DNA of 64,000 nucleotides from Gammaproteobacteria bacterium Ga0074134 (GCA_001464965.1 LNEJ01000056.1:1186-65185); one strand, 5' to 3'. Shown: positions 1 through 64,000, counted from the first letter of the stretch. The notes: generated from the sequence alone by a model not told the origin. Made by a program: numbers and translations.

Positions 1-428
1 GATCGGCCCGCGCCGTAGGGTCGGCAGTGACTACTGCCGGGGCAGACGCAGCCTGGACTACGGCCTGAGCCGGCGTGGGCGCCGGCGTTTGCACGGGGAC
101 AGGCACATCAGCCTGGCTTGCCACTGGCGCCGCCGAGGACACGACTGGCACTGTCTGAGGCGGCAAAGCCTTTTGCATAACCTCCGGCGGCGGAGCACTG
201 CGGGGGATGGGTAACTGGGCGGGAACAGGCGGGACAGGGGTGATCTGCTCGGCTGCGGCGAGCGACACATCCCACTCGAACGGCGGCGGTTCGATGGGCC
301 TGGCAAGAGCAAACACGGCGGCAATCACCAGACCGCCCACCACGCCGTGGAAGGCCAGCGATACCCCCCAGCCGTTGATATGGCCGCGCCGGGGAATGAT
401 TCCATCTTCAGGGTAAACCGCGCTCACG
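1..428 (-). CDS. tonB: TonB (partial, runs off the window start). It begins with GTG at ~428, overlapping the exbD stop in GTGA. It has an N-terminal transmembrane helix followed by a Pro-rich spacer.
   Basis: I translated the minus strand from 428 by hand. It gives VSAVYPEDGIIPRRGHINGWGVSLAFHGVVGGLVIAAVFALARPIEPPPFEWDV...PVPPVPAQLPIPRSAPPPEV.., a typical TonB N-terminus with TM helix and proline-rich region. It sits directly downstream of exbB-exbD. The ORF track lacks it because there is no stop inside the window. Confidence 0.75.
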
Positions 429-798
429 AACGCTCCACCTGCAAACTGACCTTGCTATAACCGAGGCCCTTCACCGTATCCACCAGCGTAACGAACCGCT
501 CCAGCGGCGTGGCACGGTCGGCCCGCACCACCACGGCGGTTTCCTTGGCATAGGCGCCCAGCGCGGCGCCCAGACCGTCCATGCTGATGGCCTGCTGATT
601 CAAAAACAGCGCCCCGTCGTTTTTGAGGGTAAGCACCACAGGTTGCTCGATCGCGGCTGTAGCGTGCTTGGCCTTGGCCAGATCGATGGGAATCTGACCG
701 GTGGAGATGAACGTGGCGGTGGTGAGCACGATCACCAGCAGCACCAGCATCACATCCACCAGGGGGATGACGTTGATCTGGTCGAGATCACGCTCCAC
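424..798 (-). CDS. exbD: Biopolymer transport protein ExbD/TolR
   Basis: 124 aa with NVIPLVDVMLVLLVIVL, the single-TM signature of ExbD/TolR. It overlaps exbB and precedes tonB. Confidence 0.85.
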   Translation of the reverse strand: MERDLDQINVIPLVDVMLVLLVIVLTTATFISTGQIPIDLAKAKHATAAIEQPVVLTLKNDGALFLNQQAISMDGLGAALGAYAKETAVVVRADRATPLERFVTLVDTVKGLGYSKVSLQVERS

Positions 799-1216
799 GG
801 CGCACGTCCTCGTAGCGGCTGAGCAGCTCCTTCACCCGCCGCCGCAGCACGTTGTTCAGCGCCACGCAAGGAATGGCGACTACCAACCCCATCGCCGTGG
901 CCTTGAGCGCCATGCTCAGACCCACCATGATGGAGCGCACGTCCATGGTGCCCTGCGTGCCCATGGTGTGAAACGTCACCATGATGCCGAACACCGTGCC
1001 GAGCAGGCCGATATAAGGCGCGTTCGCCGCGATGGTACCGATCACCGTGAGGCGGCGCGTCAGCTCGGTCTCAAGCGCCTGCGCGCTGGCGAACGCCAGC
1101 ACATCTACGCGGCGGTATAGCGACCAGCGCTCCACCGCCACCGCTACCGCCCAGACACTGAGCAGCAGCAGCAGGCCAATCACACCATAATCGACAACAT
1201 TAGACAGAAGAGACAT
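788..1216 (-). CDS. exbB: MotA/TolQ/ExbB proton-channel protein. The likely start is MSLLSNVV at 1216; the listed ORF start at 1249 is an N-extension.
   Basis: Three TM segments and the conserved TolQ/ExbB motif GLLGTVFGIM..F. It is first in an exbB-exbD-tonB cluster. Confidence 0.85.
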   Translation of the reverse strand: MSLLSNVVDYGVIGLLLLLSVWAVAVAVERWSLYRRVDVLAFASAQALETELTRRLTVIGTIAANAPYIGLLGTVFGIMVTFHTMGTQGTMDVRSIMVGLSMALKATAMGLVVAIPCVALNNVLRRRVKELLSRYEDVRRGA

Positions 1217-1244
1217 AGAACGTTTGCCACACACCACAAAGATA

Positions 1245-1270
1245 GACAATGAGAATCATAATCATTATCT
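1245..1270. promoter_or_regulatory. Putative Fur box (iron box) about 30 bp upstream of the exbB start
   Basis: The plus strand reads gacaatgagaatcataatcattatctatc. It contains a perfect aatcattatc plus gaCaatgaGaatcat, matching the GATAATGATAATCATTATC consensus. The position is right for repressing exbB-exbD-tonB. Confidence 0.5.
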
Positions 1271-1362
1271 ATCCTGAGGTCAATTGACAATTATCCCAAT
1301 AACGACGGCTGGACGGGGCGTGTAATCCAGCCCATGCGAACTCGCAGTTCAGCACTCCGCCA

Positions 1363-2955
1363 CTATTGGGCCTCGACCAACCCCGCACTCCCCCAACCAT
1401 CGCCTGCCAGATAACGATTGGCGTGAATACTGGTGCGAGTACCATTGCTTTGGCTCCATACCGCCAAGGCGTTGCCGGCACTATCCATTGCAATCTGGGG
1501 AGATAAAGCATTTCCCATGCCGTTGGTTTCAATCAATCCCGGCGTTCCCCACCCTGTTCCGCCAGCGGCATCGAAACGATTACTCCATATGCTGTAGTGC
1601 GCGCCATCCCACTGTCGCCATACGGCCAGGGCATTTCCCGCACCGTCAAGAGCGGCCTGAGGTGTTAGCGCATGCCCATCATCATGCTCGATGATCCGAG
1701 CCACTTGCCAGACGCCTGCAACATAGCGGTTAGACCAGATGTTTTTCCAGGGGGGAATGTTATCGTGGGGATTATTGTCGAAATATTGCTCCCAGACCAC
1801 CAGCGCATCGCCATTGCCCATCATGGCAATCCGTGGCGCGGCGGCCGCCCAGTTGGCGTCGCTCTCGAGACGTGCTTGTGCTTGCCAGCCTGATCCCGTG
1901 ACATAGCGGCTGGCGTAGATATGATTTGACTGCGCCCATACCGCCAAGGCATTGCCATTGGCATCCATGGCAAGATGGGGAGTATCGACATTTCCGCTGA
2001 CGAGCGGGTTGTTGCTGGGGTCGGCCGGGATTACTGAATTATCGCTGACCAGGGACGCCCCGCCCCACCGCTGGCTTGCCGCATCATAACGATTGGCCCA
2101 AAGGTTATAGCGTTTCTGCTGTACGCTATCGTACTGACCGGGTATCACACTGCTGGCCGCCATTTGCCGCCATACCGCCACGAAATTGCCTTTGCCATCC
2201 GCGGCCATCTGAGGTGAATTGGCGTCTGCCGTATTGGCCTCGATCGTATCAGGGGTCGCACCCCATTTCCCCGCAACGGCATCATAGCGATTGGCTCTGA
2301 TATTTTTGCGCACGCCATCGGACTGCTCCCATACGGCCACGAAATTGCCTGCGCCATCCGCGGCAATGTGCGGGTTACTGGCATCATGCGCTGTGAGTTT
2401 GCACTGTGAACCCAGCTCAACGACGATGGCGCTATTATCGGTCTCGATTTGCCAAACCCCGCCCCATTGCTGCTTGATGGCATCATATCGATTGGCCCAA
2501 ATACCGCCGGCGGCGACCTTGGCAGCCTCGCAATGGGGAGGCAATTTACTCTCATCTATTTCAGTAGTGGGATCATCCAAGACTTCGACCTTAGCCCTAA
2601 CAACTTCAATGTGGTGCCAAACGGCAATCGCATTGCCAGCGGCATCGACGGCGATCTGGGGTAGATCGGCATCCCCAGCGCTGTCATTCTCGATCATCTG
2701 TGGACTGCCCCAGCCGGAGCCAGCCACGTAACGATTAGCCCAGATATTCTTGTGTGCGCCATCGAACTTGGACCATACCGCAAAGGCATTGCCCTTGCCA
2801 TCGACTGCGATTTGCGGGTCATATGATGTATTGGCGACGACCCCAGTATAGCCAGGTACCGGACCGATCTGCGGCTGTTCCTTATCGCCCCCGCCGCATG
2901 CGGCAATAATAGCGCCCGAGAGCAGAAGCACCGGGACTTTGAAACCAACTCGCAT
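1363..2955 (-). CDS. Tandem-repeat lipoprotein A. A signal peptide with lipobox LSGAIIAAC precedes eight copies of a ~46-aa repeat: PQIAxDxxGNAxAVW-QxDG----IWANRY-AGxGWG---xIExD.
   Basis: The start MRVGFKVPVLLLSGAIIAACGG at 2955 lies inside the listed ORF. The repeats are visible by eye. The gene is a paralogue of the next gene and is the right size for an 8-bladed beta-propeller. Confidence 0.7.
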   Translation of the reverse strand: MRVGFKVPVLLLSGAIIAACGGGDKEQPQIGPVPGYTGVVANTSYDPQIAVDGKGNAFAVWSKFDGAHKNIWANRYVAGSGWGSPQMIENDSAGDADLPQIAVDAAGNAIAVWHHIEVVRAKVEVLDDPTTEIDESKLPPHCEAAKVAAGGIWANRYDAIKQQWGGVWQIETDNSAIVVELGSQCKLTAHDASNPHIAADGAGNFVAVWEQSDGVRKNIRANRYDAVAGKWGATPDTIEANTADANSPQMAADGKGNFVAVWRQMAASSVIPGQYDSVQQKRYNLWANRYDAASQRWGGASLVSDNSVIPADPSNNPLVSGNVDTPHLAMDANGNALAVWAQSNHIYASRYVTGSGWQAQARLESDANWAAAAPRIAMMGNGDALVVWEQYFDNNPHDNIPPWKNIWSNRYVAGVWQVARIIEHDDGHALTPQAALDGAGNALAVWRQWDGAHYSIWSNRFDAAGGTGWGTPGLIETNGMGNALSPQIAMDSAGNALAVWSQSNGTRTSIHANRYLAGDGWGSAGLVEAQ

Positions 2956-2990
2956 GATCGCGCCCTTAAAACAAGATGTGAAATCGCTCA

Positions 2991-4766
2991 TCAAAAACGG
3001 CGTTGCCAGATGCTCCAGCGCGAACCGCCACGCTGGCGCCACACGGAGATGACATTGCCGCCATTACTGATAGCAGGCTGGGGATCATGAGCATCCCCAG
3101 CGTCATTTTCCTCTGCAAGTGCCGCGACACTCCAACCGCCCGCCGTATAACGATTGGCCCAGATGTTCCAGTGGACGCCGTCGTACTGGCTCCACATCGC
3201 AACGGCATCACCATTGCCATTGAGGGAGACAGCCGGCTCACTGGCATCGCCTGCATTATCGGTTTCGATAAGCGCCTCTCCTGCCCAGGCATTCTGCACA
3301 GAGCTAAAACGGTTCGCCCAGATGTTATGCCGTGCGCCATCGAATTGCCGCCAAACCGCAATCGCGTCACCATTGGCATTAATGGCTATCTGCGGGGCAT
3401 TCACATCCCCCCTATTATCCTTTTCCATGAGTGCTGCCGTACCCCAGGCACCTGACACATAACGATTCGACCAGATGCTATAACGGCCGCTGCTGTCTGC
3501 CTGCCGCCACACGGCAATCACATTACCGCCGCTATCCTGAACAATTTGAGGGTCGAGCGCTGCGCCCTCATCGGCATGCTCGACGAGCACAGGCGCGGCG
3601 GCCCAGGCAACGCCAGCGTAGCGGTTGGCATAAATATTGGTCATAAGCGTGCCATCCGCCAATGCGATAGTTTGCTGCCATAGAACAACGGCATTACCCG
3701 AACTATCGATGACAGCGCGCGGCTGCTCCGCGTTGTGCCCTTTAAGGTTATCCTCTTCGAGCCTTTCAGGACCGCTCCACACCCCGCCAGAATATCGGCT
3801 GGCGACAACACTCCCTACGTTATACCGATCCTGGCCCTGCTGACTAGAAGGATTACAATTAGTAGCAACAGGAGCACCAGCCGCCGTGCAGAATGGGCCG
3901 TCCAGCTGGTGCCACACGATGATTGCCTGACCAGTTGCACTTACCGCCACCTGGGGAGTGTCCGCATTGACCAACACTTCCGTTGCACTGGCATTTATGG
4001 CTTTAATAAGGGTGGCCGCACCCCATTGCCCCGTGATTGCGTCGTAATGGCTGGCCCAGATGCTGGAAACGGGGAAAGAGAGGCTGTCATCGTGCTGCTG
4101 CCAGACCACCCAGGCATCACCACCAGGCGTCATGGCAATCTGAGGATTACGGGCATCGCCCTTGCCGCTGCTGACATCCTCCACCCTGGCATCCCACTCA
4201 GCGCGATCCGCCGCATAACGCCGTGCCTTAATTTTCCAGTAATGGTTCACACTGTCCCATTGCTGCCACACGGCGAGCGCATTGCCATCAGCATCCATGG
4301 CAATGCGTGGCACCTCGGCGTCCCCCGTATCATCCCTTTCAAGCAGCGCCACCCCTGGCGTAAAACTCCAGGTATACGGCGCCACCAAGGCATTGCCTGC
4401 GGCATCCTTCGCAGCGGTGGTAATGGTCACCGTATAAAGTTTATTTAGATCGAGATCCCCTGCCGGGGTAAAAACCGCGGTTTTATACGTATAACTTACG
4501 GTGCCCGCAACCGGTTTGCCGTCAGCACTCACGGCAAAGGTTGCCGTGGTGAGCGTGGCAGGATTCATATCCTCGGAGAATGTAGCGGTGATCGTAGTAT
4601 GCGAGGGTCCCAGCTTCACGCTATCGAGGGGGGTGGTGGCAATGACTGCCGGGGCAGTCGCATCAACAGACGATGGCGCTATTTCATCCTTCCCCCTTAA
4701 ACAGGCGGAAAGAAACAGGCTGAACAGCACCGCAACGAGCAACATATGCCCTGAACTCGTCCGCAT
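2991..4766 (-). CDS. Tandem-repeat lipoprotein B. It has a lipobox (FLSAC), an N-terminal Ig-like (SbsA/Big-type) domain, and eight copies of the same ~46-aa repeat as gene A.
   Basis: The start MRTSSGHMLLVAVLFSLFLSAC follows a GGAGGG ribosome-binding site at ~4770. Residues ~60-150 read like a bacterial Ig-like domain (TVSYTYKTAVFTPAGDL..YTVTITTAAKDAAGNAL). The rest is the GNAxAVWxQ...IWANRY repeat. Confidence 0.7.
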   Translation of the reverse strand: MRTSSGHMLLVAVLFSLFLSACLRGKDEIAPSSVDATAPAVIATTPLDSVKLGPSHTTITATFSEDMNPATLTTATFAVSADGKPVAGTVSYTYKTAVFTPAGDLDLNKLYTVTITTAAKDAAGNALVAPYTWSFTPGVALLERDDTGDAEVPRIAMDADGNALAVWQQWDSVNHYWKIKARRYAADRAEWDARVEDVSSGKGDARNPQIAMTPGGDAWVVWQQHDDSLSFPVSSIWASHYDAITGQWGAATLIKAINASATEVLVNADTPQVAVSATGQAIIVWHQLDGPFCTAAGAPVATNCNPSSQQGQDRYNVGSVVASRYSGGVWSGPERLEEDNLKGHNAEQPRAVIDSSGNAVVLWQQTIALADGTLMTNIYANRYAGVAWAAAPVLVEHADEGAALDPQIVQDSGGNVIAVWRQADSSGRYSIWSNRYVSGAWGTAALMEKDNRGDVNAPQIAINANGDAIAVWRQFDGARHNIWANRFSSVQNAWAGEALIETDNAGDASEPAVSLNGNGDAVAMWSQYDGVHWNIWANRYTAGGWSVAALAEENDAGDAHDPQPAISNGGNVISVWRQRGGSRWSIWQRRF

Positions 4767-5503
4767 GGACCCTCCCTCAAAATGTAGAAAATATTGTTTT
4801 TGTATCTCGCAAGTGTCTATCCATGGCGCATGGCCTGTCAATATACTCCCTGCTTTATCCTAACGACGATTGGAACCATAGCGACGACGATTTTGTGTAC
4901 TAGGCAGTCACAGCAGCGTCCAACCGCCACTTTTAACCCGAATGTTTCATGAATTCGCGCGATGATCACGCAGAATTTGGATTGATAGGGGAATTTTGTG
5001 AAGGAGCGCCGTAGTGATTCATACACCCGACTGAACAAAATTCACATAGTAGTCAAAAGACCAGGGAGGGCGCGCGTTAATTTATGAAATATTCGGGTTA
5101 GGTTAAATTCGCCCCCGATCAATCGTCAGGATACACCCCGTACCGGCCCATACCGGGGAACAATCAAGCATGGCCCCGGCTCAACCGCCTTGGTCTCTCG
5201 CCACGCTTTCATCCAACGTAGATTGACAGGGCTATGTGGGATCGCCTTTGAAAACATAGAATAAAGCATAACAGGGACATAGACGCGACATGCCGTGATA
5301 TTTATGCAAGAATTCCGCTGTTAAGGAAGCTCTGAATAATTCCATCCTGGAATTCTCAGAGCACGAAAAGCAAAAAATGTGATTTTTGCTTTTCTTCATT
5401 TTTCAATCACTTGCCGTGATCGAAAAATGCCGGCACCTCCATGTGCCGAGGAGCCTCTGAATAAATCAGAGGTTCCTTAAATGAACTTGCATGGGAATAC
5501 CCA

Positions 5504-6622
5504 ATGATCGTCATACTTAAACCGAATATAGACAAGTCCGGCGCGGAATATCTCGCCCTGATGGAGTCCCTCAGCAATCTGCCGAATATCCAGATCCGGC
5601 GGCATGAGGAAACAGGCGCGCAACAAGTGTTGACTGAGCTCTATCTGATCGGCAATACCTCTGTGCTCTCAAAGGAGGACATTCAGGCCCTGCCCGGCGT
5701 GGAGCGCGTGGTGCGCATTTCCGAGGAATACCGGATTCTGGGAAGACACAAGGACGACGGACGCGCGACGCACTTTGATTACAATGGCGTGCGTTTCGGA
5801 CAAGACACGCTCAATATCTTCGCCGGCCTGTGCGCCGTCGACAATCCGCAGCATGTCGAAGCAATGATGAAGGCGCTGCGCGACAACGGCCAGGTCTGCA
5901 CGCGTATGGGCGCTTACAAGCCGCGCACCAATCCCTACTCTTTCCAGGGACACGGCAAGGCCTGCCTGCCCTATGTATTCGAACTCGCGGGCAAATACGG
6001 CATCCAGGTCATCGCGATGGAAGTGACGCACGAATCGCACGTCAATGAAATCCGGGACGCACTGGAACAAACCGGCAACCCCACTGGCGTCATGCTGCAA
6101 ATCGGCACGCGCAACACCCAGAACTTCGAGCTGCTCAAAATCGTCGGACGGCAACTGGAATTCCCTGTGCTGCTCAAACGCGGCTTCGGCATTACGCTCG
6201 AGGAATCGCTGAATGCCGCCGAATACCTGGCCAGCGAGGGCAACCGCAAGGTGGTATTCGGCCTACGCGGCATGAAAACCAATGCGGGCGATCCGCACCG
6301 CAACTTTGTGGATTTCGCCCATGTACCCGTGATCAAACGCCTGACGCGCATGCCGGTATGCATCGACCCCTCGCACTCCGTCGGCACGCGCGACCGCGCC
6401 CCTGACATGATACTCGACATCATGCATGTGACGGCACAAGGCGTCCTCGCCGGGGCAAACATGATACTGGTGGATTTTCACCCCGCCCCCGCCAAGGCGC
6501 TGGTGGATGGCCCGCAGGCGCTGTTGCTGGAGGAACTACCCTACTTTATTGAAGATGTCAGGATTGCACGGCAGGCCTACGAGGCACGCACTGCGCTTGC
6601 TGGAAAATTTCAGGTGACGTAA
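5504..6622 (+). CDS. 3-deoxy-7-phosphoheptulonate (DAHP) synthase, type Iβ (KDO8P-synthase-like core with an N-terminal regulatory domain)
   Basis: Motifs GAYKPRTNPYSFQG, IGTRN, LLKRGFG and CIDPSHS match the DAHPS/KDO8PS class-I family. A ~90-aa N-terminal extension is typical of Iβ enzymes. Confidence 0.6.
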   Translation: MIVILKPNIDKSGAEYLALMESLSNLPNIQIRRHEETGAQQVLTELYLIGNTSVLSKEDIQALPGVERVVRISEEYRILGRHKDDGRATHFDYNGVRFGQDTLNIFAGLCAVDNPQHVEAMMKALRDNGQVCTRMGAYKPRTNPYSFQGHGKACLPYVFELAGKYGIQVIAMEVTHESHVNEIRDALEQTGNPTGVMLQIGTRNTQNFELLKIVGRQLEFPVLLKRGFGITLEESLNAAEYLASEGNRKVVFGLRGMKTNAGDPHRNFVDFAHVPVIKRLTRMPVCIDPSHSVGTRDRAPDMILDIMHVTAQGVLAGANMILVDFHPAPAKALVDGPQALLLEELPYFIEDVRIARQAYEARTALAGKFQVT

Positions 6623-6629
6623 ATACCAC

Positions 6630-6659
6630 TTGACAAATATGGGAATGTAATATTAGTAT
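6630..6659 (+). promoter_or_regulatory. Candidate sigma-70 promoter for the DUF2892 gene (TTGACA, 15-18 nt spacer, TATTAG/TAGTAT)
   Basis: TTGACA at 6630-6635 is followed at appropriate spacing by an AT-rich -10-like hexamer. GGAGG precedes the ATG at 6692. Confidence 0.35.
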
Positions 6660-6691
6660 TTCATGTAACTCTTATCAATAGGAGGCGCGCC

Positions 6692-6907
6692 ATGAAACGC
6701 AATGTCGGAAACATTGATCGCATAGTGCGTGTTGTTGCAGGGCTGGGCTTGATCAGCTTGGTGTTTGTCGGACCCCAGACACCTTGGGGATGGCTCGGGA
6801 TCATCCCAATCGCAACGGCACTCATCGGCTGGTGTCCTGCTTACACGTTGTTGGGAATCAACACATGCCAGGCACATACAGATGCCGGGCACCCCAAAGC
6901 CGGCTAA
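6692..6907 (+). CDS. DUF2892 (YgaP-like) small inner-membrane protein
   Basis: 71 aa with N-terminal NVGNIDRIVRVVAGLGL, two TM helices and the GWCPAY motif characteristic of DUF2892. Confidence 0.6.
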   Translation: MKRNVGNIDRIVRVVAGLGLISLVFVGPQTPWGWLGIIPIATALIGWCPAYTLLGINTCQAHTDAGHPKAG

Positions 6908-6972
6908 GAACCCGTTCTAAGAAGCTACGCGCTTCGAGAGGGCATGCCAAGGATGGCAAGCCCTCCTCGCTT

Positions 6973-7638
6973 TCAATCACTCACCACGTCCACCCCTTTG
7001 GGCGGGACAAACACGAATGTCTTTGCCTCGATAACAGGGTTGCGCTGCAAGTTGCTGAATTTTAATTGCGTGGTTTGGCCAAAGCTGTCGGTTATATCCA
7101 TCATGCGCAGGTCGCGCTGATCGAATCCCAACTTGACCCGCTCAAATTCCTTCTCCTTTGCCTTCGAAATCAGCTCAACCCACTCAAGGCCGTCGCGCGG
7201 CGGCAGGCTGGAGATCACGAAATCCTGCTCCAATGGCCGGGTGCCGCTGAGCAGTTGCGCAGGGGTGCCGCCGAGCGCGGCGTCCAGGGGTTTGACTGTC
7301 ACCTGTTCCAGATCGGTATCGTACACCCAGATTTTGCGCCCATCCGCAACGATCACCTGCTGATAGGGCGCGCGGTAATCCCAGCGGAACTTTCCGGGGC
7401 GCTGCAGGGCAAAGGTGCCTTTTGCCTCTTGTATGACCTTGCCTTTGGCATCGGTGACTGTCTGCTGGAAGTCGGCGCGCAGGCTTTTCACCTCAGAGAA
7501 AAAGCGCTGCAGGCGCTCGTCATTAGTAGCACCCGCAGCATGCGCGCCGGACGCCGTCAACAAGCATCCTGCAAGGCAGACCATCAGGACAGCTGTCTTC
7601 CAAAGAGATGGGAATAATGTTTCGTTTTGTGATTGCAT
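6973..7638 (-). CDS. lolA: Outer-membrane lipoprotein carrier protein LolA. The start is probably MQSQ.. at 7638; the listed 7677 is an extension.
   Basis: Signal peptide AVLMVCLAGCLLTASGAHA, then the LolA-like core. Conserved position immediately downstream of ftsK. Confidence 0.8.
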   Translation of the reverse strand: MQSQNETLFPSLWKTAVLMVCLAGCLLTASGAHAAGATNDERLQRFFSEVKSLRADFQQTVTDAKGKVIQEAKGTFALQRPGKFRWDYRAPYQQVIVADGRKIWVYDTDLEQVTVKPLDAALGGTPAQLLSGTRPLEQDFVISSLPPRDGLEWVELISKAKEKEFERVKLGFDQRDLRMMDITDSFGQTTQLKFSNLQRNPVIEAKTFVFVPPKGVDVVSD

Positions 7639-7750
7639 GGTATCCACTAAGCCGTCGTTAAAAATTAGTCTGTACATTTAGAATGGTGGGAATGGCATAA
7701 GGGGCCGTAAAGGCTTAACCAGAAAAGCATTGGTTATTCCTTAACGGCCC

Positions 7751-10057
7751 CTAATCATTGGAAGGAGGTGGTGGCGCGAGTACTTCGCGCATGCCGTTGG
7801 ATTGCAGGGGACCAACGACGCCAGCACGCTCCATCTCTTCGATGAGACGAGCGGCGCGGTTGTAGCCGATCTTGAGGCGACGCTGCACGCCCGATATCGA
7901 GGCACGGCGTGATTCGGTGACGATACGCAGCGCCTGATCGTAAAGCTGATCGGCCTCGCCGCCGGGTGGCTGGTCCTCGCCCATGTACTCTCCCCCGCCA
8001 GCCGTATCTTCACCCTGAAGGATCTCTTCAAGATACTGGGGCTCGCCAAGACGTTTGAGATGGTCCACAACTTTATGCACTTCATGGTCGGCGACAAATG
8101 CACCGTGCACGCGCACCGGCACGCCAGTGCCGGGTGCGAGGTACAGCATGTCACCGTGCCCCAGCAGTTGTTCCGCACCCATCTGATCAAGGATGGTGCG
8201 CGAATCAATTTTGGAGGAAACCTGGAAGGCAATGCGCGTCGGAATGTTGGCCTTGATAAGGCCGGTGATGACATCCACCGAGGGACGCTGGGTCGCCAAA
8301 ATCAAGTGTATGCCCGAGGCACGCGCCTTTTGGGCGAGACGCGCGATCAGCTCCTCCACCTTTTTGCCAACAACCATCATCATGTCGGCCAACTCATCGA
8401 CTACCACCACGATGTAGGGCAACGGCGCAAGTTCTTGGGCCACCATACCCTCCATCGGCTTGAATAGCGGGTCAGTAATCGGCTGACCGGCGTCGATGGC
8501 GTCCTGCACCTTTTTATTATAGCCGCCGATATTACGCACACCCATGGCGGCCATCAGGCGGTAACGCTTATCCATCTCCGCCACGCACCAGCGTAGGGCA
8601 TGGGCGGCCTCCTTCATGTCCGTCACCACGGGCGCCAACAGGTGGGGGATGCCTTCGTAGATCGACAGCTCCAGCATCTTGGGGTCGATCATGATCAGCC
8701 GCGCCTCTTTGGGCGTGGCGTTGTAAAGCAGGCTGAGGATCATGGCATTAACCGCCACTGATTTACCCGAGCCGGTGGTACCCGCCACCAACAAGTGCGG
8801 CATTTTGGCCAGATCCACTACCACCGGGTGACCGGCGATATTCTTGCCCAGCGCCAGGCTCAGGGGCGAGGAGGCGTTGTCGTACTCTTTGGAGCGCAGC
8901 ATCTCGCTCAGGCGCACAATCTCGCGGTGCTCATTGGGAATCTCCAGACCGACCACGGACTTGCCGGGAATAATTTCCACCACGCGCACGCTGATCACGG
9001 AGAGGGAACGCGCCAAGTCCTTAGCGAGTCCCGTGATCTGACTAACCTTCACTCCCGCTGCAGGCTGCAACTCGAAGCGGGTAATGACCGGCCCCGGATG
9101 CACCTCCACCACGATGGCCTCGATACCAAAATCCTTGAGCTTCATTTCAACCTGGCGTGACATGGCCTCAAGCGCGGCGGGAGACACCGATTCCTTGTGT
9201 ACCTCGGGGGCGTCGAGCAACGCCAGTGGCGGCAACTCTGTGTTTGCGGGATGCTCAAACATCGGAATCGTGATCTGGCGTTCCTTCTCCACCCGTGGGC
9301 TGGGTTCGACCTTCTTGATCACCGGTTCAATGCGCGGTGGCGGGCGCTGCTCGCGCTTGGCTTTATCGGCCACCAGTGCCTCGCCACGCACCTGGCTCGC
9401 GCGCCGCCCGGCCAGGTATTCCTTGAATCGCATCACACCCAGTCGCGCACTATCCAGCGCCCGCAACGTCATGCGCCCGGTGGCATCCATCAGGCGAAAC
9501 CAGGATAGCCCGGTAAACAAGGTTACACCGGTAAGAAACAATGCCAGGAGGAACAGCGTGGCCCCGATGGGGCTGAATGCGCTCGCCAGCGCGCCGCCCA
9601 CCACCTCGCCAAGGATACCGCCGGAATTGAGCGGCAGATCGGGCGCTTCTGAACTGAAGCGCAGCGTGGCCAATCCGCTGCCCGCCATCATCGTCAGCAC
9701 AAACCCCGCCACCTGCAGGCCCAGATGCTGCAAGGCCTCCGCCCTGTCCTCCGCCTGTTCCTTGTATAAAAGCCAGCCGCCAATACCGACCATTACGGGA
9801 AAAAGGTAGGCGAAATAGCCGAACAGATAAAGGAAAACATCGGCGAACCACGCGCCCGCCACACCGCCGCTGTTTTCAATCTTGTCAGTCATGCCGGTAT
9901 GCGACCAGCCCGGATCCGAGGGGTGATAAGTTACCAGCGATATCAGCAGATACACCGCAATCGCGCCCAGCACCAGAAGCGCGCCTTCGCGCAGACCGCG
10001 GCTGACTGCCCCGATCAATGGCGATCCGCCATCTTTTTTACGTGTTGCTTGCGCCAA
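7751..10057 (-). CDS. ftsK: DNA translocase FtsK
   Basis: 768 aa with four N-terminal TM helices, a Pro-rich linker, Walker [10 protein letters not shown], and a gamma-domain (winged helix) at the C-terminus. Confidence 0.95.
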
Positions 10058-10226
10058 GAATCGAACCCTTAAAATATAACATAACGTACTAATATCATTG
10101 ATAAAGAAAAGGAATACCGCTTATCTTTCCGGCTTCGCATCACCTGTTACAATACCCTGCGCCATGAATCAAAAAGAAAACTCCATGCCTGCGCGGCAAA
10201 AAACATGCTAGCCTGTTTGCCGATGA

Positions 10227-11243
<1,017 letters not shown>

Positions 11244-11294
11244 TTCCACTACCTCGTCTGTTGCCGCACAGCGGTAACAGACACTTTCTCTGGT

Positions 11295-12425
11295 ATGCAA
11301 CTTACCCTCATCGACAGTCTCGATACCCTCCCCGCCGCCCAATGGAACAATCTGGCAGGCGATGAAAACCCCTTTCTGCGCCACGAATTCCTCGCCGCGC
11401 TGGAGCGCCACCATTGTGTCGGCGCGGAAGCAGGCTGGTGGCCTCAGCACCTGATTGTCGAAGAAAGCGGGCAACTGCTCGGCGCGGTGCCAATGTATCT
11501 CAAGAACAACTCCTATGGGGAATTTGTATTTGATTGGGCGTGGGCCGAGGCCTATCAGCGTAACGGGTTGCGTTACTACCCGAAGCTGGTGGTTTCCATC
11601 CCCTACACGCCAGCCACCGGATCACGTCTCCTATTGGCCGACGGACAGCAGCGCGAAGCCGTCGCCGACAGGCTCATCGAAGGCGCGCTCGATCATGCCC
11701 GCGGCCTGAACGTCTCGGGCCTGCACTGGCTGTTCACCCACGAAACCGACACCCAATGCCTGGAACAACACGGCCTGATGCGGCGTGTCGGCTGCCAGTA
11801 TCACTGGACGAACCAGGGCTACCGCGATTTTGATGATTTCTTGTGTGGCTTTTCCGCGGAGAAGCGCAAAAAGATCAAACGCGAGCGCCGCCAGGTGCGG
11901 GAATCCGGCGTGGCTCTGGAACTGTTGGATGGTCACCTGATCAGTGATGAGCTATGGGACATATTCCATGCCTTCTACGCGTCCACCTTCGATGAAAAAG
12001 GCGGCATCGCCTCGCTGACGCCGGGATTTTTCAAGGAATTGGGGCGGACCATGCCCGGCCAGACGCTGCTCATCATGGCCCGCCACAGCGGACGCTATGT
12101 GGCCGGAGCTTTTTTTCTGCGCGGACGGGATACATTGTATGGCCGCCACTGGGGCTGCAATGAACACTTCCACAGCCTGCACTTCGAGGCCTGCTATTAC
12201 CGCGCCATCGATTACTGTATCGAGCACGGCCTCACGCGTTTCGAGGCCGGAGCGCAGGGCGAACACAAGATCAGCCGCGGCTTTCTGCCCACAGCCACTT
12301 ACTCCGCACACTGGATCGCCCACGAAGGCTTCCGTAATGCCATCGAAGACTTTCTGACACGGGAGAAAATCGTCATGGAAAGACACATGCAGGAACTCGC
12401 AGAGCATTCGCCTTATAAATCTTAA
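11295..12425 (+). CDS. DUF482/FemAB-like GNAT-fold acyltransferase family protein
   Basis: 376 aa. The N-terminus (LIDSLDTLPAAQWNNLAG..NPFLRHEFLAALE.S..VG...GW.PQHL) is characteristic of the DUF482 family. Confidence 0.5.
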   Translation: MQLTLIDSLDTLPAAQWNNLAGDENPFLRHEFLAALERHHCVGAEAGWWPQHLIVEESGQLLGAVPMYLKNNSYGEFVFDWAWAEAYQRNGLRYYPKLVVSIPYTPATGSRLLLADGQQREAVADRLIEGALDHARGLNVSGLHWLFTHETDTQCLEQHGLMRRVGCQYHWTNQGYRDFDDFLCGFSAEKRKKIKRERRQVRESGVALELLDGHLISDELWDIFHAFYASTFDEKGGIASLTPGFFKELGRTMPGQTLLIMARHSGRYVAGAFFLRGRDTLYGRHWGCNEHFHSLHFEACYYRAIDYCIEHGLTRFEAGAQGEHKISRGFLPTATYSAHWIAHEGFRNAIEDFLTREKIVMERHMQELAEHSPYKS

Positions 12426-12438
12426 AACCCCATTTTAT

Positions 12439-12555
12439 CCACGAAAAACACGAAACTCACGAAACAAAACAAAAGCCTCGACCGCTTCAACAACTCACCA
12501 AATGAGTGGCAAGTAATACGCAATATACAACTGAATATTATCGTATTTTTCGTGG
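12439..12555. repeat. Inverted-repeat (MITE-like) intergenic element, degenerate copy
   Basis: ccacgaaaaacacgaaactcacgaaac ... tttttcgtgg are inverted ends. The interior resembles the other copies (cacc.aa..gagtg.caag). Confidence 0.35.
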
Positions 12556-12595
12556 ATACCTAAGTTTTTCAGGATAAATACAGGGTGCGGCAGCA

Positions 12596-14569
12596 TCAAA
12601 TCACCCGCTCATTCCCCCCATCCACCGGCACTTGCGCGGCGGTGGTTTTGGCAAACAGCGGGCCGCACATTTCGGCGGCGAGTTCGGCGACGTCGCGGCT
12701 GGTGACTTCGACGCCCAGCACGTTGTTGCGCTTGTATTCTTTCACGCTCAGGCCGTAGTGTTTGGCACGGGCCTGGAGCACTTCGTCAGTCCAGATGCCG
12801 GTGTCGAACACAGCATTAGGGTGCAGGGAGTTGATGCGGATGCCGTCCTTGCCCCATTCCAGGGCGGCCACCCGCGCAAGCTGATTCAAGGCCGCCTTCG
12901 AGGCGGAATAGGCGGCGGCGCCGGGGCCGGGCGCGGGGACGTTTTTCGAGCCGATAATCACCACCCTCCCCCCTTTGGGCGCATGCTTGAGCAGTGGATG
13001 GGTTTCGCGCATCAGGATCAGGTTGGCGTCGAGGTTGATACCCATCACTTTGCGCCATTCCTCTATAGGCAAGACATCGATCCGGCGTCCCGGCGGGAAG
13101 ATGCCGGCATTGAGAATCAGCATGTCCAGACCGCCGAAGGCACGCACACCGGTTTCCAGGGCACTGGCAATCGCTGCCTCATCGGTCACATCACATACCA
13201 TGCCGAGAAAATCGGGGCGCTTATAGAGCTGCGTGATGGCCGGATTGATATCCAGCCCGATCACCGCCGCGCCGCGCGCCAGCAGGGCGTCCACGCAGGC
13301 CTTGCCAATGCCGGACGCCGCACCGGTAACCAGCGCGATCTCACCGGCGAACTGCGGCGGCTTGCCGCTCTTGCGCAGCTTGGCCTGCTCCAGATCCCAG
13401 TATTCCATATCGAAGATATCCTTGGCGGGCAGCGCTTGCCAGCCGCCCAATGCCGTTGCACGCAGAATGACTTCTATGGTGTGCTGGTAGATGTCTCTGA
13501 CAATCGCGGCGTCCTTGACGGTGCGCCCCACCGTACACAGGCCCAGATCATGATCGAGAATCACTCGCGGCGCAGGATCAAGCATGGTCTTGGGTTCTTT
13601 CGCGGTGGGCGCGTACTCATCAAAATACGCCTTGTAGGCGGCCGCATAGGCATCGATATCCCGCCCCAGGCAGGGCAGACGCTTGGTGCGAATCACGTGA
13701 TCCGGCGTGGCCGGACCCTGCTGCGAGATCACCGCAACATCGTCACGGCACGCGAAGGCCAGGCTGTTCGGATCCGAATCGGTGGCAAGTATCACAGGAA
13801 ACCCCGCCACGGCAGAAATATCGCGGCGCAGATTCGCAATTTCCAGACGTTGCGGTTCGTTGGGAATTCCAACGATAGGCGCCGGCAGGCTCCACGCGCG
13901 GCGCCGCACCAGATACTGCTCGGCGCGTGTCACAAGGCTAATCATGCGTTCATAGGCAATCTTCGCGGTCGGCCCGAAGGAAAATATCCCATGATTCATG
14001 AGTATCATGCCCAAGGTATCTTTATGAGCCTGCTCGGCGTAGGCCTGTGCACACAAGCGCGCAAGGTCGAAACCGGGCATGATATAGGGCACGATCACAA
14101 CCGCATTGCCATAGATCCTTTTGACGCGATTCAGACCCGCCGCCGTGTTGGTCAAGGTGACAATGGCGTCGGCGTGGGTATGATCGACGTACTTATACGG
14201 CAAGGTGGCATGCAGTATGGTTTCGACCGACGACGTGGGCGCGGAAGCGCGTGTCATATGCGTCACCAGCTCGTTGACCATCTGCGGATCCGACAGCGTC
14301 TCGAGCTTGGCCAAAGCCAGCATGTGATTCAAACGAACCGGCGCAAAACCGGCGGCCTCGATGGTCTCCAGATCCCAGCCACTGCCCTTCACATAAAGCA
14401 GGGTTTCATCCTCGCCGAGGATATTTTTTTCAGTGATTTTTACCGAGGTATTGCCGCCACCGTGCAACACCAGCGTGGTATCGCGCCCCAGCAGACGCGA
14501 GGTGTATACACGCAGGTCCAATTCGCCGGGATATTGGCTGGCTTCCTGGTCATTCCAAAGACTTTTCAT
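12596..14569 (-). CDS. Bifunctional class-II aldolase/adducin domain plus short-chain dehydrogenase (rhamnulose-1-phosphate aldolase/SDR type)
   Basis: 657 aa. The N-terminal ~400 aa are aldolase-II like. The C-terminal half has TGAASGIGKA Rossmann and YSASKAAL SDR catalytic motifs. Confidence 0.8.
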   Translation of the reverse strand: MKSLWNDQEASQYPGELDLRVYTSRLLGRDTTLVLHGGGNTSVKITEKNILGEDETLLYVKGSGWDLETIEAAGFAPVRLNHMLALAKLETLSDPQMVNELVTHMTRASAPTSSVETILHATLPYKYVDHTHADAIVTLTNTAAGLNRVKRIYGNAVVIVPYIMPGFDLARLCAQAYAEQAHKDTLGMILMNHGIFSFGPTAKIAYERMISLVTRAEQYLVRRRAWSLPAPIVGIPNEPQRLEIANLRRDISAVAGFPVILATDSDPNSLAFACRDDVAVISQQGPATPDHVIRTKRLPCLGRDIDAYAAAYKAYFDEYAPTAKEPKTMLDPAPRVILDHDLGLCTVGRTVKDAAIVRDIYQHTIEVILRATALGGWQALPAKDIFDMEYWDLEQAKLRKSGKPPQFAGEIALVTGAASGIGKACVDALLARGAAVIGLDINPAITQLYKRPDFLGMVCDVTDEAAIASALETGVRAFGGLDMLILNAGIFPPGRRIDVLPIEEWRKVMGINLDANLILMRETHPLLKHAPKGGRVVIIGSKNVPAPGPGAAAYSASKAALNQLARVAALEWGKDGIRINSLHPNAVFDTGIWTDEVLQARAKHYGLSVKEYKRNNVLGVEVTSRDVAELAAEMCGPLFAKTTAAQVPVDGGNERVI

Positions 14570-14618
14570 GGGTTACCTCTCAGCGTACGGCGAATGATCC
14601 TAAAAATCTCAGATGCAC

Positions 14619-14747
14619 GCCACAGAGTCACGGAGAACACAGAGGTGATACCGGTTCTCGTATTTATTGCTGATCACCGAACGGGTGAGAGCACTATCTT
14701 ACGACAACCAATCGTTTTTTCTCTGTGAACTCTGTGTTCTCTGTGGC
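14619..14747. repeat. Inverted-repeat (MITE-like) intergenic element
   Basis: The left arm ccacagagtcacggagaacacagagg is the reverse complement of the right arm cctctgtgaactctgtgttctctgtgg. The same family as 15379 and 57988. Confidence 0.45.
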
Positions 14748-14858
14748 TAACTGCTTTTTATAAGTTGATTGTAAGGGAAGTTCATGTTTGCCGTCCTGAA
14801 CCTGCAGAGGTGATGGCATGAGAGAGTGTGCCCAAAAGAAAGGGCGACCGCCTGGCTT

Positions 14859-15332
14859 TCAACGCCGAGGCCTGCTGACCTCCGCTATCAACCCTTCGGC
14901 AGCCGCCTCAATCATGTCCAGCACACGCTCGAAACCAGTGAGCCCGCCATAATAGGGGTCGGGCACTTCCTTCTCACCAAGGTGCGGGGCGTATTCCAGG
15001 AACAGCTTGAGTTTGTGCTGATAACCGGAAGGGCAAACCGCTCGCAAGTTATCGAGATTTTCCTCGTCCATCGCCAGGACGTAATCGAAGCTTTCAAAGT
15101 CCGTTACTTCCACCCGGCGCGCGCGTTGCGAGCTGAGATCGACCCCACGCCGCAGTGCCGCCGCCTGGGAACGCCGATCCGGCTCATGGCCAATGTGATA
15201 GGCGTGCGTACCCGCCGAATCAATCTCAACGATGGACTCCAGCCCATGCTGGATCACCAGGCTCCGAAACACGCCCTCAGCCGTCGGCGAACGGCAGATA
15301 TTGCCCATGCAAACGAATAAAACACGTACCAT
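14859..15332 (-). CDS. Low-molecular-weight protein-tyrosine phosphatase
   Basis: CMGNICRS (CX5R P-loop) at the N-terminus and a DPYY motif. Confidence 0.85.
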   Translation of the reverse strand: MVRVLFVCMGNICRSPTAEGVFRSLVIQHGLESIVEIDSAGTHAYHIGHEPDRRSQAAALRRGVDLSSQRARRVEVTDFESFDYVLAMDEENLDNLRAVCPSGYQHKLKLFLEYAPHLGEKEVPDPYYGGLTGFERVLDMIEAAAEGLIAEVSRPRR

Positions 15333-15378
15333 TTTCTACTCCGGAATACGGTGGTTTAACTTTAAAAAACTATATGAA

Positions 15379-15522
15379 CCGCAGAGCGCGCGGAGAGCGC
15401 AAAGAAATTCATATGGTTAGCGTAAGGCGCACTTTCACCCAGCGGGTGACTCGACACAACTTGCCAAGGTCTTTTTTCTCTGCGTTCTCCGTGCGCTCTG
15501 CGGGTGAATCGCCGTTTTTAAG
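15379..15522. repeat. Inverted-repeat (MITE-like) intergenic element, best-preserved copy
   Basis: CCGCAGAGCGCGCGGAGAGCGCAAAGAAA ... TTTTTTCTCTGCGTTCTCCGTGCGCTCTGCGGG are inverted arms around a ~65 bp core (ggttagcgtaa..cacccagcgggtgactcg..). It is ~75% identical to the copy at 57988-58140 and shares the tail tgaatcgccgttttt. Confidence 0.5.
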
Positions 15523-15564
15523 CCTTACCTTGCTTTTCAATCTTACTACTTTTAGCATAGAGAC

Positions 15565-15846
15565 ATGACATACGCTGAATTCACTCCCTCTTGCTCTCTG
15601 ACGCAATTGCGCGGCCTGATCGGCCTGCATGTCAACTATAACGGCGCGCGCTGCCAGATTATTGAAGTGTTGGAGGATGAGCCCGCCCTGATTCTTCAGG
15701 ATTGCGAGAGGCACACCACGATCCAGCCGGATCAACTCGGCGAGGCCCACCGCCGCGTCCCCTCCACCTTCACCATTCCTGTCCTGAGCAGCGATAAAAC
15801 TGAACTCAGCCCAGCGTTTTTGGATCTGCATTTGCTTGATGCCTAA
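15565..15846 (+). CDS. Hypothetical 93-aa protein, no family recognised
   Basis: Clean ORF of normal GC with no overlapping ORF of comparable quality. It is flanked by an inverted-repeat element and a palindromic REP. The ribosome-binding site is weak. Confidence 0.3.
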   Translation: MTYAEFTPSCSLTQLRGLIGLHVNYNGARCQIIEVLEDEPALILQDCERHTTIQPDQLGEAHRRVPSTFTIPVLSSDKTELSPAFLDLHLLDA

Positions 15847-15885
15847 CGCTTTTTCCATTTCTAAAGCAATCCATAGAGTGAAATC

Positions 15886-15936
15886 GTAGGGTGCGTCCCA
15901 CGCACCAATGGTTGTGGTGCGTAAGACGCACCCTAC
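15886..15936. repeat. Palindromic REP-like hairpin element (copy 1 of 2)
   Basis: gtagggtgcgtcccacgcaccaatggttgtggtgcgtaagacgcaccctac is a near-perfect ~22 bp stem. It is almost identical to 48516-48568, and both are preceded by agtgaaat. Confidence 0.5.
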
Positions 15937-15943
15937 ATAATTA

Positions 15944-16699
15944 TTAACCTCCAAGCACCCGCCGCACCCGTAGCAAGTCCTCCTCCGTATCAACGCCAAT
16001 CCCCGGTGGCTCCAACGCCTCGGCGACATGAATCTTGCAGCCCTGCCACAAGGCCCTTAGCTGCTCCAGGGATTCGGTCTGCTCCAGCACGCACGGCGGC
16101 CATTGCACGTAATCCTGGAGGAAGGCAGCGCGATAGGCGTACAGGCCGATGTGCCGGTAGTGTTCGGAGCGGGCAGGCAGTTCACCGGTGGTTGCGGTGA
16201 AGGCGTCTCGATCCCAGGGGATCGCGGCGCGGCTGAAATACAGGGCATAACCCTGTTTATCCATCACAACCTTCACAAGATGCGGATCGAACAGTTCGCC
16301 AGCAGTCTTGAGGCGCTCGCACAAGGTGGCAATGCTGGCCTGCGAGTGCGATTGCAGGTTTTCGGCAACCTGGCGGATCAGCGCGGGCGGCATGAGGGGT
16401 TCATCGCCTTGCAGGTTGACGATGACTTGATCGCCCGCATAGCCCATCAGCCGCACCACTTCGGCGAGACGGTCGGTACCGGAAGGGTGATGCGTTGCGG
16501 TCATACACACATGCGCACCAAAACCTTCGGCCACGCTGCGGATGCGCTCGTCATCGGTGGCCACCACGACCTCGGCGGCGCCGCTTTCCAGCGCGCGCTC
16601 ATAGACGTGCTGAATCATGGGCTTGCCGCCAATCTCAAGGAGCGGCTTGCCGGGCAGCCGGGTGGACGCGTGACGCGCGGGAATGATGACGCGGAACAC
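15944..16699 (-). CDS. kdsB: 3-deoxy-manno-octulosonate cytidylyltransferase (CMP-KDO synthetase)
   Basis: [20 protein letters not shown].. N-terminus and QGDEP motif. Conserved neighbour of ycaR and lpxK. Confidence 0.9.
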
Positions 16700-16701
16700 T
16701 G

Positions 16702-16881
16702 TCAGACTTCCTCGTCCGCTCCCAGTTTACGCGCCTCCTCTTCCAGCATGACAGGAATTTCGTCGCGGATTGGATAGGCCAGGCGATCTGCCTTGCAAAT
16801 CAGTTCCGCTTCCGCCTTTTTATAAACAAGCGGGCTCTTGCAGATGGGGCACACAAGAATATCGAGTAACTTTTTATCCAT
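16702..16881 (-). CDS. ycaR: Trm112-like small protein YcaR (UPF0434/DUF343), 59 aa; below the ORF-track length cut-off
   Basis: Hand translation gives [59 protein letters not shown], with the CPxC...zinc-ribbon signature. It sits in the conserved lpxK-ycaR-kdsB position. Confidence 0.7.
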
Positions 16882-17866
16882 TTTTCACCTTCCTCAACGC
16901 CAGCAAGTTAAGCAATTGCTTGCCAAAATCCTCATCCAGTTCCGCATCCACCGGCAAATACCAGTGCTGTGCACCGGCAAACCCGCGGCATTTTACCGCG
17001 TCTTTTTCGGTCATGATAACAGGCGCATTGTCGCCGAATTGAATGTCCTGCGCCACAAACGGATGGTGATCCGGGAAAGCATGTTCGATGATGGTCATTC
17101 CGAGGCTTTTGAGGTGATCGAAAAACCGCGCCGGATGACCAATGCCTGCAACCGCGTGGATAACCTGCCCCTGAAACTCCGCGGACTGTCGCATCATGGA
17201 TTCATCGCATAAATTACGGATCAAGCCGCTACGCAGCCGCATGGAGAATTGGCCTTGCCCTGCTTGCCCATTGTTCACCACGACCAGATCCACGCTGTTT
17301 AACCGGCCTTGCGGCTCGCGCAACGGCCCTGCGGGCAGGCAATACCCATTGCCGAAGCGGCGCGCGCCATCGATCACTGCGATTTCTATATCACGGCCCA
17401 GCGCATAATGTTGCAAACCGTCGTCGGAGATGATGATGTCACACGCCGCGCTTTCCAGCACCTTTCTGGCGGCGGCAACGCGATTCGGCGCAACTGCCAT
17501 TGGGCATCCACTGCGCCGCGCCAGCAGCACCGCCTCATCTCCCACCAGGGCGGGGTCGCTGCCCGCATTCACCTGTTGCGGCCACCGGGGGGCATTGCCA
17601 CCATAGCCGCGGCTAACAATGGCGGGCGCATATCCAGCCTGCTTGAGATACTCAACCAGCCACGCCACCAACGGGGTTTTGCCAGTGCCGCCGACGCTGA
17701 TATTTCCAACCACGATTACCGGCACGGGCAGCCGCGTGATCTTGCGCAATCCGGTACGATACGCGATGCGGCGCAGCACGGCCACCAGACAGAACAGCCA
17801 GGACAGGGGCACTAGCAAGACCGATAGGGGATTATTGCTGTACCAATAATGATCCAGGCGCCGCAT
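16874..17866 (-). CDS. lpxK: Tetraacyldisaccharide 4'-kinase
   Basis: P-loop [13 protein letters not shown] and the msbA-lpxK arrangement. Confidence 0.9.
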
Positions 17867-17871
17867 GCGCG

Positions 17872-19656
17872 TTAACTGATCTCCGCATCTGTACTTGCTG
17901 TTTGCGGCGATGCAAACTGCATGCGATGCAGGCTGGCATAATGCCCGCCACGCGCCAGCAGCTCGGCGTGCCTGCCCTGCTCCACGATCCGGCCATGATC
18001 CATCACCACGATCACATCCGCCTGCTCAATAGTGGACAGCCGATGGGCGATAATCAGCGTGGTGCGGTTGCGCACAAGCTGGGCAAGCGCGGCCTGGATC
18101 AAGCGCTCTGATTCAGTATCCAGCGAGGCAGTAGCCTCGTCGAGAATCAGCACGGGCGCGTCCTTCAGCAGAGCGCGGGCAATCGCCAGGCGCTGGCGCT
18201 GGCCGCCGGACAGCATCATACCCTTCTCACCGACGATGGTCTGCAAACCCTGCGGCAGTTTACGGATAAACTCCATCGCATGCGCCGCCTCGGCGGCACG
18301 CATGATATCCGCCTCGTTCACGCTGCCCTGGCGGCCATAGGCAATGTTATTGGCGATAGTGTCATTGAACAGTGTCACATCCTGACCTACCAGCGCGATT
18401 TGATTACGCAGGTCTTCAAGCATGAAGTCGCGGATGTCACAGCCGTCAAGCGTGATGCTGCCCATGGCCGGATCATAAAAACGCGGCAGCAAGCTGACCA
18501 GTGTTGTTTTACCGCTACCTGAGCGCCCGACAAAGGCGACCGTTTGGCCGGGCTCGATCTTCAGATTGATATTTTCCAGCACCCTGCCCTTCGTTGCGGC
18601 ATAGGCAAACGAGACATTGTCATATTCGATGGCGCCACGCGCGCGTTCGATGCGAACAGTACCGGTATCCTTTTCCGCCTCACAATCCAGCAGGCCAAAA
18701 ATACTTTCCGAGGCAACGATGCCGCGCTGTATCGCAGAATGAATTGTGGTCAGCCGCTTGAGCGGTGTGAGCAGCATGGTCATGGCGACGATGAACGACA
18801 TAAACGTGCCCACCGTGATCTTTGCCAGCATGGAATCCATGGTCGCCAGATAGATGATGCCAGCCAGCGCAGACCCTGCAACCAGTTGAATCACGGGAAC
18901 GCTCGCTTCCCGCGTCGCCGTCATCTTCATGTGCTGGCGCCGGTTGACTGCGTTCACGTCGTCAAAAATATCCGCCTGGTGGCGCTGGCCGCCGAAAATC
19001 TTGATGACACGCTGCCCTTCAATAGCCTGGCCCGCCGCCTCGGTAACCCCGCCCATGCTTGCCTGGATGCGGCCACTGATGCGCCGGAAACGCCTGTTCA
19101 CATAGGCCACCAGAAATGCGATGAAGGGTCCGGTCAACATAAAGGTGATGGCCAGCATCCAGTTCAAGTAAAACATCCAGGCCAAAAGGCCAGCGATAGT
19201 CAGGGTATCCCGGACAACAACAGTCAACACACTGGTGGATGCCTCCGCGACCTGCTCCACGTCATAGACCAGCTTTGAAATAAGCTGCCCCGATGAGCTT
19301 TTGTCATAGAAACCAGCGGGCAGACGCAGCATATGCTCAAACATCTCCCGGCGCAGATTGTTAATCACCTGCCGCCCCACCCAGGTCATGCCATAGGAGG
19401 ACAAAAATCCGCTGACACCGCGCAGCATGAACAATCCGATGATCGCCAGCGGTATGATGCGGATGGTATCCGGGTCTTTGTTTACAAAGCTGCCGTCCAG
19501 CATGGGCTTCATCAGCGCGGCGAATGCGGTGTCGGTGGCCGCCAGAATCACCATAGCAACGATGGAGGCAGCGAAGATTTTCCAGTAAGGGCGCGCATAG
19601 CCGAGCAGGCGGCGATAAACCACGGATGTGCTCTGGGAGGATGAATCAGTCATCAC
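17872..19656 (-). CDS. msbA: Lipid A export ABC transporter (permease plus ATPase)
   Basis: 594 aa with six TM helices, then a nucleotide-binding domain (GRSGSGKTT, LSGGQRQRLAIARALL). Located upstream of lpxK. Confidence 0.9.
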   Translation of the reverse strand: MMTDSSSQSTSVVYRRLLGYARPYWKIFAASIVAMVILAATDTAFAALMKPMLDGSFVNKDPDTIRIIPLAIIGLFMLRGVSGFLSSYGMTWVGRQVINNLRREMFEHMLRLPAGFYDKSSSGQLISKLVYDVEQVAEASTSVLTVVVRDTLTIAGLLAWMFYLNWMLAITFMLTGPFIAFLVAYVNRRFRRISGRIQASMGGVTEAAGQAIEGQRVIKIFGGQRHQADIFDDVNAVNRRQHMKMTATREASVPVIQLVAGSALAGIIYLATMDSMLAKITVGTFMSFIVAMTMLLTPLKRLTTIHSAIQRGIVASESIFGLLDCEAEKDTGTVRIERARGAIEYDNVSFAYAATKGRVLENINLKIEPGQTVAFVGRSGSGKTTLVSLLPRFYDPAMGSITLDGCDIRDFMLEDLRNQIALVGQDVTLFNDTIANNIAYGRQGSVNEADIMRAAEAAHAMEFIRKLPQGLQTIVGEKGMMLSGGQRQRLAIARALLKDAPVLILDEATASLDTESERLIQAALAQLVRNRTTLIIAHRLSTIEQADVIVVMDHGRIVEQGRHAELLARGGHYASLHRMQFASPQTASTDAEIS

Positions 19657-20078
19657 TATTTGTGAGCTGGCTTTTGCGTAGTGGCCAGTGACAGGTGAAC
19701 AAAACCAAGCTGTCCTGCGGCATCCATGGCAGTAACAACGGCTTGGTGCGCAGTCTTGGCATCGGCACTGATCAGTAGTGGAATTTTCGTGTCATCACCC
19801 GCCGCCACGCGAATCGCCTGTTTCAGGGTTTCAATCTGGGTATTGATCACCCGTTGCTGATTGACGTAGAAACGCCCTTCGGCATCAATGGTAATTTCCA
19901 GCGGTTTTTCCGGCGCCTGACGCTGCTCGGCTGAGGCTTCCGGAAGATCAAGGGTAATCGCGGACTGCTTGTTGAAGGTGGTGGAAAGCATAAAAAAAAC
20001 CACCAGCAGGAGTGCAACATCGACCAGCGGGATGAGGTTGACCTCGGGCTCTTCCCTGCGGGGCTTGCGGAAATTCAC
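19656..20078 (-). CDS. exbD: ExbD/TolR family protein (second copy)
   Basis: NLIPLVDVALLLVVFFM signature. Cotranscribed with a second exbB directly upstream of msbA. Confidence 0.85.
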   Translation of the reverse strand: MNFRKPRREEPEVNLIPLVDVALLLVVFFMLSTTFNKQSAITLDLPEASAEQRQAPEKPLEITIDAEGRFYVNQQRVINTQIETLKQAIRVAAGDDTKIPLLISADAKTAHQAVVTAMDAAGQLGFVHLSLATTQKPAHK

Positions 20079-20728
20079 GTGCGTTTCTTCCGCGCCACTG
20101 GCGTGGCCTCTTTTTCGCCGCCGCGCTCGCCGTGCAGCATCTCAACCATTTTAAGGGATTCTTGCTCCATGTAGACCACCAGCTCGTCCACACGCCCACG
20201 AAAGTAGCGGTAAAACATCAAGCTGGGGATCGCCACCAACAGGCCTGCGGCAGTGGCAATCAACGCCTCGGAAATCCCGCCCGCCAGCAACGTGGGGCTG
20301 CCCATGCGCTCTCCCTCGGAAAGGGCGTGGAATGCCCTGATGATACCCGTCACCGTACCGAGCAGACCCAACAACGGTGAAATCGATGCAATCGTGCCCA
20401 GTGTATTCAGATAGCGCTCCAGTTCTGGCACCACCTGGCGGCCCACGTCCTCGATGGCCTCCTTCATAGTCACGCGGTCACGGCGCAAGTTCATCAAACC
20501 GGCAGCAAGGATGCGGCCCAGCGGAGAATCACTACGCAACATGGCCACATGGCTGGCATCGAGCTGACCGTCCTTCACCCATTGCCAGATCTGCGGCACC
20601 AGGCGCGAGGGACAAATACGTTTCCTCTGCAACGACCAGAGCCGTTCACCGATAATCGCCAGCGCGACGATGGAGCACAATATGATTGGCACCATCACCC
20701 AACCGCCAGCTTTGACTATTTCAAACAC
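20075..20728 (-). CDS. exbB: ExbB/TolQ/MotA family protein (second copy)
   Basis: 217 aa with three TM helices and the GLLGTVTGIIRAF motif. Confidence 0.85.
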   Translation of the reverse strand: MFEIVKAGGWVMVPIILCSIVALAIIGERLWSLQRKRICPSRLVPQIWQWVKDGQLDASHVAMLRSDSPLGRILAAGLMNLRRDRVTMKEAIEDVGRQVVPELERYLNTLGTIASISPLLGLLGTVTGIIRAFHALSEGERMGSPTLLAGGISEALIATAAGLLVAIPSLMFYRYFRGRVDELVVYMEQESLKMVEMLHGERGGEKEATPVARKKRT

Positions 20729-21829
20729 GCGGGATTCCTTACTCGATTACTCTTCAAAGCACAACCTAGCAATAATACTTGATTTGGGAGGGCAGTCATA
20801 GCAACTGCAACCGCAAATCACGTTACAAGAAATGCATCGTGCGGCGCAAAACTGGAGTGTGGTGCTTTCGGCACCTTGAGGACATTAAACCACGCATGGC
20901 AGCGAGCCGAGGGAACGGGTCAACCGGAAGTTCAGAGAAAAAAGGCGTTTTGAAGTATCCTGCCTTTGCCGGATTCCAACCCATCCCTGGCTGGCATGCG
21001 CCCTTCAGGGTAAATGACAGCCACCGGAAAAATTAGCGTTATTCGATTAGGCGAATCGCTGTCGACTTAGCAAAAAATAATTCGGTTATTTTATTTTAAA
21101 TCAATGGCATGAAATTTTCATTAAAAATATGTTTACATGACGCGCGGAGATATGATAAAGGTATGCCGCCCTGATACGGCTTAAAAAGGACGCCATTGCT
21201 CACATAACTAAACATGGAGGTTGTTATGAAGAAATCGCATTATCCTCGGTATCTCGGTAGTGGCTGCTGCTTCGAGCCTGCTCTCGAATCCTGCCTTTTG
21301 TCAGCCAGCGGCCGATAGTCCAAACGAAGTTTTTGCCTCACCCATCACCACCAACAAATCAGGGCTTCAAACAAGGCCAGGCCAACAGCCCCAAAGCACC
21401 GGGAGCGAAGCGTCTAGCGCAATTGGCGCTGGTTCTCCGCCGTCGGCCCAAAATTTGAGAAAAATCATTGGCGCGACACCACAAGACTTAACGACATTAT
21501 CCGCCTGTACCTGGTGGTGGGTGCATGGCAACCACAATTGGAGCTGGCGTGGCATCCCGTTTATAGGGTTCAGGGTCAACCTGAGCGCACGGAGCTGGGC
21601 CACATATAGGACAAGCACGGGCTTTTGTGGCACGCCGCTGATTATGGATAGATTGCATGTTGAGGCTCGAACTCATGGAATGAATGCTGATTCATTCGTC
21701 CAGAGAACCGCTTTCAACGTTGATACCGTGGACGTATCCGATTCGAGAACGCAACTTGGCGGCAACCGGGGAAGATGACCCAAGCTCCAAAATTTTGGGG
21801 TTGGACAAACGTGTTAGCGAGGAAAAACC

Positions 21830-22405
21830 GTGAAACATTCCGTTGCAGTGATGATTTTATCGATGTTTTATCAGTGTTCAATAGCCGAAAAAAGGCAGTT
21901 TTTTAAGAAATCGATCTTGAGCGGGATCGTAGCAGTTCCGCTTTTGATGCAGCAAGTATGGGCAGAAGAAACGCTCTCTTTCGGGGCGGGGCTTGGCGCC
22001 ATGTATAGTGGATTAGGCATCAATGTGGGGCTTAAAACGAATAAACAATTAAAGTATCTTGCCTTAGGCTGTCCCGGCTATAGCTATAGCAGTAATCGCG
22101 ACGATCATGAGGCGGTGTGCGGCCTTGGCATTGGAATACTTCGCACTGATTTATTTTCCGCCGTAAACAACAAGCATGGCCTTGGATTGCATGTCGGTGC
22201 AGTTGGAACCAAGCGAGAGAGCAATCCGGCCGCTCCCTTTGGGCTTGGTGATATGAAAGCCGTTTATGGAGCCGGTGTCAGTTATGTCTACTTTTGGAAC
22301 GGAATTTCTGCTCCAGGGCTGAATCTGGGAATTACCCCAGCCATCGGATTCGATAATGGAGCCAGGGGCAGCTTATTTCTGCAGATCGGCTACCAATTCA
22401 AGTAA
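21830..22405 (+). CDS. Putative small outer-membrane beta-barrel protein (Opa/OmpX-like) with a signal peptide and a Cys pair
   Basis: The signal peptide ends ..LLMQQVWA. Alternating Gly/aromatic beta-strand pattern and a C-terminal ..GYQFK. GC is low relative to neighbours. The exact start is uncertain. Confidence 0.45.
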   Translation: MKHSVAVMILSMFYQCSIAEKRQFFKKSILSGIVAVPLLMQQVWAEETLSFGAGLGAMYSGLGINVGLKTNKQLKYLALGCPGYSYSSNRDDHEAVCGLGIGILRTDLFSAVNNKHGLGLHVGAVGTKRESNPAAPFGLGDMKAVYGAGVSYVYFWNGISAPGLNLGITPAIGFDNGARGSLFLQIGYQFK

Positions 22406-22549
22406 TGGCTGGCAAGGGCACCCTATAAATTCAATCAAGGCACGAGGGCACACCCCGCATTCAAATCCCGCCGCTTTGTGCTATGACCAGCATTTAAACA
22501 TCCGGCCCGCGACCTCGTCAATTAGATGATGCCGTGGCACAACAAACCC

Positions 22550-23884
<1,335 letters not shown>

Positions 23885-25087
23885 TTACAAAGAAACAACC
23901 GTCCATTTGCCCTCGCGCCGCTCCAGAGTGCGGTCACAGCCCATCTCGCGGATATCGCCGCCCGCGCCCGGCAAGGCATGGATGACTCGTTCGCCACGTT
24001 GGCGAAGCTCACGCACCAGTGCTTGCAGGTTCTGATCGTCAGCATTATCGTCGGGCGCCAGAATCGCACGCACCTGGTAAGGCGTGGCGGCACTCAGGGA
24101 AATCAGGGTGTTGAGGTCGGCGCTAAATCCCGTGGCTGGGCGGGCACGCCCGAAGACCTTGCCGATATCATCATAACGCCCGCCGCGCGCAATCTCCTGT
24201 CCATGCCCCGGCACGAACGCCGCATATACCAGGCCTGTTTGATAGTGATAACCGCGCAATTCGGCAAGATCAAAATGCAGCGGGACGGAGGGCATGCGGC
24301 GGCGCGCCAGGGCGGCGATCTGCCGCAGGTTGTCCAGTGCGGCCAGCGTCCTGCCACCGGCAGTACTAAGCACGGCGCTCGCCTCAACCAGTACCTCTTC
24401 GCCACCGTTCAGATCCACCAGGCAGGTCAATCTCCGGCGCTGCTCCTGGCTCATCGCAAGCTGCGCCAGCAATTCCTCTATTTCGGGCTTGGCCTTGCGT
24501 TGCAGGGCGTTAAACAGGGCCATTTCCTGCTCGCGTTCAAGCCCGGCATCGTGCGTCAGGGCGCGGAAGATGCCGACGTGGCCAAGATCGATATGCGCCT
24601 GCTCTATGCCAGTTGCCGCTAGCATTTCCACCATCAGGTGCAACACCTCGACATCGCTCTCGATGCCGGCGTGCCCATAGAGTTCGGCACCGATTTGCAA
24701 CGGGCTGCGGCTGCGGGTAAAGCCGGACGGATAGGTCCGCAGTACCGTGTCGATATAACACAGACGGGTGGGCGCTTCGCGCTTGAGGCGATGGGCATCA
24801 ATGCGCGCCACCTGTGGCGTCATATCGGCGCGCACGCCCATCAGACGGCCCGTCAACTGGTCGATAAGTTTGAAGGTCTGCACATCGAGATCATCGCCGG
24901 TACCGATCAATAGCGATTCGAGATATTCGATCAGTGGCGGAATAACCAGTTCGTAACCCCAGCCATGGAACAAATCGAGCAAATCCCGGCGCAAGCGTTC
25001 AAGGTGCTCGGCCTGCTGCGGCAGAACTTCCTCTATGCCTTCGGGCAACAGCCAGCGGTCTTTCTCTGAAAAGGAGCGATCAATCAT
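23885..25087 (-). CDS. hisZ: ATP phosphoribosyltransferase regulatory subunit (HisS paralogue)
   Basis: Class-II aaRS-like core without an anticodon-binding domain. Conserved hisZ-purA pairing. Confidence 0.85.
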   Translation of the reverse strand: MIDRSFSEKDRWLLPEGIEEVLPQQAEHLERLRRDLLDLFHGWGYELVIPPLIEYLESLLIGTGDDLDVQTFKLIDQLTGRLMGVRADMTPQVARIDAHRLKREAPTRLCYIDTVLRTYPSGFTRSRSPLQIGAELYGHAGIESDVEVLHLMVEMLAATGIEQAHIDLGHVGIFRALTHDAGLEREQEMALFNALQRKAKPEIEELLAQLAMSQEQRRRLTCLVDLNGGEEVLVEASAVLSTAGGRTLAALDNLRQIAALARRRMPSVPLHFDLAELRGYHYQTGLVYAAFVPGHGQEIARGGRYDDIGKVFGRARPATGFSADLNTLISLSAATPYQVRAILAPDDNADDQNLQALVRELRQRGERVIHALPGAGGDIREMGCDRTLERREGKWTVVSL

Positions 25088-25228
25088 GGGAAGTTAGAGC
25101 CTGTCTGTGAACAAATCTGGCCAAAAACACAGGCGGCGGAATGGATGGGACAGAAATCGTTCAGCACAGGACATGGTATCTTCAAGGAGGAATACTGGAA
25201 GCAAGCTATTAGAATACCAAAAACCGGC

Positions 25229-25414
25229 CTAACGAACCAGACTCAGCAAGACAACACCCAGCACCATACTAACCAACCCCGCAATACGCAGTGAACGGTC
25301 ATCCATTTGCGTGATAAGCAGCATGGTCCGGCGCATACCCTGCGGATTGAGAAACGGCATGATGCCTTCGAGCACCAGCACTAGCGCAACTGCCGCCAGG
25401 AAATCTTGCCACAC
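25229..25414 (-). CDS. DUF2065 small membrane protein
   Basis: 61 aa with two TM helices. It occupies the conserved slot between hflC and hisZ. Confidence 0.6.
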   Translation of the reverse strand: MWQDFLAAVALVLVLEGIMPFLNPQGMRRTMLLITQMDDRSLRIAGLVSMVLGVVLLSLVR

Positions 25415-25532
25415 ATTCCCCTCTCATTGCCACATTTACGGGCATTCACCCACCCAGGACGGAGCCACACAAAAGGGGTGGCGGCGGTTTTCATTCGCCA
25501 CACACCCCTTGCGTGTTTATCCTGCGCAGAAA

Positions 25533-26405
25533 CTATTTAGGATTCGAGCTCTTGAAATACTTGAAGAACTCCGATCCCGGATCAAGGACGACCATATCAT
25601 TCTGGTCTTTAAACGTCGTTTTATAGGCATTAATGCTGCGGTAAAAAGCGTAGAACTCCGGGTTTTTCTTGAATGCTTGGGCATAAATATCCGACGCCTG
25701 GGCATCGCCTTCACCACGTGTGCGCTCCGCCTCTCGATAGGCCTCGGCAATGATCACGGCGCGCTGACGATCCGCATCGGCGCGGATGCGCTCTGCCGCC
25801 TCGGCGCCTCGTGAACGCAGGTCCTTGGCTACCCGCGAACGCTCCGCTACCATGCGCTGAAACACCGAGCTGCTGACCTCCTCCGGCAAATCAATGCGCT
25901 TGATGCGCACGTCGACAACACTGATGCCAAACTCCTTGGCTTGCTTATTGGAATTGGCGGTCAGAATCGCCATGATCTGCTCACGCTCACCCGATATCAC
26001 TTCCTGAATGGTACGCTTGCCGAATTCATCACGCAGGCCATTCTTGATAAGCTGGGCCAGACGCACGTTGGCACGCTCCTCATCACCGCCCATGGTGGTG
26101 TAGTAGCGAGCCACATCGCTGATTTTCCATTTGACGAAGGAATCAACAATCACATTCTTCTTTTCCGCCGTCAGGTAGCGTTCGGGCGCCGCTTCCAGGG
26201 TAAGAATGCGCCCGTCAAACTTGCGGACATTATTGATGAGGGGGAATTTGAGATGCAGCCCCGGTGAAAAATCGGAGTCCACTACCTCACCAAGGCGAAA
26301 CAGTACGGCGCGCTGGTGCTCACCCACGGTGAACACCGACATCGAGCCGATGATCAATACAGTACCGATCAGGCCAATCAAGCCAAATATCTTTTTCTGG
26401 TCCAT
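25533..26405 (-). CDS. hflC: Protease modulator HflC (SPFH/band-7)
   Basis: N-terminal TM helix plus SPFH domain, directly after hflK. Confidence 0.9.
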   Translation of the reverse strand: MDQKKIFGLIGLIGTVLIIGSMSVFTVGEHQRAVLFRLGEVVDSDFSPGLHLKFPLINNVRKFDGRILTLEAAPERYLTAEKKNVIVDSFVKWKISDVARYYTTMGGDEERANVRLAQLIKNGLRDEFGKRTIQEVISGEREQIMAILTANSNKQAKEFGISVVDVRIKRIDLPEEVSSSVFQRMVAERSRVAKDLRSRGAEAAERIRADADRQRAVIIAEAYREAERTRGEGDAQASDIYAQAFKKNPEFYAFYRSINAYKTTFKDQNDMVVLDPGSEFFKYFKSSNPK

Positions 26406-27636
26406 TAACGTTGCTCCCGTGCACGCAGGCTATCACGCGCGCGACTGACATCCGAAGGGATTACCGATGAGCCGTCCAGTATCTGCGGCTCAATGGCCGG
26501 ACTGCCGGTAGCGCTGCTGCCGGCCTGCCCTTGCCTCTGGGTTATGCGATCCAACGGTAGATACAGAAGATTGTTGCCGCCTTTCACATCCACCATCACC
26601 TTGCTGCTCTTCGACAGCACTGATTCCATAGCTTCAATATAGAGACGGTCGCGCATCACCTTGGGCGCCTTTTGATACTCCGTCAACACCTGATCAAAAC
26701 GGCTGGCTTCACCTTTTGCCTGCGCCACCACCTGGGCTTTATAGCCGTTCGCCTCTTCTATCTGGCGAGCCGCGCCGCCGCGCGCCTTGGGGATCACATC
26801 ATTGGCATAGGCCTCGGCCTCGTTGATCAGCCGCTGCTCATCCTCACGGGATTTAACCGCGTCCAGAAAGGCGCTCTGCACCTCCTCCGGAGGCTGGGCA
26901 TCCTGCATATTGAGACTGCTGACCTGCAAACCGGCACCATAACGATCCAGCGTTTTCTGAATCATCTCAATAGCGCGGGCACCGATCTCACTGCGCCCCT
27001 CTTTGAGCACGAAATCCATGTTGTTTTTGCCCACGGCATCACGCACCGCGCTTTCCGTGGCCTGGCGCAGGGCCGCATCGGGATCACGGGTATTAAACAA
27101 ATAATCGCGCGCATCCTTGACCTTGTATTGCACGGCAAATTTGACGTTGATGATGTTTTCATCCTTGGTCAGCATCAGAGCCTCGTTGGATATCGAACCG
27201 GCCTGGGCACCCCCGCCACCGCCACCTGAGCGGTAGCCGATTTCCACTGTACGGATCTGCTCGACATTGACAACCTGCACCGCCTCAATGGGCACCGGGA
27301 TATGCCAATGCGGACCGGGCAAAGTGGTGTCGACATATTGGCCAAAGCGCGTCACAACGCCCCGCGTTCCTTCGTCGACGATGTAGATGCCCGTAGCCAC
27401 CCATACGACTACTGCAATACCCGCAATCACGCCTATGATCTTGGCGGGTGCGGTGCCCGGCCCTTTGGGACCTTCGGATCTGCCGCCGCCCTTGCCGCCA
27501 AACAAGCCGCCAAGTTTTTGCTGCATCTTGCGAATCATCTCGTCAAGGTCAGGCGGAGACTGTTTATTGCCACGATTGCCGCCGCGGTTACCCCAAGGGT
27601 CGTTATCGCGGGAGCCACCCGGTTCATTCCAGGCCA
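26405..27636 (-). CDS. hflK: Protease modulator HflK. The start is MAWNEPGG at 27636; the listed ORF is N-extended.
   Basis: Characteristic MAWNEPGGS.. N-terminus and Gly-rich region, then TM helix and SPFH domain. Confidence 0.9.
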
Positions 27637-28826
27637 TCAGATAGATACTCCATAATATTTTTATTAAAAGGTACTTCGTCAACGGCTTCCGCGCGCTCTT
27701 GTTTTTGACCATCATTCCATGAATAGTTCGACAACACCTGCCGCAGCATGTCCAGCCCCGCGCCCGTCACGGCGGATAGCCAGACCCGCTGCGCCCGGCC
27801 CTCGGCATCATAATCGACATGCGGGGGGCAACCCTCAAGCATATCGATTTTATTATAGATCTCAATACGAGGGATGGTGTCAGCCCCGATTTCCTTGAGA
27901 ACCTCATTCACCTGCTCGATGCATTCATGGCGCTTGTCATTGTGCGCGTCGATAACATGCAATAACAGGGCCGCCTCACTGGTCTCTTCCAGCGTGGAAC
28001 GGAACGCCGCCACCAGATTATGGGGCAGATGGCGAATAAATCCTACCGTATCTGCCAAAATGACAGGGTCGGCACCGGGTAGTTTGACGCGCCGCAAGGT
28101 AGGATCCAGCGTGGCGAACAACTGATCCGCCGCGTAAACCGTGGCGCCCGTCAAGCGGTTAAACAGTGTCGATTTACCGGCGTTGGTATAACCCACCAGC
28201 GACACTGTCTTGATAGCCGCCTTGCGCCTGGCCTTTCTGCGCCCGTCGCGCTGTCCGCCCACCTTTTCGAGGCGCTTATTGAGCTGCTTGATCCTCTCCG
28301 CAACAAGCCGCCGGTCGGTCTCAAGCTGCGTCTCGCCTGGGCCACGCAGGCCAATACCGCCCTTTTGCCGCTCCAAGTGCGTCCAGCCGCGCACCAGCCG
28401 CGTGGACAAATGGCGCAGCTGCGCCAGTTCGACCTGCAATTTCCCTTCGAAGGAATGGGCGCGTTGCGCGAAAATATCCAGGATCAACCCAACGCGGTCC
28501 AGCACCCGGCATTGCAGCAGGCGCTCCAGATTACGCTCTTGGCCTGGCGACAGGGCGTGATTGACGAGCACCACGTCAGCCTTCATGCTTTCGACGCAGG
28601 CGCGAATTTCTTCAGCCTTGCCGCTGCCCACAAAATACTTGGGGTCGGGAGCCTGACGGCTGCCACCAATAACAGCTACCGGTTCGACCCCCGCAGAACA
28701 TGCAAGCTCACGAAACTCATCAAGCTCTTCGCGGATTCCCGCCGCGCGAAAATCCACATTGACGAGGATCGCGCGCTCCTTACTTCGGGAACGTTCGGAC
28801 AAACTCACTCCGGCGAATAACCCCAT
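27624..28826 (-). CDS. hflX: GTPase HflX
   Basis: G-domain motifs [21 protein letters not shown]. Conserved hfq-hflX-hflK-hflC order. Confidence 0.9.
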
Positions 28827-28844
28827 ACACTGGGGCGCGCGCTA

Positions 28845-29096
28845 TTACTCATCATCACTCTCTGCCGCTGTCTCGCCAGCACCCGCATATTTGACATTGC
28901 GTGCCGGCACAACGGTGGAAATAGCGTGCTTGTAGACCATCTGGCTGACTGTGTTTTTCAGCAGCACAGCAAACTGGTCAAACGACTCGATCTGCCCTTG
29001 CAACTTAATTCCGTTCACCAGGTAGATGGAAACGGGCACCCGCTCTTTGCGCAGCGCGTTCAGGAAAGGGTCTTGTATACCTTGCCCTTTGGTCAT
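28845..29096 (-). CDS. hfq: RNA chaperone Hfq. The start is MTKGQ at 29096.
   Basis: Sm motifs ..[41 protein letters not shown]. Confidence 0.95.
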
Positions 29097-29207
29097 GTGA
29101 GTGTCTCCTTTTCTTGTTGTGTAGTCCAAACGGTCTTTTAATCCGTGAGTCAGGCGCCAATAGCTTATGCCATCGGCAACCGTGTTGCAGTATAGCATAG
29201 CCCGCCA

Positions 29208-30167
29208 TCAAGGTTTTATGATCAAGGCGCCGGCAAGATATTGCAACACCTCATCAAAAATATTTTGCCCGCCGTCAAACCATACCGCATCCGGCGCGCC
29301 ACGCAGCCACGTCATCTGCCGCTTGGCGAATTGGCGCGTGGCTATGATGGCACGCTCGACCATTTCCGGGTAGGCAATATCTCCTTCAAGATAGCTCCAT
29401 GCCTGCCGATACCCCACGGCACGTATCGAGGGAAGATCCACGTGCAGATCACCGCGGCTGTGCAATTTTGCGGCTTCTTCCACGAATCCCGCGTCCAGCA
29501 TGGCATGGAACCGCATCCCAATGCGCCGATGCAGCACGGCGCGGTCCGCTGGCGACACCACCAGTTTCAATAGGCGATAAGGCAGTTGCGCGGCGGCATG
29601 TTGCGTGTATAACTCACTCATCGGCACTCCACTCAGCTCATAGACTTCCAGGGCACGCTGAATGCGTTGGGGATCGTTGGGGTGTATGCGTTGCGCCGCG
29701 GCGGGATCCACCTGCGCCAGCCGGGCATGGAGCGCCGCCCATCCCAACCTGTCCGCCTCCACCTCCAGGCGCGCGCGCACCGCAGTGTCCGCGGATGGCA
29801 TATCCGACAACCCTTGCTGCAAGGCACGGAAATACAGCATTGTCCCGCCCACCAATAGGGGAATCCGGCCCGCCTGGGTAATCTGCGCCATCTCCCGCAG
29901 GGCGTCATCGCGGAATTGCGCTGCTGAATAAGCCTCGGAGGGGTCGCGGATATCAATCAGACGGTGCGGAGCAGCCGCCAGCACGTCCGGCCCCGGTTTG
30001 GCGGTACCGATATCCATGCCGCGATAGACCAGCGCCGAATCGACGCTGATGATGTCGCACGGCAGATGGCGAACCAGCTCCAGCGCAAGATCGGTCTTAC
30101 CAGCGGCGGTTGGCCCCATGAGAAAAATGGCGGGGGGAAGTGCATCCTTGGGCATGGATTGAGTCAC
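29208..30167 (-). CDS. miaA: tRNA dimethylallyltransferase
   Basis: P-loop GPTAAGKT and full-length MiaA similarity. Lies upstream of hfq. Confidence 0.9.
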
Positions 30168-30230
30168 TGCGGGCAGGGGTTAGAGCCTGTCTGTGAATAA
30201 AATGGAACAAAAAATGCCAACGGAAGTAGA

Positions 30231-30866
30231 TCAATCCTCGATCATTCGATAACGCATTGCAAGATGCGCCAATTCGACGTCGCCCTGCACCCCCAGCTTT
30301 TCGAACAAGCGATAACGGTAGGTGTTGACAGTTTTGGGGCTAAGGCAAAGCTTGTCCGAGATATCCGGCACTTTGATGCCCTTCGCCACCATCAACATCA
30401 CTTGCATCTCGCGTGACGACAGCTTGTCAAAAGGCGATTCCGCCGCGCCCGGCAACAAGCTCAGCGCCAGACTCTGAGCGATGCCAGGGGCGATGTAACG
30501 GCCTCCTTTGTATACCGTCTCAATGGCGCGCACGATTTCGTCGATGCCACAGTCTTTGGTCAGATAACCGGCGGCGCCGGCCTGCATAAACTGGTTAGGA
30601 AAAGGTTCATTGCCATGGACTGTGACGGCAATGATCTTAATGGCGGGGGCTATCTGCAGCAGCTTGCGCGTCGCCTCAAGCCCGCCGATCCCAGGCATAT
30701 TCACATCCATGAGCACGACATCAGGCTTGCGTTGCCTGACAAGGAGAATTGCCTCCTCGCCGCTACTGGCCTCGGCCATCACGTCAATACCAGGAATATC
30801 CGCAAGCATGCGCTTTATACCGCTGCGCATCAGCGCATGGTCATCAACCAAGATTACCTGAATCAT
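30231..30866 (-). CDS. gacA: Response regulator of the GacA/UvrY (NarL/FixJ) type. The start is MIQVILVDDH at 30866; the listed N-extension would overlap the tRNA.
   Basis: Receiver domain (DD..D..K) plus LuxR helix-turn-helix LSPKTVNTYRYRLFEKL. Near-collinear with GacA/UvrY sequences. Confidence 0.75.
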   Translation of the reverse strand: MIQVILVDDHALMRSGIKRMLADIPGIDVMAEASSGEEAILLVRQRKPDVVLMDVNMPGIGGLEATRKLLQIAPAIKIIAVTVHGNEPFPNQFMQAGAAGYLTKDCGIDEIVRAIETVYKGGRYIAPGIAQSLALSLLPGAAESPFDKLSSREMQVMLMVAKGIKVPDISDKLCLSPKTVNTYRYRLFEKLGVQGDVELAHLAMRYRMIED

Positions 30867-30880
30867 GCTCGACCCCGAGT

Positions 30881-30974
<94 letters not shown>

Positions 30975-31106
30975 AAAGAGGACACTAGAATACGCGTTTT
31001 CTTGACTCAGAACAACTTATTCAGCACATCGTGCTGCGAGCCAAATCATGCAAGGTTTTCGTTGACGGCGGTGATATCTGCCATATTCTTGCAGTCCCGT
31101 CCCACA

Positions 31107-32651
31107 TTAAAGCATGAAACCCAGATTGCGTTGCGACGGGCTCCAGTTGACCAGGTTGGGAAAGATATCCAGCAACTGGCTGTCCGACAATCCGAACCAG
31201 CGTCCCAGCGTGGCGCCCAACTGGTCGACCGACGTGGTCGGCAGCAGGCTGCCGTTACCGATCTGGTCGGGGCTGTCGTCGAAGTTGTTATTGTTGGCGT
31301 TCTTGGTGCCGTAGATGGGGAAGGTGCCATACAGGTCGCCACCGCGGACCGCTCCGCCCATTACGAAGTGGTGTGCGCCCCAGCCGTGGTCGGTGCCGTC
31401 GCCGTTGCTGGTGAAGGTGCGGCCGAAGTCGCTGGCGGTGAAAGTGGTGACCTTGTCCTGCGCACCGATCGCCGCCAGCGTGGCGTCGAAGTAGCTCATT
31501 GCCTGCGCCACGCGCGCCATTAGCTGGGCATGGTTGGCGTTCTGCGCGTCATGCGTGTCGAAGCCGCCGATGCTGACGAAGAATACCTGGCGCCGCGCGC
31601 CAATATCGATCTCGCTACTTGCATCCACCAGCCTAGCCACCATCTGCAGCTGTTGCGCCAGTGAATTGAAGGTGTAGGTGCCGGTGGCGGGGTTCAAATA
31701 TTGCAGCTTTGGGTCGGTATTGGGATTGTAGTTGGTGGCCGACGTGCCGAACCTGGCGTCCGACGGCGGACGCGCGGCCAGTGCCGCACGCAGCAGTGAC
31801 TCAGACTGGATGGAACGCGCCGAGACCGCCGCCAGATCGCTCTCGAAGACATGTCCGCCGCGCGTGGATTGCACGATGCGCTCCAGCGCCGCGCCAACCG
31901 CGGTGGAGCCGTAGATCTGGCCCGCCGAGTTGGTTCCCATACGGATCGCGCCGTTGGCCGATACCTGATATTGACGGATGTTCTCGCCGGTCAGCCAGAC
32001 CGCGTTACCCGACACCGAGATCGATGTGAATACCGAGCGTGCGTTCATGGCCGCCAGCAGATCGCCCATGCGGCCACCCCAGCCTTTCGTGGCGCCCTCG
32101 GGCAGGAAGGACTGCCAGATGTTTTGCTGGTCGTTGTGAGAGAACAGGTTTTTGGGTTTGGGGTGCGAGTTCTGGCTGTACTGCACTTTGGTGGTCGGCA
32201 TGATCAACGGCCCGACGTTGGGCAGGATGGCCAGCCGTTTGTCGGTGTCGAACATCGTCTGCAGCGCACCCATCACAGGGTGCAGCGCGAAGCTGCGTCC
32301 CTGCGCATTGGCCGGATTGATGGGCAGGACACCCCCCAGGGCGACGGGTGAGATGCCGTTACCGCCACGCGGGGTGCCTGGCGCCAGCAGCGCGATCGAG
32401 TCGGGCGCTTGGTTGCGGATCACCGTATAGTTGGCGAACGATGTTGCGTCGGTGGGCAACACCATATTGATCGAGTCGTTGCCACCAAACATAAACAGGC
32501 AGACGATGGCCTTATAGTCTCCGGCCGCCTGCGCAGAGGCGGTGCCCATGGCGAGGAGGTTCAGCGCCAGCGGTCCGCCCACGGCGGTGAGCGCCGTCAG
32601 GGCGCCAGCGTGGCGCAGGAACATGCGGCGTGATGTGTTGATATCGGTCAT
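31107..32651 (-). CDS. DUF1501 family protein (sulfatase-like fold) with a twin-arginine signal
   Basis: Tat motif SRRMFLRHAGALTALTA and the DUF1501 hallmark ..IVCLFMFGGNDSINMVLP... Pairs with a DUF1800 gene directly upstream. Confidence 0.7.
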   Translation of the reverse strand: MTDINTSRRMFLRHAGALTALTAVGGPLALNLLAMGTASAQAAGDYKAIVCLFMFGGNDSINMVLPTDATSFANYTVIRNQAPDSIALLAPGTPRGGNGISPVALGGVLPINPANAQGRSFALHPVMGALQTMFDTDKRLAILPNVGPLIMPTTKVQYSQNSHPKPKNLFSHNDQQNIWQSFLPEGATKGWGGRMGDLLAAMNARSVFTSISVSGNAVWLTGENIRQYQVSANGAIRMGTNSAGQIYGSTAVGAALERIVQSTRGGHVFESDLAAVSARSIQSESLLRAALAARPPSDARFGTSATNYNPNTDPKLQYLNPATGTYTFNSLAQQLQMVARLVDASSEIDIGARRQVFFVSIGGFDTHDAQNANHAQLMARVAQAMSYFDATLAAIGAQDKVTTFTASDFGRTFTSNGDGTDHGWGAHHFVMGGAVRGGDLYGTFPIYGTKNANNNNFDDSPDQIGNGSLLPTTSVDQLGATLGRWFGLSDSQLLDIFPNLVNWSPSQRNLGFML

Positions 32652-32675
32652 GTCGGTTTCCTTTGGATCGCGGCC

Positions 32676-34487
32676 TTATTTCTGCACTTGGTATTCGGGC
32701 GACACCACGGTGAGAAAGATGGCGGCATTGACGCGGTTGCGTTTGGCGGTGTTAATCTGAGCCTGGTTGGTGCCGGTGGCGTTGAGTGCGGGAATCGTGA
32801 TGGAGGATACCGCCCCCACGATCTCGCTCCGCAGATCGGCAGGCATGGTGCCGTACATCAGTTTGTCATTGAGCCGGCCCACCAGCGCGTCGGGTTGTTC
32901 GGCCAGCGCGAGCTCTGCGCTGAAGTCGGGTTGCACATCGCGCCGGCTGACGTTGCCGCCGCTCACCGACACGGTGGCCCAGGCGCCGACACCAGAGGCG
33001 ATGTTGTCGCGCATATAGTTCACATAACCGGCGGCGGAGGTTTCTTGCGTGATCTGCATCTCCGGCGCCGCCAGCCCACGGGCGGATGCCTGCGTGCCGG
33101 GCGCCACGTAACCCGGACGCCAGAAGTTGAAGACCGATGGAGAACGCATTGGCGTCTGGCCGAGCGCGGTACCGGCGTTGTCGGTGTTGCCTACACGCCA
33201 CCAGCCGGAATCGGAACTGAACGGGAAGGCGCGCAGAAAAGCCGACAAGCGTAGCATCGGTTCGCGCACCTTGCCTGATGTGGCGGACATCACGCGCGCC
33301 TCGGGATGCATCAGGATGCGCTTGACCACCGCTTTCATATCGCCGCGCACGCCGCTGCCGTTGTCGTTGAACGTGGCGGCCACGGCAGCCACGTAGGCCG
33401 GGCTGGGATTGCTGGTGACCAGGCGCTGGATCAGTTGCTTGCCGATGAACGGACCAACGTTCGGATGCGCGGCCAGGCGATCCAGCGCGGCAGCGAGGCT
33501 GGCATCCGGGTTGCCATACGACTGCGCAGCGAGTGTCGTGCCGAGGAAGTTTTTCTCCTCAGTGCTGTGATACTGCGGATAGCCCAGCATGGATTTGAAG
33601 CTGCGGTCGGGGTCGGACAGGCCATCTACCGAGCCGTTGCTGAAGCAGGCGTTGTCGGGCCAGCTCGGGCAGGTCCAACTGAAGCCGGTGAAGACCTTGG
33701 CCAGCCCGGCGATGTCGGCCTGCCCGTAGGTTTCCAGCGGCTGACCGCCGCTTTGCTTCACCGTGCCGTCGGACTCAAGCTGGTACAGGCCAATCGAGAA
33801 AAGCTGCATGACCTCGCGCGCGTAATTCTCGTCGGGCACGCGGCCGGTGCGTGGATCGGCCTTGCGATTGCGCAGATGCGACAGGTAAACACCCATCATC
33901 GGATGGCGTGAAACACCCTCGAGCAACTGACGGTAGGTGCTCAGACCCTTGTCGGCCAACATATCCATGTAGTCGGCTACCGCGCGCGGATTATTACCGA
34001 CGGTGTCATCCTGCATCGAGATAACGAAGATCTGCGACAACGCGAAAGCCACCCGCTGGCGCAACTGATCTTCGCCGGTGACGGCGGCCTTCCAGAAGCT
34101 GTTGTAGATGCCGTCCTGACCGGCCGAGCGTGTTGCGTCGCTGGCCTTCACCGCCGCGTCCTGAGCTTCCCAGTTGGCGCGATGCGGCGTCACTGGCTTA
34201 GCTAACTGCTCGTCGATCCACGCGCTGTAGCCCACGCTCATTAGGTGGTCGATGTCGGCGTCGGCGGGGCCGAAGGTGGCCTGGGTGAGAAAGTGCGCCG
34301 CCTGCGCGCGGTCGGCGGGTTTCTCGACGACTGACGGGTTGTCGGCGACGGCAGGGTTGTCAGCAACGACAGGGCCGCTCCCGCCCCCACAGGCCGCCAG
34401 CAGCGCCGTGGCGATAAGCACCAGTGTGAGTTTTTTGGCGGCCGTGAGTCTGGAGTTGGTGTGTGCGCGAAAAAGTTGAGCTGGCAT
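32676..34487 (-). CDS. DUF1800 family protein, predicted lipoprotein
   Basis: Lipobox LLAACGG. The N-terminal region ..FLTQATFGPADADIDHLMSVGYSAWIDEQL.. is typical of DUF1800. Canonical DUF1800-DUF1501 pair. Confidence 0.65.
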   Translation of the reverse strand: MPAQLFRAHTNSRLTAAKKLTLVLIATALLAACGGGSGPVVADNPAVADNPSVVEKPADRAQAAHFLTQATFGPADADIDHLMSVGYSAWIDEQLAKPVTPHRANWEAQDAAVKASDATRSAGQDGIYNSFWKAAVTGEDQLRQRVAFALSQIFVISMQDDTVGNNPRAVADYMDMLADKGLSTYRQLLEGVSRHPMMGVYLSHLRNRKADPRTGRVPDENYAREVMQLFSIGLYQLESDGTVKQSGGQPLETYGQADIAGLAKVFTGFSWTCPSWPDNACFSNGSVDGLSDPDRSFKSMLGYPQYHSTEEKNFLGTTLAAQSYGNPDASLAAALDRLAAHPNVGPFIGKQLIQRLVTSNPSPAYVAAVAATFNDNGSGVRGDMKAVVKRILMHPEARVMSATSGKVREPMLRLSAFLRAFPFSSDSGWWRVGNTDNAGTALGQTPMRSPSVFNFWRPGYVAPGTQASARGLAAPEMQITQETSAAGYVNYMRDNIASGVGAWATVSVSGGNVSRRDVQPDFSAELALAEQPDALVGRLNDKLMYGTMPADLRSEIVGAVSSITIPALNATGTNQAQINTAKRNRVNAAIFLTVVSPEYQVQK

Positions 34488-34739
34488 GACTGGCTTCTGG
34501 TAAAAATGCTACATCATATAGGATCTTAAACGTATTGTGCCGATCATCCTGAAAACTTCAGTGAACAGGTTCTCAAGGCGGCGCAGATTCTGTGCATTAG
34601 GCATTCGCAGCAGGTTCCAACTGCCGTTTTTAGTTCAGTCCATCCGGGCTTGTTCGTATTTGCGGTATGGGTGAGGATGGTATTATTAGTTGCGGCCGCT
34701 CTTGTGTACAAGCGCATGCAGCGTCGCGCCACAACCCAC

Positions 34740-36371
34740 ATGAGTCCGGAGGCAGAACCGCCCATGAATGCCCTGCCGCACCACAGCCAGGACATCCCCT
34801 TGATCCGCTCGTTACAAAACTCCACGCTGTATGGCCATCCGGCACAATGTTTCGAAGTCATCGAAACGCACATCTCCTGGGTAATTCTGACCGGCCCCTA
34901 TGCCTACAAGATTAAAAAGCCGTTAGACCTGGGTTTCCTCGACTTCTCCACTCTGGAAAAACGCCGCCACTACTGTGAAGAGGAGCTGCGCCTCAACCGG
35001 CGCCTCGCACCGCAGCTTTATATCGGGGTTATCGCTATCACGGGCAGCCCTGCTGATCCCGCATTAAATGGCGCAGGCACACCCATAGAGTATGCAGTCA
35101 AAATGGTGCAGTTCCCGCAAGAGGCGCAGCTCGACCGTGTCATGGCGCGTGACGGGCTCCGGCCCGCCCATATCGACAGCCTTGCGCAACTCATCGCCGG
35201 ATTTCATCAACGCATTGCCATTGCCGGACAAGACACCCCTTACGGCAGCCCCGCGAATGTCTATCAGCCGGTGGAGGAAAATTTCTTACATATACGGCCG
35301 CATCTCACCGAACCCGCCGGCATCGAACAACTCGAACGCCTGCACACCTGGAGCGAGACCGAAACTACCCGCCTCCTGCCTTTTTTGCAGCAGCGCAAGG
35401 TGGACGGCTTTATCCGCGAATGCCACGGCGACATGCACCTGGCCAACATGGCATTGCTGGATGATCAGATCACTATATTCGATTGTCTGGAATTCAATGA
35501 AAACCTGCGCTGGATCGACGTGATGAGCGAGGCGGCCTTTCTGATGATGGACCTCGACAGCCGCGGCGCAAGCGCGCTGGGGTGGCGTTTCCTCAATGCC
35601 TATCTCACCGCTGGCGGCGATTACCAGGGGTTGCGCCTGCTGCGCTATTATCTGGTTTACCGCGCCTTGGTGCGCGCCAAGGTGGCGTGCATCCGGCTCG
35701 GACAAGCCAGCCTGAGCGAAGAGGAAAGACGCGCCGCCCATCTGCAATACCAGCGCTACGCTGGTTTAGCCGAAAGCTACACGCAACCCCGTGCGACGCC
35801 GCTCATCATCACTCACGGCCTTTCCGGCTCAGGCAAGACCACCCATACCCAGTTGCTGCTCGAAACATTGGGCGCCATCCGCGTGCGCTCCGATGTAGAG
35901 CGCAAACGCCTGTTTGGCCTCAACCCGGAAGCGCGCACAGTCTCAGGCATCGGCACCGGCCTGTACACCGCCGATACCAGCCGCCGCACCTATCAACACC
36001 TCGCCGGCCTGGCGCGCACCACCATCGAGTCCGGCTATCCGGTAATTATCGATGCCGCCTTTCTCAAACGCGCGCAACGCGATATGTTCCACGACCTCGC
36101 CGCGTGCATGGGCGCACCCTTCGTAATCCTCAACTACCAAGCGCCCGAAGCCGTGCTGCGCGCGCGCATCAGCCAACGGGGACAAGAAGGCCATGATGCA
36201 TCAGAGGCGGATATCAAGGTGCTGGAGCACCAGCTCATCACTTTCGAACCCATTACGCCGGAGGAATCGGCCCACATACTGGACATTGACAGCCAACAAC
36301 CACCCGCGCCGGAAAAAATCCGGGAGTTTATTGAAATTACGGGTAAAATTAAGACACTGAGAACCGTATAA
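34740..36371 (+). CDS. Bifunctional aminoglycoside-phosphotransferase-like kinase plus P-loop (AAA_33-type) kinase domain protein
   Basis: The N-terminal ~330 aa are APH/choline-kinase-like (HGDMHLANM, D-loop). The C-terminal ~180 aa have Walker A GLSGSGKTT. The start is chosen at MSPEA and is uncertain by ~90 nt. Confidence 0.6.
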   Translation: MSPEAEPPMNALPHHSQDIPLIRSLQNSTLYGHPAQCFEVIETHISWVILTGPYAYKIKKPLDLGFLDFSTLEKRRHYCEEELRLNRRLAPQLYIGVIAITGSPADPALNGAGTPIEYAVKMVQFPQEAQLDRVMARDGLRPAHIDSLAQLIAGFHQRIAIAGQDTPYGSPANVYQPVEENFLHIRPHLTEPAGIEQLERLHTWSETETTRLLPFLQQRKVDGFIRECHGDMHLANMALLDDQITIFDCLEFNENLRWIDVMSEAAFLMMDLDSRGASALGWRFLNAYLTAGGDYQGLRLLRYYLVYRALVRAKVACIRLGQASLSEEERRAAHLQYQRYAGLAESYTQPRATPLIITHGLSGSGKTTHTQLLLETLGAIRVRSDVERKRLFGLNPEARTVSGIGTGLYTADTSRRTYQHLAGLARTTIESGYPVIIDAAFLKRAQRDMFHDLAACMGAPFVILNYQAPEAVLRARISQRGQEGHDASEADIKVLEHQLITFEPITPEESAHILDIDSQQPPAPEKIREFIEITGKIKTLRTV

Positions 36372-36440
36372 AACCCTCATCCTTGTCATCGCATTATGTC
36401 GCAAGTACTATGACATCTTTTGCAGTCGCGGAGATCTCCC

Positions 36441-37316
36441 ATGTTTCACGGCAGTATGGTGGCCCTGGTCACCCCCATGCACGCGGACGGCTCGCTGGAT
36501 CACGACAGCTTGGCCAGTCTCATCGAATTTCACGTCGAGAACGGTACTGACGCCATCGTCGCGGTCGGTACGACGGGCGAATCAGCCACGCTCGATATGA
36601 AAGAACATGCTGACCTGCTGCGCGAGGTGATTGAGCGGGTGCGCGGGCGCATACCCGTGATCGCCGGCACCGGCGCTAATTGCACCCGCGAGGCCATCGA
36701 ACTGACACGTTGCGCAATGGAGGCGGGGGCCGATGCCTGCCTGCTGGTGACGCCCTATTACAATAAGCCTACCCAAGAGGGGCTTTATCTGCACCACAAG
36801 GCGATTGCCAATGCCGTGCCCATCCCGCAAATACTCTATAATGTGCCAGGACGCACCGCATGTGACATGCTGCCGGAGACGGTGGAGCGCCTCTCCTCGA
36901 TCTCCAACATAGTCGGCATCAAGGAAGCCACTGGTAATCTGGAGCGCGGCCGGGAGATTCTCGAGCGCTGCGGCGACCGCCTTGACCTGTACTCGGGCGA
37001 TGACGCCACCGCCATGGAGTTGATGCTCATGGGAGCCAAGGGCGACATCTCGGTAACAGCCAACGTAGCGCCCAGAGCCATGCACGAAATGTGCGCCGCC
37101 GCGCTACGGGGCGACCGTGAAGAGGCGCACGCCATCAACCGCCGCCTCATGCTCCTGCACCGGGATTTGTTCGTGGAGTCCAACCCCATTCCTGTGAAAT
37201 GGGCATTATATGAAATGGGATTGATACCACCCGGTATCCGTCTGCCATTGACTGTGCTCTCGGAACGCCACCACAACACCGTCAGGGCCGCCTTGCGCGA
37301 GGCTGGCGTGTTATAA
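36441..37316 (+). CDS. dapA: 4-hydroxy-tetrahydrodipicolinate synthase
   Basis: [13 protein letters not shown].., GTTGES motif and the catalytic Lys region. Conserved dapA-bamC pair. Confidence 0.9.
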
Positions 37317-37449
37317 TTCCAAAAATGGCAGCAGGCTCCAGCTGCCATTTTTAGGATAATTTAACGGTGTCAGGAATCAGCAAGGGGTGAAGCGTTGCGC
37401 TCCCTCGGCAGTTTCCGGCACAACAAACATCACAGGATTGCCAAAAAAT

Positions 37450-38583
37450 ATGCTGTTCATCCGTCGTGTGCTCAGGGCAAGCGCAATTACATCGTGTATC
37501 GTGGCAATTTCCGCGTGCAGCATGGTTGCCAGCAAAGAAACTGAATATAAAAAGAGCGCGTCGCTACCTTCACTGGAAATTCCACCGGATCTTATTGCTC
37601 CAGCGATAGATGACAACGCCATCATTCCAGGCCGCGCATCGGGCAACATAGCGGCTCCCATCGCGCCTGCGCCACCCGCCAGCGCCCCCGCCACGACGCC
37701 CCAAGAAATGCAGGCGGACAAGCCGCTCGCGCCATTGCCGGAAAATATCCGCGTCGAGCGTGACGGCGGCCTGCGCTGGCTGGTCATCAATAAAGATCCT
37801 GCCCAGCTATGGCCAAAAATTCGCGGCTTCTTGACGGAAAACGGTTTTGCCGTAACGAAAGAAGAGCCACGCCTGGGTATCCTGGACACCGACTGGGTGG
37901 AAAACCGCCCCGGTGCCGGAAAAGGCGGACCAAGCTCCTTCTTGCGCAAATCGTTTGAGCTTCTGCATTCTTCGTCCACGCGCGACACGTTCCGCGTGCG
38001 TCTGGAATCCGGCATGACACCCGGCACCACCGAACTCTACCTCGCCCACCGAGGCATGGCGCAGGTCGCACAGGGCGATTCGATTAATTGGCGGCCCCGC
38101 CCCTCCGAGCCTGAATTAGAGGCCGAGATGCTCAAGCGCCTGGCACTGTATTTGGGTACGGATGAAACCAAAGCCACAGAGATCAAAAACGAGCTGACCG
38201 GCCAACCCGCGCCGCGCGCCACCCTGGCCAACGATGCGCAAGGCCAGCTCATATTGACCCTGCAAGAGGATTACGCCAACGCCTGGCGCCGTACCGGCCA
38301 GGCACTCGATCATATGGGCCTTAAAGTGGAAGACCAGGACCGTGCCAAAGGCATCTATCAGGTGAATTTCAGTGGCAGTATTGCCCAGAACGAAGAAAAA
38401 CGGGGATTCCTCTCCAAGCTATTCTCCCCGGACGACAAAAAAACGGGCACCTCATATCAGCTCAACCTGGCAAGCCAGGGAGACAAGGAAACGCGCATTA
38501 TCGCGCTGGACATGGCAGGTGGCCACGACAACTCGCCCATGGCACAGCGCCTTCTGACGCTGCTGCATGAACAACTGAAATAA
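37450..38583 (+). CDS. bamC: Outer-membrane protein assembly factor BamC (NlpB) lipoprotein
   Basis: Lipobox IVAISAC. An internal segment ..LWPKIRGFLTENGFAVTKEEPRLGILDTDWVENR.. aligns with E. coli NlpB. Lies downstream of dapA. Confidence 0.7.
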   Translation: MLFIRRVLRASAITSCIVAISACSMVASKETEYKKSASLPSLEIPPDLIAPAIDDNAIIPGRASGNIAAPIAPAPPASAPATTPQEMQADKPLAPLPENIRVERDGGLRWLVINKDPAQLWPKIRGFLTENGFAVTKEEPRLGILDTDWVENRPGAGKGGPSSFLRKSFELLHSSSTRDTFRVRLESGMTPGTTELYLAHRGMAQVAQGDSINWRPRPSEPELEAEMLKRLALYLGTDETKATEIKNELTGQPAPRATLANDAQGQLILTLQEDYANAWRRTGQALDHMGLKVEDQDRAKGIYQVNFSGSIAQNEEKRGFLSKLFSPDDKKTGTSYQLNLASQGDKETRIIALDMAGGHDNSPMAQRLLTLLHEQLK

Positions 38584-38635
38584 CGCCAATGTACCCTGAA
38601 GGGCACAGCGTACTCATGAAAGGCGCGATGCTCCC

Positions 38636-39406
38636 ATGAGCGCCATGCGTTTCGCATCCATCGGCAGCGGCAGCCAGGGCAACGGCGCCCTGGTGGAAAA
38701 GGGTGGCACGTGCATCCTTGTTGACTGTGGTTTTTCCGTCGCGGAAACAGAGCAGCGCCTGGCACGGCTAGGCAGACGGCCTGAAAACATCACCGCCATA
38801 GTGATCACCCACGAACACGGTGATCATGTGAGTGGCGCGGGCCCTTTGGTCAAAAAATACGGATTGCCGGTATGGGCCACCGCTGGTACCGCTCAACACC
38901 GGTGGCTGCGTAACCTACCGGGACTGCGCCGTTTCAGTAGCCATAAACCCTTTGAAATCGGCGACCTGCAGGTGCAACCCTTTCCCGTGCCGCATGACGC
39001 GCGCGAGCCTACGCACTTCGTCTTTAGCGACGGCGCGCGCCGTCTTGGCATGTTGACGGATATCGGCCGCAGCATGCCGCATATCGAGCAGCACCTGACG
39101 GGCTGTGACGCGCTGATGCTGGAAAGCAATTACGACATTGACATGCTTGCGAACGGCGAATACTCAAAAAAACTGAAGCAGCGCGTCGGCGGCCCCTATG
39201 GGCATCTGAGCAATATACAAGCCGCGGAACTGCTGGAACAACTGGATTGCTCGCGGCTGCAACACCTCGTGGCGGCGCATCTGAGCGCAAAAAACAATAC
39301 GCCAGATCTGGCGCGCGCGGCACTCTCAAGGGCTATGGGTTGCGAGCCGGACTGGATAGCCATCGCAGAACAGGACAGCGGCCTGGCGTGGCGTGATATT
39401 TTGTGA
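38636..39406 (+). CDS. MBL-fold metallo-hydrolase
   Basis: HxHxDH motif in [11 protein letters not shown] and downstream His/Asp ligands. 256 aa. Confidence 0.7.
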
Positions 39407-39447
39407 ATTCCAAAAATAGTATCTTTTCAAATTTACGAGAACATGCA

Positions 39448-40173
39448 ATGCAAAAACTAGCTGAACTCTATTCCGGCAAGGCCAAAACAGTTTACGCCAC
39501 CGATGACGCGGACCGGGTGATTATGCACTTTCGTGATGACACATCCGCTTTTGACGGACAGAAGATCGTCCAACTGGCGCGCAAGGGCATTGTCAATAAC
39601 AAATTCAATGCCTTTATCATGGGAAAATTGGCGGAAGCGGGTGTGCCCACGCATTTCGATTGCCTCCTGTCCGACAATGAATCCCTGGTTAAGAAACTGG
39701 AGATGATTCCCATCGAATGCGTTGTGCGCAACATCGCCGCAGGGAGCCTTTGCAGACGGCTGGGCATACCCGAAGGCACGGAATTGTCACCGGCAACCCT
39801 CGAATTTTTCCTCAAAAACGATGCCCTGCATGACCCGATGGTAAATGAATACCATATCAGGTCCTTCAACTGGGCAACGGACGCGGAAGTCGCGCGCATG
39901 AAAGACCTCACCTTCCGCGCCAATTATGTCCTCAAAACCATCTTTCTGGAGGCGGATATCCTGCTGGTGGACTACAAGCTGGAGTTCGGCCGTTTCCATG
40001 GTGAGGTAGTGCTAGGCGACGAATTCAGCCCCGACGGCTGCCGCCTGTGGGACGCCGCAACACGTAAAAAGCTCGACAAGGACCGCTTCCGCCAGGATTT
40101 GGGTAATGTCATCGAAGCCTACGAAGAAGTCGCCCGGCGGCTGGGCGTGGATTTGACATCCTCGTCCCCATGA
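39448..40173 (+). CDS. purC: Phosphoribosylaminoimidazole-succinocarboxamide synthase
   Basis: Starts [16 protein letters not shown].. and is collinear with E. coli PurC (~240 aa). Confidence 0.9.
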
Positions 40174-40195
40174 TGCCGCCCCACCTTTCACAACA

Positions 40196-41473
40196 TCAAA
40201 ACTGCACGTCTGCCATCAGCCAGAACTTGTCGATGTCTTTGGCCAGGGTTGACGTGTTGCGCGCCACATTGTTTGCATTATCGTCCGCGCTATAGGCGGC
40301 ATATTTGGCGGTAAGCACCAATGACTTATTAATCTTCTTCGCCGCCTGCAGATTCCATTCGGAGCCATAGTCATAACCGAGATTATCGGAAGTATACTTA
40401 CGATAAACAGCCGTCAGGTTGACACCACCGAGAATCGTGCTGGCGCTCAGAAAGGTATCTTTAATCCCATCTCTTGGCGTGGCTAAAAACTTGTCCGCCC
40501 AACCGTTAAAGGCATGCAGCGTGGCCAGTGGCGTAGAAAAACCATAGGTGCCGTCACCGCTCAACACCTCATGGTTCAGCTTGATTTGCACATCACTGAC
40601 ATCGACGCCCGCCATCAGGTTGGTGTAGTAACCGTCCACCGTGCTCGCACCACCCGCGTATTTGCTTTGATTTGCATATTCCGCAGTGTATAAAAATTTC
40701 ACGCCCATCGACTCAGGTTTGTAGCCACCATCAAATCGCAATCCGAGGGTTTTGTTGGATAACGTGCTGGAAATGGGCTGTTCCTTGTCGTAATCCAGGA
40801 AATATCCATAGCCCACGATTGATACCGGTGTAAATCCCTTATAGGCGATGTTCAGCAGTTCACTCGACATATTAAGATTGCCCTGCGTACTGTTCGCCCC
40901 AAAGATACGCCTGACATTCATCACATGCCCATAAAATATCGTCGTGTCCGGCAGTGAATTATTGGTTACCGTAAAGGCGTCAAAGGCTTGAGCATTCTGG
41001 CGCCACTCCACGGTTCCGATGAAACGCTGGTTATCGAGATTGATACCTTGGCGGCCATACTTGAAAGTGGTATCAGGCAATCCTTTATAGCTTAAAAAAG
41101 CCTGCTGCACCTGCGCACCCTCGGGATCAGCAACGATCGGATATTGTGTCCGCCCGTTCACCGTACTGTTATAGTGCTCACTGCCTACCACATGCACATC
41201 CTGAAGCTGAATGAAGCCGGACAAATTCAGGTAATCGCCCGTCATATAGCCTAGCCGCGTGCGCAGCGTCGACGCTCCCGCTTGCTCGGTCTTCGTCGCA
41301 TCATCCACCCATTCATAGCGATAACGGAGTTGCCCGGAAACCTTACCGCTGCTTAGCGCCTCGACCAGCGTATCCGCGGCATAGGCCACCGGCATGGATG
41401 CTGCCATACCCCCAACCGCCAGAACGGTGAAAAGGGAAGGATTAAGCAGTGTGCTATAAATACTTTTTTTCAT
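40196..41473 (-). CDS. Outer-membrane beta-barrel porin (alginate-export/OprD-like) encoded at the end of the nrt-like operon
   Basis: Signal peptide ..ASMPVAYA. 425 aa of alternating beta-strand pattern with a C-terminal ..ADVQF. Directly follows the ABC transporter on the same strand. Confidence 0.5.
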   Translation of the reverse strand: MKKSIYSTLLNPSLFTVLAVGGMAASMPVAYAADTLVEALSSGKVSGQLRYRYEWVDDATKTEQAGASTLRTRLGYMTGDYLNLSGFIQLQDVHVVGSEHYNSTVNGRTQYPIVADPEGAQVQQAFLSYKGLPDTTFKYGRQGINLDNQRFIGTVEWRQNAQAFDAFTVTNNSLPDTTIFYGHVMNVRRIFGANSTQGNLNMSSELLNIAYKGFTPVSIVGYGYFLDYDKEQPISSTLSNKTLGLRFDGGYKPESMGVKFLYTAEYANQSKYAGGASTVDGYYTNLMAGVDVSDVQIKLNHEVLSGDGTYGFSTPLATLHAFNGWADKFLATPRDGIKDTFLSASTILGGVNLTAVYRKYTSDNLGYDYGSEWNLQAAKKINKSLVLTAKYAAYSADDNANNVARNTSTLAKDIDKFWLMADVQF

Positions 41474-41514
41474 GTTTCATACCCCTGGTTATAATCAATA
41501 ATTCAAAAAATAAT

Positions 41515-42306
41515 TTAGGCCGCTTCTTTTTTGTGCCGCGCGTACAAGAATTTCAATACCTCACCGCGCAGATGGACGTAACGCGCATCCTCGGCCAATG
41601 CCAGGCGATCACGCGGACGCGGAAGATTGACTTCCAGTACCTCGCCTATCGTTGCCGCCGGACCGTTAGTCATCATGACGATGCGGTCGGACAACAGCAC
41701 GGCCTCGTCCACGTCATGCGTCACCATGATGGCGGTGCTGCCCAATGCCGCGACGATACGCAGCAACTCATCCTGGAGATGGGCGCGCGTAAGGGCATCC
41801 AGCGCGCCAAAAGGCTCATCGAGCAGTAACACCTTGGGCTGCATCGAAAGCGCCCGCGCAATGCCGACACGCTGCTTCATGCCACCCGAGATCTCATGGG
41901 GCAGCTTATACATAGCGTGCCCCAAGCCAACCAACTCCAATGCTTCTTTTGTGCGTTTTTTCAGGCTCGCCTTATCCTCCTTGCGGCCAAACACGCGCTC
42001 CACGGCAAGATGGACATTGTCAAAGCAGGTCAGCCAGGGCAGCAGAGAATGATTTTGAAACACCACTGCACGATCCGGCCCGGGACCTGCAATCTCACGG
42101 CCTGCGCAAAATAAGGCGCCACCGGTAGCATCTATTAACCCCGCCACCAGATTAAGCAATGTTGATTTTCCGCAACCTGAATGCCCAATGATGGAAATGA
42201 ATTCACCCTGATCAATGCCCAAATCGATATCCTTTAGCGCAACAAATTTTCCTTTTTTTGTTTCAAAAACCATTTGCACTTTTTCTACCTGAACATATTT
42301 ATTCAT
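41515..42306 (-). CDS. ABC transporter ATP-binding protein of the NrtD/CmpD/TauB (NitT/TauT) type
   Basis: Walker A GHSGCGKST, signature SGGMKQRVGIARAL and Walker B LLLDEPF. Confidence 0.85.
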   Translation of the reverse strand: MNKYVQVEKVQMVFETKKGKFVALKDIDLGIDQGEFISIIGHSGCGKSTLLNLVAGLIDATGGALFCAGREIAGPGPDRAVVFQNHSLLPWLTCFDNVHLAVERVFGRKEDKASLKKRTKEALELVGLGHAMYKLPHEISGGMKQRVGIARALSMQPKVLLLDEPFGALDALTRAHLQDELLRIVAALGSTAIMVTHDVDEAVLLSDRIVMMTNGPAATIGEVLEVNLPRPRDRLALAEDARYVHLRGEVLKFLYARHKKEAA

Positions 42307-42333
42307 GACGAGGTCACCTAATATTACGAATGA

Positions 42334-43251
42334 TCAATATTCAAACCGTTTTGCCATAAGCAAAAGTGCCTGTTCAAGAAGCAAACCTATGATGCCAACC
42401 ACGAAAATGGCGATAATGATGTGCTCGACATTGAGGTTGTTCCATTCGTCCCACACCCAGAAGCCTATCCCCACGCCGCCGGTCAGCATCTCTGCCGCAA
42501 CTATCACCAGCCAGGCCACGCCTATCGCCAGACGGACACCGGTCATCATGTATGGCAATACCGCCGGGAACAGGATCTTGGTGAAGATCTTCCACTCCGA
42601 CAGGTTCAGCACGCGCGCCACGTTCATGTAATCCTGCGGAACCTTGCTCACGCCCACTGCAGTATTGATGATCATTGGCCAAATGCTGGAGATGAAAATC
42701 ACCCATATTGCAGCCGGCTGCGCTTCCTTGAACACCAGCAGCCCTATAGGCAGCCACGCCAACGGAGATACCGGACGCAGCAAGCTGATAATCGGAGATG
42801 CCATGCCGCTGAAAAAGGCGAAACGCCCGATCATGAAACCCAGTGGAATGCCGATCATGGCCGCCAAGCCAAAGCCCATACCGACACGCTCCAGGGAATT
42901 TAGAATATTCCAGCCGATCCCCTTGTCATTCGGACCATTGTCATAGAATGGATCGCTGAACAACTCAACTGCCGAGGCCCAGGTCTTGATAGGGCCAGGG
43001 AGGTTTTCACTACGCTGAGCGATTAACTCCCAGAGCATCACGAACAGCATCAGTCCTATTATCGGCGGCAGAATACGCTTTACAAAAAACTCCAAACTTG
43101 CCTTGATGTTTATTACCCTGGATTTACGCTCTGAGCCAACAGGTTTATCCGCAGCCACAGGTTCATGTATTGCCTTATGCACCACAATCTCCTCAGCGGT
43201 GGAAGACAAATCCTCATTTAGTCGCGCCTGCTTGATGCTTACTACAGTCAT
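42334..43251 (-). CDS. ABC transporter permease of the NrtB/CmpB (NitT/TauT) type
   Basis: Six TM helices and a BPD_transp_1 EAA-like loop. Sits between the substrate-binding protein and the ATPase. Confidence 0.8.
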   Translation of the reverse strand: MTVVSIKQARLNEDLSSTAEEIVVHKAIHEPVAADKPVGSERKSRVINIKASLEFFVKRILPPIIGLMLFVMLWELIAQRSENLPGPIKTWASAVELFSDPFYDNGPNDKGIGWNILNSLERVGMGFGLAAMIGIPLGFMIGRFAFFSGMASPIISLLRPVSPLAWLPIGLLVFKEAQPAAIWVIFISSIWPMIINTAVGVSKVPQDYMNVARVLNLSEWKIFTKILFPAVLPYMMTGVRLAIGVAWLVIVAAEMLTGGVGIGFWVWDEWNNLNVEHIIIAIFVVGIIGLLLEQALLLMAKRFEY

Positions 43252-43262
43252 GGCGGTCTACC

Positions 43263-44567
43263 TCATACCTTGATTTTGAAACTGTTGGCATATTTCTTCG
43301 GATCCTTGCCATCCCATACGACACCATCAATCAGCTTGCTGACGCGCATCACATCTTTTGGTACCGGCACCTTGACTTGGGCCGCAGCCTCTTTGTAGAT
43401 GTCGATCTGGTTTACTTTCTTGGCGATGGCCAGATAATCCGGATCGTCCTTGAGCAATTTCCAGCGTTTATGTTGCGTCATAAACCACATACCGTCCGAC
43501 AGATATGGAAAGGTGACTGCACCATCGTTGTAGAATTTCATATAATCCGGGTCCTTCCACTTCCTTCCCAAGCCATTGTCGTAATCACCGAGAAAACGGC
43601 CCTCGATAACCTCCTCCGGCGCATTGACATATGACTTGCTGGAAATGGTCTTGGCGACACCGGGCCGATTGGAAAGGGTATCTATATACTTCGATGCCTC
43701 CAGCACCGCCATCAACATGGCGCGTGTAGTGTTGGGATATTTCTGTGTAAATTCGAGTGTAGTGCCAAGAACTTTTTCAGGATGATCTTTCCAGATATCC
43801 TGAGTAGTTGCTGTGGTGAAACCCACCTTGTCGTAGATGGCCCGCGCGTTCCACGGTTCGCCCACGCAATAGCCATCCATATTTCCGATACGCATATTCG
43901 CTACCATTTGCGGTGGTGGCACGGTGATGGTTTTAACGTCGGTCAGGGGATTAATCCCATAGGCCGCCAGCCAGTAGTAAAGCCACATCGCATGCGTGCC
44001 CGTCGGGAAGGTCTGGGCAAAGGTATATTCACGTTTTTCACCCTCGATCTTATCAATCAGTTTCTTCAAGGATGCGCCATCGACCACACCCTTTGCCTTC
44101 GACTGATTCGATAGGGTAATGGCCTGTCCGTTGTTATTCAGGCACATCAACACAGCCATGTCCTTTTGCTGACCGCCGATACCCATTTGTACGCCGTACA
44201 TCAAGCCGTATAACACATGTGCCGCGTCAAGCTCTCCATTCACAAGCTTATCGCGCACTCCAGCCCAGCTCGCTTCTTTTGAAACAGTCACATCCAGGCC
44301 GTATTTTTTGTAGAGCCCCAGCTCATCAGCCATTACCACGCTGGCGCAATCCGTAAGTGGAATAAAGCCAATCTTGAGTGATTTTTTTTCCGGCGCATCC
44401 GAACCTGCGGCCCATGCACCAGAGCGGATACCGGGCGAGACCATGCTCATCAGGGCAAAGCCGCCCAACACCGCGCCTCCTGTTTTAAGAAAATCGCGGC
44501 GCGACATTCCATCCTTTTTAATTACACAGTTCTTTTTCTTAAATTCAGCATCATCACTCATCTTCAC
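43263..44567 (-). CDS. NrtA/CmpA-family periplasmic substrate-binding protein with a Tat signal
   Basis: SRRDFLKTGGAVLGGFAL twin-arginine leader. A ~400 aa NMT1/NrtA-like domain. Confidence 0.8.
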   Translation of the reverse strand: MKMSDDAEFKKKNCVIKKDGMSRRDFLKTGGAVLGGFALMSMVSPGIRSGAWAAGSDAPEKKSLKIGFIPLTDCASVVMADELGLYKKYGLDVTVSKEASWAGVRDKLVNGELDAAHVLYGLMYGVQMGIGGQQKDMAVLMCLNNNGQAITLSNQSKAKGVVDGASLKKLIDKIEGEKREYTFAQTFPTGTHAMWLYYWLAAYGINPLTDVKTITVPPPQMVANMRIGNMDGYCVGEPWNARAIYDKVGFTTATTQDIWKDHPEKVLGTTLEFTQKYPNTTRAMLMAVLEASKYIDTLSNRPGVAKTISSKSYVNAPEEVIEGRFLGDYDNGLGRKWKDPDYMKFYNDGAVTFPYLSDGMWFMTQHKRWKLLKDDPDYLAIAKKVNQIDIYKEAAAQVKVPVPKDVMRVSKLIDGVVWDGKDPKKYANSFKIKV

Positions 44568-44589
44568 TCACTCCCATTTTCGAATGCAC

Positions 44590-44638
44590 AAAAAAAGCGC
44601 CCATTCGCACAGGAACATTTCCTGTACAAATGGACGCC
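44590..44638 (-). terminator. Intrinsic terminator or attenuator hairpin between nasT and nrtA
   Basis: The minus-strand RNA is GCGUCCAUUUG-UA-CAGGA-AAUGU-UCCUG-UG-CGAAUGGGCGC-UUUUUUU: an 11-bp outer stem enclosing an inner hairpin, followed by seven U. It lies ~50 nt before the nrtA start. Confidence 0.5.
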
Positions 44639-44720
44639 GTTGTCCGCATGGCAAACCGCCGTTGGCTTGCCTGTGTTTGTGATGTCAACCCGCCATTGGG
44701 TAACTACACGTTAAAAAGTG

Positions 44721-45293
44721 TTATGCCAGAATATCCGCAGCCGTATTAATGCTGTTGGCCACGTCAATCAAGCGCATGTTACGATCCATCGCCATCTTGC
44801 GCAGCAAGTGAAAGGCCTCGTCTTCCGTGCATTTACGCTGCTTCATTACCACTCCCTTGGCGCGCTCTATATGCTTGCGTTCCGCCAGGGTTGAAGTAGT
44901 CCTTTCCAGCTCGCGCTTGAGCGCTTGAGACTCGTCAAACCTTGCCATCGCAACATCAATTATAGGCTTGACACGTTCGATACTGAGTCCGCCCACCACA
45001 TAGGCAGTTACGCCCGCCTTCACGGCGGCACGGATTTTTTCACTATCGCCATCATGGGTAAACATCACTATAGGGCGAGGCTGATCACGACTGATTACAC
45101 ATATATGCTCTAAAGTATCCCGGTCCGGTGATTCCATATCGATAATAATCACATCGGGTTGTAATTCGCGGACACGCACATACAGGTTATCACCGGGATC
45201 AACTTGAGCGGCAACACTATGCCCTGCCTCCTTGAATGCCTGAAGAAGCAAAGCGTTTCGCTGCTGATCCTCGTCTACGAGCATGATGCGCAT
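44721..45293 (-). CDS. nasT: ANTAR-domain response regulator (NasT/AmiR family)
   Basis: Receiver domain (MRIMLVDED.., D-box). The C-terminal ANTAR helix reads ..ERKHIERAKGVVMKQRKCTEDEAFHLLRKMAMDRNMRL... Confidence 0.8.
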   Translation of the reverse strand: MRIMLVDEDQQRNALLLQAFKEAGHSVAAQVDPGDNLYVRVRELQPDVIIIDMESPDRDTLEHICVISRDQPRPIVMFTHDGDSEKIRAAVKAGVTAYVVGGLSIERVKPIIDVAMARFDESQALKRELERTTSTLAERKHIERAKGVVMKQRKCTEDEAFHLLRKMAMDRNMRLIDVANSINTAADILA

Positions 45294-45520
45294 CTTGATG
45301 CATGTCCCGCATTAATCTGTGATATTCAATTGAATCTAACCAGAGCATGAGCAATCAATATGCCAACGTTATATATTTAAATTAATTACAATTAAATCAA
45401 TATATTGAAAACAATCTTCCAGACCATCCCTCACCGTGGAGTTTTGGCATGCACTTTTTTGGTGAGAACTCCATTGCTGATGAGCGCCCATGGTGCATAC
45501 CCATCACAGACACTGCAAAC

Positions 45521-46486
45521 TCATTTGCGCAATTGCAACAATACCGCCTCCGCCTTGGCGCCGAGAAAAACATACAACCCCAGCCCCACCAGCAAACCCA
45601 CCGCCGCCAGCATCATCCATACCGCCTGCACCAGATCATGACCATCGCCTAGCGCGGATTTGAACATCAGCAATAACGACTCAATCGATACCGCAATCAG
45701 AATCGCCGCCATAAAACGCGTAATGGTGCGGCGCGTTGAACTGTGGCGGAAGATGTCCTTGTGCATCAACACTTCCTCTTCAAGCGTGGTCTTTCCGAGA
45801 TCAAACACCGCCAATGCGAGGGTAATAAAAACGATCACGCTGAAGGGTTTTAATTGCAGCTCGTGCGTATTATGTTCGGTATAAAGCAGCGATACCACTT
45901 CACTAAACGCGGAATGAAGCAGCGCTGCAACCACGGCAAACAATCCGGTCACAATCAGAATATAAATCAATTTGAAATAGGGCTGAAAACGCCGCCGTCC
46001 GGTATCTCCCATAAGAAACTCGACCGTTTCTCCAAGATCGATATCAAGCACAATATAACCCTTGACCTGCTGCTTTTCGTCAAATAGCTTCATTGCAGTG
46101 GAGATGCACAGCTTTCTGCTTGCGCTGGACAGATAGGGCTCTGTCACCACAACGGATTTACCTTCCTGCGCCAGCAGATAATAGGGCCGCTGACTGCGAT
46201 CCTTTCCTTTGCCGTCACTGGCCGCCATGATTTTTCCGTGCGTATTGATATTGTCACTGGCTTGAATACCGCTGGCGTCCAATGCATATAGGAGATCCAC
46301 GAAGGGATAGTGCTGAACCAGGCACTGTATCGACTTTTTTTGAGTATCCGCATCATACAGGAGCCGTTCATCGGCCATGCCGGTGATAATCGAGGCCAGC
46401 AATTCCTGTATTGCGGCACGGTATTCATGATAACGTTCGATAATACTGATATAACTCATGGTGCTCATGGACTTCCTCTTCACCAA
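45521..46486 (-). CDS. Hypothetical membrane protein: an N-terminal ~170-aa soluble sensor-like (PAS/Cache-like) domain plus a C-terminal four-TM domain with weak PsiE-like character
   Basis: Four clear hydrophobic helices in the last 150 aa. AT-richer than neighbours. Lies upstream of the nasT promoter region. The family assignment is tentative. Confidence 0.4.
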   Translation of the reverse strand: MVKRKSMSTMSYISIIERYHEYRAAIQELLASIITGMADERLLYDADTQKKSIQCLVQHYPFVDLLYALDASGIQASDNINTHGKIMAASDGKGKDRSQRPYYLLAQEGKSVVVTEPYLSSASRKLCISTAMKLFDEKQQVKGYIVLDIDLGETVEFLMGDTGRRRFQPYFKLIYILIVTGLFAVVAALLHSAFSEVVSLLYTEHNTHELQLKPFSVIVFITLALAVFDLGKTTLEEEVLMHKDIFRHSSTRRTITRFMAAILIAVSIESLLLMFKSALGDGHDLVQAVWMMLAAVGLLVGLGLYVFLGAKAEAVLLQLRK

Positions 46487-46709
46487 GGACGCACTACGGT
46501 CCTGTCACCTTGCATGAAGCATTTATTACGCCAACAATAATTTTATTGCCATACAATACGTTGCATAAAACAATACGCCGCCATCAGATAACTTCGCACT
46601 CTTCTGGAACAACCCATCCACGCTAAGGTGACAAGATCGGGCAAAGGCGGGAGAATATGACTAGCGTGGCCCAATCCATGTGCCAAGGTTAAACACCAGA
46701 GAAAACCGC

Positions 46710-47240
46710 ATGAAAAAAGACCAGAAGCAAGACACAATCATCCCCATCAATATCGCTGTGCTAACGGTATCCGACACCCGCACTGAAGAGACGGACACCT
46801 CCGGCAGGCTTCTGGCTGAAGGCCTGACCACGGCAGGACACACTCTTGCTGAGAAAGTGATCGTTTTAGATGATATCTATAAAATCCGCGCCATTCTGTC
46901 GGGCTGGATTGCGCAGAGCAGTGTCAACGCGGTGTTCATCACTGGCGGTACCGGTGTCACTTGGCGCGATATCACACCCGAGGCCGTGCGCCCGTTGCTG
47001 GACAAGGAGATTGATGGGTTCGGCGAGCTGTTCCGTTCCATCTCTTACCAGGACATCAAGACCTCAACATTGCAATCACGCGCGTTCGCCGGTATCGCCA
47101 ATGGCACATTGATTTTCGCCATGCCCGGCTCGACCAACGCCTGCCGCACCGCATGGGATCATATCCTCCAGCACCAGTTGGACAGCCGTCATCGTCCATG
47201 CAATTTTATTGAGCTTCTTCCACGCCTGAAAAAAGATTGA
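46710..47240 (+). CDS. moaB: Molybdenum cofactor biosynthesis protein B
   Basis: Collinear with E. coli MoaB (..IAVLTVSDTR..TSG..L., ITGGTG, FAMPGSTNACRTAW). Confidence 0.8.
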   Translation: MKKDQKQDTIIPINIAVLTVSDTRTEETDTSGRLLAEGLTTAGHTLAEKVIVLDDIYKIRAILSGWIAQSSVNAVFITGGTGVTWRDITPEAVRPLLDKEIDGFGELFRSISYQDIKTSTLQSRAFAGIANGTLIFAMPGSTNACRTAWDHILQHQLDSRHRPCNFIELLPRLKKD

Positions 47241-47284
47241 TCGCCACGCCCATGACTGACCCTTGCTTCACTGAAAAAGAATTG

Positions 47285-48490
47285 ATGAGTGTCGATGACG
47301 CCTTGGTATTGCTCTTGACCAAAGCACAGCCAGTCGATGAGATTGAATACGCCGATATATCAAACACTCTAGGACGGATTCTGGCGCAACCCCAAACATC
47401 GACCCTCAATGTACCCACCGCTGACAACAGTGCAATGGACGGCTACGCCTTCACTTACAGCGATATCAGTGCGCAGGGCGAGGCGCGGCTGCGCGTCTCG
47501 CAACGCATCCCCGCGGGACAGCCCGGCCACCCTTTATTGCCCGGAACCGCGGCGCGGATTTTCACCGGCGCACCCTTGCCGGCCGGCGCCGATACCGTGG
47601 TAATGCAGGAGCACTGCCAGGTCGAAGAAGATAGGGTTATCATCCAGCACCCGATAAAAAGCGGCCAGAACGTGCGGCACGCAGGGGAGGATATTGCCGC
47701 TGGCACTATCATACTCACGGCCGGGACAAAGCTGCGTCCGCAAGACATGGGACTCGCCGCATCGGTGGGCTTGGCGCAACTGCCCGTCTATCGTACCCTG
47801 CGCGTGGCGATATTCTGCACCGGCGATGAACTTGTCGTACCCGGCAATCCGCTTACACCGGGCAAGATCTACAATGCCAATCGCTATACTCTCACAGGCC
47901 TGCTGCATACGCTTGGCTGCGAGATCATCGACCTGGGGATTGTGCCAGATAATCTGGCGGCAACCCGCACTGTCCTTGCTGCGGCGGCACGGCAAGCGGA
48001 TGTTGTCATCACCAGCGGCGGTGTATCCGTAGGAGAAGAAGACCATGTCAAGGCCGCCGTCGATGGCTTGGGGCACATTGACTTGTGGCGCATCGCCATG
48101 AAGCCTGGCAAGCCGCTCGCCTTCGGCGCCATTGGATCGACGCCGTTTTTCGGCCTGCCTGGCAACCCCGTCTCGGTGTTTGCGACCTTCTGCCTGTTCG
48201 CGCGCCCGTTTATTCTGCGCCGCCAGGGAATGATTAACGTGCTTCCGCAAACCGTACATGTAGAAGCAGATTTCGATTGGCCAAAAGCAGGCCACCGCCG
48301 CGAATACCTGCGTGCCCGGTTGGCCACTGCGGATGACGGAAAAACCCGCGCCGTCATTTTTCCGAACCAAAGCTCCGCTGCGCTGTTTTCAGTCAGTTGG
48401 GCGCAAGGCATGGTTATCATCCCCGAAGGGCATACTGTGCAACGCGGCCAAATGGTCAGATTTATTCCCTTCACGGAATTGTTTGCATAA
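47285..48490 (+). CDS. moeA: Molybdopterin molybdotransferase
   Basis: MoeA N-terminal and C-terminal domains plus the MoCF_biosynth core (..VVITSGGVSVGEEDH..). The start is taken at MSVDDAL. Confidence 0.85.
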   Translation: MSVDDALVLLLTKAQPVDEIEYADISNTLGRILAQPQTSTLNVPTADNSAMDGYAFTYSDISAQGEARLRVSQRIPAGQPGHPLLPGTAARIFTGAPLPAGADTVVMQEHCQVEEDRVIIQHPIKSGQNVRHAGEDIAAGTIILTAGTKLRPQDMGLAASVGLAQLPVYRTLRVAIFCTGDELVVPGNPLTPGKIYNANRYTLTGLLHTLGCEIIDLGIVPDNLAATRTVLAAAARQADVVITSGGVSVGEEDHVKAAVDGLGHIDLWRIAMKPGKPLAFGAIGSTPFFGLPGNPVSVFATFCLFARPFILRRQGMINVLPQTVHVEADFDWPKAGHRREYLRARLATADDGKTRAVIFPNQSSAALFSVSWAQGMVIIPEGHTVQRGQMVRFIPFTELFA

Positions 48491-48515
48491 TTCCATTTCG
48501 CGATACGAAGTGAAA

Positions 48516-48568
48516 TGTAGGGTGCGTTCCACGCACCAATGGTAATGGTGCGTGGAACGCACCCTACA
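48516..48568. repeat. Palindromic REP-like hairpin element (copy 2 of 2)
   Basis: tgtagggtgcgttccacgcaccaatggtaatggtgcgtggaacgcaccctaca is a perfect 22-bp stem. It sits between moeA and mobA. Confidence 0.5.
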
Positions 48569-48614
48569 AATATAAACATCCCCTCAGCGGGGAAGGGCTA
48601 ATGTGAGAAGGAAA

Positions 48615-49211
48615 ATGACTGCACTAGCACGCAGCAACATCACCGGCGTCATTCTCGCTGGAGGACTGGCCCGCCGCATGGGTGGCGTTGATAAAGGATT
48701 GATTGACTTACGCGGTCAACCGCTTGTTGCCCATGTCATTGCTGCCCTTGAACCGCAAGTAGAAAATATAATTATCAGCGCTAACCGCGACCTTGATCGT
48801 TATACTGAATTTGGTTATCCGGTGGTTACCGATACCCTACCAGATCACCCCGGCCCGCTCGCAGGCATTCTCAGCTCGATGCTTGCTGCAACCACCGAAT
48901 ACATCCTCACCGTTCCTTGTGACACCCCTCTCCTGCCGCCAGACCTGGTGTTGCGCCTGTCATCCACGCTCACGAGCGAACTTGCCGATGCGTGTGCCGC
49001 ACATGATGGCATGCGCATCCAACCCCTGTTCACCCTGCTGCGCCGCGAACTCGCCGCAAGTATTCTTGATTATCTCAACAATGGAGATAACAAAGTCGAA
49101 CTCTGGCTGCGACGCCAGAAGCTCACGCTTACCGATTTCTCTGGCCAACAGGCTGCGTTTTACAATATCAATACCCGCGAAGAACTGATGGCTATTGAGA
49201 GTGAGGTGTGA
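48615..49211 (+). CDS. mobA: Molybdenum cofactor guanylyltransferase
   Basis: ILAGG..RMGG.DKGL nucleotide-binding motif and PCDTP. Confidence 0.8.
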   Translation: MTALARSNITGVILAGGLARRMGGVDKGLIDLRGQPLVAHVIAALEPQVENIIISANRDLDRYTEFGYPVVTDTLPDHPGPLAGILSSMLAATTEYILTVPCDTPLLPPDLVLRLSSTLTSELADACAAHDGMRIQPLFTLLRRELAASILDYLNNGDNKVELWLRRQKLTLTDFSGQQAAFYNINTREELMAIESEV

Positions 49212-49307
49212 CGATAGATGGTTACCCTGCGATAAAAAAATGGATGGAGAATATCAAAAGCTTGCCAGGATATGTTGGCATGGTGGGTATTGACTAGCAG
49301 AATCACA

Positions 49308-49856
49308 TCAATCGTCTGCCAATATATTGGTCGGCAGCCCATCGATGCTTGTTTGATTTCTATCCCACCAGTAGTCTCGTATACCTTGCTCGCCCTTTTT
49401 TTCTGCCCAACGCGATAGTGTCTCGCGCTCACCCTCGTATTTATACAATGGCACGGCATAACCGCATGAAGTCTGAACGGAGCTTATTTTCATGACTATC
49501 AATTGCCGCTCACCGGGCAGGGACCCAAACAGCGGATGCAAGGTTTCCCATTCTTTGCCCCGATGCCTGACAATACGACCATGACCGTACAGCCTGAGTA
49601 TCTGTGGAGTTTCGGAGAAACTGCAAAACATGATCGTCATCCGTCCATTTTCCAGCACATGCGCGGCCGTTTCATTACCGCTGCCGGTGAGGTCAAGATA
49701 AGCCACTGTGCGATCATCAAGACAGCGGAAGCTATCCATGCCTTTTGGAGAGACATTTATCCTGCCATTATTTGGGGCAGTGCCTGTAAAAAATATGTGC
49801 TGCTTACCTATAAAATCCCGAAGGCTGTCATTTAACGCATCATAGAATTTCGCCAT
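49308..49856 (-). CDS. Pyridoxamine-5'-phosphate-oxidase-like FMN-binding split-barrel protein
   Basis: 182 aa. The pattern ..GRINVSPKG...R.VAYLDLTGSGNETAAH..NGRMTIMF is typical of the PNPOx-like family. Confidence 0.55.
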   Translation of the reverse strand: MAKFYDALNDSLRDFIGKQHIFFTGTAPNNGRINVSPKGMDSFRCLDDRTVAYLDLTGSGNETAAHVLENGRMTIMFCSFSETPQILRLYGHGRIVRHRGKEWETLHPLFGSLPGERQLIVMKISSVQTSCGYAVPLYKYEGERETLSRWAEKKGEQGIRDYWWDRNQTSIDGLPTNILADD

Positions 49857-49867
49857 TTCAAGCTCCC

Positions 49868-52279
49868 TTATGTTTGCACTCTTTTCGACTCAGCGGCAGC
49901 GATAACCAGCGCGGTTTTAATCGCTGTATCGGGGTTGAGTGAGATCGAATCGATTCCCGCTTCGACAAGCCAGGCGGCAAACTCCGGGTAATCGGAAGGC
50001 GCCTGCCCGCAAATCCCGATTGGCTTTCCGACGCGCTTGGCAGCGTCAATTGCCATAGCGATCATCTTGCGCACTGCATCATTGCGTTCGTCAAAAAGAT
50101 GGGCGATTGTTCCCGAATCGCGGTCAATTCCGAGCACCAGTTGCGTCAAATCATTCGAACCGATGGAATAGCCGTCGAAGATGCGCAGAAACTCATCTGC
50201 CAACATGACATTCGCCGGTAGTTCACACATGCCATAGACCTCCAAGCCCTGCTCGCCTTGCCGCAGGCCGTTGGCCGCCATAACATCAATTACACGCGCC
50301 GCTTCCTGAACCGTGCGGCAGAATGGGATCATCACCTTGACATTGGTCAGCCCCATATCGCGCCGCACGCGTAGCAGCGCGGCACATTCGAGGGCAAAGC
50401 CATCGGCGTAGCGCGGATCGTAATAACGCGATGCGCCACGAAAGCCGAGCATCGGATTCTCCTCATCCGGCTCAAACTCGCGCCCGCCCATAAGCTGCGC
50501 GTACTCATTGGTTTTGAAATCACTGGTGCGGACGATAACGGGCTTGGGATAAAAGGCAGCGGCGATGCGCCCCACGCCCTCGCTGAAACGCCGTATAAAA
50601 AATTCGCGCGGGCTTTCATCTCCGATGCGCGCAGCGATCTTCCGAATCGTCTGAGAATCGCCAAGCTGCGGATAGCGCGCCAACGCCATCGGATGGATAC
50701 CGATATGATTGGTGATGATAAACTCGGTGCGGGCAAGACCGACACCTGAATTAGGAATAGCGCTCAACCCCAGGGCTTGGCTGGGGTCACCAACCGTGAG
50801 CATCACCGAGGTGCGCGTCTTGGCGGCAGCCGTCGCCTCGACCCGTTTCACTTCGAACGGAATGCGACCAGCATAGACGTGGCCTTCAGCCCCTTCAGCA
50901 CATGAAACCGTAACGTCACTATCGTCCAGCAGGGTACGGGTCGCATTTCCAGTGCCCACGATGCAGGGCAGGCCGAATTCGCGCGAGACTATCGCAGCGT
51001 GGGCTGTACGCCCGCCCTGATCTGTAACAATCGCCGCAACCTTACGCATCACCGGCTCCCAATCCGGATCAGTACTTTCCGCAACGAGAATCTCTCCCTG
51101 CTGGACACTGGAAAGCCCCGAAATATCCTGCACTACGCGCACGCGGCCTACGGCCACTTTTTCACCAACAGCTTGGCCTGTCACTAACGGCGCGCCAGGT
51201 TTGCCAATCAGGTGGTAATACTCGGCTGTAGCCGCGCGCGACTTGCTTGAGTGAACCGTCTCCGGACGTGCCTGCACGACAAAAAGTTCACCTGTCACAC
51301 CATCCTTGGCCCACTCAATATCCATGGGTTGCGGCTGCCCCTTGAGGCTTGAATAATGTTCTTCGATCACACAGGCCCAGCGCGCCAGGGTTAACACATC
51401 GTCATCGGTGAGAGAAAAACGGCGGCGTTCTTCGGCGGGCACCGTCTCGCCACGAGTAGCGCGGCCGCTGTCGGCATACACCAACCGCCTTTCTTTCGAG
51501 CCGAGACGCCGCCCGATGATAGGGCGCAATCCCTGTGCCAGGGTCGGCTTGAATACCACCCATTCATCGGGCGTTACTGTGCCTTGCACCACAAACTCGC
51601 CTAACCCATAGGCACTGGTCACAACCACAACATCACGAAAACCCGTTTCAGTATCAATTGTGAAAATCACGCCGGAACTTGCCTTATCGGAACGCACCAT
51701 CGGCATGACACCGACAGAAAGCGCCACTTTGAGCTGGTCGTATCCCATCCGCGCACGATAGCTGATTGCGCGATCCGTAAACAGGGAAGCAAAGCATGAA
51801 TGCACCGCATACAGCAATCCCTCGCGCCCGCGCACATTGAGAAAGGTTTCTGCCGCGCCGGCGAACGAGGCCTCGGGCAAATCCTCCGCCGTTGCCGATG
51901 AGCGCACCGCCAGTTCCGGCTTCCGTCCCAGGCGCTGACTAAGCTGCTCGTAAGCCGCGATAACCGTACTGCACAGCGCTTCGGGCAATGGCGTCTCCAT
52001 CACAGCCGCACGCGCCTGGCTACCGCGCACCGCCAGCTCGTTTACATCTTCGGGGTCAAAGCTGGAGAAAATCTCACGCAGCCTATTTTTTAGATTTCTT
52101 TCTGAAAGCAATAACCAGTAGGCGCTGGCCGTTGTCGCAAACCCATCCAGAACGCCCACGCCCTGTGGCTTGAGTTCGTTGAACATCTGCCCAAGTGATG
52201 CGTTTTTGCCGCCGACACGCGCGACATCGTTCATATTGATTTGAGAAAAATCGAGCGTGTAAGGCGGTACAGCGTTCAT
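49868..52279 (-). CDS. ppsA: Phosphoenolpyruvate synthase
   Basis: Collinear with E. coli PpsA from MNDVARVGGKNASLG through the phosphohistidine and PEP-utilising domains. The start is taken at the second ATG after GGAGGAG. Confidence 0.9.
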   Translation of the reverse strand: MNAVPPYTLDFSQINMNDVARVGGKNASLGQMFNELKPQGVGVLDGFATTASAYWLLLSERNLKNRLREIFSSFDPEDVNELAVRGSQARAAVMETPLPEALCSTVIAAYEQLSQRLGRKPELAVRSSATAEDLPEASFAGAAETFLNVRGREGLLYAVHSCFASLFTDRAISYRARMGYDQLKVALSVGVMPMVRSDKASSGVIFTIDTETGFRDVVVVTSAYGLGEFVVQGTVTPDEWVVFKPTLAQGLRPIIGRRLGSKERRLVYADSGRATRGETVPAEERRRFSLTDDDVLTLARWACVIEEHYSSLKGQPQPMDIEWAKDGVTGELFVVQARPETVHSSKSRAATAEYYHLIGKPGAPLVTGQAVGEKVAVGRVRVVQDISGLSSVQQGEILVAESTDPDWEPVMRKVAAIVTDQGGRTAHAAIVSREFGLPCIVGTGNATRTLLDDSDVTVSCAEGAEGHVYAGRIPFEVKRVEATAAAKTRTSVMLTVGDPSQALGLSAIPNSGVGLARTEFIITNHIGIHPMALARYPQLGDSQTIRKIAARIGDESPREFFIRRFSEGVGRIAAAFYPKPVIVRTSDFKTNEYAQLMGGREFEPDEENPMLGFRGASRYYDPRYADGFALECAALLRVRRDMGLTNVKVMIPFCRTVQEAARVIDVMAANGLRQGEQGLEVYGMCELPANVMLADEFLRIFDGYSIGSNDLTQLVLGIDRDSGTIAHLFDERNDAVRKMIAMAIDAAKRVGKPIGICGQAPSDYPEFAAWLVEAGIDSISLNPDTAIKTALVIAAAESKRVQT

Positions 52280-52362
52280 AGCCATCTCCTCCGGAATTCT
52301 CTCAAGAAACTCAAGAGCACATTTTAAGGATATCACCCGCGTTGATTAACTGGGGGGCAGGC

Positions 52363-52644
52363 TTATAGCACCCCATGCTCCAGAGCTTGCAAGTAAATAA
52401 AGTCTGGGGCTTTTACGCCCGCCTTCTTTCTGATTTCCACCAGCTCCGGCGATTCAAAAAATCTTCTGGCTCTTTCCAGCGAGGACCATTGCGAAAAGTG
52501 GACGATATTATTTGCGTCATTATCGTATCTCAACAGCTGATAGCTGATCTCTCCCGCCTCTTTTCTCATGGCTGCGGCCTGATCGAAAAGGTGCTTCCAT
52601 GCTTGATAATTTTCGACCTCATGAATAATTAGGACGTATTGCAC
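52363..52644 (-). CDS. Small ABM/Dabb-like (ferredoxin-fold) protein, tentative
   Basis: 93 aa with the pattern ..H...W.S.E....F..SPE.. reminiscent of antibiotic-biosynthesis-monooxygenase-like barrels. No stronger assignment is possible. Confidence 0.35.
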   Translation of the reverse strand: MQYVLIIHEVENYQAWKHLFDQAAAMRKEAGEISYQLLRYDNDANNIVHFSQWSSLERARRFFESPELVEIRKKAGVKAPDFIYLQALEHGVL

Positions 52645-52677
52645 ATAATCTCCTGTTCTTGATCAAACTGGCGCGGC

Positions 52678-52813
52678 CAAATGTAGAGAGGGTTAGCGTT
52701 TTTTTGCGTAACCCACCAAACGTTGCGTAGCAACACAACACATTTTTTAATGAGTGCCTTGCGGCACATCCGGTGGGTCACGGCACAAACTGCGTGCCTA
52801 ACCCACCCTACAT
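52678..52813. repeat. Inverted-repeat intergenic element related to both the MITE-like family and the REP hairpin
   Basis: The ends aaatgtagagagggttagcg ... cctaacccaccctacattt are inverted. The core shares ggttagcgt...aacccacc with the 15379 and 57988 copies. Confidence 0.35.
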
Positions 52814-53917
52814 TTTTTTCAAATCAGTATCATTCGGAACAGCATTCGCTATACGAGTTGTCGAGAGAATGTCTCGAAACGTATTGACTAAGGATTGGCA
52901 TTGCGCATCCGTCCCCACGGATATCCGCAGGAACTGGTCAATCCGCGGCTTGGCGAAATGTCGCACGAGTATATTGCGCTCACGGAGCCGCTTCTGCAAT
53001 GCAGATGCATCGTGTGACGCATGCCTGGCAAAGAGAAAATTGGCTTGCGACGGCAAGACATGGAAGCCCAGGGAGCGAAGCTCGTGGGCGAGCCACTCGC
53101 GACTCGCTATCACCTGATTGCGAGTGTATTCAAAATGCTCTTGGTCACATAGTGCGGCCACCGCCCCTTTAAGCGCGAGACGATCCAATGGATAGGAGTT
53201 GAAGCAGCTTTTCACCAGAGTCAACGCATCAATCAACGAGGGGTGTCCAACCGCGAAGCCTACGCGCAGTCCGGCGAGCGAGCGTGATTTGGATAGCGTC
53301 TGGACGACGAGCAGGTTCGGAAAATCGGCCACCAGCGGGATTACCGACTCGCCACCGAAATCGACATAAGCCTCGTCGACAACAACGACAGAGCCATCGG
53401 TTCCTTCCAGCAAACGCTTCAGTTCACCACGCCCAACAGCGGAGCCGGTCGGCGCATTCGGGTTCGGCAAGACCACGCCGCCGTTGGGCCGCAGATAGTC
53501 TTCGATGTGAACTTGCAGGTCGGCATCAAGCGGCACGGCTGAATATTCAATGCCGTAAAGACCACAATACACAGGGTAAAAGCTGTAGCTGATGTCGGGA
53601 AAAAGTACCGGCCGCCTGTGCTTCAGTAATGCGTGAAACGTATGCGCCAAGATTTCATCAGAACCGTTTCCGACGAAGACATGCCCAGGAGAAAGCCCAT
53701 GCATGTCTGCGACCACCTGTTTCAGTTCCCGGCCTTCAGGGTCCGGATAGAGCCGCAAGTCTTCATTAGCTGCCTGCCGGATTGCCGCAAGGGCCATAGG
53801 TGACGGCGGATATGGATTCTCGTTCGTATTCAGCTTGATTAGATGGGGGATGGCGGGCTGTTCCCCCGGAGTATAAGGTTCAAGTCCCCGAATACATTCG
53901 CTCCAAAGATCGTTCAT
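52808..53917 (-). CDS. hisC: Histidinol-phosphate aminotransferase
   Basis: N-terminus ..LEPYTPGEQ...[14 protein letters not shown].. and class-II aminotransferase core. Confidence 0.85.
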
Positions 53918-53975
53918 AAAGCATGTAACGCGGTATTATGTGACGTCCAACGCTCACTATCACCAGCAGGTACAC

Positions 53976-54473
53976 TCATTCCTCACCATCCCAATAATCA
54001 ATAGCAGACGACTTGCGGCTAAAAATTGAAAACGCCCTCCTTTCGGCTGAGCCGCCCGGCGCACTACCCACAAACACACCAAATTTTCCAGAATCGGGAT
54101 ATTCAAACACATCCGGTTCCTCCATGGTGCTCACAGCCAGATATCTCGTCTCTTCACTGGACGTATTCGTCAATTGATGCGGCGTTTCCGGGCCAGGAGG
54201 CACACAAATAATGTCACCGGCCCGCACTGTGTATTCCTTGCCGCCATACCTCAAAGTGGCCATGCCTTCGAGAATAAAAAACATCTCTTCATTGACGTAG
54301 TGGAAGTGGTACGGCCAGCCGGTTTTTCCAGGAGGCAGCACGACAAGACGATAGCCCAGCTTTTTGGCACCTAGTCGCGTGGCAACCGCGCCCAGTTTCG
54401 CCTCAAAGCGCTCACCATTGCCCCACTCAGTGAGTTCCACGTCTTGAAGATTCAGAATAGGTGACTTATCCAT
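53976..54473 (-). CDS. Cupin-domain protein
   Basis: Two-His cupin motif region ..GWPYHFHYVNEEMFFILEG...RAGDIICVPPG... Confidence 0.6.
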   Translation of the reverse strand: MDKSPILNLQDVELTEWGNGERFEAKLGAVATRLGAKKLGYRLVVLPPGKTGWPYHFHYVNEEMFFILEGMATLRYGGKEYTVRAGDIICVPPGPETPHQLTNTSSEETRYLAVSTMEEPDVFEYPDSGKFGVFVGSAPGGSAERRAFSIFSRKSSAIDYWDGEE

Positions 54474-54584
54474 GCCATTCGCCTTCTGCTAGCCTAATGC
54501 GGCACAGGAATGTGTCGCCCTAAAAAACCACAGAGAAAAGATTTATCATTCAAATTCCATCTCAATGGGAGAATCAGCTTATTC

Positions 54585-54625
54585 CCTCTCCCCAACCCTC
54601 TCCCGCCCTGCGGGAGAGGGGGTAA
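54585..54625. repeat. GC-rich palindromic element (ccctctcccgccctgcgggagaggg) downstream of leuC
   Basis: Perfect inverted repeat CTCTCCCGC/GCGGGAGAG. It gives rise to a spurious antisense ORF containing PLPPCGRGG. Probably a terminator or REP. Confidence 0.3.
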
Positions 54626-54658
54626 ATGCATCCTTGAGGTGGAAGTTCAACCAGGGGT

Positions 54659-56065
54659 CTATGCAAGCTCTCGAACATCCACAAAATGCCCCGTCACCGC
54701 CGCTGCGGCGGCCATTGCCGGGCTGACGAGATGGGTGCGTCCGCCTGGGCCTTGGCGGCCTTCGAAGTTGCGATTCGAGGTAGAGGCGCAGCGCTCGCCC
54801 GGCTCCAGGCGGTCGGCGTTCATGGCCAGACACATGGAACAGCCTGGCTCGCGCCATTCAAAACCGGCCTCGATAAAAATCCTGTCCAGCCCTTCTGCTT
54901 CGGCCTGACGCTTAACCAGGCCAGAGCCCGGCACCACCATGGCGAGTTTTACATTGCTGGCGACATGCTGGCCGCGCGCAATCGCGGCGGCGGCGCGCAG
55001 GTCTTCAATGCGCGAATTGGTGCAGGAGCCGATGAACACCTTGTCGATGGTGATATCGGTGATCGGCATGCCCGGCGTCAGGTTCATATAACGCAGCGCG
55101 CGCGTTATCCCTTCGCGCTTTACTGCGTCAGGCTCTTGGGCGGGATCAGGCACACGGCCATCCACCGGCACCACCATTTCCGGCGAGGTGCCCCACGTCA
55201 CCTGGGGCTTGATCGACGCGGCGTCGATATGCAACACCCTGTCGAACACTGCATCGGTATCGCTGTGCAGATCTCGCCATGCCGCTACCGCCTGGCCCCA
55301 CAGTGTACCGCTGGGGGAATAGGGCCGTCCCTTCACATATTCGATAGTCTTGTCGTCCACCGCCACCATGCCCGCACGCGCGCCTGCCTCGATGGCCATG
55401 TTGCAAACGGTCATGCGGCCTTCCATGGAGAGGGCACGGATCGCCTCACCGCCGAACTCGATGGCATAGCCTGTGCCGCCCGCAGTGCCGATTTCGCCGA
55501 TGATCGCCAGCACGACATCCTTGGCCGTGACACCCGCGCCCACCTGGCCATCCACACTGATGAGCATGTTTTTTGATTTTTTCTGGATCAGACACTGGGT
55601 GGCGAGCACATGCTCGACTTCGGAGGTACCGATACCGTGCGCCAGCGCGCCAAAGGCGCCGTGGGTGGAGGTGTGCGAATCGCCACATACCACGGTCATC
55701 CCAGGCAGCGTCGCGCCCTGCTCCGGGCCGATGACATGCACTATGCCTTGACGCGGATCATTCATCCTGAATTCGGTAATGCTGAACTGCGCGCAATTTT
55801 TGTCCAGCGTCTCAATCTGCACGCGGGAAACAGGATCGGCAATGCCATGGCTACGATCGGTGGTGGGAACATTGTGATCGGCCACCGCCAGGTTGGCGTC
55901 CACGCGCCACAACCCGCGTCCGGCCAGGCGCAGACCATCGAAGGCCTGCGGCGAGGTCACTTCATGTACCAGATGACGGTCGATATACAACAGACATGTG
56001 CCATCTTCATTGCAGCGCACTACATGCGCGTCCCACAATTTATCGTACAAGGTTTTTCCGGCCAC
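54659..56065 (-). CDS. leuC: 3-isopropylmalate dehydratase large subunit
   Basis: [16 protein letters not shown].. N-terminus and aconitase-family Cys ligands. Confidence 0.95.
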
Positions 56066-56206
56066 TTTCCTGACTCCTGCTTCTCTCTCACTGAAAGGTG
56101 GATTTTACGCCAGCGGGCAGGATTACACAAAAAACCCCCACGCTGATTAGCACAGAAATCCCCTCAACGAGTAGAATAGACACATTCATCACATTCAGGT
56201 TCAGAT

Positions 56207-57058
56207 ATGAAGGCGCAGATCATAGATGGCAAGGCAATCGCTGCCGATATCAGGCAGACTGTAAAGCGCGGCGTAGAACAGCGTCTGACGCACCACAAGC
56301 GCGTACCTGGCCTAGCCGTTATCCTGGTTGGCAACAATCCTGCCTCCGAGGTCTATGTGGCCAGCAAGCGCAAGGCCTGCATTGAGGCCGGCATTATCTC
56401 CAGGAGCTATGACCTGCCCGACAGCATCAGCCAGAAGGCCCTGCTCGCGCTGATTGACGAGTTGAATGACGCCCCCGATATCGATGGCATTCTGGTACAG
56501 CTTCCGTTACCCGCACATATCGACTCCGAAACCGTCATCGAGAGAATTCACCCCGACAAGGATGTGGACGGTTTCCACCCCTATAATGTCGGACGACTGG
56601 CCTTGCGCCTGCCCGCGTTGCGGCCCTGCACTCCGCACGGCGTCATGACCCTGCTGGAGAGCACCGGGCAAGCCCTCAAAGGACAAGAGGCAGTGATAGT
56701 AGGCGCTTCCAACATCGTTGGACGGCCGATGTCCCTGGAGCTGCTGCTCGCGGGCTGCACCGTCACCACCTGCCACCGCTTCACCCGCGACCTGCCCAGC
56801 CATGTGGCACGCGCCGACATCTTGGTGGTGGCCGTAGGCAAACCGGGGTTCATCAAGGGTGAATGGATCAAACCCGGCGCCACCGTGATTGACGTGGGCA
56901 TCAACCGGCTGGCGGATGGCAAGATCGTAGGTGATGTGGAATTCGCTCCCGCCGCCGAACGCGCCGCCTGGATCACCCCCGTCCCCGGCGGCGTGGGGCC
57001 GATGACGGTGGCGACGTTGTTGCAGAATACGCTGGGGGCGACAGAACGGAGGGGATAA
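56207..57058 (+). CDS. folD: Bifunctional methylenetetrahydrofolate dehydrogenase/cyclohydrolase
   Basis: [12 protein letters not shown].. and [10 protein letters not shown]-type Rossmann motif. Full-length FolD. Confidence 0.95.
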
Positions 57059-57135
57059 CACCCCACAGACAGTCAGGCAGCCTTCAAGCGAGCCACATGA
57101 AGCTCGCCGCGATGTTGCTCAACCTGCCACAGACC

Positions 57136-57360
57136 TTACTGCACCTGCTGATTCAGCCAACTTTCCGCCGTGGTATCAAAAGCGATGGAGAGGCACACAG
57201 CCATCTCGGGACTAATACCGGCGTGCCCGTTGAGAATGGCAGACAAAGTTTTGCGGCTTACACCTAGCGCTTTTGCCGCATGGGTAACGGTGAGATTCAA
57301 AGGCTCAAGGCACAGCGTCTTGAGTATCTCACCCGGAGACGGAGGATTATGCATCAGCAT
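57136..57360 (-). CDS. higA: HigA-type (XRE helix-turn-helix) antitoxin-like protein, no cognate toxin gene visible
   Basis: 74 aa. ..[53 protein letters not shown] matches the HigA/VapI family. Confidence 0.6.
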
Positions 57361-57434
57361 CGTCTTTTACCTCAATAATAGTCTTCGTAATCGACGGCCT
57401 CGGAATCCTTTCCGATGAAGATGGCACGGCGTAT

Positions 57435-57902
57435 CTACAGCCACCCCCCCAGCAAAACCAATTCATACTGTATAAGCAGCGCGTAGCCAAACAGCAGCCC
57501 ATGTAACGTATGGCGCACCGTGAAGAGGCTGAATACGGCAAAGTTTTTATGCGCGACAAGGAACACCAGCCCCGCTGCGGTAAAGGCGAACTTTGTAACA
57601 AGGAAGAGTTGGGTATCTATTTCGAGCAGCCACGCCATGAACGGGTTGGCCTCGGATGCGCCAAGCTGCAGCAAGTGCAGGGTGAACGTTGCGTCAGCAC
57701 AGCACAGAAGCAGGATTCCCACGGCGATATAAAACAACCCTGGCTCATACCAGTCAACATAGGAATTCACCCGGTCTCCGGCGCGACGCGCCCCTCGGCG
57801 CCTGCCCTGCCAGGCCGCGCGGCTGAAGGGTGCTGTAGCTGCGGAGCGGCGGTCTGCGTGATAGCGCTGTCCCGAGACCACAGGAATAACCATAGAGGTC
57901 AT
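57435..57902 (-). CDS. DUF5658-like small membrane protein
   Basis: Three to four TM helices and the motif LQLGASEANPF. Confidence 0.4.
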   Translation of the reverse strand: MTSMVIPVVSGQRYHADRRSAATAPFSRAAWQGRRRGARRAGDRVNSYVDWYEPGLFYIAVGILLLCCADATFTLHLLQLGASEANPFMAWLLEIDTQLFLVTKFAFTAAGLVFLVAHKNFAVFSLFTVRHTLHGLLFGYALLIQYELVLLGGWL

Positions 57903-57987
57903 ATTTTTATATCCTCAAAAGGGAACCGCCTACTTTTAACGCACTCTTGTATGCTACCTTGTCTTGCTAGCGGCTATCAACCTGAAA

Positions 57988-58140
57988 AAGCTATTGAACT
58001 GCGGGGGACGCGAAAGAAACAAAGAAATTCAGGGGGTTAGCGTAACAAGCACACCCAGCGTGTGACTCGGCACACCTTGTCAAGATCATGTTTTTCCTCT
58101 GTATTCTCTGTGCGATCTGCGATGAATCGCCGTTTTTTTA
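57988..58140. repeat. Inverted-repeat (MITE-like) intergenic element, second well-preserved copy
   Basis: ~75% identical to 15379-15522 over the whole length, including ggttagcgtaa, gtgactcg and tgaatcgccgttttttt. Confidence 0.5.
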
Positions 58141-58143
58141 GGA

Positions 58144-58998
58144 TCAAGGCATGAGTTTAGGTAAATAACGCAGCGGATCCACTGGCTTGCCCTGAAAGCG
58201 CATCTCAAAATGCAGCATCACCCTCTCCGCCCCGCTTTTCCCCATATCGGCGATACGCTGCCCGGCAGCCACCTGATCCCCTTCCTGGACGTGCAGCTTG
58301 TTGTTATGGGCATAGGCGGTTAAGTAATTGTCATCATGCTTGATAATCACCAGATTGCCATAACCGACCAGCCCGCTGCCACCATACACCACACGCCCTG
58401 GCGCCGCGGCCAGAACAGGCTGTCCGAATCGCCCGCCGATATCCAGGCCTTTTTTCCCCGGCGCATCACCAGAAAACGTGCTCAGCACGGCACCCTGGGT
58501 TGGCCATAGCCACTTCTGCGGGTCGAACGTTCTGAATTGGGGGGCGATAGCCACGGGATTAACCGGCGGCGAGACTAAAGGGATCACTTTGATCTCAGGA
58601 GCCACCGGGATAGCTGCAGTAGTTACGGCGGAGCTCGACACAGATGGCTTTTGGGGCAAAACCACCCCCCGGTTTGCCCGCGCCTCCACTACAGGCGCAG
58701 GGCCCGGGGTGGGAGCGCTTGGGGATGAAAGCTCACTGACAGGCGCGCCATCGCGGGAGGGGGCGACACGCAGCCACTGGCCATCGTGAATCGCATAGGG
58801 CGGCCTGATGTTATTCCACTCGGCCACTTGCCGGTAATCGTAGCCATACTGCCAGCCGATGGAGTACAGGGTATCGCCCTGTTTGACACGGTGATAGACG
58901 TGGTTACCGCACGCGCTTACCAGCCATGCCAGAATCAGGATGGCGATGATTCCCGCAGGCCTGCTCAACCTTGCGCCCTTCGTGAGTACTGGGTGCAT
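58144..58998 (-). CDS. nlpD: LysM plus M23 peptidase lipoprotein NlpD
   Basis: Lipobox LVSAC, a LysM domain (VKQGDTLYSIGWQYGYDYRQVAEWNNI) and a C-terminal M23 domain. Confidence 0.85.
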   Translation of the reverse strand: MHPVLTKGARLSRPAGIIAILILAWLVSACGNHVYHRVKQGDTLYSIGWQYGYDYRQVAEWNNIRPPYAIHDGQWLRVAPSRDGAPVSELSSPSAPTPGPAPVVEARANRGVVLPQKPSVSSSAVTTAAIPVAPEIKVIPLVSPPVNPVAIAPQFRTFDPQKWLWPTQGAVLSTFSGDAPGKKGLDIGGRFGQPVLAAAPGRVVYGGSGLVGYGNLVIIKHDDNYLTAYAHNNKLHVQEGDQVAAGQRIADMGKSGAERVMLHFEMRFQGKPVDPLRYLPKLMP

Positions 58999-59004
58999 CG
59001 CCGT

Positions 59005-59679
59005 TTAAAAATGCGCCTGATCTCTCCCTGAAAGAAGCGGCACAAAGCTGACGGTTTCCAGGGTTTCCTGCTGATAGCCGTCCGCCGTGCGGGTGATGGA
59101 CAGCAGCGTTTGATTACGCCCCGAGGCACCGACCGGGATGATGAGCCGCCCGCCCACGGCGAGCTGCTCCAGCAACGCTGCAGGCACATCCGCTGGTGCG
59201 GCGGTGACGATAATCCCATCATAGGGTGCATACTCCGGCCAGCCCAATTTTCCATCACAGTGCTTGAGACGGATATTGCGCAGGCCAAGTTCCATGAAGC
59301 GTTGGCGCGCCAATTTCAACAGAGCGTCTATCCGCTCAACGCTGTATACCTGCCCCACCAATTGGGCAAGAATCGCCGCCTGATAACCGGAGCCGGTGCC
59401 GATTTCCAGGACTTTATCAAGCTTGCCGCCGCTGAGCAGGACTTCAGTCATGCGCGCCACAATGTAGGGCTGGGAGATGGTCTGGCCATGCCCAATAGGC
59501 AGAGCGGTGTCTTCGTAGGCGCGGCTGGCCAGGGCCTCGTCGACAAAGATATGGCGGGGGGTACTGCGTATTGCATCCAAAACCATCGCACTGCGAATAC
59601 CCTCCTCTTGCAGACGATTGATCAAGCGTTCGCGGGTGCGCTGCGATGTCATACCGATGCCGAGGTGATGCGATTTCAT
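59005..59679 (-). CDS. pcm: Protein-L-isoaspartate O-methyltransferase
   Basis: SAM motif [12 protein letters not shown] and the conserved surE-pcm-nlpD order. Confidence 0.9.
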
Positions 59680-60431
59680 GCCTTATTCAACCCTTCCAGC
59701 CAGCTTGCTACAGTGTCCAGCGCGGCATAGCGCGTCAGATCCACCTGGATGGGCGTGATCGAAACGCGGCGGTTTTTGATGGCATGAAAATCCGTGCCCG
59801 GCCCGGCATCTTGTTCAGGACCAGCGGGGCCTACCCAGAAAACCTCACGCCCACGGGGATCGGTGGCCCTGATCACTGGCTCGGATTTGTGCCGGTGCCC
59901 CAGGCGCGTCGCCTCGAAGCCTTCAAGTTGATCCCACGGCACATCAGGCACATTCACGTTAAGAATAGTGTCCGCCGGCAATGGATGGTACTGCAAGCGG
60001 CCCAGCAGCTCCTTCACGACCCTGGCTGCCGTTTCGTAGTGCCGCAGGTCATGCCCGGCCAGCGACACAGCCAGCGCCGGGAATCCCAGAAAACGCCCTT
60101 CCATCGCGGCCGCCACGGTGCCGGAATAAATCACATCATCGCCGAGGTTGGCCCCGGCATTGATGCCCGAGATCACCATATCCGGCTCATGCTCCAGCAG
60201 GCCGGTGATCGCCAGATGCACGCAGTCGGTCGGCGTGCCGTCGACACGCATGAATCCGCGCTCCGCGGGCGTGGCGCGGATCGGCCGTGACAGCGTCAGC
60301 GAATTGCTGGCGCCACTGCGATCCCGGTCCGGCGCGATGACAGTAACTTCCGCAACCTCCCGCAGCACTTCCGCCAGACAGATCAGGCCGGGAGCAAGAT
60401 AGCCATCATCGTTACTTAACAGAATTCTCAT
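59676..60431 (-). CDS. surE: 5'/3'-nucleotidase SurE
   Basis: [14 protein letters not shown].. N-terminus. Confidence 0.9.
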
Positions 60432-60546
60432 TACCTGCCCCCAGCCGTTTTGGCAAATTTTATAACACGTGAGACATTAATATGTTTTAAACTCGCAAAC
60501 TATACTCGAATCACACGGATTCTCACACCGGGAACGTTCACCTTCT

Positions 60547-62423
<1,877 letters not shown>

Positions 62424-62460
62424 TTCGACTATCTTGCCTTGCTATTTACAGAGGTATTAA

Positions 62461-62718
<258 letters not shown>

Positions 62719-62724
62719 CAAAGC

Positions 62725-64000
62725 ATGTTAAGGCGGCACGCCAAGCTGCAACGCTGGCCTTTTCTCATCCTTTTCATCGCCAGCGCCTGGCTGGCACCGC
62801 TTCAGGCCGCCTCGCCACCCGCGGCTGCCATCGCCTCGGCACACCCACTGGCCACCGATGCGGGCCATGAAATCCTCGCGCTTGGCGGCAACGCCTTCGA
62901 CGCCGCCGTCGCCATCACCGCCACACTGGCCGTTGTGGAACCCACCGGCTCCGGCCTGGGTGGCGGCGGCTTCTGGCTGCTGCACCGCGCCAGGGATCAC
63001 CACGAAGTGATGATCGACGGCCGCGAGCGCGCCCCGCTTGCGGCCCACCGCGACATGTACCTGGATGGCAAGGCCACTCCCTGCGCCGCGCCCCCCTGCG
63101 CATCTGGCGAAGCCATCCCCAGCCTCTCCGTGGATGGCCCCCTCGCTGCCGCCATTCCCGGGGCGCCCGCCGCCATGGTGCATCTAGCTCAAAAATACGG
63201 CCGCCTGCCGCTCGCCAAGAGCCTCGCCCCCGCGATTCGCCATGCGCGCAACGGCTTTGCCATCAGCGAGACCTACCGGCGCATGGCCGGTCTTCGCCTG
63301 GACGCGCTACGCAAATCCGCAGCGGCGGCGCGCATCTTCCTGAACGAAAATGATGTCCCGCCCGCGGGATACATCCTCAAACAGCCCGAGCTGGCCGCCA
63401 CCCTGGAGGCCATCGCCAAACACGGCACGGCGGGCTTTTATGACGGACCCATCGCCGAAAAGCTGATCAACGGCGTGCGCGGAGCGGGTGGCATCTGGAC
63501 GCAGCAAGACCTCGCCAGCTACCGCGTCATCGAACGCAAGCCCCTCACCGGCAACTATCGTGGCCTGCGCATCACTTCCGCCGCCCCGCCCTCCTCGGGC
63601 GGCGTGGCGCTGATTACCATGCTGAACATCCTGGCAGGCTATGACCTGAACCGCCTCGATCCCGTCACCCGCGACCATCTGATCATCGAGGCCATGCGCC
63701 GTGCCTACCGTGATCGTGCGATATACCTGGGTGACCCGGATTACGTCACCGTCCCGCTGCGGCGCCTCACCCATCCGCTCTATGCCGATGGGCTGCGCGC
63801 CTCGATACGCCCGGACAAAGCCACACCCAGCAGCGCCCTTCCCGGCGAGGCCACGCTCGATGCGGGCAATGACACTACCCACTTCTCGGTGCTGGACCGC
63901 CAAGGCAACCGCGTCGCCGCGACACTCTCCATCAACTTCCCGTTCGGCGCTGCCTTCACGCCTCCCGGCACGGGTGTCCTGCTCAATGACGAAATGGATG
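62725..64000 (+). CDS. ggt: Gamma-glutamyltransferase (partial, continues beyond the window end)
   Basis: Hand translation gives MLRRHAKLQRWPFLILFIASAWLAPLQAASPPAAAIASAHPLATDAGHEILALGGNAFDAAVA..GGGGFWLL.. and later ..GNDTTHFSVLDRQGNRVA.. with the catalytic Thr. Not in the ORF track because there is no stop in the window. Confidence 0.85.
   Translation, partial: MLRRHAKLQRWPFLILFIASAWLAPLQAASPPAAAIASAHPLATDAGHEILALGGNAFDAAVAITATLAVVEPTGSGLGGGGFWLLHRARDHHEVMIDGRERAPLAAHRDMYLDGKATPCAAPPCASGEAIPSLSVDGPLAAAIPGAPAAMVHLAQKYGRLPLAKSLAPAIRHARNGFAISETYRRMAGLRLDALRKSAAAARIFLNENDVPPAGYILKQPELAATLEAIAKHGTAGFYDGPIAEKLINGVRGAGGIWTQQDLASYRVIERKPLTGNYRGLRITSAAPPSSGGVALITMLNILAGYDLNRLDPVTRDHLIIEAMRRAYRDRAIYLGDPDYVTVPLRRLTHPLYADGLRASIRPDKATPSSALPGEATLDAGNDTTHFSVLDRQGNRVAATLSINFPFGAAFTPPGTGVLLNDEMD

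Follow-up and report, generated by a model that had tools for sequence, protein, structure and literature searches.

We describe two adjacent genes, B and A, in a 64-kb stretch of DNA (the window) that code for predicted lipoproteins with highly regular repeats. With moderate confidence, judging from comparative data and structure models, we favour the view that B and A form a self-contained pair of genes, headed by an upstream element of their own, and encode multivalent, lectin-like binding propellers of the envelope or cell surface, and that the adjoining Fur-repressed exbBD-tonB genes are a separate unit whose adjacency is lineage-specific. The following features were assigned to the pair:

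2991..4766, minus strand: gene B, 591 aa predicted lipoprotein with signal peptide and lipobox, Big_5 Ig-like domain and predicted eight-bladed beta-propeller (ORF and metagenome gene call)
4701..4766, minus strand: B signal peptide and lipobox, residues 1-22, LSAC, Cys22 (translation)
4359..4664, minus strand: B Ig-like domain, residues 35-136 (Pfam Big_5)
2994..4355, minus strand: B propeller, residues 138-591, eight repeats
1363..2955, minus strand: gene A, 530 aa predicted lipoprotein with signal peptide and lipobox and predicted eight-bladed beta-propeller (ORF and metagenome gene call)
2896..2955, minus strand: A signal peptide and lipobox, residues 1-20, IAAC, Cys20 (translation)
1366..2829, minus strand: A propeller, residues 43-530, eight repeats, loop insertions in blades 2 and 4

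An ORF scan and metagenome gene calls agreed on the length and strand of both genes, and the start codon of A lies 35 nt past the stop codon of B. Translation gave the lipoboxes MRVGFKVPVLLLSGAIIAAC in A and MRTSSGHMLLVAVLFSLFLSAC in B, whose last four residues (IAAC and LSAC, respectively) both fit the pattern [LVI][ASTVI][GAS]C. Cys20 of A was invariant in a close alignment (A2) and at least 90% conserved in a 55-sequence alignment, and Cys22 of B was conserved in at least 90% of B-type homologues. The two propellers are 45% identical. Judged from their sequences, A and B are paralogous exported proteins, each of which the lipobox cysteine would anchor to a membrane. The description of the genes in the initial annotation, as two head-to-tail paralogous lipoproteins, is thus upheld by the ORFs, the gene calls and the conserved lipobox Cys residues. 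The Ig-like domain that it had placed at the N-terminus of B was also recovered, as a Big_5 match in residues 35-136 (E 3.2e-23; 82.9 bits against a cut-off of 23.6), and residues 41-137 form a beta-sandwich in the AF2 model. This domain may serve as a spacer between the membrane anchor and the propeller.

Repeats begin at residues 47, 99, 195, 248, 326, 374, 432 and 486 of A and at residues 153, 208, 271, 349, 406, 458, 510 and 562 of B. A profile built from the eight repeats of A alone recovered eight repeats in B, with independent E-values of 9e-6 to 2e-19 (19-63 bits); the best score in 200 shuffles of B was 5.9 bits. The number of repeats claimed previously is therefore correct for both proteins. 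The claimed repeat length of about 46 residues holds for the span of the motif then quoted (~46 aa) but not for the period, which is ~52 aa (48-58, and up to 96 at loop insertions). The motif reads PQIAxD-GNAxAVW-NIWANRY-GWG-LIETD and, loops included, is kept in all eight blades across phyla. Repeat 8 of B has no fourth strand; residues 139-141, which precede repeat 1, complete blade 8 in a "velcro" closure. Loop insertions in blade 2 of A hold Cys142 and Cys185, a further insertion occurs in blade 4 of this protein, and such Cys-paired loop cassettes have been gained or lost one blade at a time between relatives. As suggested in the initial annotation, the repeat lies outside the named propeller types: none of the named Pfam propeller repeats (Kelch, NHL, PQQ, WD40, YVTN-type, BNR/BNR_2/BNR_4 and SBBP) matched the propellers of A or B at E <= 1, and Pfam matches in these regions were at chance level only (DUF7589, E 0.13 in A; UPF0029, E 0.15 in B). 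The Asp-box of the sialidase/BNR superfamily (SxDxGxTW, strands 3-4) was absent from the A/B repeat alignment, which instead showed DxxGNAxAVW in the strand 1-2 hairpin, with another spacing and at another position.

In AF2 models of A (pLDDT 85.1, pTM 0.85) and B (pLDDT 85.2, pTM 0.79), eight four-stranded blades were present in each protein. Model confidence is good, and A and B are each predicted to fold as a closed eight-bladed beta-propeller, as had been proposed from repeat length and residue spacing; the nearest solved folds to both models were likewise eight-bladed propellers. The top ranks in Foldseek were occupied by sialidases and GH33 proteins (E 1e-10 to 1e-8), and the list also held GH145 (5mul, 5mum) and ulvan lyase (6byt). 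TM-scores against the sialidases were only 0.32-0.41, normalised to the query, and sialidases have six or seven blades, not eight. This ranking was therefore read as generic propeller similarity. A search of PDB sequences with the family profile gave no match (best E 0.4). Going by standard propeller topology rather than model coordinates, conserved and variable loops would share one face of the propeller.

A and B proved to have a large number of relatives. A sequence search with A returned more than 2,547 family matches, with E-values down to 1e-228 and 35-63% identity over 78-100% of A, and a profile search detected 47,772 representative clusters (50% identity) at E <= 1e-3, 9,097 of them at E <= 1e-30. 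Hosts included Proteobacteria, Acidobacteria, Nitrospirae, Clostridia, CPR bacteria and Thermoplasmata archaea, and in all of these groups the module took an exported or surface-tethered form. Among 120 homologues, exactly eight repeats were found in 99 and sixteen in six, and a lipobox was present in 77. Export signals, in the form of a signal peptide, lipobox or C-terminal membrane anchor, occurred across bacterial and archaeal members, those of Clostridia and CPR bacteria included; archaeal members combined a signal peptide, propeller, Ig-like domain, coiled coil and C-terminal membrane anchor. Fusion to Ig, PKD or FN3-like stalk domains was frequent, and the partners observed were Big_5, PKD, I-set, DUF7151, collagen and Glucodextran_B. 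Members differed widely in copy number and domain context, from one or two propellers up to giant proteins of 7,000 aa. A literature search for PDIAV and repeat motifs found nothing relevant. Taken at the level of sequence, A and B are thus members of a propeller family of bacteria and archaea that is very large but has neither a name nor a characterised representative.

Outside the window, the B-A pair was detected in seven loci (L005, L006, L007, L012, L085, L086 and L087), and wherever gene calls exist (the window, L085, L086 and L087) the spacer between B and A is 24-35 nt. The downstream side was readable in all of these loci except L006. It was occupied by a convergent histidine operon in L005, L012 and L086, by mfd in L007 and by unrelated genes in L087; exbBD-tonB followed the pair in only one of the six, L085, in addition to the window. 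In L085, the nearest relative, the order B-A-exbBD-tonB recurs, and the next gene encodes a TonB-dependent receptor of the siderophore type (TIGR01783, 232 bits; cut-off 223.5). ExbB and ExbD of the window share 97% identity with their L085 counterparts, compared with 71% for A and 55% for B, and the low identity of the two lipoproteins suggests the fast evolution typical of exposed proteins. Genes for a BtuF-like binding protein and cob genes were observed upstream in L085. A cobalamin link was considered on this account and rejected: no riboswitch was detected in the window, L085, L005, L006 or L012, and the receptor in L085 is of the siderophore type, not BtuB.

The sequences that bear on transcription of the two units, together with the genes downstream of A, are as follows:

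4788..4846, minus strand: conserved element upstream of B, with TTGACA at 4841-4836, TAGACA at 4819-4814 and AATATT at 4795-4790
1255..1283, minus strand: sigma-70-like exbB promoter, TTGACC-17-TATGAT, 10 of 12 positions, overlapped by the Fur box
1245..1269, minus strand: Fur box, two overlapping matches (17/19 and 16/19) to GATAATGATAATCATTATC
788..1216, minus strand: exbB, 142 aa (Pfam MotA_ExbB, E 5e-30; gene call)
424..798, minus strand: exbD, 124 aa (Pfam ExbD, E 2e-26)
1..427, minus strand: 5' part of tonB, which runs off the end of the window; complete on the contig, 251 aa (gene call and Pfam TonB_C in L001)

The element upstream of B is near-identical in L085, L086 and L012 and partial in L087, despite a different upstream neighbour gene, and contains a promoter-like match, TAGACA-18-AATATT. 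This element probably acts as promoter or operator for the B-A unit. Two points made in the initial annotation about the downstream region were correct. The exbB-exbD-tonB genes do adjoin A, with Pfam matches to MotA_ExbB, ExbD and TonB_C, and a Fur box is present; this box, however, sits at the exbB promoter, between the A stop codon and exbB and hence downstream of A, and not upstream of B. Its 17/19 match, at 1251-1269, overlaps the exbB -10 element. No other match of at least 14/19 occurs in the window (next best, 13/19), the equivalent position of L085 has a 15/19 match, and no Fur-like site of at least 11/19 was found upstream of B (4760-5510). Thus, exbB appears to have its own Fur-box promoter, exbB-exbD-tonB would be a Fur-repressed transcription unit distinct from B-A, and the comparative evidence gives no sign that exbB works with the lipoproteins. 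The gap between A and exbB is 146 nt, and the search for an intrinsic terminator there yielded weak hairpins only (z -0.14 in the window). Because no convincing terminator intervenes, read-through from A into exbB is possible, and for the same reason B-A could have been recruited to the TonB system in this lineage.

A wider survey of gene neighbourhoods was based on family loci found with a 12-sequence alignment, the 55-sequence alignment being too diverse. Homologues of ExbB, ExbD or a TonB-dependent receptor were present within 10 kb in none of 80 family loci from other species, in a search that recovered the window's second ExbB/ExbD-like pair at ~1e-16 as a positive control. A constant association of the repeat with tonB-exbBD or TonB-dependent receptors in other genomes, a point that the initial annotation had raised for checking, was thus not observed. 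Clustering of neighbours across 81 loci revealed no recurrent partner gene and no recurrent glycan-utilisation genes; the sole cluster present in more than six loci consisted of two-component-system proteins (12 loci) and was judged to be background.

These data bear directly on the role first proposed for the pair, in which A and B, as lipoproteins exposed on the surface, would capture an iron complex or other scarce ligand and pass this on to a TonB-dependent transporter that draws its energy from the neighbouring ExbB-ExbD-TonB, by analogy with BtuG/BtuB and XusB/XusA of Bacteroides. Head-to-tail adjacency across a short gap that has no clear terminator would suit such a role, as would the repeated gene order of L085 with its siderophore receptor. 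However, the Fur box and promoter lie downstream of A, with no Fur-like site upstream of B, exbBD-tonB is missing from five of the six other readable loci, and the survey of 80 family loci was negative. Moreover, neither the window nor the 10 kb beyond tonB yielded a TonB-dependent receptor, the family abounds in groups that are without a TonB system (archaea, Clostridia and CPR bacteria), and the fold match to BtuG ranks below about 50 other generic propeller matches. We consider this role quite unlikely, and the proximity of exbBD-tonB to B-A seems to have arisen locally by chance rather than to reflect a functional partnership. Given the recurring order in L085 and the siderophore-type receptor there, a local functional link between the pair and the TonB system may exist.

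Slightly better placed, although still unlikely, is the possibility that A and B are exported carbohydrate-active enzymes, i.e., glycoside hydrolases or polysaccharide lyases of a sialidase/BNR_4-like superfamily acting on exopolysaccharide or environmental glycans. The Foldseek ranking, GH145 and ulvan lyase included, points in this direction, and a few homologues just attain the Pfam BNR_4 cut-off of 27.3 bits, with scores of 27.3-34.5. Neither A nor B gave a match at E <= 1 to BNR_4 or BNR_2, and the low TM-scores, the discordant blade number, the missing Asp-box and the lack of recurrent glycan-utilisation genes nearby argue against it. Propeller enzymes build their active site from different residues in each blade, whereas in A and B identical residues occupy all eight, a pattern more typical of multivalent binders. 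It is very unlikely that the proteins are structural or scaffolding lipoproteins of the envelope, such as BamB-like docking platforms or surface-layer components with no small-molecule ligand. Archaeal members do resemble stalked surface-layer-associated proteins, and the conserved tandem pair suggests a heteromer, but no sequence relationship to BamB or PQQ repeats and no conserved partner gene were detected, and the widely varying copy number and domain context are more in keeping with adhesins or binding modules than with part of a fixed machine.

A multivalent binding role is most likely because the same motif is kept in all eight blades across phyla and close relatives vary in cysteine-paired loop insertions, which would lie on one face. 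We infer its lectin-like character from the symmetry of conservation and a generic fold resemblance; conservation of every blade could also stem from folding constraints alone. According to the mechanism that we favour, the propellers of A and B, tethered through their lipobox cysteines, would act as multivalent binders located in the envelope or at the surface of the cell, the two proteins may function as a pair, and exbB-exbD-tonB would lie outside this mechanism. A bolder scenario, which we regard as a long shot, is that a very large, undescribed class of near-symmetric eight-bladed surface propellers of bacteria, CPR and archaea serves for multivalent reception of some polymer common in the environment or of a metal-bearing ligand, and was recruited here before a Fur-regulated ExbBD-TonB system (and, in L085, a siderophore receptor) as a new proteobacterial capture device for TonB-dependent uptake.

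The propeller fold and lipoprotein anchoring are ordinary, and the TonB link is probably incidental. What remains is a set of about 48,000 clusters from bacteria and archaea with an unusually rigid eight-fold repeat. The Pfam copy searched does not contain this family, sequence comparison led to no solved structure of it, and no literature on it was found. If the ligands of these propellers were known, tens of thousands of envelope proteins of environmental microbes now labelled "hypothetical" could be annotated. Cultured carriers of the family, which are open to experiments, include Saccharospirillum impatiens, Saccharospirillum salsuginis, Geothrix fuzhouensis, Marinobacter sp. SS8-8, Noviherbaspirillum cavernae and Cupriavidus sp. 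WS.

The only curated model that was significantly matched is NF053835 (NCBIfam "PDIAV motif-containing lipoprotein"; E 5.5e-10 for A and 6e-7 for B), which also describes a lipoprotein with a PxIAxD-type repeat motif. Scores were below its cut-off of 90 bits (39.2 for A and 29.2 for B), as were those of homologues (39-59 bits in five of six, no match in the sixth), and on these scores NF053835 is related to the family of A and B only as a distant sister; a literature search found nothing on it. BamB (YfgL) is also an eight-bladed outer-membrane lipoprotein, but it has PQQ-like repeats, for which A and B gave no Pfam match, and, unlike BAM, A and B form a tandem pair, one of them with an Ig domain, and are related to proteins of archaea and Gram-positives. 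BtuG and XusB of Bacteroides belong to the lipoprotein partners of TonB-dependent transporters, a group that also takes in SusD-like and Slam-dependent surface lipoproteins. The fold match to BtuG and XusB is generic only, and whereas the genes for these proteins adjoin their transporter gene, no transporter gene and no conserved linkage were found for the window. Sialidase-like propellers, including BNR_4 (PF15892), GH145 and polysaccharide lyases, show remote fold similarity. These enzymes have six or seven blades; A and B have eight, do not match BNR_4 (unlike the few marginal homologues), are without Asp-boxes and show, as far as their sequences reveal, no asymmetric catalytic centre. The PLL, CV39L and BP39L lectins (PDB 5c9o, 6gxs and 6gxr) are seven-bladed, soluble and not lipidated, and at 8-15% identity they have no sequence-level match to A and B. 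They do share highly regular Trp-rich propeller repeats, and their multivalent sugar binding offers a model, by analogy, for the mechanism proposed for A and B.

Genes B and A, neighbouring paralogues in the window, lie head-to-tail just 5′ of exbB-exbD-tonB, as the initial annotation had described. Their arrangement, in window coordinates, is:

4788-4846, minus strand: conserved element of ~60 nt upstream of B, GTATATTGACAGGC-N9-ATGGATAGACACTTG-N4-GATACAAAAACAATATTT
2991-4766, minus strand: gene B, 591 aa (spacer of 35 nt to A)
1363-2955, minus strand: gene A, 530 aa (spacer of 146 nt to exbB)
788-1216, minus strand: exbB
424-798, minus strand: exbD
1-427, minus strand: 5′ part of tonB, cut at the window edge

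Gene calls of a matching contig (172 kb) from a drinking-water-treatment metagenome concur with these starts. As described before, each protein begins with a lipoprotein signal peptide, read in A as ...GAIIAAC (Cys20) and in B as ...LFLSAC (Cys22), and the lipobox Cys is kept among homologues of each. The Ig-like domain proposed at the B N-terminus corresponded to Pfam Big_5 (residues 35-136, E = 3e-23). The repeat, with consensus PQIAxDxxGNAxAVWxQxDGxxxNIWANRYxxGxGWGxxxLIExD, occurs in eight copies in A and eight in B. A profile of the A repeats alone recovered the eight B repeats with independent E-values of 9e-6 to 2e-19; the top score among 200 shuffles of B was 5.9 bits. The repeat count given before was therefore right, but the canonical period is ~52 aa, not ~46, and long loop insertions are present in blades A2, A4 and B3. 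Thus, the original observation was confirmed with small corrections.

AlphaFold2 models based on family alignments were confident for both A (pLDDT 85.1, pTM 0.85) and B (pLDDT 85.2, pTM 0.79). Their secondary structure contains eight four-stranded blades per protein, in agreement with the suggested eight-bladed beta-propeller. The modelled A C-terminus provides a complete fourth strand; in B, the last repeat is three-stranded only, and the ring is completed by a strand that precedes repeat 1 (residues 139-141). Sialidases ranked highest in Foldseek, but with low TM-scores. No specific structural relative was identified, and the predicted fold is best described as a generic eight-bladed propeller.

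It had also been proposed that A and B capture iron or another ligand for TonB-dependent uptake. Three lines of evidence, namely regulation, synteny of the pair and the family at large, indicate that B-A is not tied to TonB. With regard to regulation, the reported Fur box is present (1245-1269, 17/19 and 16/19 matches; the next best has 13/19) and is the only strong one in 64 kb. It is located between the A stop codon and exbB, overlapping the -10 hexamer of a well-matched sigma-70-like promoter (TTGACC-17-TATGAT), and L085, the nearest relative's locus (a MAG), has a like arrangement; no Fur-like site was found upstream of B. The element upstream of B reads TTGACA ... TAGACA ... AATATT, and its first two motifs, 22 nt apart, could form a direct-repeat operator. 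In L085, L086 and L012, a near-identical element precedes the B orthologue, and in L087 it is conserved in part. It is kept although the neighbour gene further upstream differs, moving with the pair into different genomic neighbourhoods. The lack of a Fur-like site together with this distinct element implies that B-A carries its own control region.

The B-A tandem was found again in other genomes at L005, L006, L007, L012, L085, L086 and L087; among these, only L085 has exbB-exbD-tonB 3′ of the pair. The pair adjoins a convergent histidine operon in L005, L012 and L086, mfd in L007 and unrelated genes in L087, and the L006 locus ends at a contig edge, with its downstream side outside the sequence. 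In L085, a siderophore-type TonB-dependent receptor gene comes next after tonB, and a weaker Fur-like site (14/19, L085 13526-13544) lies just 5′ of it. In the window itself and over the 10 kb beyond tonB, no TonB-dependent receptor of any type was detected.

The initial annotation had also asked whether the repeat always neighbours tonB-exbBD or TonB-dependent receptors. Within 10 kb, none of 80 loci from other species encoded a homologue of ExbB, ExbD or a TonB-dependent receptor, and no recurrent neighbour family was found across family loci. As a control, the search readily detected (~1e-16) a second, diverged ExbB/ExbD-like pair in the window:

20078-20746 and 19659-20141, minus strand: second ExbB/ExbD-like pair (Pfam MotA_ExbB, ExbD)
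17875-19791, minus strand: MsbA-like ABC exporter, directly after this pair
16877-18025, minus strand: LpxK, after the exporter

This region (16877-20746) is a lipid A export/biosynthesis neighbourhood, not an uptake one. Elsewhere in the window, a DUF1800 gene (610 aa) is paired with a neighbouring DUF1501 gene (522 aa; 31110-34508, minus strand). What looked like a partnership of B-A with TonB probably reflects a chance gene order in a single lineage. No convincing terminator was found between A and exbB, so read-through and a lineage-specific link are possible; in view of regulation, synteny and the family at large, TonB-linked capture appears quite unlikely.

Comparison of window 1-4766 with L085 8144-13485 revealed that the evolutionary rate changes abruptly between A and exbB. 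ExbB and ExbD are 97% identical, which makes the window and L085 close relatives, and the TonB C-terminus 87%; identity is 71% for A and 55% for B. Besides the lipid-anchor Cys, each protein contains exactly one Cys pair, both residues in loop insertions (A, Cys142/Cys185, window 2400-2532; B, Cys293/Cys304, window 3855-3890). The L085 orthologues (10001-11722 and 8144-9976) carry like cassettes in other blades, which suggests that putative disulfide-braced loops are gained and lost blade by blade. Each blade, loops included, retains the same residues across phyla, and close orthologues differ by loop insertions that each bring a Cys pair. These insertions sit in strand 2-3 and strand 4-1 loops. 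In standard propeller topology such loops lie on one face, which the Cys-bearing insertions of A and B would then share.

At E <= 1, the propeller parts gave no match to a Pfam repeat family and hit unrelated families at chance level only, consistent with the earlier view that the repeat fits no named propeller type. The sole curated link was NCBIfam 'PDIAV motif-containing lipoprotein' (A 39 bits, B 29 bits, cut-off 90); five of six other family members also scored below cut-off and one had no match. A few homologues reached Pfam BNR_4 at its threshold. Neither a PDB sequence search nor the literature yielded a relative or a report of the family. A word-indexed search gave >2,547 matches, and an exhaustive profile search 47,772 representative clusters at E <= 1e-3 (9,097 at E <= 1e-30), including multi-propeller giants of several thousand residues. 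Among the best 120 homologues, 99 had exactly eight repeats, six had sixteen and 77 had a lipobox.

The 304 loci located among species-representative genomes are distributed over Gamma-, Beta- and Deltaproteobacteria, Nitrospirae, Acidobacteria, Campylobacterota, Chloroflexi, Clostridia, CPR (Gracilibacteria, Peribacteria) and archaea (Thermoplasmata, Methanomassiliicoccales). Archaeal members open with a signal peptide and the eight-bladed propeller, followed by an Ig-like domain, a long coiled coil and a C-terminal membrane anchor. Those in L026, L030, L035 and L058 (Thermoplasmata and related archaeal MAGs) are ~36-43% identical to A, a likeness compatible with horizontal transfer; two such genes lie 4 kb apart in L035. 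Clostridial and CPR members are exported too, and the propeller is found fused to extracellular modules such as Ig, PKD and collagen-type domains. These architectures, export signals and partners imply an exported or surface-displayed module, both in organisms that have an outer membrane and in those that lack one.

We consider it modestly probable that A and B are a TonB-independent exported propeller pair with a multivalent binding role, the structure and independence from TonB being much firmer than the binding. B-A is a two-gene unit that is conserved together with an upstream element of its own and encodes two exported, lipobox-bearing paralogues, each an eight-bladed propeller, that of B on an Ig-like spacer; both diverge rapidly relative to ExbB/ExbD. 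The conserved blades and variable Cys-paired loops would make up a rigid, symmetric scaffold on which one disulfide-braced face diversifies, perhaps a lectin-like surface that binds multivalently in an oxidising compartment. A carbohydrate-active enzyme, BNR_4 or sialidase-like, seems unlikely, since a symmetric scaffold with one diversifying face fits a multivalent binder better than a single asymmetric active site. A structural scaffold is less likely than either uptake or catalysis.

A and B are members of a propeller family that is very widespread but has neither a name nor an assigned structure or function, and their modest interest lies mainly in how large and phylogenetically broad this family is. 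They are not a new kind of system, as exported beta-propeller lipoproteins are known as a kind; for the lectin-like multivalent binding suggested here, PLL/CV39L propellers may serve as a model.

Follow-up and report, generated by a model that had tools for sequence, protein, structure and literature searches.

The window, as we call the whole 64-kb stretch of DNA that was analysed, contains five intergenic loci that an earlier note had described as copies of one inverted-repeat family. The five sequences are present at those positions, and the arm motifs (CCGCAGAGCGCG..GAGAGCGC and ..CTCTGCG..CTCTGCGG) and core motif (GGTTAGCGTAA...CACCCAGCG.GTGACTCG) ascribed to them are real. Four of the five loci (copies 1, 2, 3 and 5) are true insertions of ~160 bp with inverted ends made of 9-base repeats. 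Their positions had been given correctly, although the elements are longer than was proposed, since terminal inverted repeats lie 7-10 nt outside the arms. The features are listed below in order; no strand is assigned to the repeats.

Copy 1, 12421-12573: distant member with CACGAAA-type arms, in reversed orientation relative to copies 2, 3 and 5; termini CTTAAAACC...GTTTTTCAGG
Copy 1 arms, 12436-12464 (TATCCACGAAAAACACGAAACTCACGAAA) and 12541-12558: 94% complementary
Copy 2, 14599-14764: termini CCTAAAAATC...GCTTTTTATAAG
Copy 2 arms, 14619-14644 and 14715-14746: CACAGAG/CACGGAG units
LMW-PTP gene (ptp), 14859-15332, minus strand
Copy 3, 15360-15522: best-preserved copy; termini CTTTAAAAAAC...GTTTTTAAG
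Copy 3 arms, 15379-15407 and 15475-15503: 29 nt, 90% complementary
Copy 3 core: contains GGTTAGCGTAA and CACCCAGCGGGTGACTCG
REP doublet, 15886-15938: GTAGGGTGCGTCCCACGCACCA/TGGTGCGTAAGACGCACCCTAC; a separate repeat family
Copy 4, 52678-52815: two GTAG-headed palindromes in inverted arrangement, REP/REPIN-like; given as ATGTAGAGAGGGTTAG...CTAACCCACCCTACAT and as AAATGTAGAGAGGGTTAG...CTAACCCACCCTACATTT
Copy 5, 57981-58142: decaying copy
Copy 5 arms: 5' arm 57999-58027 mutated, 3' arm 58091-58122 intact

Copy 1 lies between the convergent FemAB-like (plus strand) and aldolase/SDR (minus strand) genes, and copy 3 between the divergent ptp and a conserved 93-aa open reading frame (ORF), inserted 27 nt upstream of the LMW-PTP start codon. 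Copies 2 and 5 are found between tandem genes. Copy 2 separates ptp from the aldolase/SDR gene and ends 29 nt upstream of the start codon of the latter, and copy 5 abuts the stop codon of nlpD, a junction that had been correctly recognized as occupied. The statement that most insertions separate convergent or divergent genes thus applies to copies 1 and 3 but not to copies 2 and 5; it was partly wrong because ptp had been assigned to the wrong strand.

Copies 1, 2, 3 and 5 measure 153-166 bp and share one architecture. They are bounded by 11-bp terminal inverted repeats, CYTNAAAAARC / GYTTTTTNARG, also present in related elements of other genomes (L200, L203 and L121), and a spacer of 7-10 nt separates each terminal repeat from a subterminal arm of 26-32 nt, which corresponds to about three tandem 9-nt units. 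Each unit consists of a conserved heptamer, C(A/G)C(A/G)(G/A)A(G/A), and a purine-rich dinucleotide. Inward of the arm come an A-run and a variable core of ~65 nt, followed by the mirror image of the whole outer half. The 3' arm pattern TTTYCTCTGYNNNCTCYGTGNNNTCTGYG has three exact matches in the window and four at no more than three mismatches, for an expectation of 0.00 in shuffled sequences. None of the four copies has coding capacity, and all are shorter than the ~500 bp used as the upper limit for a MITE; the sole ORF overlapping an element, 149 aa long and reaching into copy 3, is a spurious gene call.

Copies 2, 3 and 5 are homologous end to end, with 76-81% identity. Pairwise global alignments gave 81% identity for copies 3 and 5 (z=41), where ~75% had been estimated, 78% for copies 2 and 3 (z=13) and 76% for copies 2 and 5 (z=9). 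The homology extends to the cores: that of copy 5 is 81% identical to that of copy 3, and that of copy 2 is homologous to it, down to the small hairpin TCACC-CGTTC-GGTGA. A search with a family nhmmer profile matched copy 2 (E 1e-37) and copy 5 (E 2e-44) and did not recover copy 1. The latter shows weak similarity to copies 2, 3 and 5, best in the reversed orientation (z 3.0-5.3), and has another heptamer, CACGAAA, and a different loop. The window thus holds three clear copies and one distant copy.

Copy 4, located between the ABM monooxygenase and aminotransferase genes, was rejected as a member of the family, with z≤2 against every other copy and no nhmmer match. It resembles the REP doublet at 15886-15938 and the second copy of that doublet at 48516-48568. 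The first of these doublets is missing from the junction between kdsB and the 93-aa ORF in the sister metagenome-assembled genome (MAG) L197. Could copies 1, 2, 3 and 5 themselves be REP/REPIN elements mobilized by a RAYT (TnpA-REP) transposase? The genome does carry GTAG-headed REP doublets, at 15886, 48516 and 52678. However, a REP was taken to be a 20-40 nt imperfect palindrome with a conserved GTAG/GGAG head, and the four copies have no such head and consist of 29-nt arms of 9-nt repeats and 65-nt loops. Moreover, some of them have target duplications, none shows similarity to the REP copies, and the window contains no RAYT gene. We regard this origin as extremely improbable.

Several observations indicate that the elements are mobile. 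Perfect direct repeats flank copy 1 (the 6-bp ATAAAT at 12415-12420 and 12574-12579) and copy 5 (the 5-bp ATCAA at 57976-57980 and 58143-58147, the right-hand one containing the nlpD stop codon). The pentamers next to copy 2, ATGAT and TTGAT, are identical at four of five positions. A search for target-site duplications, which had been proposed earlier, thus gave perfect repeats for copies 1 and 5 and an imperfect one for copy 2, but not for copy 3, whose flanks, TAAGG and TAAAG, form no clean duplication. In three sister MAGs (L197, L198 and L199), whose PTP is 94% identical, the orthologous site is cleanly empty of copy 3 and reads TAAGGTAAGG. The unit that is present or absent at this site is the whole hairpin with its termini. 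Related copies exist beyond the window in related genomes: L200-L203 and L121 carry homologous elements that are placed or oriented differently. A GTAAA-type pentamer, GTGAA, flanks the element of L200 on either side, the flanks of L121 agree at four of five positions, and L203 has no clean duplication. In L010, L031 and L125, hairpins with one type of heptamer sit inside the loops of hairpins with a different type. In the pan-bacterial set described below, flanking direct repeats are only modestly enriched (11 seven-mers versus 3.0 ± 1.6). An intergenic preference is seen in that 33% of the hairpins lie inside long stop-free stretches, compared with 78% of random segments. The elements insert into AT-rich intergenic DNA and can leave duplications of 5-6 bp. 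Four of the five loci behave, as had been proposed, like non-autonomous inverted-repeat insertions.

A Pfam scan of a greedy, non-overlapping set of window ORFs of at least 100 aa found no gene for a transposase, an integrase, a RAYT or a GxxExxY protein, in agreement with the earlier note as to transposases. The scanned ORFs are housekeeping genes or have no Pfam match. We then turned to the arms, and defined a class of elements by inverted arms of two to five tandem 9-nt units with a C(A/G)C(A/G)(A/G)A(N)-type heptamer, the purine-rich strand being 5' on each side. The arm pattern matched at least 120 stretches of genome contigs from more than 15 phyla, for ~0.3 expected by chance, which is our own estimate for this 42-bit pattern. 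The matches come from Acidobacteriota, Planctomycetota, Chloroflexota, Verrucomicrobiota, Chlamydiota, Bacteroidota, Nitrospirota, Omnitrophota, beta-, gamma-, delta- and zeta-proteobacteria and one Methanoperedens MAG, with 61 further stretches in IMG/VR viral contigs. The search pattern by which the class is recovered also matches copies 2, 3 and 5, and copy 1 fits the class with its CACGAAA units.

Arms of this kind also bound longer relatives, which encode GxxExxY, a putative mobility enzyme. Arms bracket the gene in L102, L041 (twice), L196, L194 and L195, and in L025 and L193 it is flanked on each side by whole hairpins. Its product (TIGR04256, E 6.5e-45; PF13366) is a PD-(D/E)XK-family protein of ~125 aa, with D...ExK catalytic residues that are invariant in the alignment. 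Unbiased sampling that started from the protein gave the same association in most cases: the four closest plasmid matches are all flanked by inverted nonamer arrays, and all six IMG/VR matches by inverted arrays of 9-nt period with varied heptamers. The heptamer of copy 1, CACGAAA, also flanks GxxExxY genes in L211 and L213. For two more distant GxxExxY genes (H5 and H6), the flanking repeats are direct and not inverted, and H8 shows no clear arrangement. We found no description of the association between these hairpins and GxxExxY in Rfam or in the searchable literature. These data are at odds with the idea of a lineage-specific MITE, as the arms are 9-nt arrays found in many phyla that flank GxxExxY genes, and not a recognized transposase, in full-size elements. 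A purpose-built HMM and Pfam detected no GxxExxY-like ORF in the window; the window copies are therefore gene-less members of the class.

The predicted RNA folds, another check suggested earlier, were better than those of shuffled sequences for copies 1, 2 and 3 (z -3.5, -7.6 and -6.5) but not for copy 5 (z +0.6), because its 5' arm is mutated. The arms behave as sequence arrays and not as selected helices: heptamers are identical between both arms in 235 of 306 units, and spacer dinucleotides match in 46 of 188 (24%, versus 13% expected). The small inner hairpin TCACCC...GGGTGA is kept in four members. In copy 5, a possible compensatory change in this hairpin can be seen by eye, whereas a MAFFT/RNAalifold alignment scores a broken pair. 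This conserved core hairpin hints at some structural constraint that simple transposase binding does not explain. A role of the elements as terminators, also put forward earlier, was not borne out. A simple scan called no intrinsic terminator, defined as a short G+C-rich stem with a T-run directly behind it, at the elements, T-runs sit 7-10 nt past the ~30-bp stem, and 16 of the 61 classified hairpins of the wider set lie between divergent genes. In Rfam searches, the whole window at gathering thresholds yielded only a tRNA, and the region 12300-16000 had no match at E≤10.

The strong folds of copies 2 and 3 and the conserved inner hairpin might also be explained if the hairpins were selected cis-acting RNA elements, such as operon processing sites of a double-strand-specific RNase, mRNA stabilizers or translational masks, and not mobile DNA. 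The location of elements 27-30 nt upstream of the next start codon and the purine-rich, Shine-Dalgarno-like 5' arms, with their preference for GA, AA and AG spacers, would fit such a function. Nevertheless, copy 3 is missing in the closest relatives, copy 5 has lost its long stem, and the spacer positions show no covariation. The absence of Rfam matches, the variable orientation relative to neighbouring genes and the target duplications also argue against it, and we consider it improbable, even though an effect at the RNA level could be a secondary consequence of insertion. Alternatively, the hairpins may be pre-existing landing sites, with the GxxExxY gene or other inserts as the mobile entity homing into their loops and the gene-less copies as empty sites. 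Indeed, loop content is highly variable and the arms are conserved, and loops contain GxxExxY (L102, L041 and L196), a REP doublet (L121) or hairpins of another heptamer type (L010, L031 and L125). Against this, it is the whole hairpin with its termini that is polymorphic at the copy 3 site, and target duplications flank whole hairpins. In addition, the core is homologous in copies 2, 3 and 5 and in L203, from which it follows that the unit multiplied as a whole. This makes mere landing sites unlikely.

Ordinary MITEs of a conventional DDE transposon (Tn3-, Tn7- or Mu/IS21-like) that uses several subterminal binding sites and makes 5-bp duplications are no likelier. The master copy would then be elsewhere in the genome, with GxxExxY as no more than cargo. 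Tn7, Mu and Tn402 typically have multiple end-binding sites and duplicate 5 bp, and the window elements do combine repeated subterminal sites with AT-rich target duplications of 5-6 bp. However, their termini are neither TG...CA nor GGGG, neither the window nor the intervals between distant arm pairs in ~190 loci yielded a conventional transposase, and the arms recurrently bracket no gene other than GxxExxY.

Among known systems, bacterial MITEs such as the Correia elements of Neisseria, ERIC/IRU, RUP and the Tn3-derived TIMEs offer parallels in size and habit: the window elements are non-coding, intergenic and 150-170 bp long, end in terminal inverted repeats, have in some copies short AT-rich target duplications, occur in several dispersed copies, differ in presence between close relatives and may form a long hairpin when transcribed. 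They differ in that their arms are 9-nt repeat arrays with a heptamer conserved across many phyla, that the nonamer hairpins are pan-bacterial and not confined to one lineage, and that the only gene between matching arms codes for a 125-aa PD-(D/E)XK-family protein; we know of no cognate IS transposase for these hairpins. The REP/REPIN-RAYT system similarly combines abundant extragenic palindromes in inverted pairs with one small gene for an enzyme, domesticated or selfish. That system accommodates copy 4 and the doublets at 15886 and 48516, unlike copies 1, 2, 3 and 5 with their much longer composite arms, and RAYT is an HUH Y1 transposase, not a PD-(D/E)XK-family protein. Integron attC sites are also imperfect inverted repeats, of 60-140 nt, with a varying sequence and a preserved architecture, and the cassettes have in common with our elements their proximity to small promoterless genes and hairpin-gene-hairpin arrangements (L025 and L193). 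By inspection, the flagged sequences have no R''/L''/L'/R' boxes or GTTRRRY core, and the window has no integrase; unlike attC, the elements have nonamer arrays as arms and are single and scattered in housekeeping operons, not arrayed. Lastly, the hairpin-bounded intervening sequences of 23S rRNA, with a likewise sporadic and horizontally spread distribution, may offer a likeness, as long inverted repeats within a host transcript there loop out a small selfish ORF. The window elements differ in lying between genes of mRNA operons and not in rRNA, and in containing no ORF.

Taken together, copies 1, 2, 3 and 5 probably derive from a pan-bacterial GxxExxY hairpin element, as gene-less, non-autonomous, MITE-like forms. 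The heptamer arrays would represent multiple subterminal binding sites for a mobilizing protein. We infer that this protein is most likely GxxExxY, acting in trans from a gene at another place in the genome, although GxxExxY could be cargo and not the mobility enzyme. The window copies would have arisen from the form that carries the gene, by internal deletion or as miniatures. In transcripts within operons, the arms may form a long, bulged hairpin in which 2x2 mismatches split 7-bp helices. This hairpin might be processed or might mask the purine-rich, Shine-Dalgarno-like 5' arm.

More tentatively, and with the odds rather against it, the nonamer hairpins and GxxExxY may constitute an undescribed, pan-prokaryotic class of minimal selfish elements, with the ~125-aa PD-(D/E)XK protein as mobility enzyme acting on the 9-nt arrays and possibly on extruded hairpin or cruciform DNA. 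If this is true, gene-less derivatives, including the four of the window, would spread in the manner of MITEs, reaching phage genomes as well as operons in more than 15 phyla.

The earlier note had grouped five loci into one MITE-like family. Reading all five confirmed the arm and core motifs quoted for them, but family membership held only for copies 1, 2, 3 and 5. Global alignments with shuffle controls gave 81% identity between copies 3 and 5 (z=41), a relatedness previously put at about 75%, 78% between copies 2 and 3 (z=13) and 76% between copies 2 and 5 (z=9). Copy 1 resembled the rest weakly and most strongly in reverse orientation (z 3.0 to 5.3), whereas copy 4, at 52678-52815, scored z≤2 against every other copy. 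Copy 4 consists of two GTAG-headed palindromes in inverted arrangement and resembles the REP doublets at 15886-15938 and 48516-48568. Repeat finding placed the 3' arms of the copies at 14.7, 15.4 and 58.1 kb in one family (D12), grouped the left halves of the 15.4 and 58.0 kb copies (D13), and paired the arms of the 15.4 kb copy (I2; 29 nt, 90% complementary). The degenerate 3' arm pattern TTTYCTCTGYNNNCTCYGTGNNNTCTGYG had three exact matches in the window, with 0.00 expected from shuffles; allowing up to 3 mismatches added one more, the other arm of copy 3. The limits first drawn for the elements were too short, as related elements in other genomes (L200, L203 and L121) show a longer extent.

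Elements of the window with their refined bounds, and genes at copy 3
12421-12573, copy 1
14599-14764, copy 2
14859-15332, minus strand, LMW-PTP gene (ptp; PF01451)
15360-15522, copy 3
15409-15858, minus strand, 149-aa public gene call, extending into copy 3
15565-15846, plus strand, 93-aa ORF, conserved beside kdsB in relatives L197-L202
57981-58142, copy 5

Comparison of the four copies with these relatives identified CYTNAAAAARC...GYTTTTTNARG as the outermost inverted repeat. Inward of it lie an unpaired spacer of 7-10 nt, an arm of 26-32 nt built as a tandem array of three units, each ~9 nt long (CCRCAGAG-nn-CACRGAG-nn-CRCAGAG in copies 2, 3 and 5; CCACGAAAAA-CACGAAACT-CACGAAAC in copy 1), an A-run and a core of ~65 nt, followed by the mirror image of all outer parts. 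The core is homologous among copies 2, 3, 5 and L203 and includes a small conserved hairpin, TCACCC-GCT-GGGTGA, in which copy 5, judged by eye, appears to have a compensatory change, at a position scored as broken by the automated alignment. Predicted RNA folds, which the earlier note had proposed to check, were far better than those of shuffled sequences for copies 2 (z -7.6) and 3 (z -6.5), moderately better for copy 1 (z -3.5) and no better for copy 5 (z +0.6), whose 5' arm is decayed. A likeness of the copy 1 arm to Mu R-end and Tn3 inverted-repeat sequences was considered but is probably coincidental, given termini that are neither TG/CA nor GGGG. A reading of TTATCCACG in copy 1 as a DnaA box was dropped, as the equivalent position in the other copies breaks the invariant T4.

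Copies 1, 2, 3 and 5 are four real, related, intergenic inverted-repeat insertions. The site of copy 3 is empty in three sister MAGs (L197-L199; PTP 94% identical), which read ...AAGCAAGGTAAGG-TAAGGT-TTAAACCACCGTATTCCGG... where the window reads, on the gene strand, ...AAGCAAGGTAAGG-[164-nt element]-TTAAACCACCG..., with flanks otherwise ~90% identical. Target-site duplications were perfect at two copies, ATAAAT at copy 1 and ATCAA at copy 5 abutting the terminal repeats directly on both sides, and imperfect at copy 2 (ATGAT/TTGAT); the L200 element has GTGAA on either side. By our own estimate, two perfect 5-6 bp duplications at fixed positions among four elements would arise by chance with a probability of ~3e-5. 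A clean duplication is absent from copy 3 and from L203, and the empty site of copy 3 carries TAAGGTAAGG, which may be either a footprint or a pentamer repeat already present. In L203, from a more distant relative (PTP 75% identical), kdsB and ptp are separated by a homologous element that shares the core; L200-L202 carry a core-deleted 100-nt version in opposite orientation just after ptp, and in L121 the loop of a related element contains a nested REP doublet. In some 50 kb sampled from the relatives' genomes the only elements were that of L203 and the short one repeated in L200-L202, compared with four in the 64 kb of the window. Synteny around the aldolase/SDR orthologues was not conserved, precluding an empty-site comparison, and no alignment could be made between the site of copy 5 and the relative L206.

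The window is part of a metagenome contig (JGI 3300002461 AADWTP_10000817, 172 kb) recovered from the granular activated carbon of a drinking-water plant; its closest named relatives are Sulfuricaulis (Gammaproteobacteria). Scanning metagenomes with the conserved core gave a single match, a chance one inside a ribosomal-protein gene; the scan missed the source contig and is uninformative on copy number. As ptp lies on the minus strand, the claim that most insertions separate convergent or divergent genes needs correcting. It stands for copy 1, flanked by convergent genes, and for copy 3, which lies between ptp and the divergent 93-aa ORF, its end 27 nt short of the ptp start. Copy 2 lies between the tandem ptp and aldolase/SDR genes, ending 29 nt before the aldolase/SDR start, and copy 5 has on one side nlpD, whose stop codon it abuts, and on the other a DUF5658 gene. 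A Pfam scan of all 57 non-overlapping window ORFs of at least 100 aa returned housekeeping functions or no match, with no transposase, in agreement with the earlier note, and no integrase or RAYT. Against Rfam, neither the window at gathering thresholds nor its region 12300-16000 at E≤10 yielded a match relevant to the elements; the only match in the window was a tRNA, of a length compatible with a class II tRNA, which overlaps the upstream end of a greedy ORF call, the response-regulator/LuxR gene (30231-30911, minus strand).

Other features of the window
4934-4961 and 5073-5100, arms of inverted repeat A (28 nt, 86% complementary)
5321-5342 and 5459-5480, arms of inverted repeat B (22 nt, 86% complementary)
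30887-30974, minus strand, tRNA, 88 nt

Inverted repeats A and B are unrelated structures of ~165 bp in a 660-bp gap between divergent genes (4841-5504). The adjacent large ORFs at 1363-4841 (minus strand; 558 and 615 aa) contain many diverged internal repeats of ~150-160 nt (D1-D7); the 615-aa ORF has a Big_5 Ig-like domain and the 558-aa ORF no Pfam match, which suggests a repeat-rich, propeller-like surface protein.

The arm is by no means confined to the window. The 3' arm pattern, which carries 42 bits and for which we estimate ~0.3 chance matches in 596 Gb, was found in at least 120 stretches of GTDB (one genome per species) and in 61 more among IMG/VR viral contigs. The matches listed include Acidobacteriota, Planctomycetota, Chloroflexota, Verrucomicrobiota, Chlamydiota, Lentisphaerota, Bacteroidota, Nitrospirota, Gemmatimonadota, Omnitrophota, Cloacimonadota, beta-, gamma-, delta- and zetaproteobacteria and one Methanoperedens MAG, with the cultured strains Alcanivorax jadensis T9, Lacipirellula limnantheis I41 and Labilibaculum euxinus A4 among them. 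Almost all listed matches have an inverse arm upstream. Arms comprise 2 to 6 units of 9 nt, and the loops of 151 arm pairs measured <50 nt in 82, 50-100 nt in 36 and more in the rest. CACAGAG is the dominant heptamer in this pattern-selected sample; neighbouring hairpins at the same loci use CGCAGAG, CACGGAG, CACGAAG, CGCAGAT or CACAAAA. Copies 2, 3 and 5 belong to this pan-bacterial class of nonamer-repeat hairpins, and copy 1 fits it by architecture. At one locus, L040 of a Lentisphaerota MAG (~5440-5560), three 3'-type arms with differing heptamers (CATGAAG, CACGAAA and CACAGAG types), each ending in TGGTGAAG or TGGTTAAG, stand head to tail with no evident 5' partner, an arrangement unexplained by the hairpin model.

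In some loci, L102 and L041 (twice), the loop is 300-500 nt long and holds an ORF of ~125 aa that encodes a GxxExxY protein (TIGR04256, E 6.5e-45; PF13366 PDDEXK_3, E 2.3e-43). Sampling from the protein, which is unbiased as to arms, was done by tblastn against PLSDB and by a profile scan of IMG/VR. The former gave eight plasmid or chromid matches, and nonamer arms bracket the gene in all of the closest four (Gemmatirosa, Bernardetia, Sphingomonas and Bacteroides finegoldii), with whole hairpins in Gemmatirosa. That record is unannotated; in the other three PGAP labels the gene 'GxxExxY protein', and it lies co-directionally amid housekeeping genes (ade|manC, fabD|fabG and radA|FAD protein, respectively). 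Among the more distant matches, Treponema has a single-unit inverted repeat, ACACGGATTCG, Prevotella (ACAAATC x3, 9-10 nt period) and a Fusobacteria plasmid have direct repeats, and one is ambiguous. In IMG/VR, inverted arrays of 9-nt period flank the gene at six loci out of six, with the heptamers CACAAAG/CACGAAG, CGCAGAT, CACGAAA, CGCGAAA, CACGGAT and CGGAATA. The nonamer-hairpin class is physically associated, strongly and repeatedly, with GxxExxY genes. The G..E..Y motif and the D...E.K triad are invariant in the alignment, consistent with an active PD-(D/E)XK nuclease. A PDB sequence search found no solved structure, PHROGs returned nothing and PADLOC only a marginal Cas4-like similarity. 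The catalogue entry for PF13366, a large and widely spread family, lists its function as unknown and notes inter-phylum 'multiple transfers, mixed clades' (PMC3424549). The gene that the arms enclose in L102 (1240-1617; Desulfobacterales MAG) is interrupted by an in-frame TAA at a position where homologues encode Gln. This copy is thus probably a pseudogene, as would fit a decay of gene-carrying elements into hairpins that lack the gene.

We infer a mechanistic link between the window hairpins and GxxExxY, in which the heptamer arrays would be binding sites of a mobilising protein, this protein would be GxxExxY supplied in trans, and the window copies would be miniature derivatives of the gene-carrying form. 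Once transcribed, the arms would pair into a bulged hairpin, which might undergo processing or hide the Shine-Dalgarno-like 5' arm. Neither Pfam on the 57 ORFs nor the GxxExxY HMM found such a gene in the window. Alternatively, the hairpins might be RNA elements under selection, a reading for which the folds of copies 2 and 3 speak. The heptamer is common to both arms in 235 of 306 units and the spacer dinucleotide in 46 of 188 (24%, against 13% expected); as heptamers are shared and spacers mostly not, the arms look like two inverted arrays of a recognised heptamer rather than helices selected for perfect pairing, and we regard the RNA reading as unlikely. A role as terminators, raised in the earlier note, was rejected: there were no terminator calls at the elements, and the hairpins stand between tandem genes in 34 cases, convergent genes in 11 and divergent genes in 16, a distribution that argues against it. 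They avoid long open frames, within which 33% of them lie, compared with 78% of random segments.

That the hairpins are landing sites is improbable in our judgement, although one heptamer type is nested in the loop of another at L010, L031 and L125 (e.g., a CACAGAG hairpin inside the loop of a CACGGAT, CGCAGAT or CGCGGAG hairpin), suggesting that loops are favoured insertion sites. In two viral loops (L167, 1804-2217; L184, 7427-7754; IMG/VR) the arms enclose other small ORFs, a Mu GemA-like (PF06252) and a DUF5662 protein, so the loop can hold cargo besides GxxExxY. Equally improbable is that they are MITEs of an unseen DDE transposon; the duplications at copies 1 and 5 would suit it, but against it, only housekeeping genes and no recognised transposase were found between distant arm pairs. 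A REP/RAYT system is highly improbable. No RAYT gene was found in the window, and the GTAG-headed REP/REPIN-like doublets (TGTAGGGTGCGTTCCACGCACCA / TGGTGCGTGGAACGCACCCTACA) are a separate family. The sister MAG L197 lacks the doublet that the window has between kdsB and the 93-aa ORF; REPs of a similar kind are present in L206 and, inside a hairpin element, in L121.

The arms also affect annotation. Translated by gene callers, they yield the recurrent pseudo-peptides TEDTEDTE, HRGHREHRG, QRTQRSQRK, LCVLCVLCG and SVSSVSSVV, which sit at the ends of many predicted ORFs beside arms (L008-L127) and probably give rise, in protein databases, to junk entries and to false extensions at N- or C-termini. 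Such spurious translations dominated the ORFs adjoining arms in an attempted Pfam-enrichment comparison. The Sphingomonas GxxExxY annotation, for example, reads through its own 3' arm. In the window, the 149-aa call is probably spurious, caused by the stop-free arm, since the 93-aa ORF is the one conserved in relatives.

MITE-like behaviour is of an already known kind. The nonamer-array arms, their conservation across phyla and the GxxExxY association appear new: none is described in Rfam or in the searchable literature, which is largely without subscription journals, so that a prior description is possible. The only literature matches were a Bacteroides fragilis PCR primer overlapping an arm by chance and the PF13366 catalogue entry. 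Lying <30 nt from the ptp and aldolase/SDR starts and at the nlpD stop, the insertions may alter the expression of these envelope-related genes relative to sister strains without them. Many metagenome-assembled genomes would be annotated more cleanly if the element were recognised. If the link holds, GxxExxY (TIGR04256/PF13366) would gain a function and a testable substrate, and a new enzyme class would join the few proteins known to move bacterial DNA.

Follow-up and report, generated by a model that had tools for sequence, protein, structure and literature searches.

The window analyzed was a 64,000-nt stretch of Gammaproteobacteria bacterium Ga0074134 (LNEJ01000056.1:1186-65185), and the region described here occupies positions 40196-46486 on its minus strand. 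The order on that strand is a Cache-4TM gene, a REC-ANTAR regulator, a leader with terminator, nrtA (Tat-exported), nrtB, nrtD and a porin gene. All of the genes proposed in an earlier note on this DNA, and the terminator, were recovered by profile searches and sequence reading. The features are as follows.

46680-49211, plus strand: moaB-moeA-mobA, molybdenum cofactor synthesis, divergent (context only)
45521-46468, minus strand: Cache-4TM gene, 315 aa, homologue-corrected start
45350-45365, minus strand: sigma54-type -24/-12 box TGGCATATTGATTGCT, lying 57 nt ahead of the nasT start codon
44721-45293, minus strand: nasT-type antiterminator, pseudo-receiver plus ANTAR, 190 aa
44562-44720, minus strand: nasT-nrtA leader (attenuator), from sequence, folding and model matches
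44688-44701, minus strand: hairpin P0, ACCC-AAUGGC-GGGU, ANTAR-type hexaloop, read from the sequence and the minimum free energy (MFE) fold
44650-44671, minus strand: hairpin P1, GGCAAGCC-AACGGC-GGUUUGCC, from folding and comparison of related leaders
44632-44645, minus strand: hairpin P2, GGAC-AACGGC-GUCC, from folding, related leaders and model matches
44590-44638, minus strand: intrinsic terminator, 20-bp stem (44638-44597) and U7 (44596-44590), from folding and sequence
43263-44561, minus strand: nrtA, predicted Tat-exported nitrate/nitrite-binding protein
42334-43251, minus strand: nrtB, permease
41515-42306, minus strand: nrtD, ATPase without NrtC-type regulatory domain
40196-41473, minus strand: predicted 18-strand channel of OprD/Occ/AlgE/MOMP fold, last gene of the operon

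Two gene starts were revised. The listed nrtA reading frame opens at GTG 44567; the start is most likely ATG 44561, 9 nt after a GGGAG Shine-Dalgarno sequence, which makes the leader 159 nt long. The gap between regulator and nrtA was present as claimed; with this start it exceeds the 153 bp given previously. Homologues of the sensor-like membrane protein begin at its Met7, so that its gene, formerly placed at 45521-46486 (the mechanical reading frame from a TTG), was retained with its start moved to 46468. This gene is not AT-rich as had been supposed (GC 0.49-0.51); AT richness is found instead in the 227-bp spacer preceding the ANTAR gene.

NrtA matched Pfam NMT1_2 at 2.3e-106 and carries the twin-arginine motif SRRDFLK. 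It matched PDB entry 2g29 (NrtA) at 7.9e-84, compared with 3.2e-65 for CmpA, and all five nitrate ligands of the Synechocystis protein (W102, Q155, H196, G240 and K269) were kept, as W101, Q148, H192, G236 and K265. NrtB and NrtD passed the nitrate models TIGR01183 (257.1 bits, cut-off 209.05) and TIGR01184 (340.9 bits, cut-off 291.8); scores against the taurine, sulfonate and SaoX models fell far short of the respective cut-offs. Orthologous clusters of nrt genes are found next to nirBD, cbiX and NarK-type MFS genes. Based on the retained ligands, the NCBIfam nitrate models and the nirBD neighbors, nitrate/nitrite is a well-supported predicted substrate, and the earlier opinion that the substrate could not be decided from sequence was too cautious. 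Transport of another small anion (cyanate, bicarbonate or sulfonate) instead is improbable: the NMT1_2/NrtA fold is common to the CmpA, CynA, TauA and SsuA families and CmpA itself was matched, but NrtA was the best PDB match, and the five ligands, the model scores, the nirBD and NarK genes beside orthologous clusters and the molybdenum-cofactor genes next door all argue for nitrate/nitrite. The system resembles cyanobacterial NrtABCD in its NrtA fold with five nitrate ligands and in its NrtB and NrtD families, but differs in having a Tat signal rather than a lipoprotein anchor, a single ATPase without the NrtC regulatory domain, and an outer-membrane channel gene joined to the transporter.

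The channel was assigned to Pfam Alginate_exp (41.5 bits, cut-off 25.2). Its AF2 model (pLDDT 76.4) contained 18 strands and gave Foldseek TM-scores of 0.60-0.65 to OccAB, OccK, AlgE and MOMP. No sequence match to PDB chains was detectable, and the score against the NCBIfam Opr porin model was far below its cut-off (36 versus 150). The predicted 18-strand barrel and Alginate_exp membership are shared with OprD/Occ, AlgE and MOMP; unlike these, the present channel is encoded within an operon for nitrate transport. It recurs beside nrt genes in other loci. The porin and the sensor-like protein had been called non-standard parts of nasST systems, which is correct, yet both recur in this lineage.

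The regulator contained an ANTAR domain (6.9e-21, 74.2 bits) and a Response_reg domain (6.4e-12, 46.1 bits), matched Rv1626 (1e-21) and the ANTAR part of NasR among PDB entries, and was 46% identical to an ANTAR regulator that a Phyllobacterium plasmid encodes beside a NasS-like gene (L090). Among its orthologues the acceptor position was variable (D/N/A/G/E/K) and the Lys109 equivalent was never Lys (alignment A4); the NasS-adjacent NasT of L090 shows the same pattern. Such a pseudo-receiver suggests that a protein partner, not phosphorylation, probably controls NasT. Upstream of the gene, the sigma54-type box was the sole match to TGGCAYN5TTGCW in 64 kb; taken alone it is weak, because at least one match occurred in 25 of 100 shuffles. 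Comparable boxes (TGGCACGGTTAATGCT and similar) precede leaders in L063, L067, L070, L077, L083 and L085. We infer that the box may be an NtrC/RpoN-dependent promoter.

The leader folded with an MFE of -64.7 kcal/mol (z = -5.2), and none of 200 shuffles folded equally well. All three hexaloops (P0, P1 and P2) have A at position 1 and G at position 4, and a search of the gap for the dual-hexaloop ANTAR target, proposed as a check, was positive, with AACGGC in both P1 and P2. P0-equivalent hairpins were present in L025, L035, L063, L067 and L077. The U7 terminator reported between the regulator and transporter genes was confirmed with 20 pairs. P2 and the 5' arm of the terminator overlap by 7 nt (44638-44632), and the two structures are predicted to be mutually exclusive: the 5' arm of the terminator begins, at its base, with 7 nt that P2 uses as its loop GGC and 3' arm, so that closed P2 would block the terminator.

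Conservation of this arrangement was assessed in a first comparison set of 12 distinct related leaders. P1 and P2 positions paired in 99.1% of cases compared with at most 52% in slid registers, compensatory changes were found in four of the five inner P1 pairs, and the terminator was 82% paired with eight compensatory pairs. A covariance model, R1, composed of P1 and P2, was then tested on NasT-fetched loci outside model building. In the window R1 gave a single match (44629-44673, minus strand, 56.9 bits). The independent loci yielded 59 matches, 58 of them on the NasT strand directly after the gene, and the P1/P2 design lay just downstream of nasT in 46 of 72 independent metagenomic loci. Within the R1 matches 99.5% of cells paired and 78 cells had changed on both sides, a result equalled in none of 500 shuffles, with the pair counts somewhat inflated by the fitting of alignment A6 to the model. 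Hexaloop A1 was present in 38 of 39 P1 and 48 of 50 P2 loops, as was G4, and a hairpin plus T-run beginning inside P2 followed 48 of 55 distinct matches. Since the P2 sequence is nearly invariant, its pairing rests on this dual constraint and not on covariation. That the hairpin and U7 merely terminate nasT, with nrtA served by its own promoter and the hexaloops coincidental, is scarcely credible: a terminator after a gene is ordinary, but the U-run lies about 15 nt from the nrtA Shine-Dalgarno sequence with no promoter-like site between, and the P1/P2/terminator overlap is kept with covariation in dozens of independent loci. The proposal that the transporter depends on NasT-mediated readthrough is thus supported by the A1/G4 hexaloops, the P2-terminator overlap and their conservation with covariation.

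No NasS or second NrtA paralogue was found in the 64-kb window, and no NasS was found beside nasT in the Cache-linked loci. Across the 72 usable NasT loci, NasS was adjacent in 11 and a leader directly followed nasT in the 46 noted above, never together. A NasS-like match anywhere on the contig was seen in 1 of 36 loci with a window-like NrtA.

Several characterized systems offer comparison. In the NasS-NasT/NalA-nasA leader system (Paracoccus denitrificans, Azotobacter vinelandii, Pseudomonas putida and P. aeruginosa), NasT binding to the NalA leader requires A1 and G4 of two hexaloops (PMC10783516), and combined NtrC/RpoN and NasST control is established (PMC10783516; PMC3795266). The present locus resembles it in the REC (pseudo-receiver)-ANTAR regulator, two A1/G4 hexaloop hairpins, of which the second shares sequence with an intrinsic terminator, putative upstream control of the NtrC/sigma54 type and nitrate assimilation as the target; it differs in the lack of a NasS gene in the window, the position of nasT immediately upstream of its own attenuator, the third hairpin P0, and a controlled operon of nrtABD and porin, not nasA or nirBD. 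The Rfam narK RNA (RF03032), a nitrate-transporter leader, matched 44631-44694 with 30.4 bits (E = 0.003), below its gathering score of 43.2; at that score there was no match in the window or in eight related loci. The two share a hexaloop hairpin (CCAACGGCGG) followed by ACAAAGnCGUC upstream of nitrate transporter genes, but the locus lacks the sigma54-like 5' portion of the model. ANTAR antitermination at a leader terminator is likewise found in NasR-nasF of Klebsiella and AmiC-AmiR of P. aeruginosa. NasR differs in having a NIT sensor domain instead of REC. AmiR does have a pseudo-receiver, one under protein-partner control, but its partner is the amide-binding AmiC, and no AmiC-type partner of periplasmic-binding-protein fold, nor an amidase target, was found in the cluster.

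In the mechanism proposed, nitrogen limitation would activate the putative sigma54-type promoter (45365-45350) and nasT would be transcribed. Transcription would enter the 159-nt leader and, as indicated by sequence, folding and comparison, stop at the 20-bp/U7 terminator. By analogy with known ANTAR proteins, active NasT would bind P1 and P2, perhaps P0 as well, through their A1/G4 hexaloops, and with the terminator blocked RNA polymerase would read through. The readthrough genes nrtA, nrtB, nrtD and the 18-strand channel would then carry nitrate/nitrite across both membranes. NasT itself is probably partner-controlled, and the canonical partner, NasS, has no gene nearby.

The remaining gene encodes a membrane protein with a sensor-like N-domain, as had been described: a PDC/Cache-like domain at approximately residues 1-160 (dCache_1, 47.9 bits, cut-off 45) is followed by four C-terminal TM helices. 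Foldseek searches with the AF2 model (pLDDT 73.6) returned the sensor domains of KinD, DctB and Tlp3 (5e-7 to 1e-5). Neither signal peptide nor TM helix was found at the N-terminus, residues 1-150 contained no hydrophobic segment (maximum Kyte-Doolittle 0.89), and K/R residues are concentrated on the N-terminal side of TM1. The lack of signal peptide and N-terminal TM helix leads to the prediction that the N-domain is cytoplasmic. The 4TM part was covered by no Pfam family, no output domain was found, and the loop between TM2 and TM3 is ultra-conserved (homologue alignment A1). The PDC fold is shared with extracytoplasmic Cache sensors of histidine kinases and chemoreceptors, but these carry a periplasmic domain between two TMs and a cytoplasmic output, and Cache-4TM is predicted to have neither.

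Three roles were weighed for this protein. It is possible, if doubtful, that Cache-4TM is here a mere neighbor with its own promoter, outside the attenuated unit and uninvolved. The 227-bp spacer with its sigma54-like box parts it from nasT, no ANTAR motif lies upstream of it, and the majority of the family is unlinked to nas genes; against this, four close relatives have the same gene order (L002, L006, L007 and L009; moaB-moeA-mobA synteny is shared with L002 and L006-L009), and linkage survives rearrangement in L008 and in distant lineages.

A role as the missing sensing partner of NasT in the NasS-less class is rather unlikely. NasS and AmiC hold and release their regulators in solution; here the ligand of the cytoplasmic PDC would be nitrate, nitrite or a metabolite reporting nitrogen status, and the NasT pseudo-receiver would be captured at the membrane, or let go, by the invariant cytoplasmic loop. 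Consistent with such a role, linkage of the family to nasT, nrtABD, porin, nirBD or cbiX genes was seen in 28 of 80 species loci and took at least five gene orders, and nitrogen-assimilation genes are its sole recurrent neighbor families. In L008 a P1/P2/terminator leader of its own (56.7 bits) immediately precedes the gene. At least 13 loci have the gene at the end of a NasT-attenuated operon, a slot occupied in L149 and L157 by a NasS-like gene. The protein lacks an output domain yet has the invariant loop KTTLEEEVLMHKDIFRHSSTRRTITRF, its PDC domain carries invariant Arg residues, and the rarity of NasS-like matches on contigs with a window-like NrtA also fits. However, Cache-4TM was within reach in 1 of the 72 usable NasT-centered loci, many of them on short contigs, 52 of the 80 Cache-centered loci had no linkage, and NasS may be encoded elsewhere in the genome.

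Also unlikely is that Cache-4TM acts as a transport accessory and not as a NasT regulator, either as a ligand-gated nitrite/nitrate channel or as a post-translational regulator of NrtABD/NirBD. In Sulfuriferula-type clusters it is flanked by nirD and by cbiX, the gene for siroheme ferrochelatase, and translational coupling is frequent (L045 and L089); in E. coli nirBDC-cysG the corresponding slot holds nirC; the analogy is one of position only, Cache-4TM having no homology to the FNT channel NirC. Elsewhere it terminates nrtABD-porin operons, acidic residues D223 (TM2) and E263 (TM3) are invariant, and free-standing 4TM homologues of 150-190 aa were found. On the other hand, the four-helix membrane module has no known transporter fold, and conservation is highest in the cytoplasmic loop and not in a pore lining.

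Judged from gene neighborhoods, the Cache-4TM family is genomically tied to nitrate/nitrite assimilation. The locus as a whole is very probably an operon for high-affinity nitrate/nitrite uptake under the control of a NasT/ANTAR transcription attenuator. The system is a NasS-less variant of an established mechanism and includes two recurrent accessory genes, the porin and Cache-4TM.

ORF listing and domain scans revealed a co-directional array of genes on the minus strand of the window, extending from the Cache-4TM gene to a porin gene. The succession of ANTAR regulator, terminator, transporter and porin described in the earlier note was thereby confirmed. The array and the genes diverging from it comprise the following features.

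46680-49211, plus strand: moaB-moeA-mobA, molybdenum-cofactor genes, divergent from the Cache-4TM gene
45521-46468, minus strand: Cache-4TM gene, 315 aa, with a dCache_1/PDC N-domain
Between the Cache-4TM gene and nasT, minus strand: AT-rich spacer of 227 bp
44721-45293, minus strand: nasT, REC-ANTAR protein of 190 aa (domain scans)
Between nasT and nrtA, minus strand: leader gap of 153 nt (159 nt with the ATG at 44561, which is preceded by a GGGAG Shine-Dalgarno sequence, as nrtA start codon)
44701-44688, minus strand: hairpin P0, ACCC-AAUGGC-GGGU
44671-44650, minus strand: hairpin P1, GGCAAGCC-AACGGC-GGUUUGCC
44645-44632, minus strand: hairpin P2, GGAC-AACGGC-GUCC
44638-44597, minus strand: intrinsic terminator, 20-bp stem followed by U7, at the end of the leader
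After the leader, minus strand: nrtA, NMT1_2 binding protein bearing a twin-arginine motif, SRRDFLK
After nrtA, minus strand: permease gene, passing TIGR01183 (nitrate ABC permease)
After the permease gene, minus strand: ATPase gene, passing TIGR01184
40196-41473, minus strand: porin gene, Alginate_exp-family outer-membrane protein of 425 aa

Proteins identical to those of the window were found on contigs of an activated-carbon metagenome, and relatives at 93% identity were Gammaproteobacteria MAGs. Synteny of moaB-moeA-mobA with the Cache-4TM gene was preserved in four close relatives. This placement is compatible with cofactor supply to a nitrate reductase; no nitrate or nitrite reductase gene was found in the 64-kb window. 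The sole Rfam match at gathering score in the window was a tRNA gene (30887-30974, minus strand).

The leader gap had a fold of -64.7 kcal/mol (z = -5.2), a stability far above that of shuffled sequence, with three small hexaloop hairpins located 5' of the terminator. The first loop base is A and the fourth is G in each of P0, P1 and P2, the signature on which ANTAR protein binding depends, as has been demonstrated with NasT and the NalA leader (PMC10783516); the hexaloop targets that the earlier note had proposed to look for in the gap were therefore found. The terminator 5' arm opens with seven bases, GGCGUCC, that are shared with P2, where they make up the last three loop bases and the 3' arm; P2 and the terminator are therefore mutually exclusive.

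When 12 distinct leaders from related loci were aligned (alignment A2), P1 and P2 were paired in 99.1% of cells with compensatory changes in four of the five P1 pairs, while registers shifted by 1-3 columns gave at most 52% of cells paired. Pairing in the terminator reached 82%, and eight of its pairs were altered on both sides. A covariance model of P1 and P2 (R1) matched the window exactly once, at 44629-44673 with 56.9 bits. R1 was then applied to 80 metagenomic loci fetched via the NasT protein alone, none of which had been used to build the model; alignment A5 was used for the metagenome scan, as alignment A4 was too divergent. All but one of the 59 matches were on the NasT strand directly 3' of the gene. 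Across the matches 99.5% of cells were paired and 78 cells had double changes, a result equalled in 0 of 500 shuffles, although the alignment was fitted to the model and pair counts are thus favoured. A1 was present in 38/39 P1 and 48/50 P2 hexaloops, and G4 in the same proportions. A stable hairpin and T-run beginning within P2 followed 48 of 55 distinct matches. The matches, their covariation and the terminator overlap in NasT loci thus indicate a family-wide attenuator design. The mechanism, as predicted from sequence, is the known NasT/ANTAR attenuator, and the NasT-mediated readthrough into the transporter genes suggested earlier is upheld by the P2/terminator overlap and the conservation of P1 and P2 as the probable mode of control. 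The riboregulatory core is textbook NasT/ANTAR attenuation, the window being a well-documented example that adds no new principle.

Against Rfam the leader gave no match at gathering score and only a sub-threshold match to RF03032 (narK RNA; 30.4 versus a gathering score of 43.2 bits, E-value mode). None of eight related loci reached the RF03032 gathering score, and Rfam gave nothing else there at gathering score. Consensus positions 1-15 of RF03032 (GGCACAgcucUUGCU) resemble a sigma54 -24/-12 promoter, and thus a DNA signal appears to have been caught within an RNA family. In locus L009 the nasT stop codon is separated from P0 by an insert of approximately 160 bp (11750-11920), which has terminal inverted repeats of approximately 24 bp (TCCTACTGTGTCACAAAGCG...) and looks like a MITE; palindromic inserts were also seen in the nasT-P0 spacer of L018 and L025.

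With respect to initiation upstream of nasT, the sigma54 pattern TGGCAYN5TTGCW had its sole window match at 45365-45350, 57 nt 5' of the nasT start codon, which is not significant alone as 25 of 100 shuffles also yielded one. Several relatives have similar boxes 5' of their leaders, and such a box also opens the Rfam narK consensus. Control of nas genes by NtrC/RpoN is established (PMC10783516), and in Methylomonas nasT, nrtABC and a porin respond to NtrC or nitrogen limitation (PMC12799797). Dual control is inferred, in which nitrogen limitation would initiate transcription and NasT would decide read-through. Only half-matches to NtrC sites were seen in the spacer upstream of nasT, too weak to count as a feature, and a TGGCAC-N5-TTGGG box near 46680 was discounted as a sigma54 site since it is without the -12 GC.

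The window regulator matched the Rv1626 REC-ANTAR structure (1e-21) and the ANTAR part of NasR, and was 46% identical to the ANTAR regulator of a Phyllobacterium plasmid that is encoded beside nrtABC-nirB and a NasS-like gene. A true two-component regulator driven by phosphorylation was ruled out, as neither the acceptor Asp nor the Lys109 equivalent is conserved: orthologues vary at the phospho-acceptor position (D52 in the window) among D, N, A, G, E and K, and at the receiver-lysine position they carry G, D, N or E and in no case K. Two motifs, SPDRDTLEH and AGVSAYVVDGL, were retained across orthologues, canonical NasT included. This combination of variable receiver site and retained motifs therefore identifies a pseudo-receiver of the NasT/AmiR kind, and control of the window NasT by a protein partner would be expected (PMC3795266).

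No NasS gene was found in the window. Among 72 usable NasT-centred loci, nasT was followed directly by the leader in 46, by NasS in 11 and by both in none, and only 1 of 36 loci with a window-like NrtA had a NasS-like gene anywhere on the contig. The window therefore represents a distinct architecture without a local NasS. Locus L099 carries two leaders, with a NasS-like gene behind a NasT-type leader (912-2694), and NasS-like genes follow nrtD at L149:12529 and L157:14549, a slot held by Cache-4TM in other lineages. A second, divergent ANTAR paralogue (33-46% identity) was observed directly 5' of nasT in L004/L015 (4166-4747), L018 (4129-4698), L115 (361) and L138 (122). Large GAF/PAS-GGDEF-EAL proteins flanking nasT (L004:1202-3457, L045:10867-13953) are of note, since P. 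putida NasT is a c-di-GMP-binding protein (PMC10783516).

The earlier note had held the transported substrate to be undecidable from sequence; instead, nitrate/nitrite is well supported by ligand residues, structural matches and neighbouring genes. The best PDB match of NrtA was Synechocystis NrtA (7.9e-84, versus 3.2e-65 for CmpA), whose five nitrate ligands W102, Q155, H196, G240 and K269 (PMC13204499) align to identical window residues W101, Q148, H192, G236 and K265. Orthologous clusters run on into nirBD, cbiX, NarK-type MFS genes or cobA. A PP2C-phosphatase/Ser-Thr-kinase fusion gene recurs beside the NarK-type MFS gene in nas clusters (L045:14206-17100, L060:13120-16100, L089:2059-6274 and others). 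The nas cluster of L089 (Sulfuriferula plumbiphila AP021884.1) has a globin gene separating nrtA from nrtB and also contains an inserted IS (DDE_Tnp_1).

A PDB sequence search with the porin gave no match, and only the fold search was informative. The AF2 model (pLDDT 76.4) has 18 strands and resembles the 18-strand substrate-specific channels OccAB, OccK/OprD, AlgE and MOMP, with TM-scores of 0.60-0.65 for the predicted model. In the window clade and at many other loci, homologues are encoded after nrtD; in S. plumbiphila the gene lies between nrtB and nrtD, and in L112 and L119 it comes directly after the nasT leader; the porin was present in 6 of 20 window-like loci reaching nrtD. A natural inference is that the protein may provide a dedicated outer-membrane route for nitrate/nitrite, and its recurrence in nrt operons suggests that outer-membrane nitrate passage is not always via general porins. 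No paper in the searched literature ties an Alginate_exp porin to nitrate assimilation, nor does any do so for a Cache protein.

The Cache-4TM family is large, counting >1,300 homologues and 333 species-level genome hits, and identity of its members to the window protein is 57-94%. In the AF2 model the first ~160 residues form a PDC domain like those of the KinD, DctB and Tlp3 sensors (Foldseek). Since no signal peptide or N-terminal TM helix was found and K/R residues flank the cytoplasmic sides of the four C-terminal helices, this domain is predicted to be cytoplasmic. The TM2-TM3 loop KTTLEEEVLMHKDIFRHSSTRRTITRF is almost invariant across homologues. Stand-alone proteins of 150-190 aa made up of the 4TM module also exist, and the module matched no Pfam or NCBIfam family in either form.

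The Cache-4TM gene was within 10 kb of nasT, nrtABD, porin, nirBD, cbiX or a NarK-type MFS gene in 28 of 80 species-level loci, and unlinked in 52. With X denoting Cache-4TM, the orders seen were X-nasT-nrt-porin (window), nasT-X-nrt-porin (L008), nasT-nrt-porin-X, nasT-nrt-X and nirBD-X-cbiX-nasT. No other neighbour family recurred across clades; the remaining small clusters were confined to single clades and, judged by eye, resemble a LysR-type regulator, an RlmI-like methyltransferase and an MBL-fold protein. A shared aroE/bfd/bfr/hemB context, as in L001, was tested for the unlinked genes and was not shared. In L008 a separate P1/P2/terminator leader (56.7 bits) precedes Cache-4TM and stops 20 nt short of its ribosome-binding site; at least 13 loci have Cache-4TM as the distal gene of the attenuated operon. 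L008 contains two tandem NasT-type attenuators (9843-10012 and 11001-11170), one before Cache-4TM and one before nrtA. No ANTAR motif was found upstream of the window's Cache-4TM gene, only one NasT-centred locus contained Cache-4TM, and a weak model match (13.9 bits) upstream of the Cache gene in L049 was discarded as a P1-like hairpin only.

We conclude that the Cache-4TM family is probably tied functionally to nitrate/nitrite assimilation. The most interesting reading, which we consider rather unlikely, would make it an unrecognised component of this pathway, a membrane-anchored sensor controlling the NasT pseudo-receiver where an adjacent NasS is absent. The other candidate roles, of comparable probability, are a transport accessory or, in this window, a bystander.

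Three elements are new here: a layout without a local NasS, an 18-strand channel encoded within the operon, and the Cache-4TM gene, which is recurrent and uncharacterised. The class of NasT loci in which nasT runs straight into its own attenuator with no adjacent NasS is large, and raises the question of how nitrate is sensed in these hosts, mostly sulfur- or iron-oxidising Gamma- and Betaproteobacteria. Highly conserved, tied to nrt, nirBD and nasT, and sometimes under NasT control itself, Cache-4TM is thus a concrete candidate, open to testing, for a regulatory or transport function that is missing. Sulfuriferula plumbiphila offers a cultured host for genetics, and the interest of the system would rise if Cache-4TM proved to be the missing sensor.
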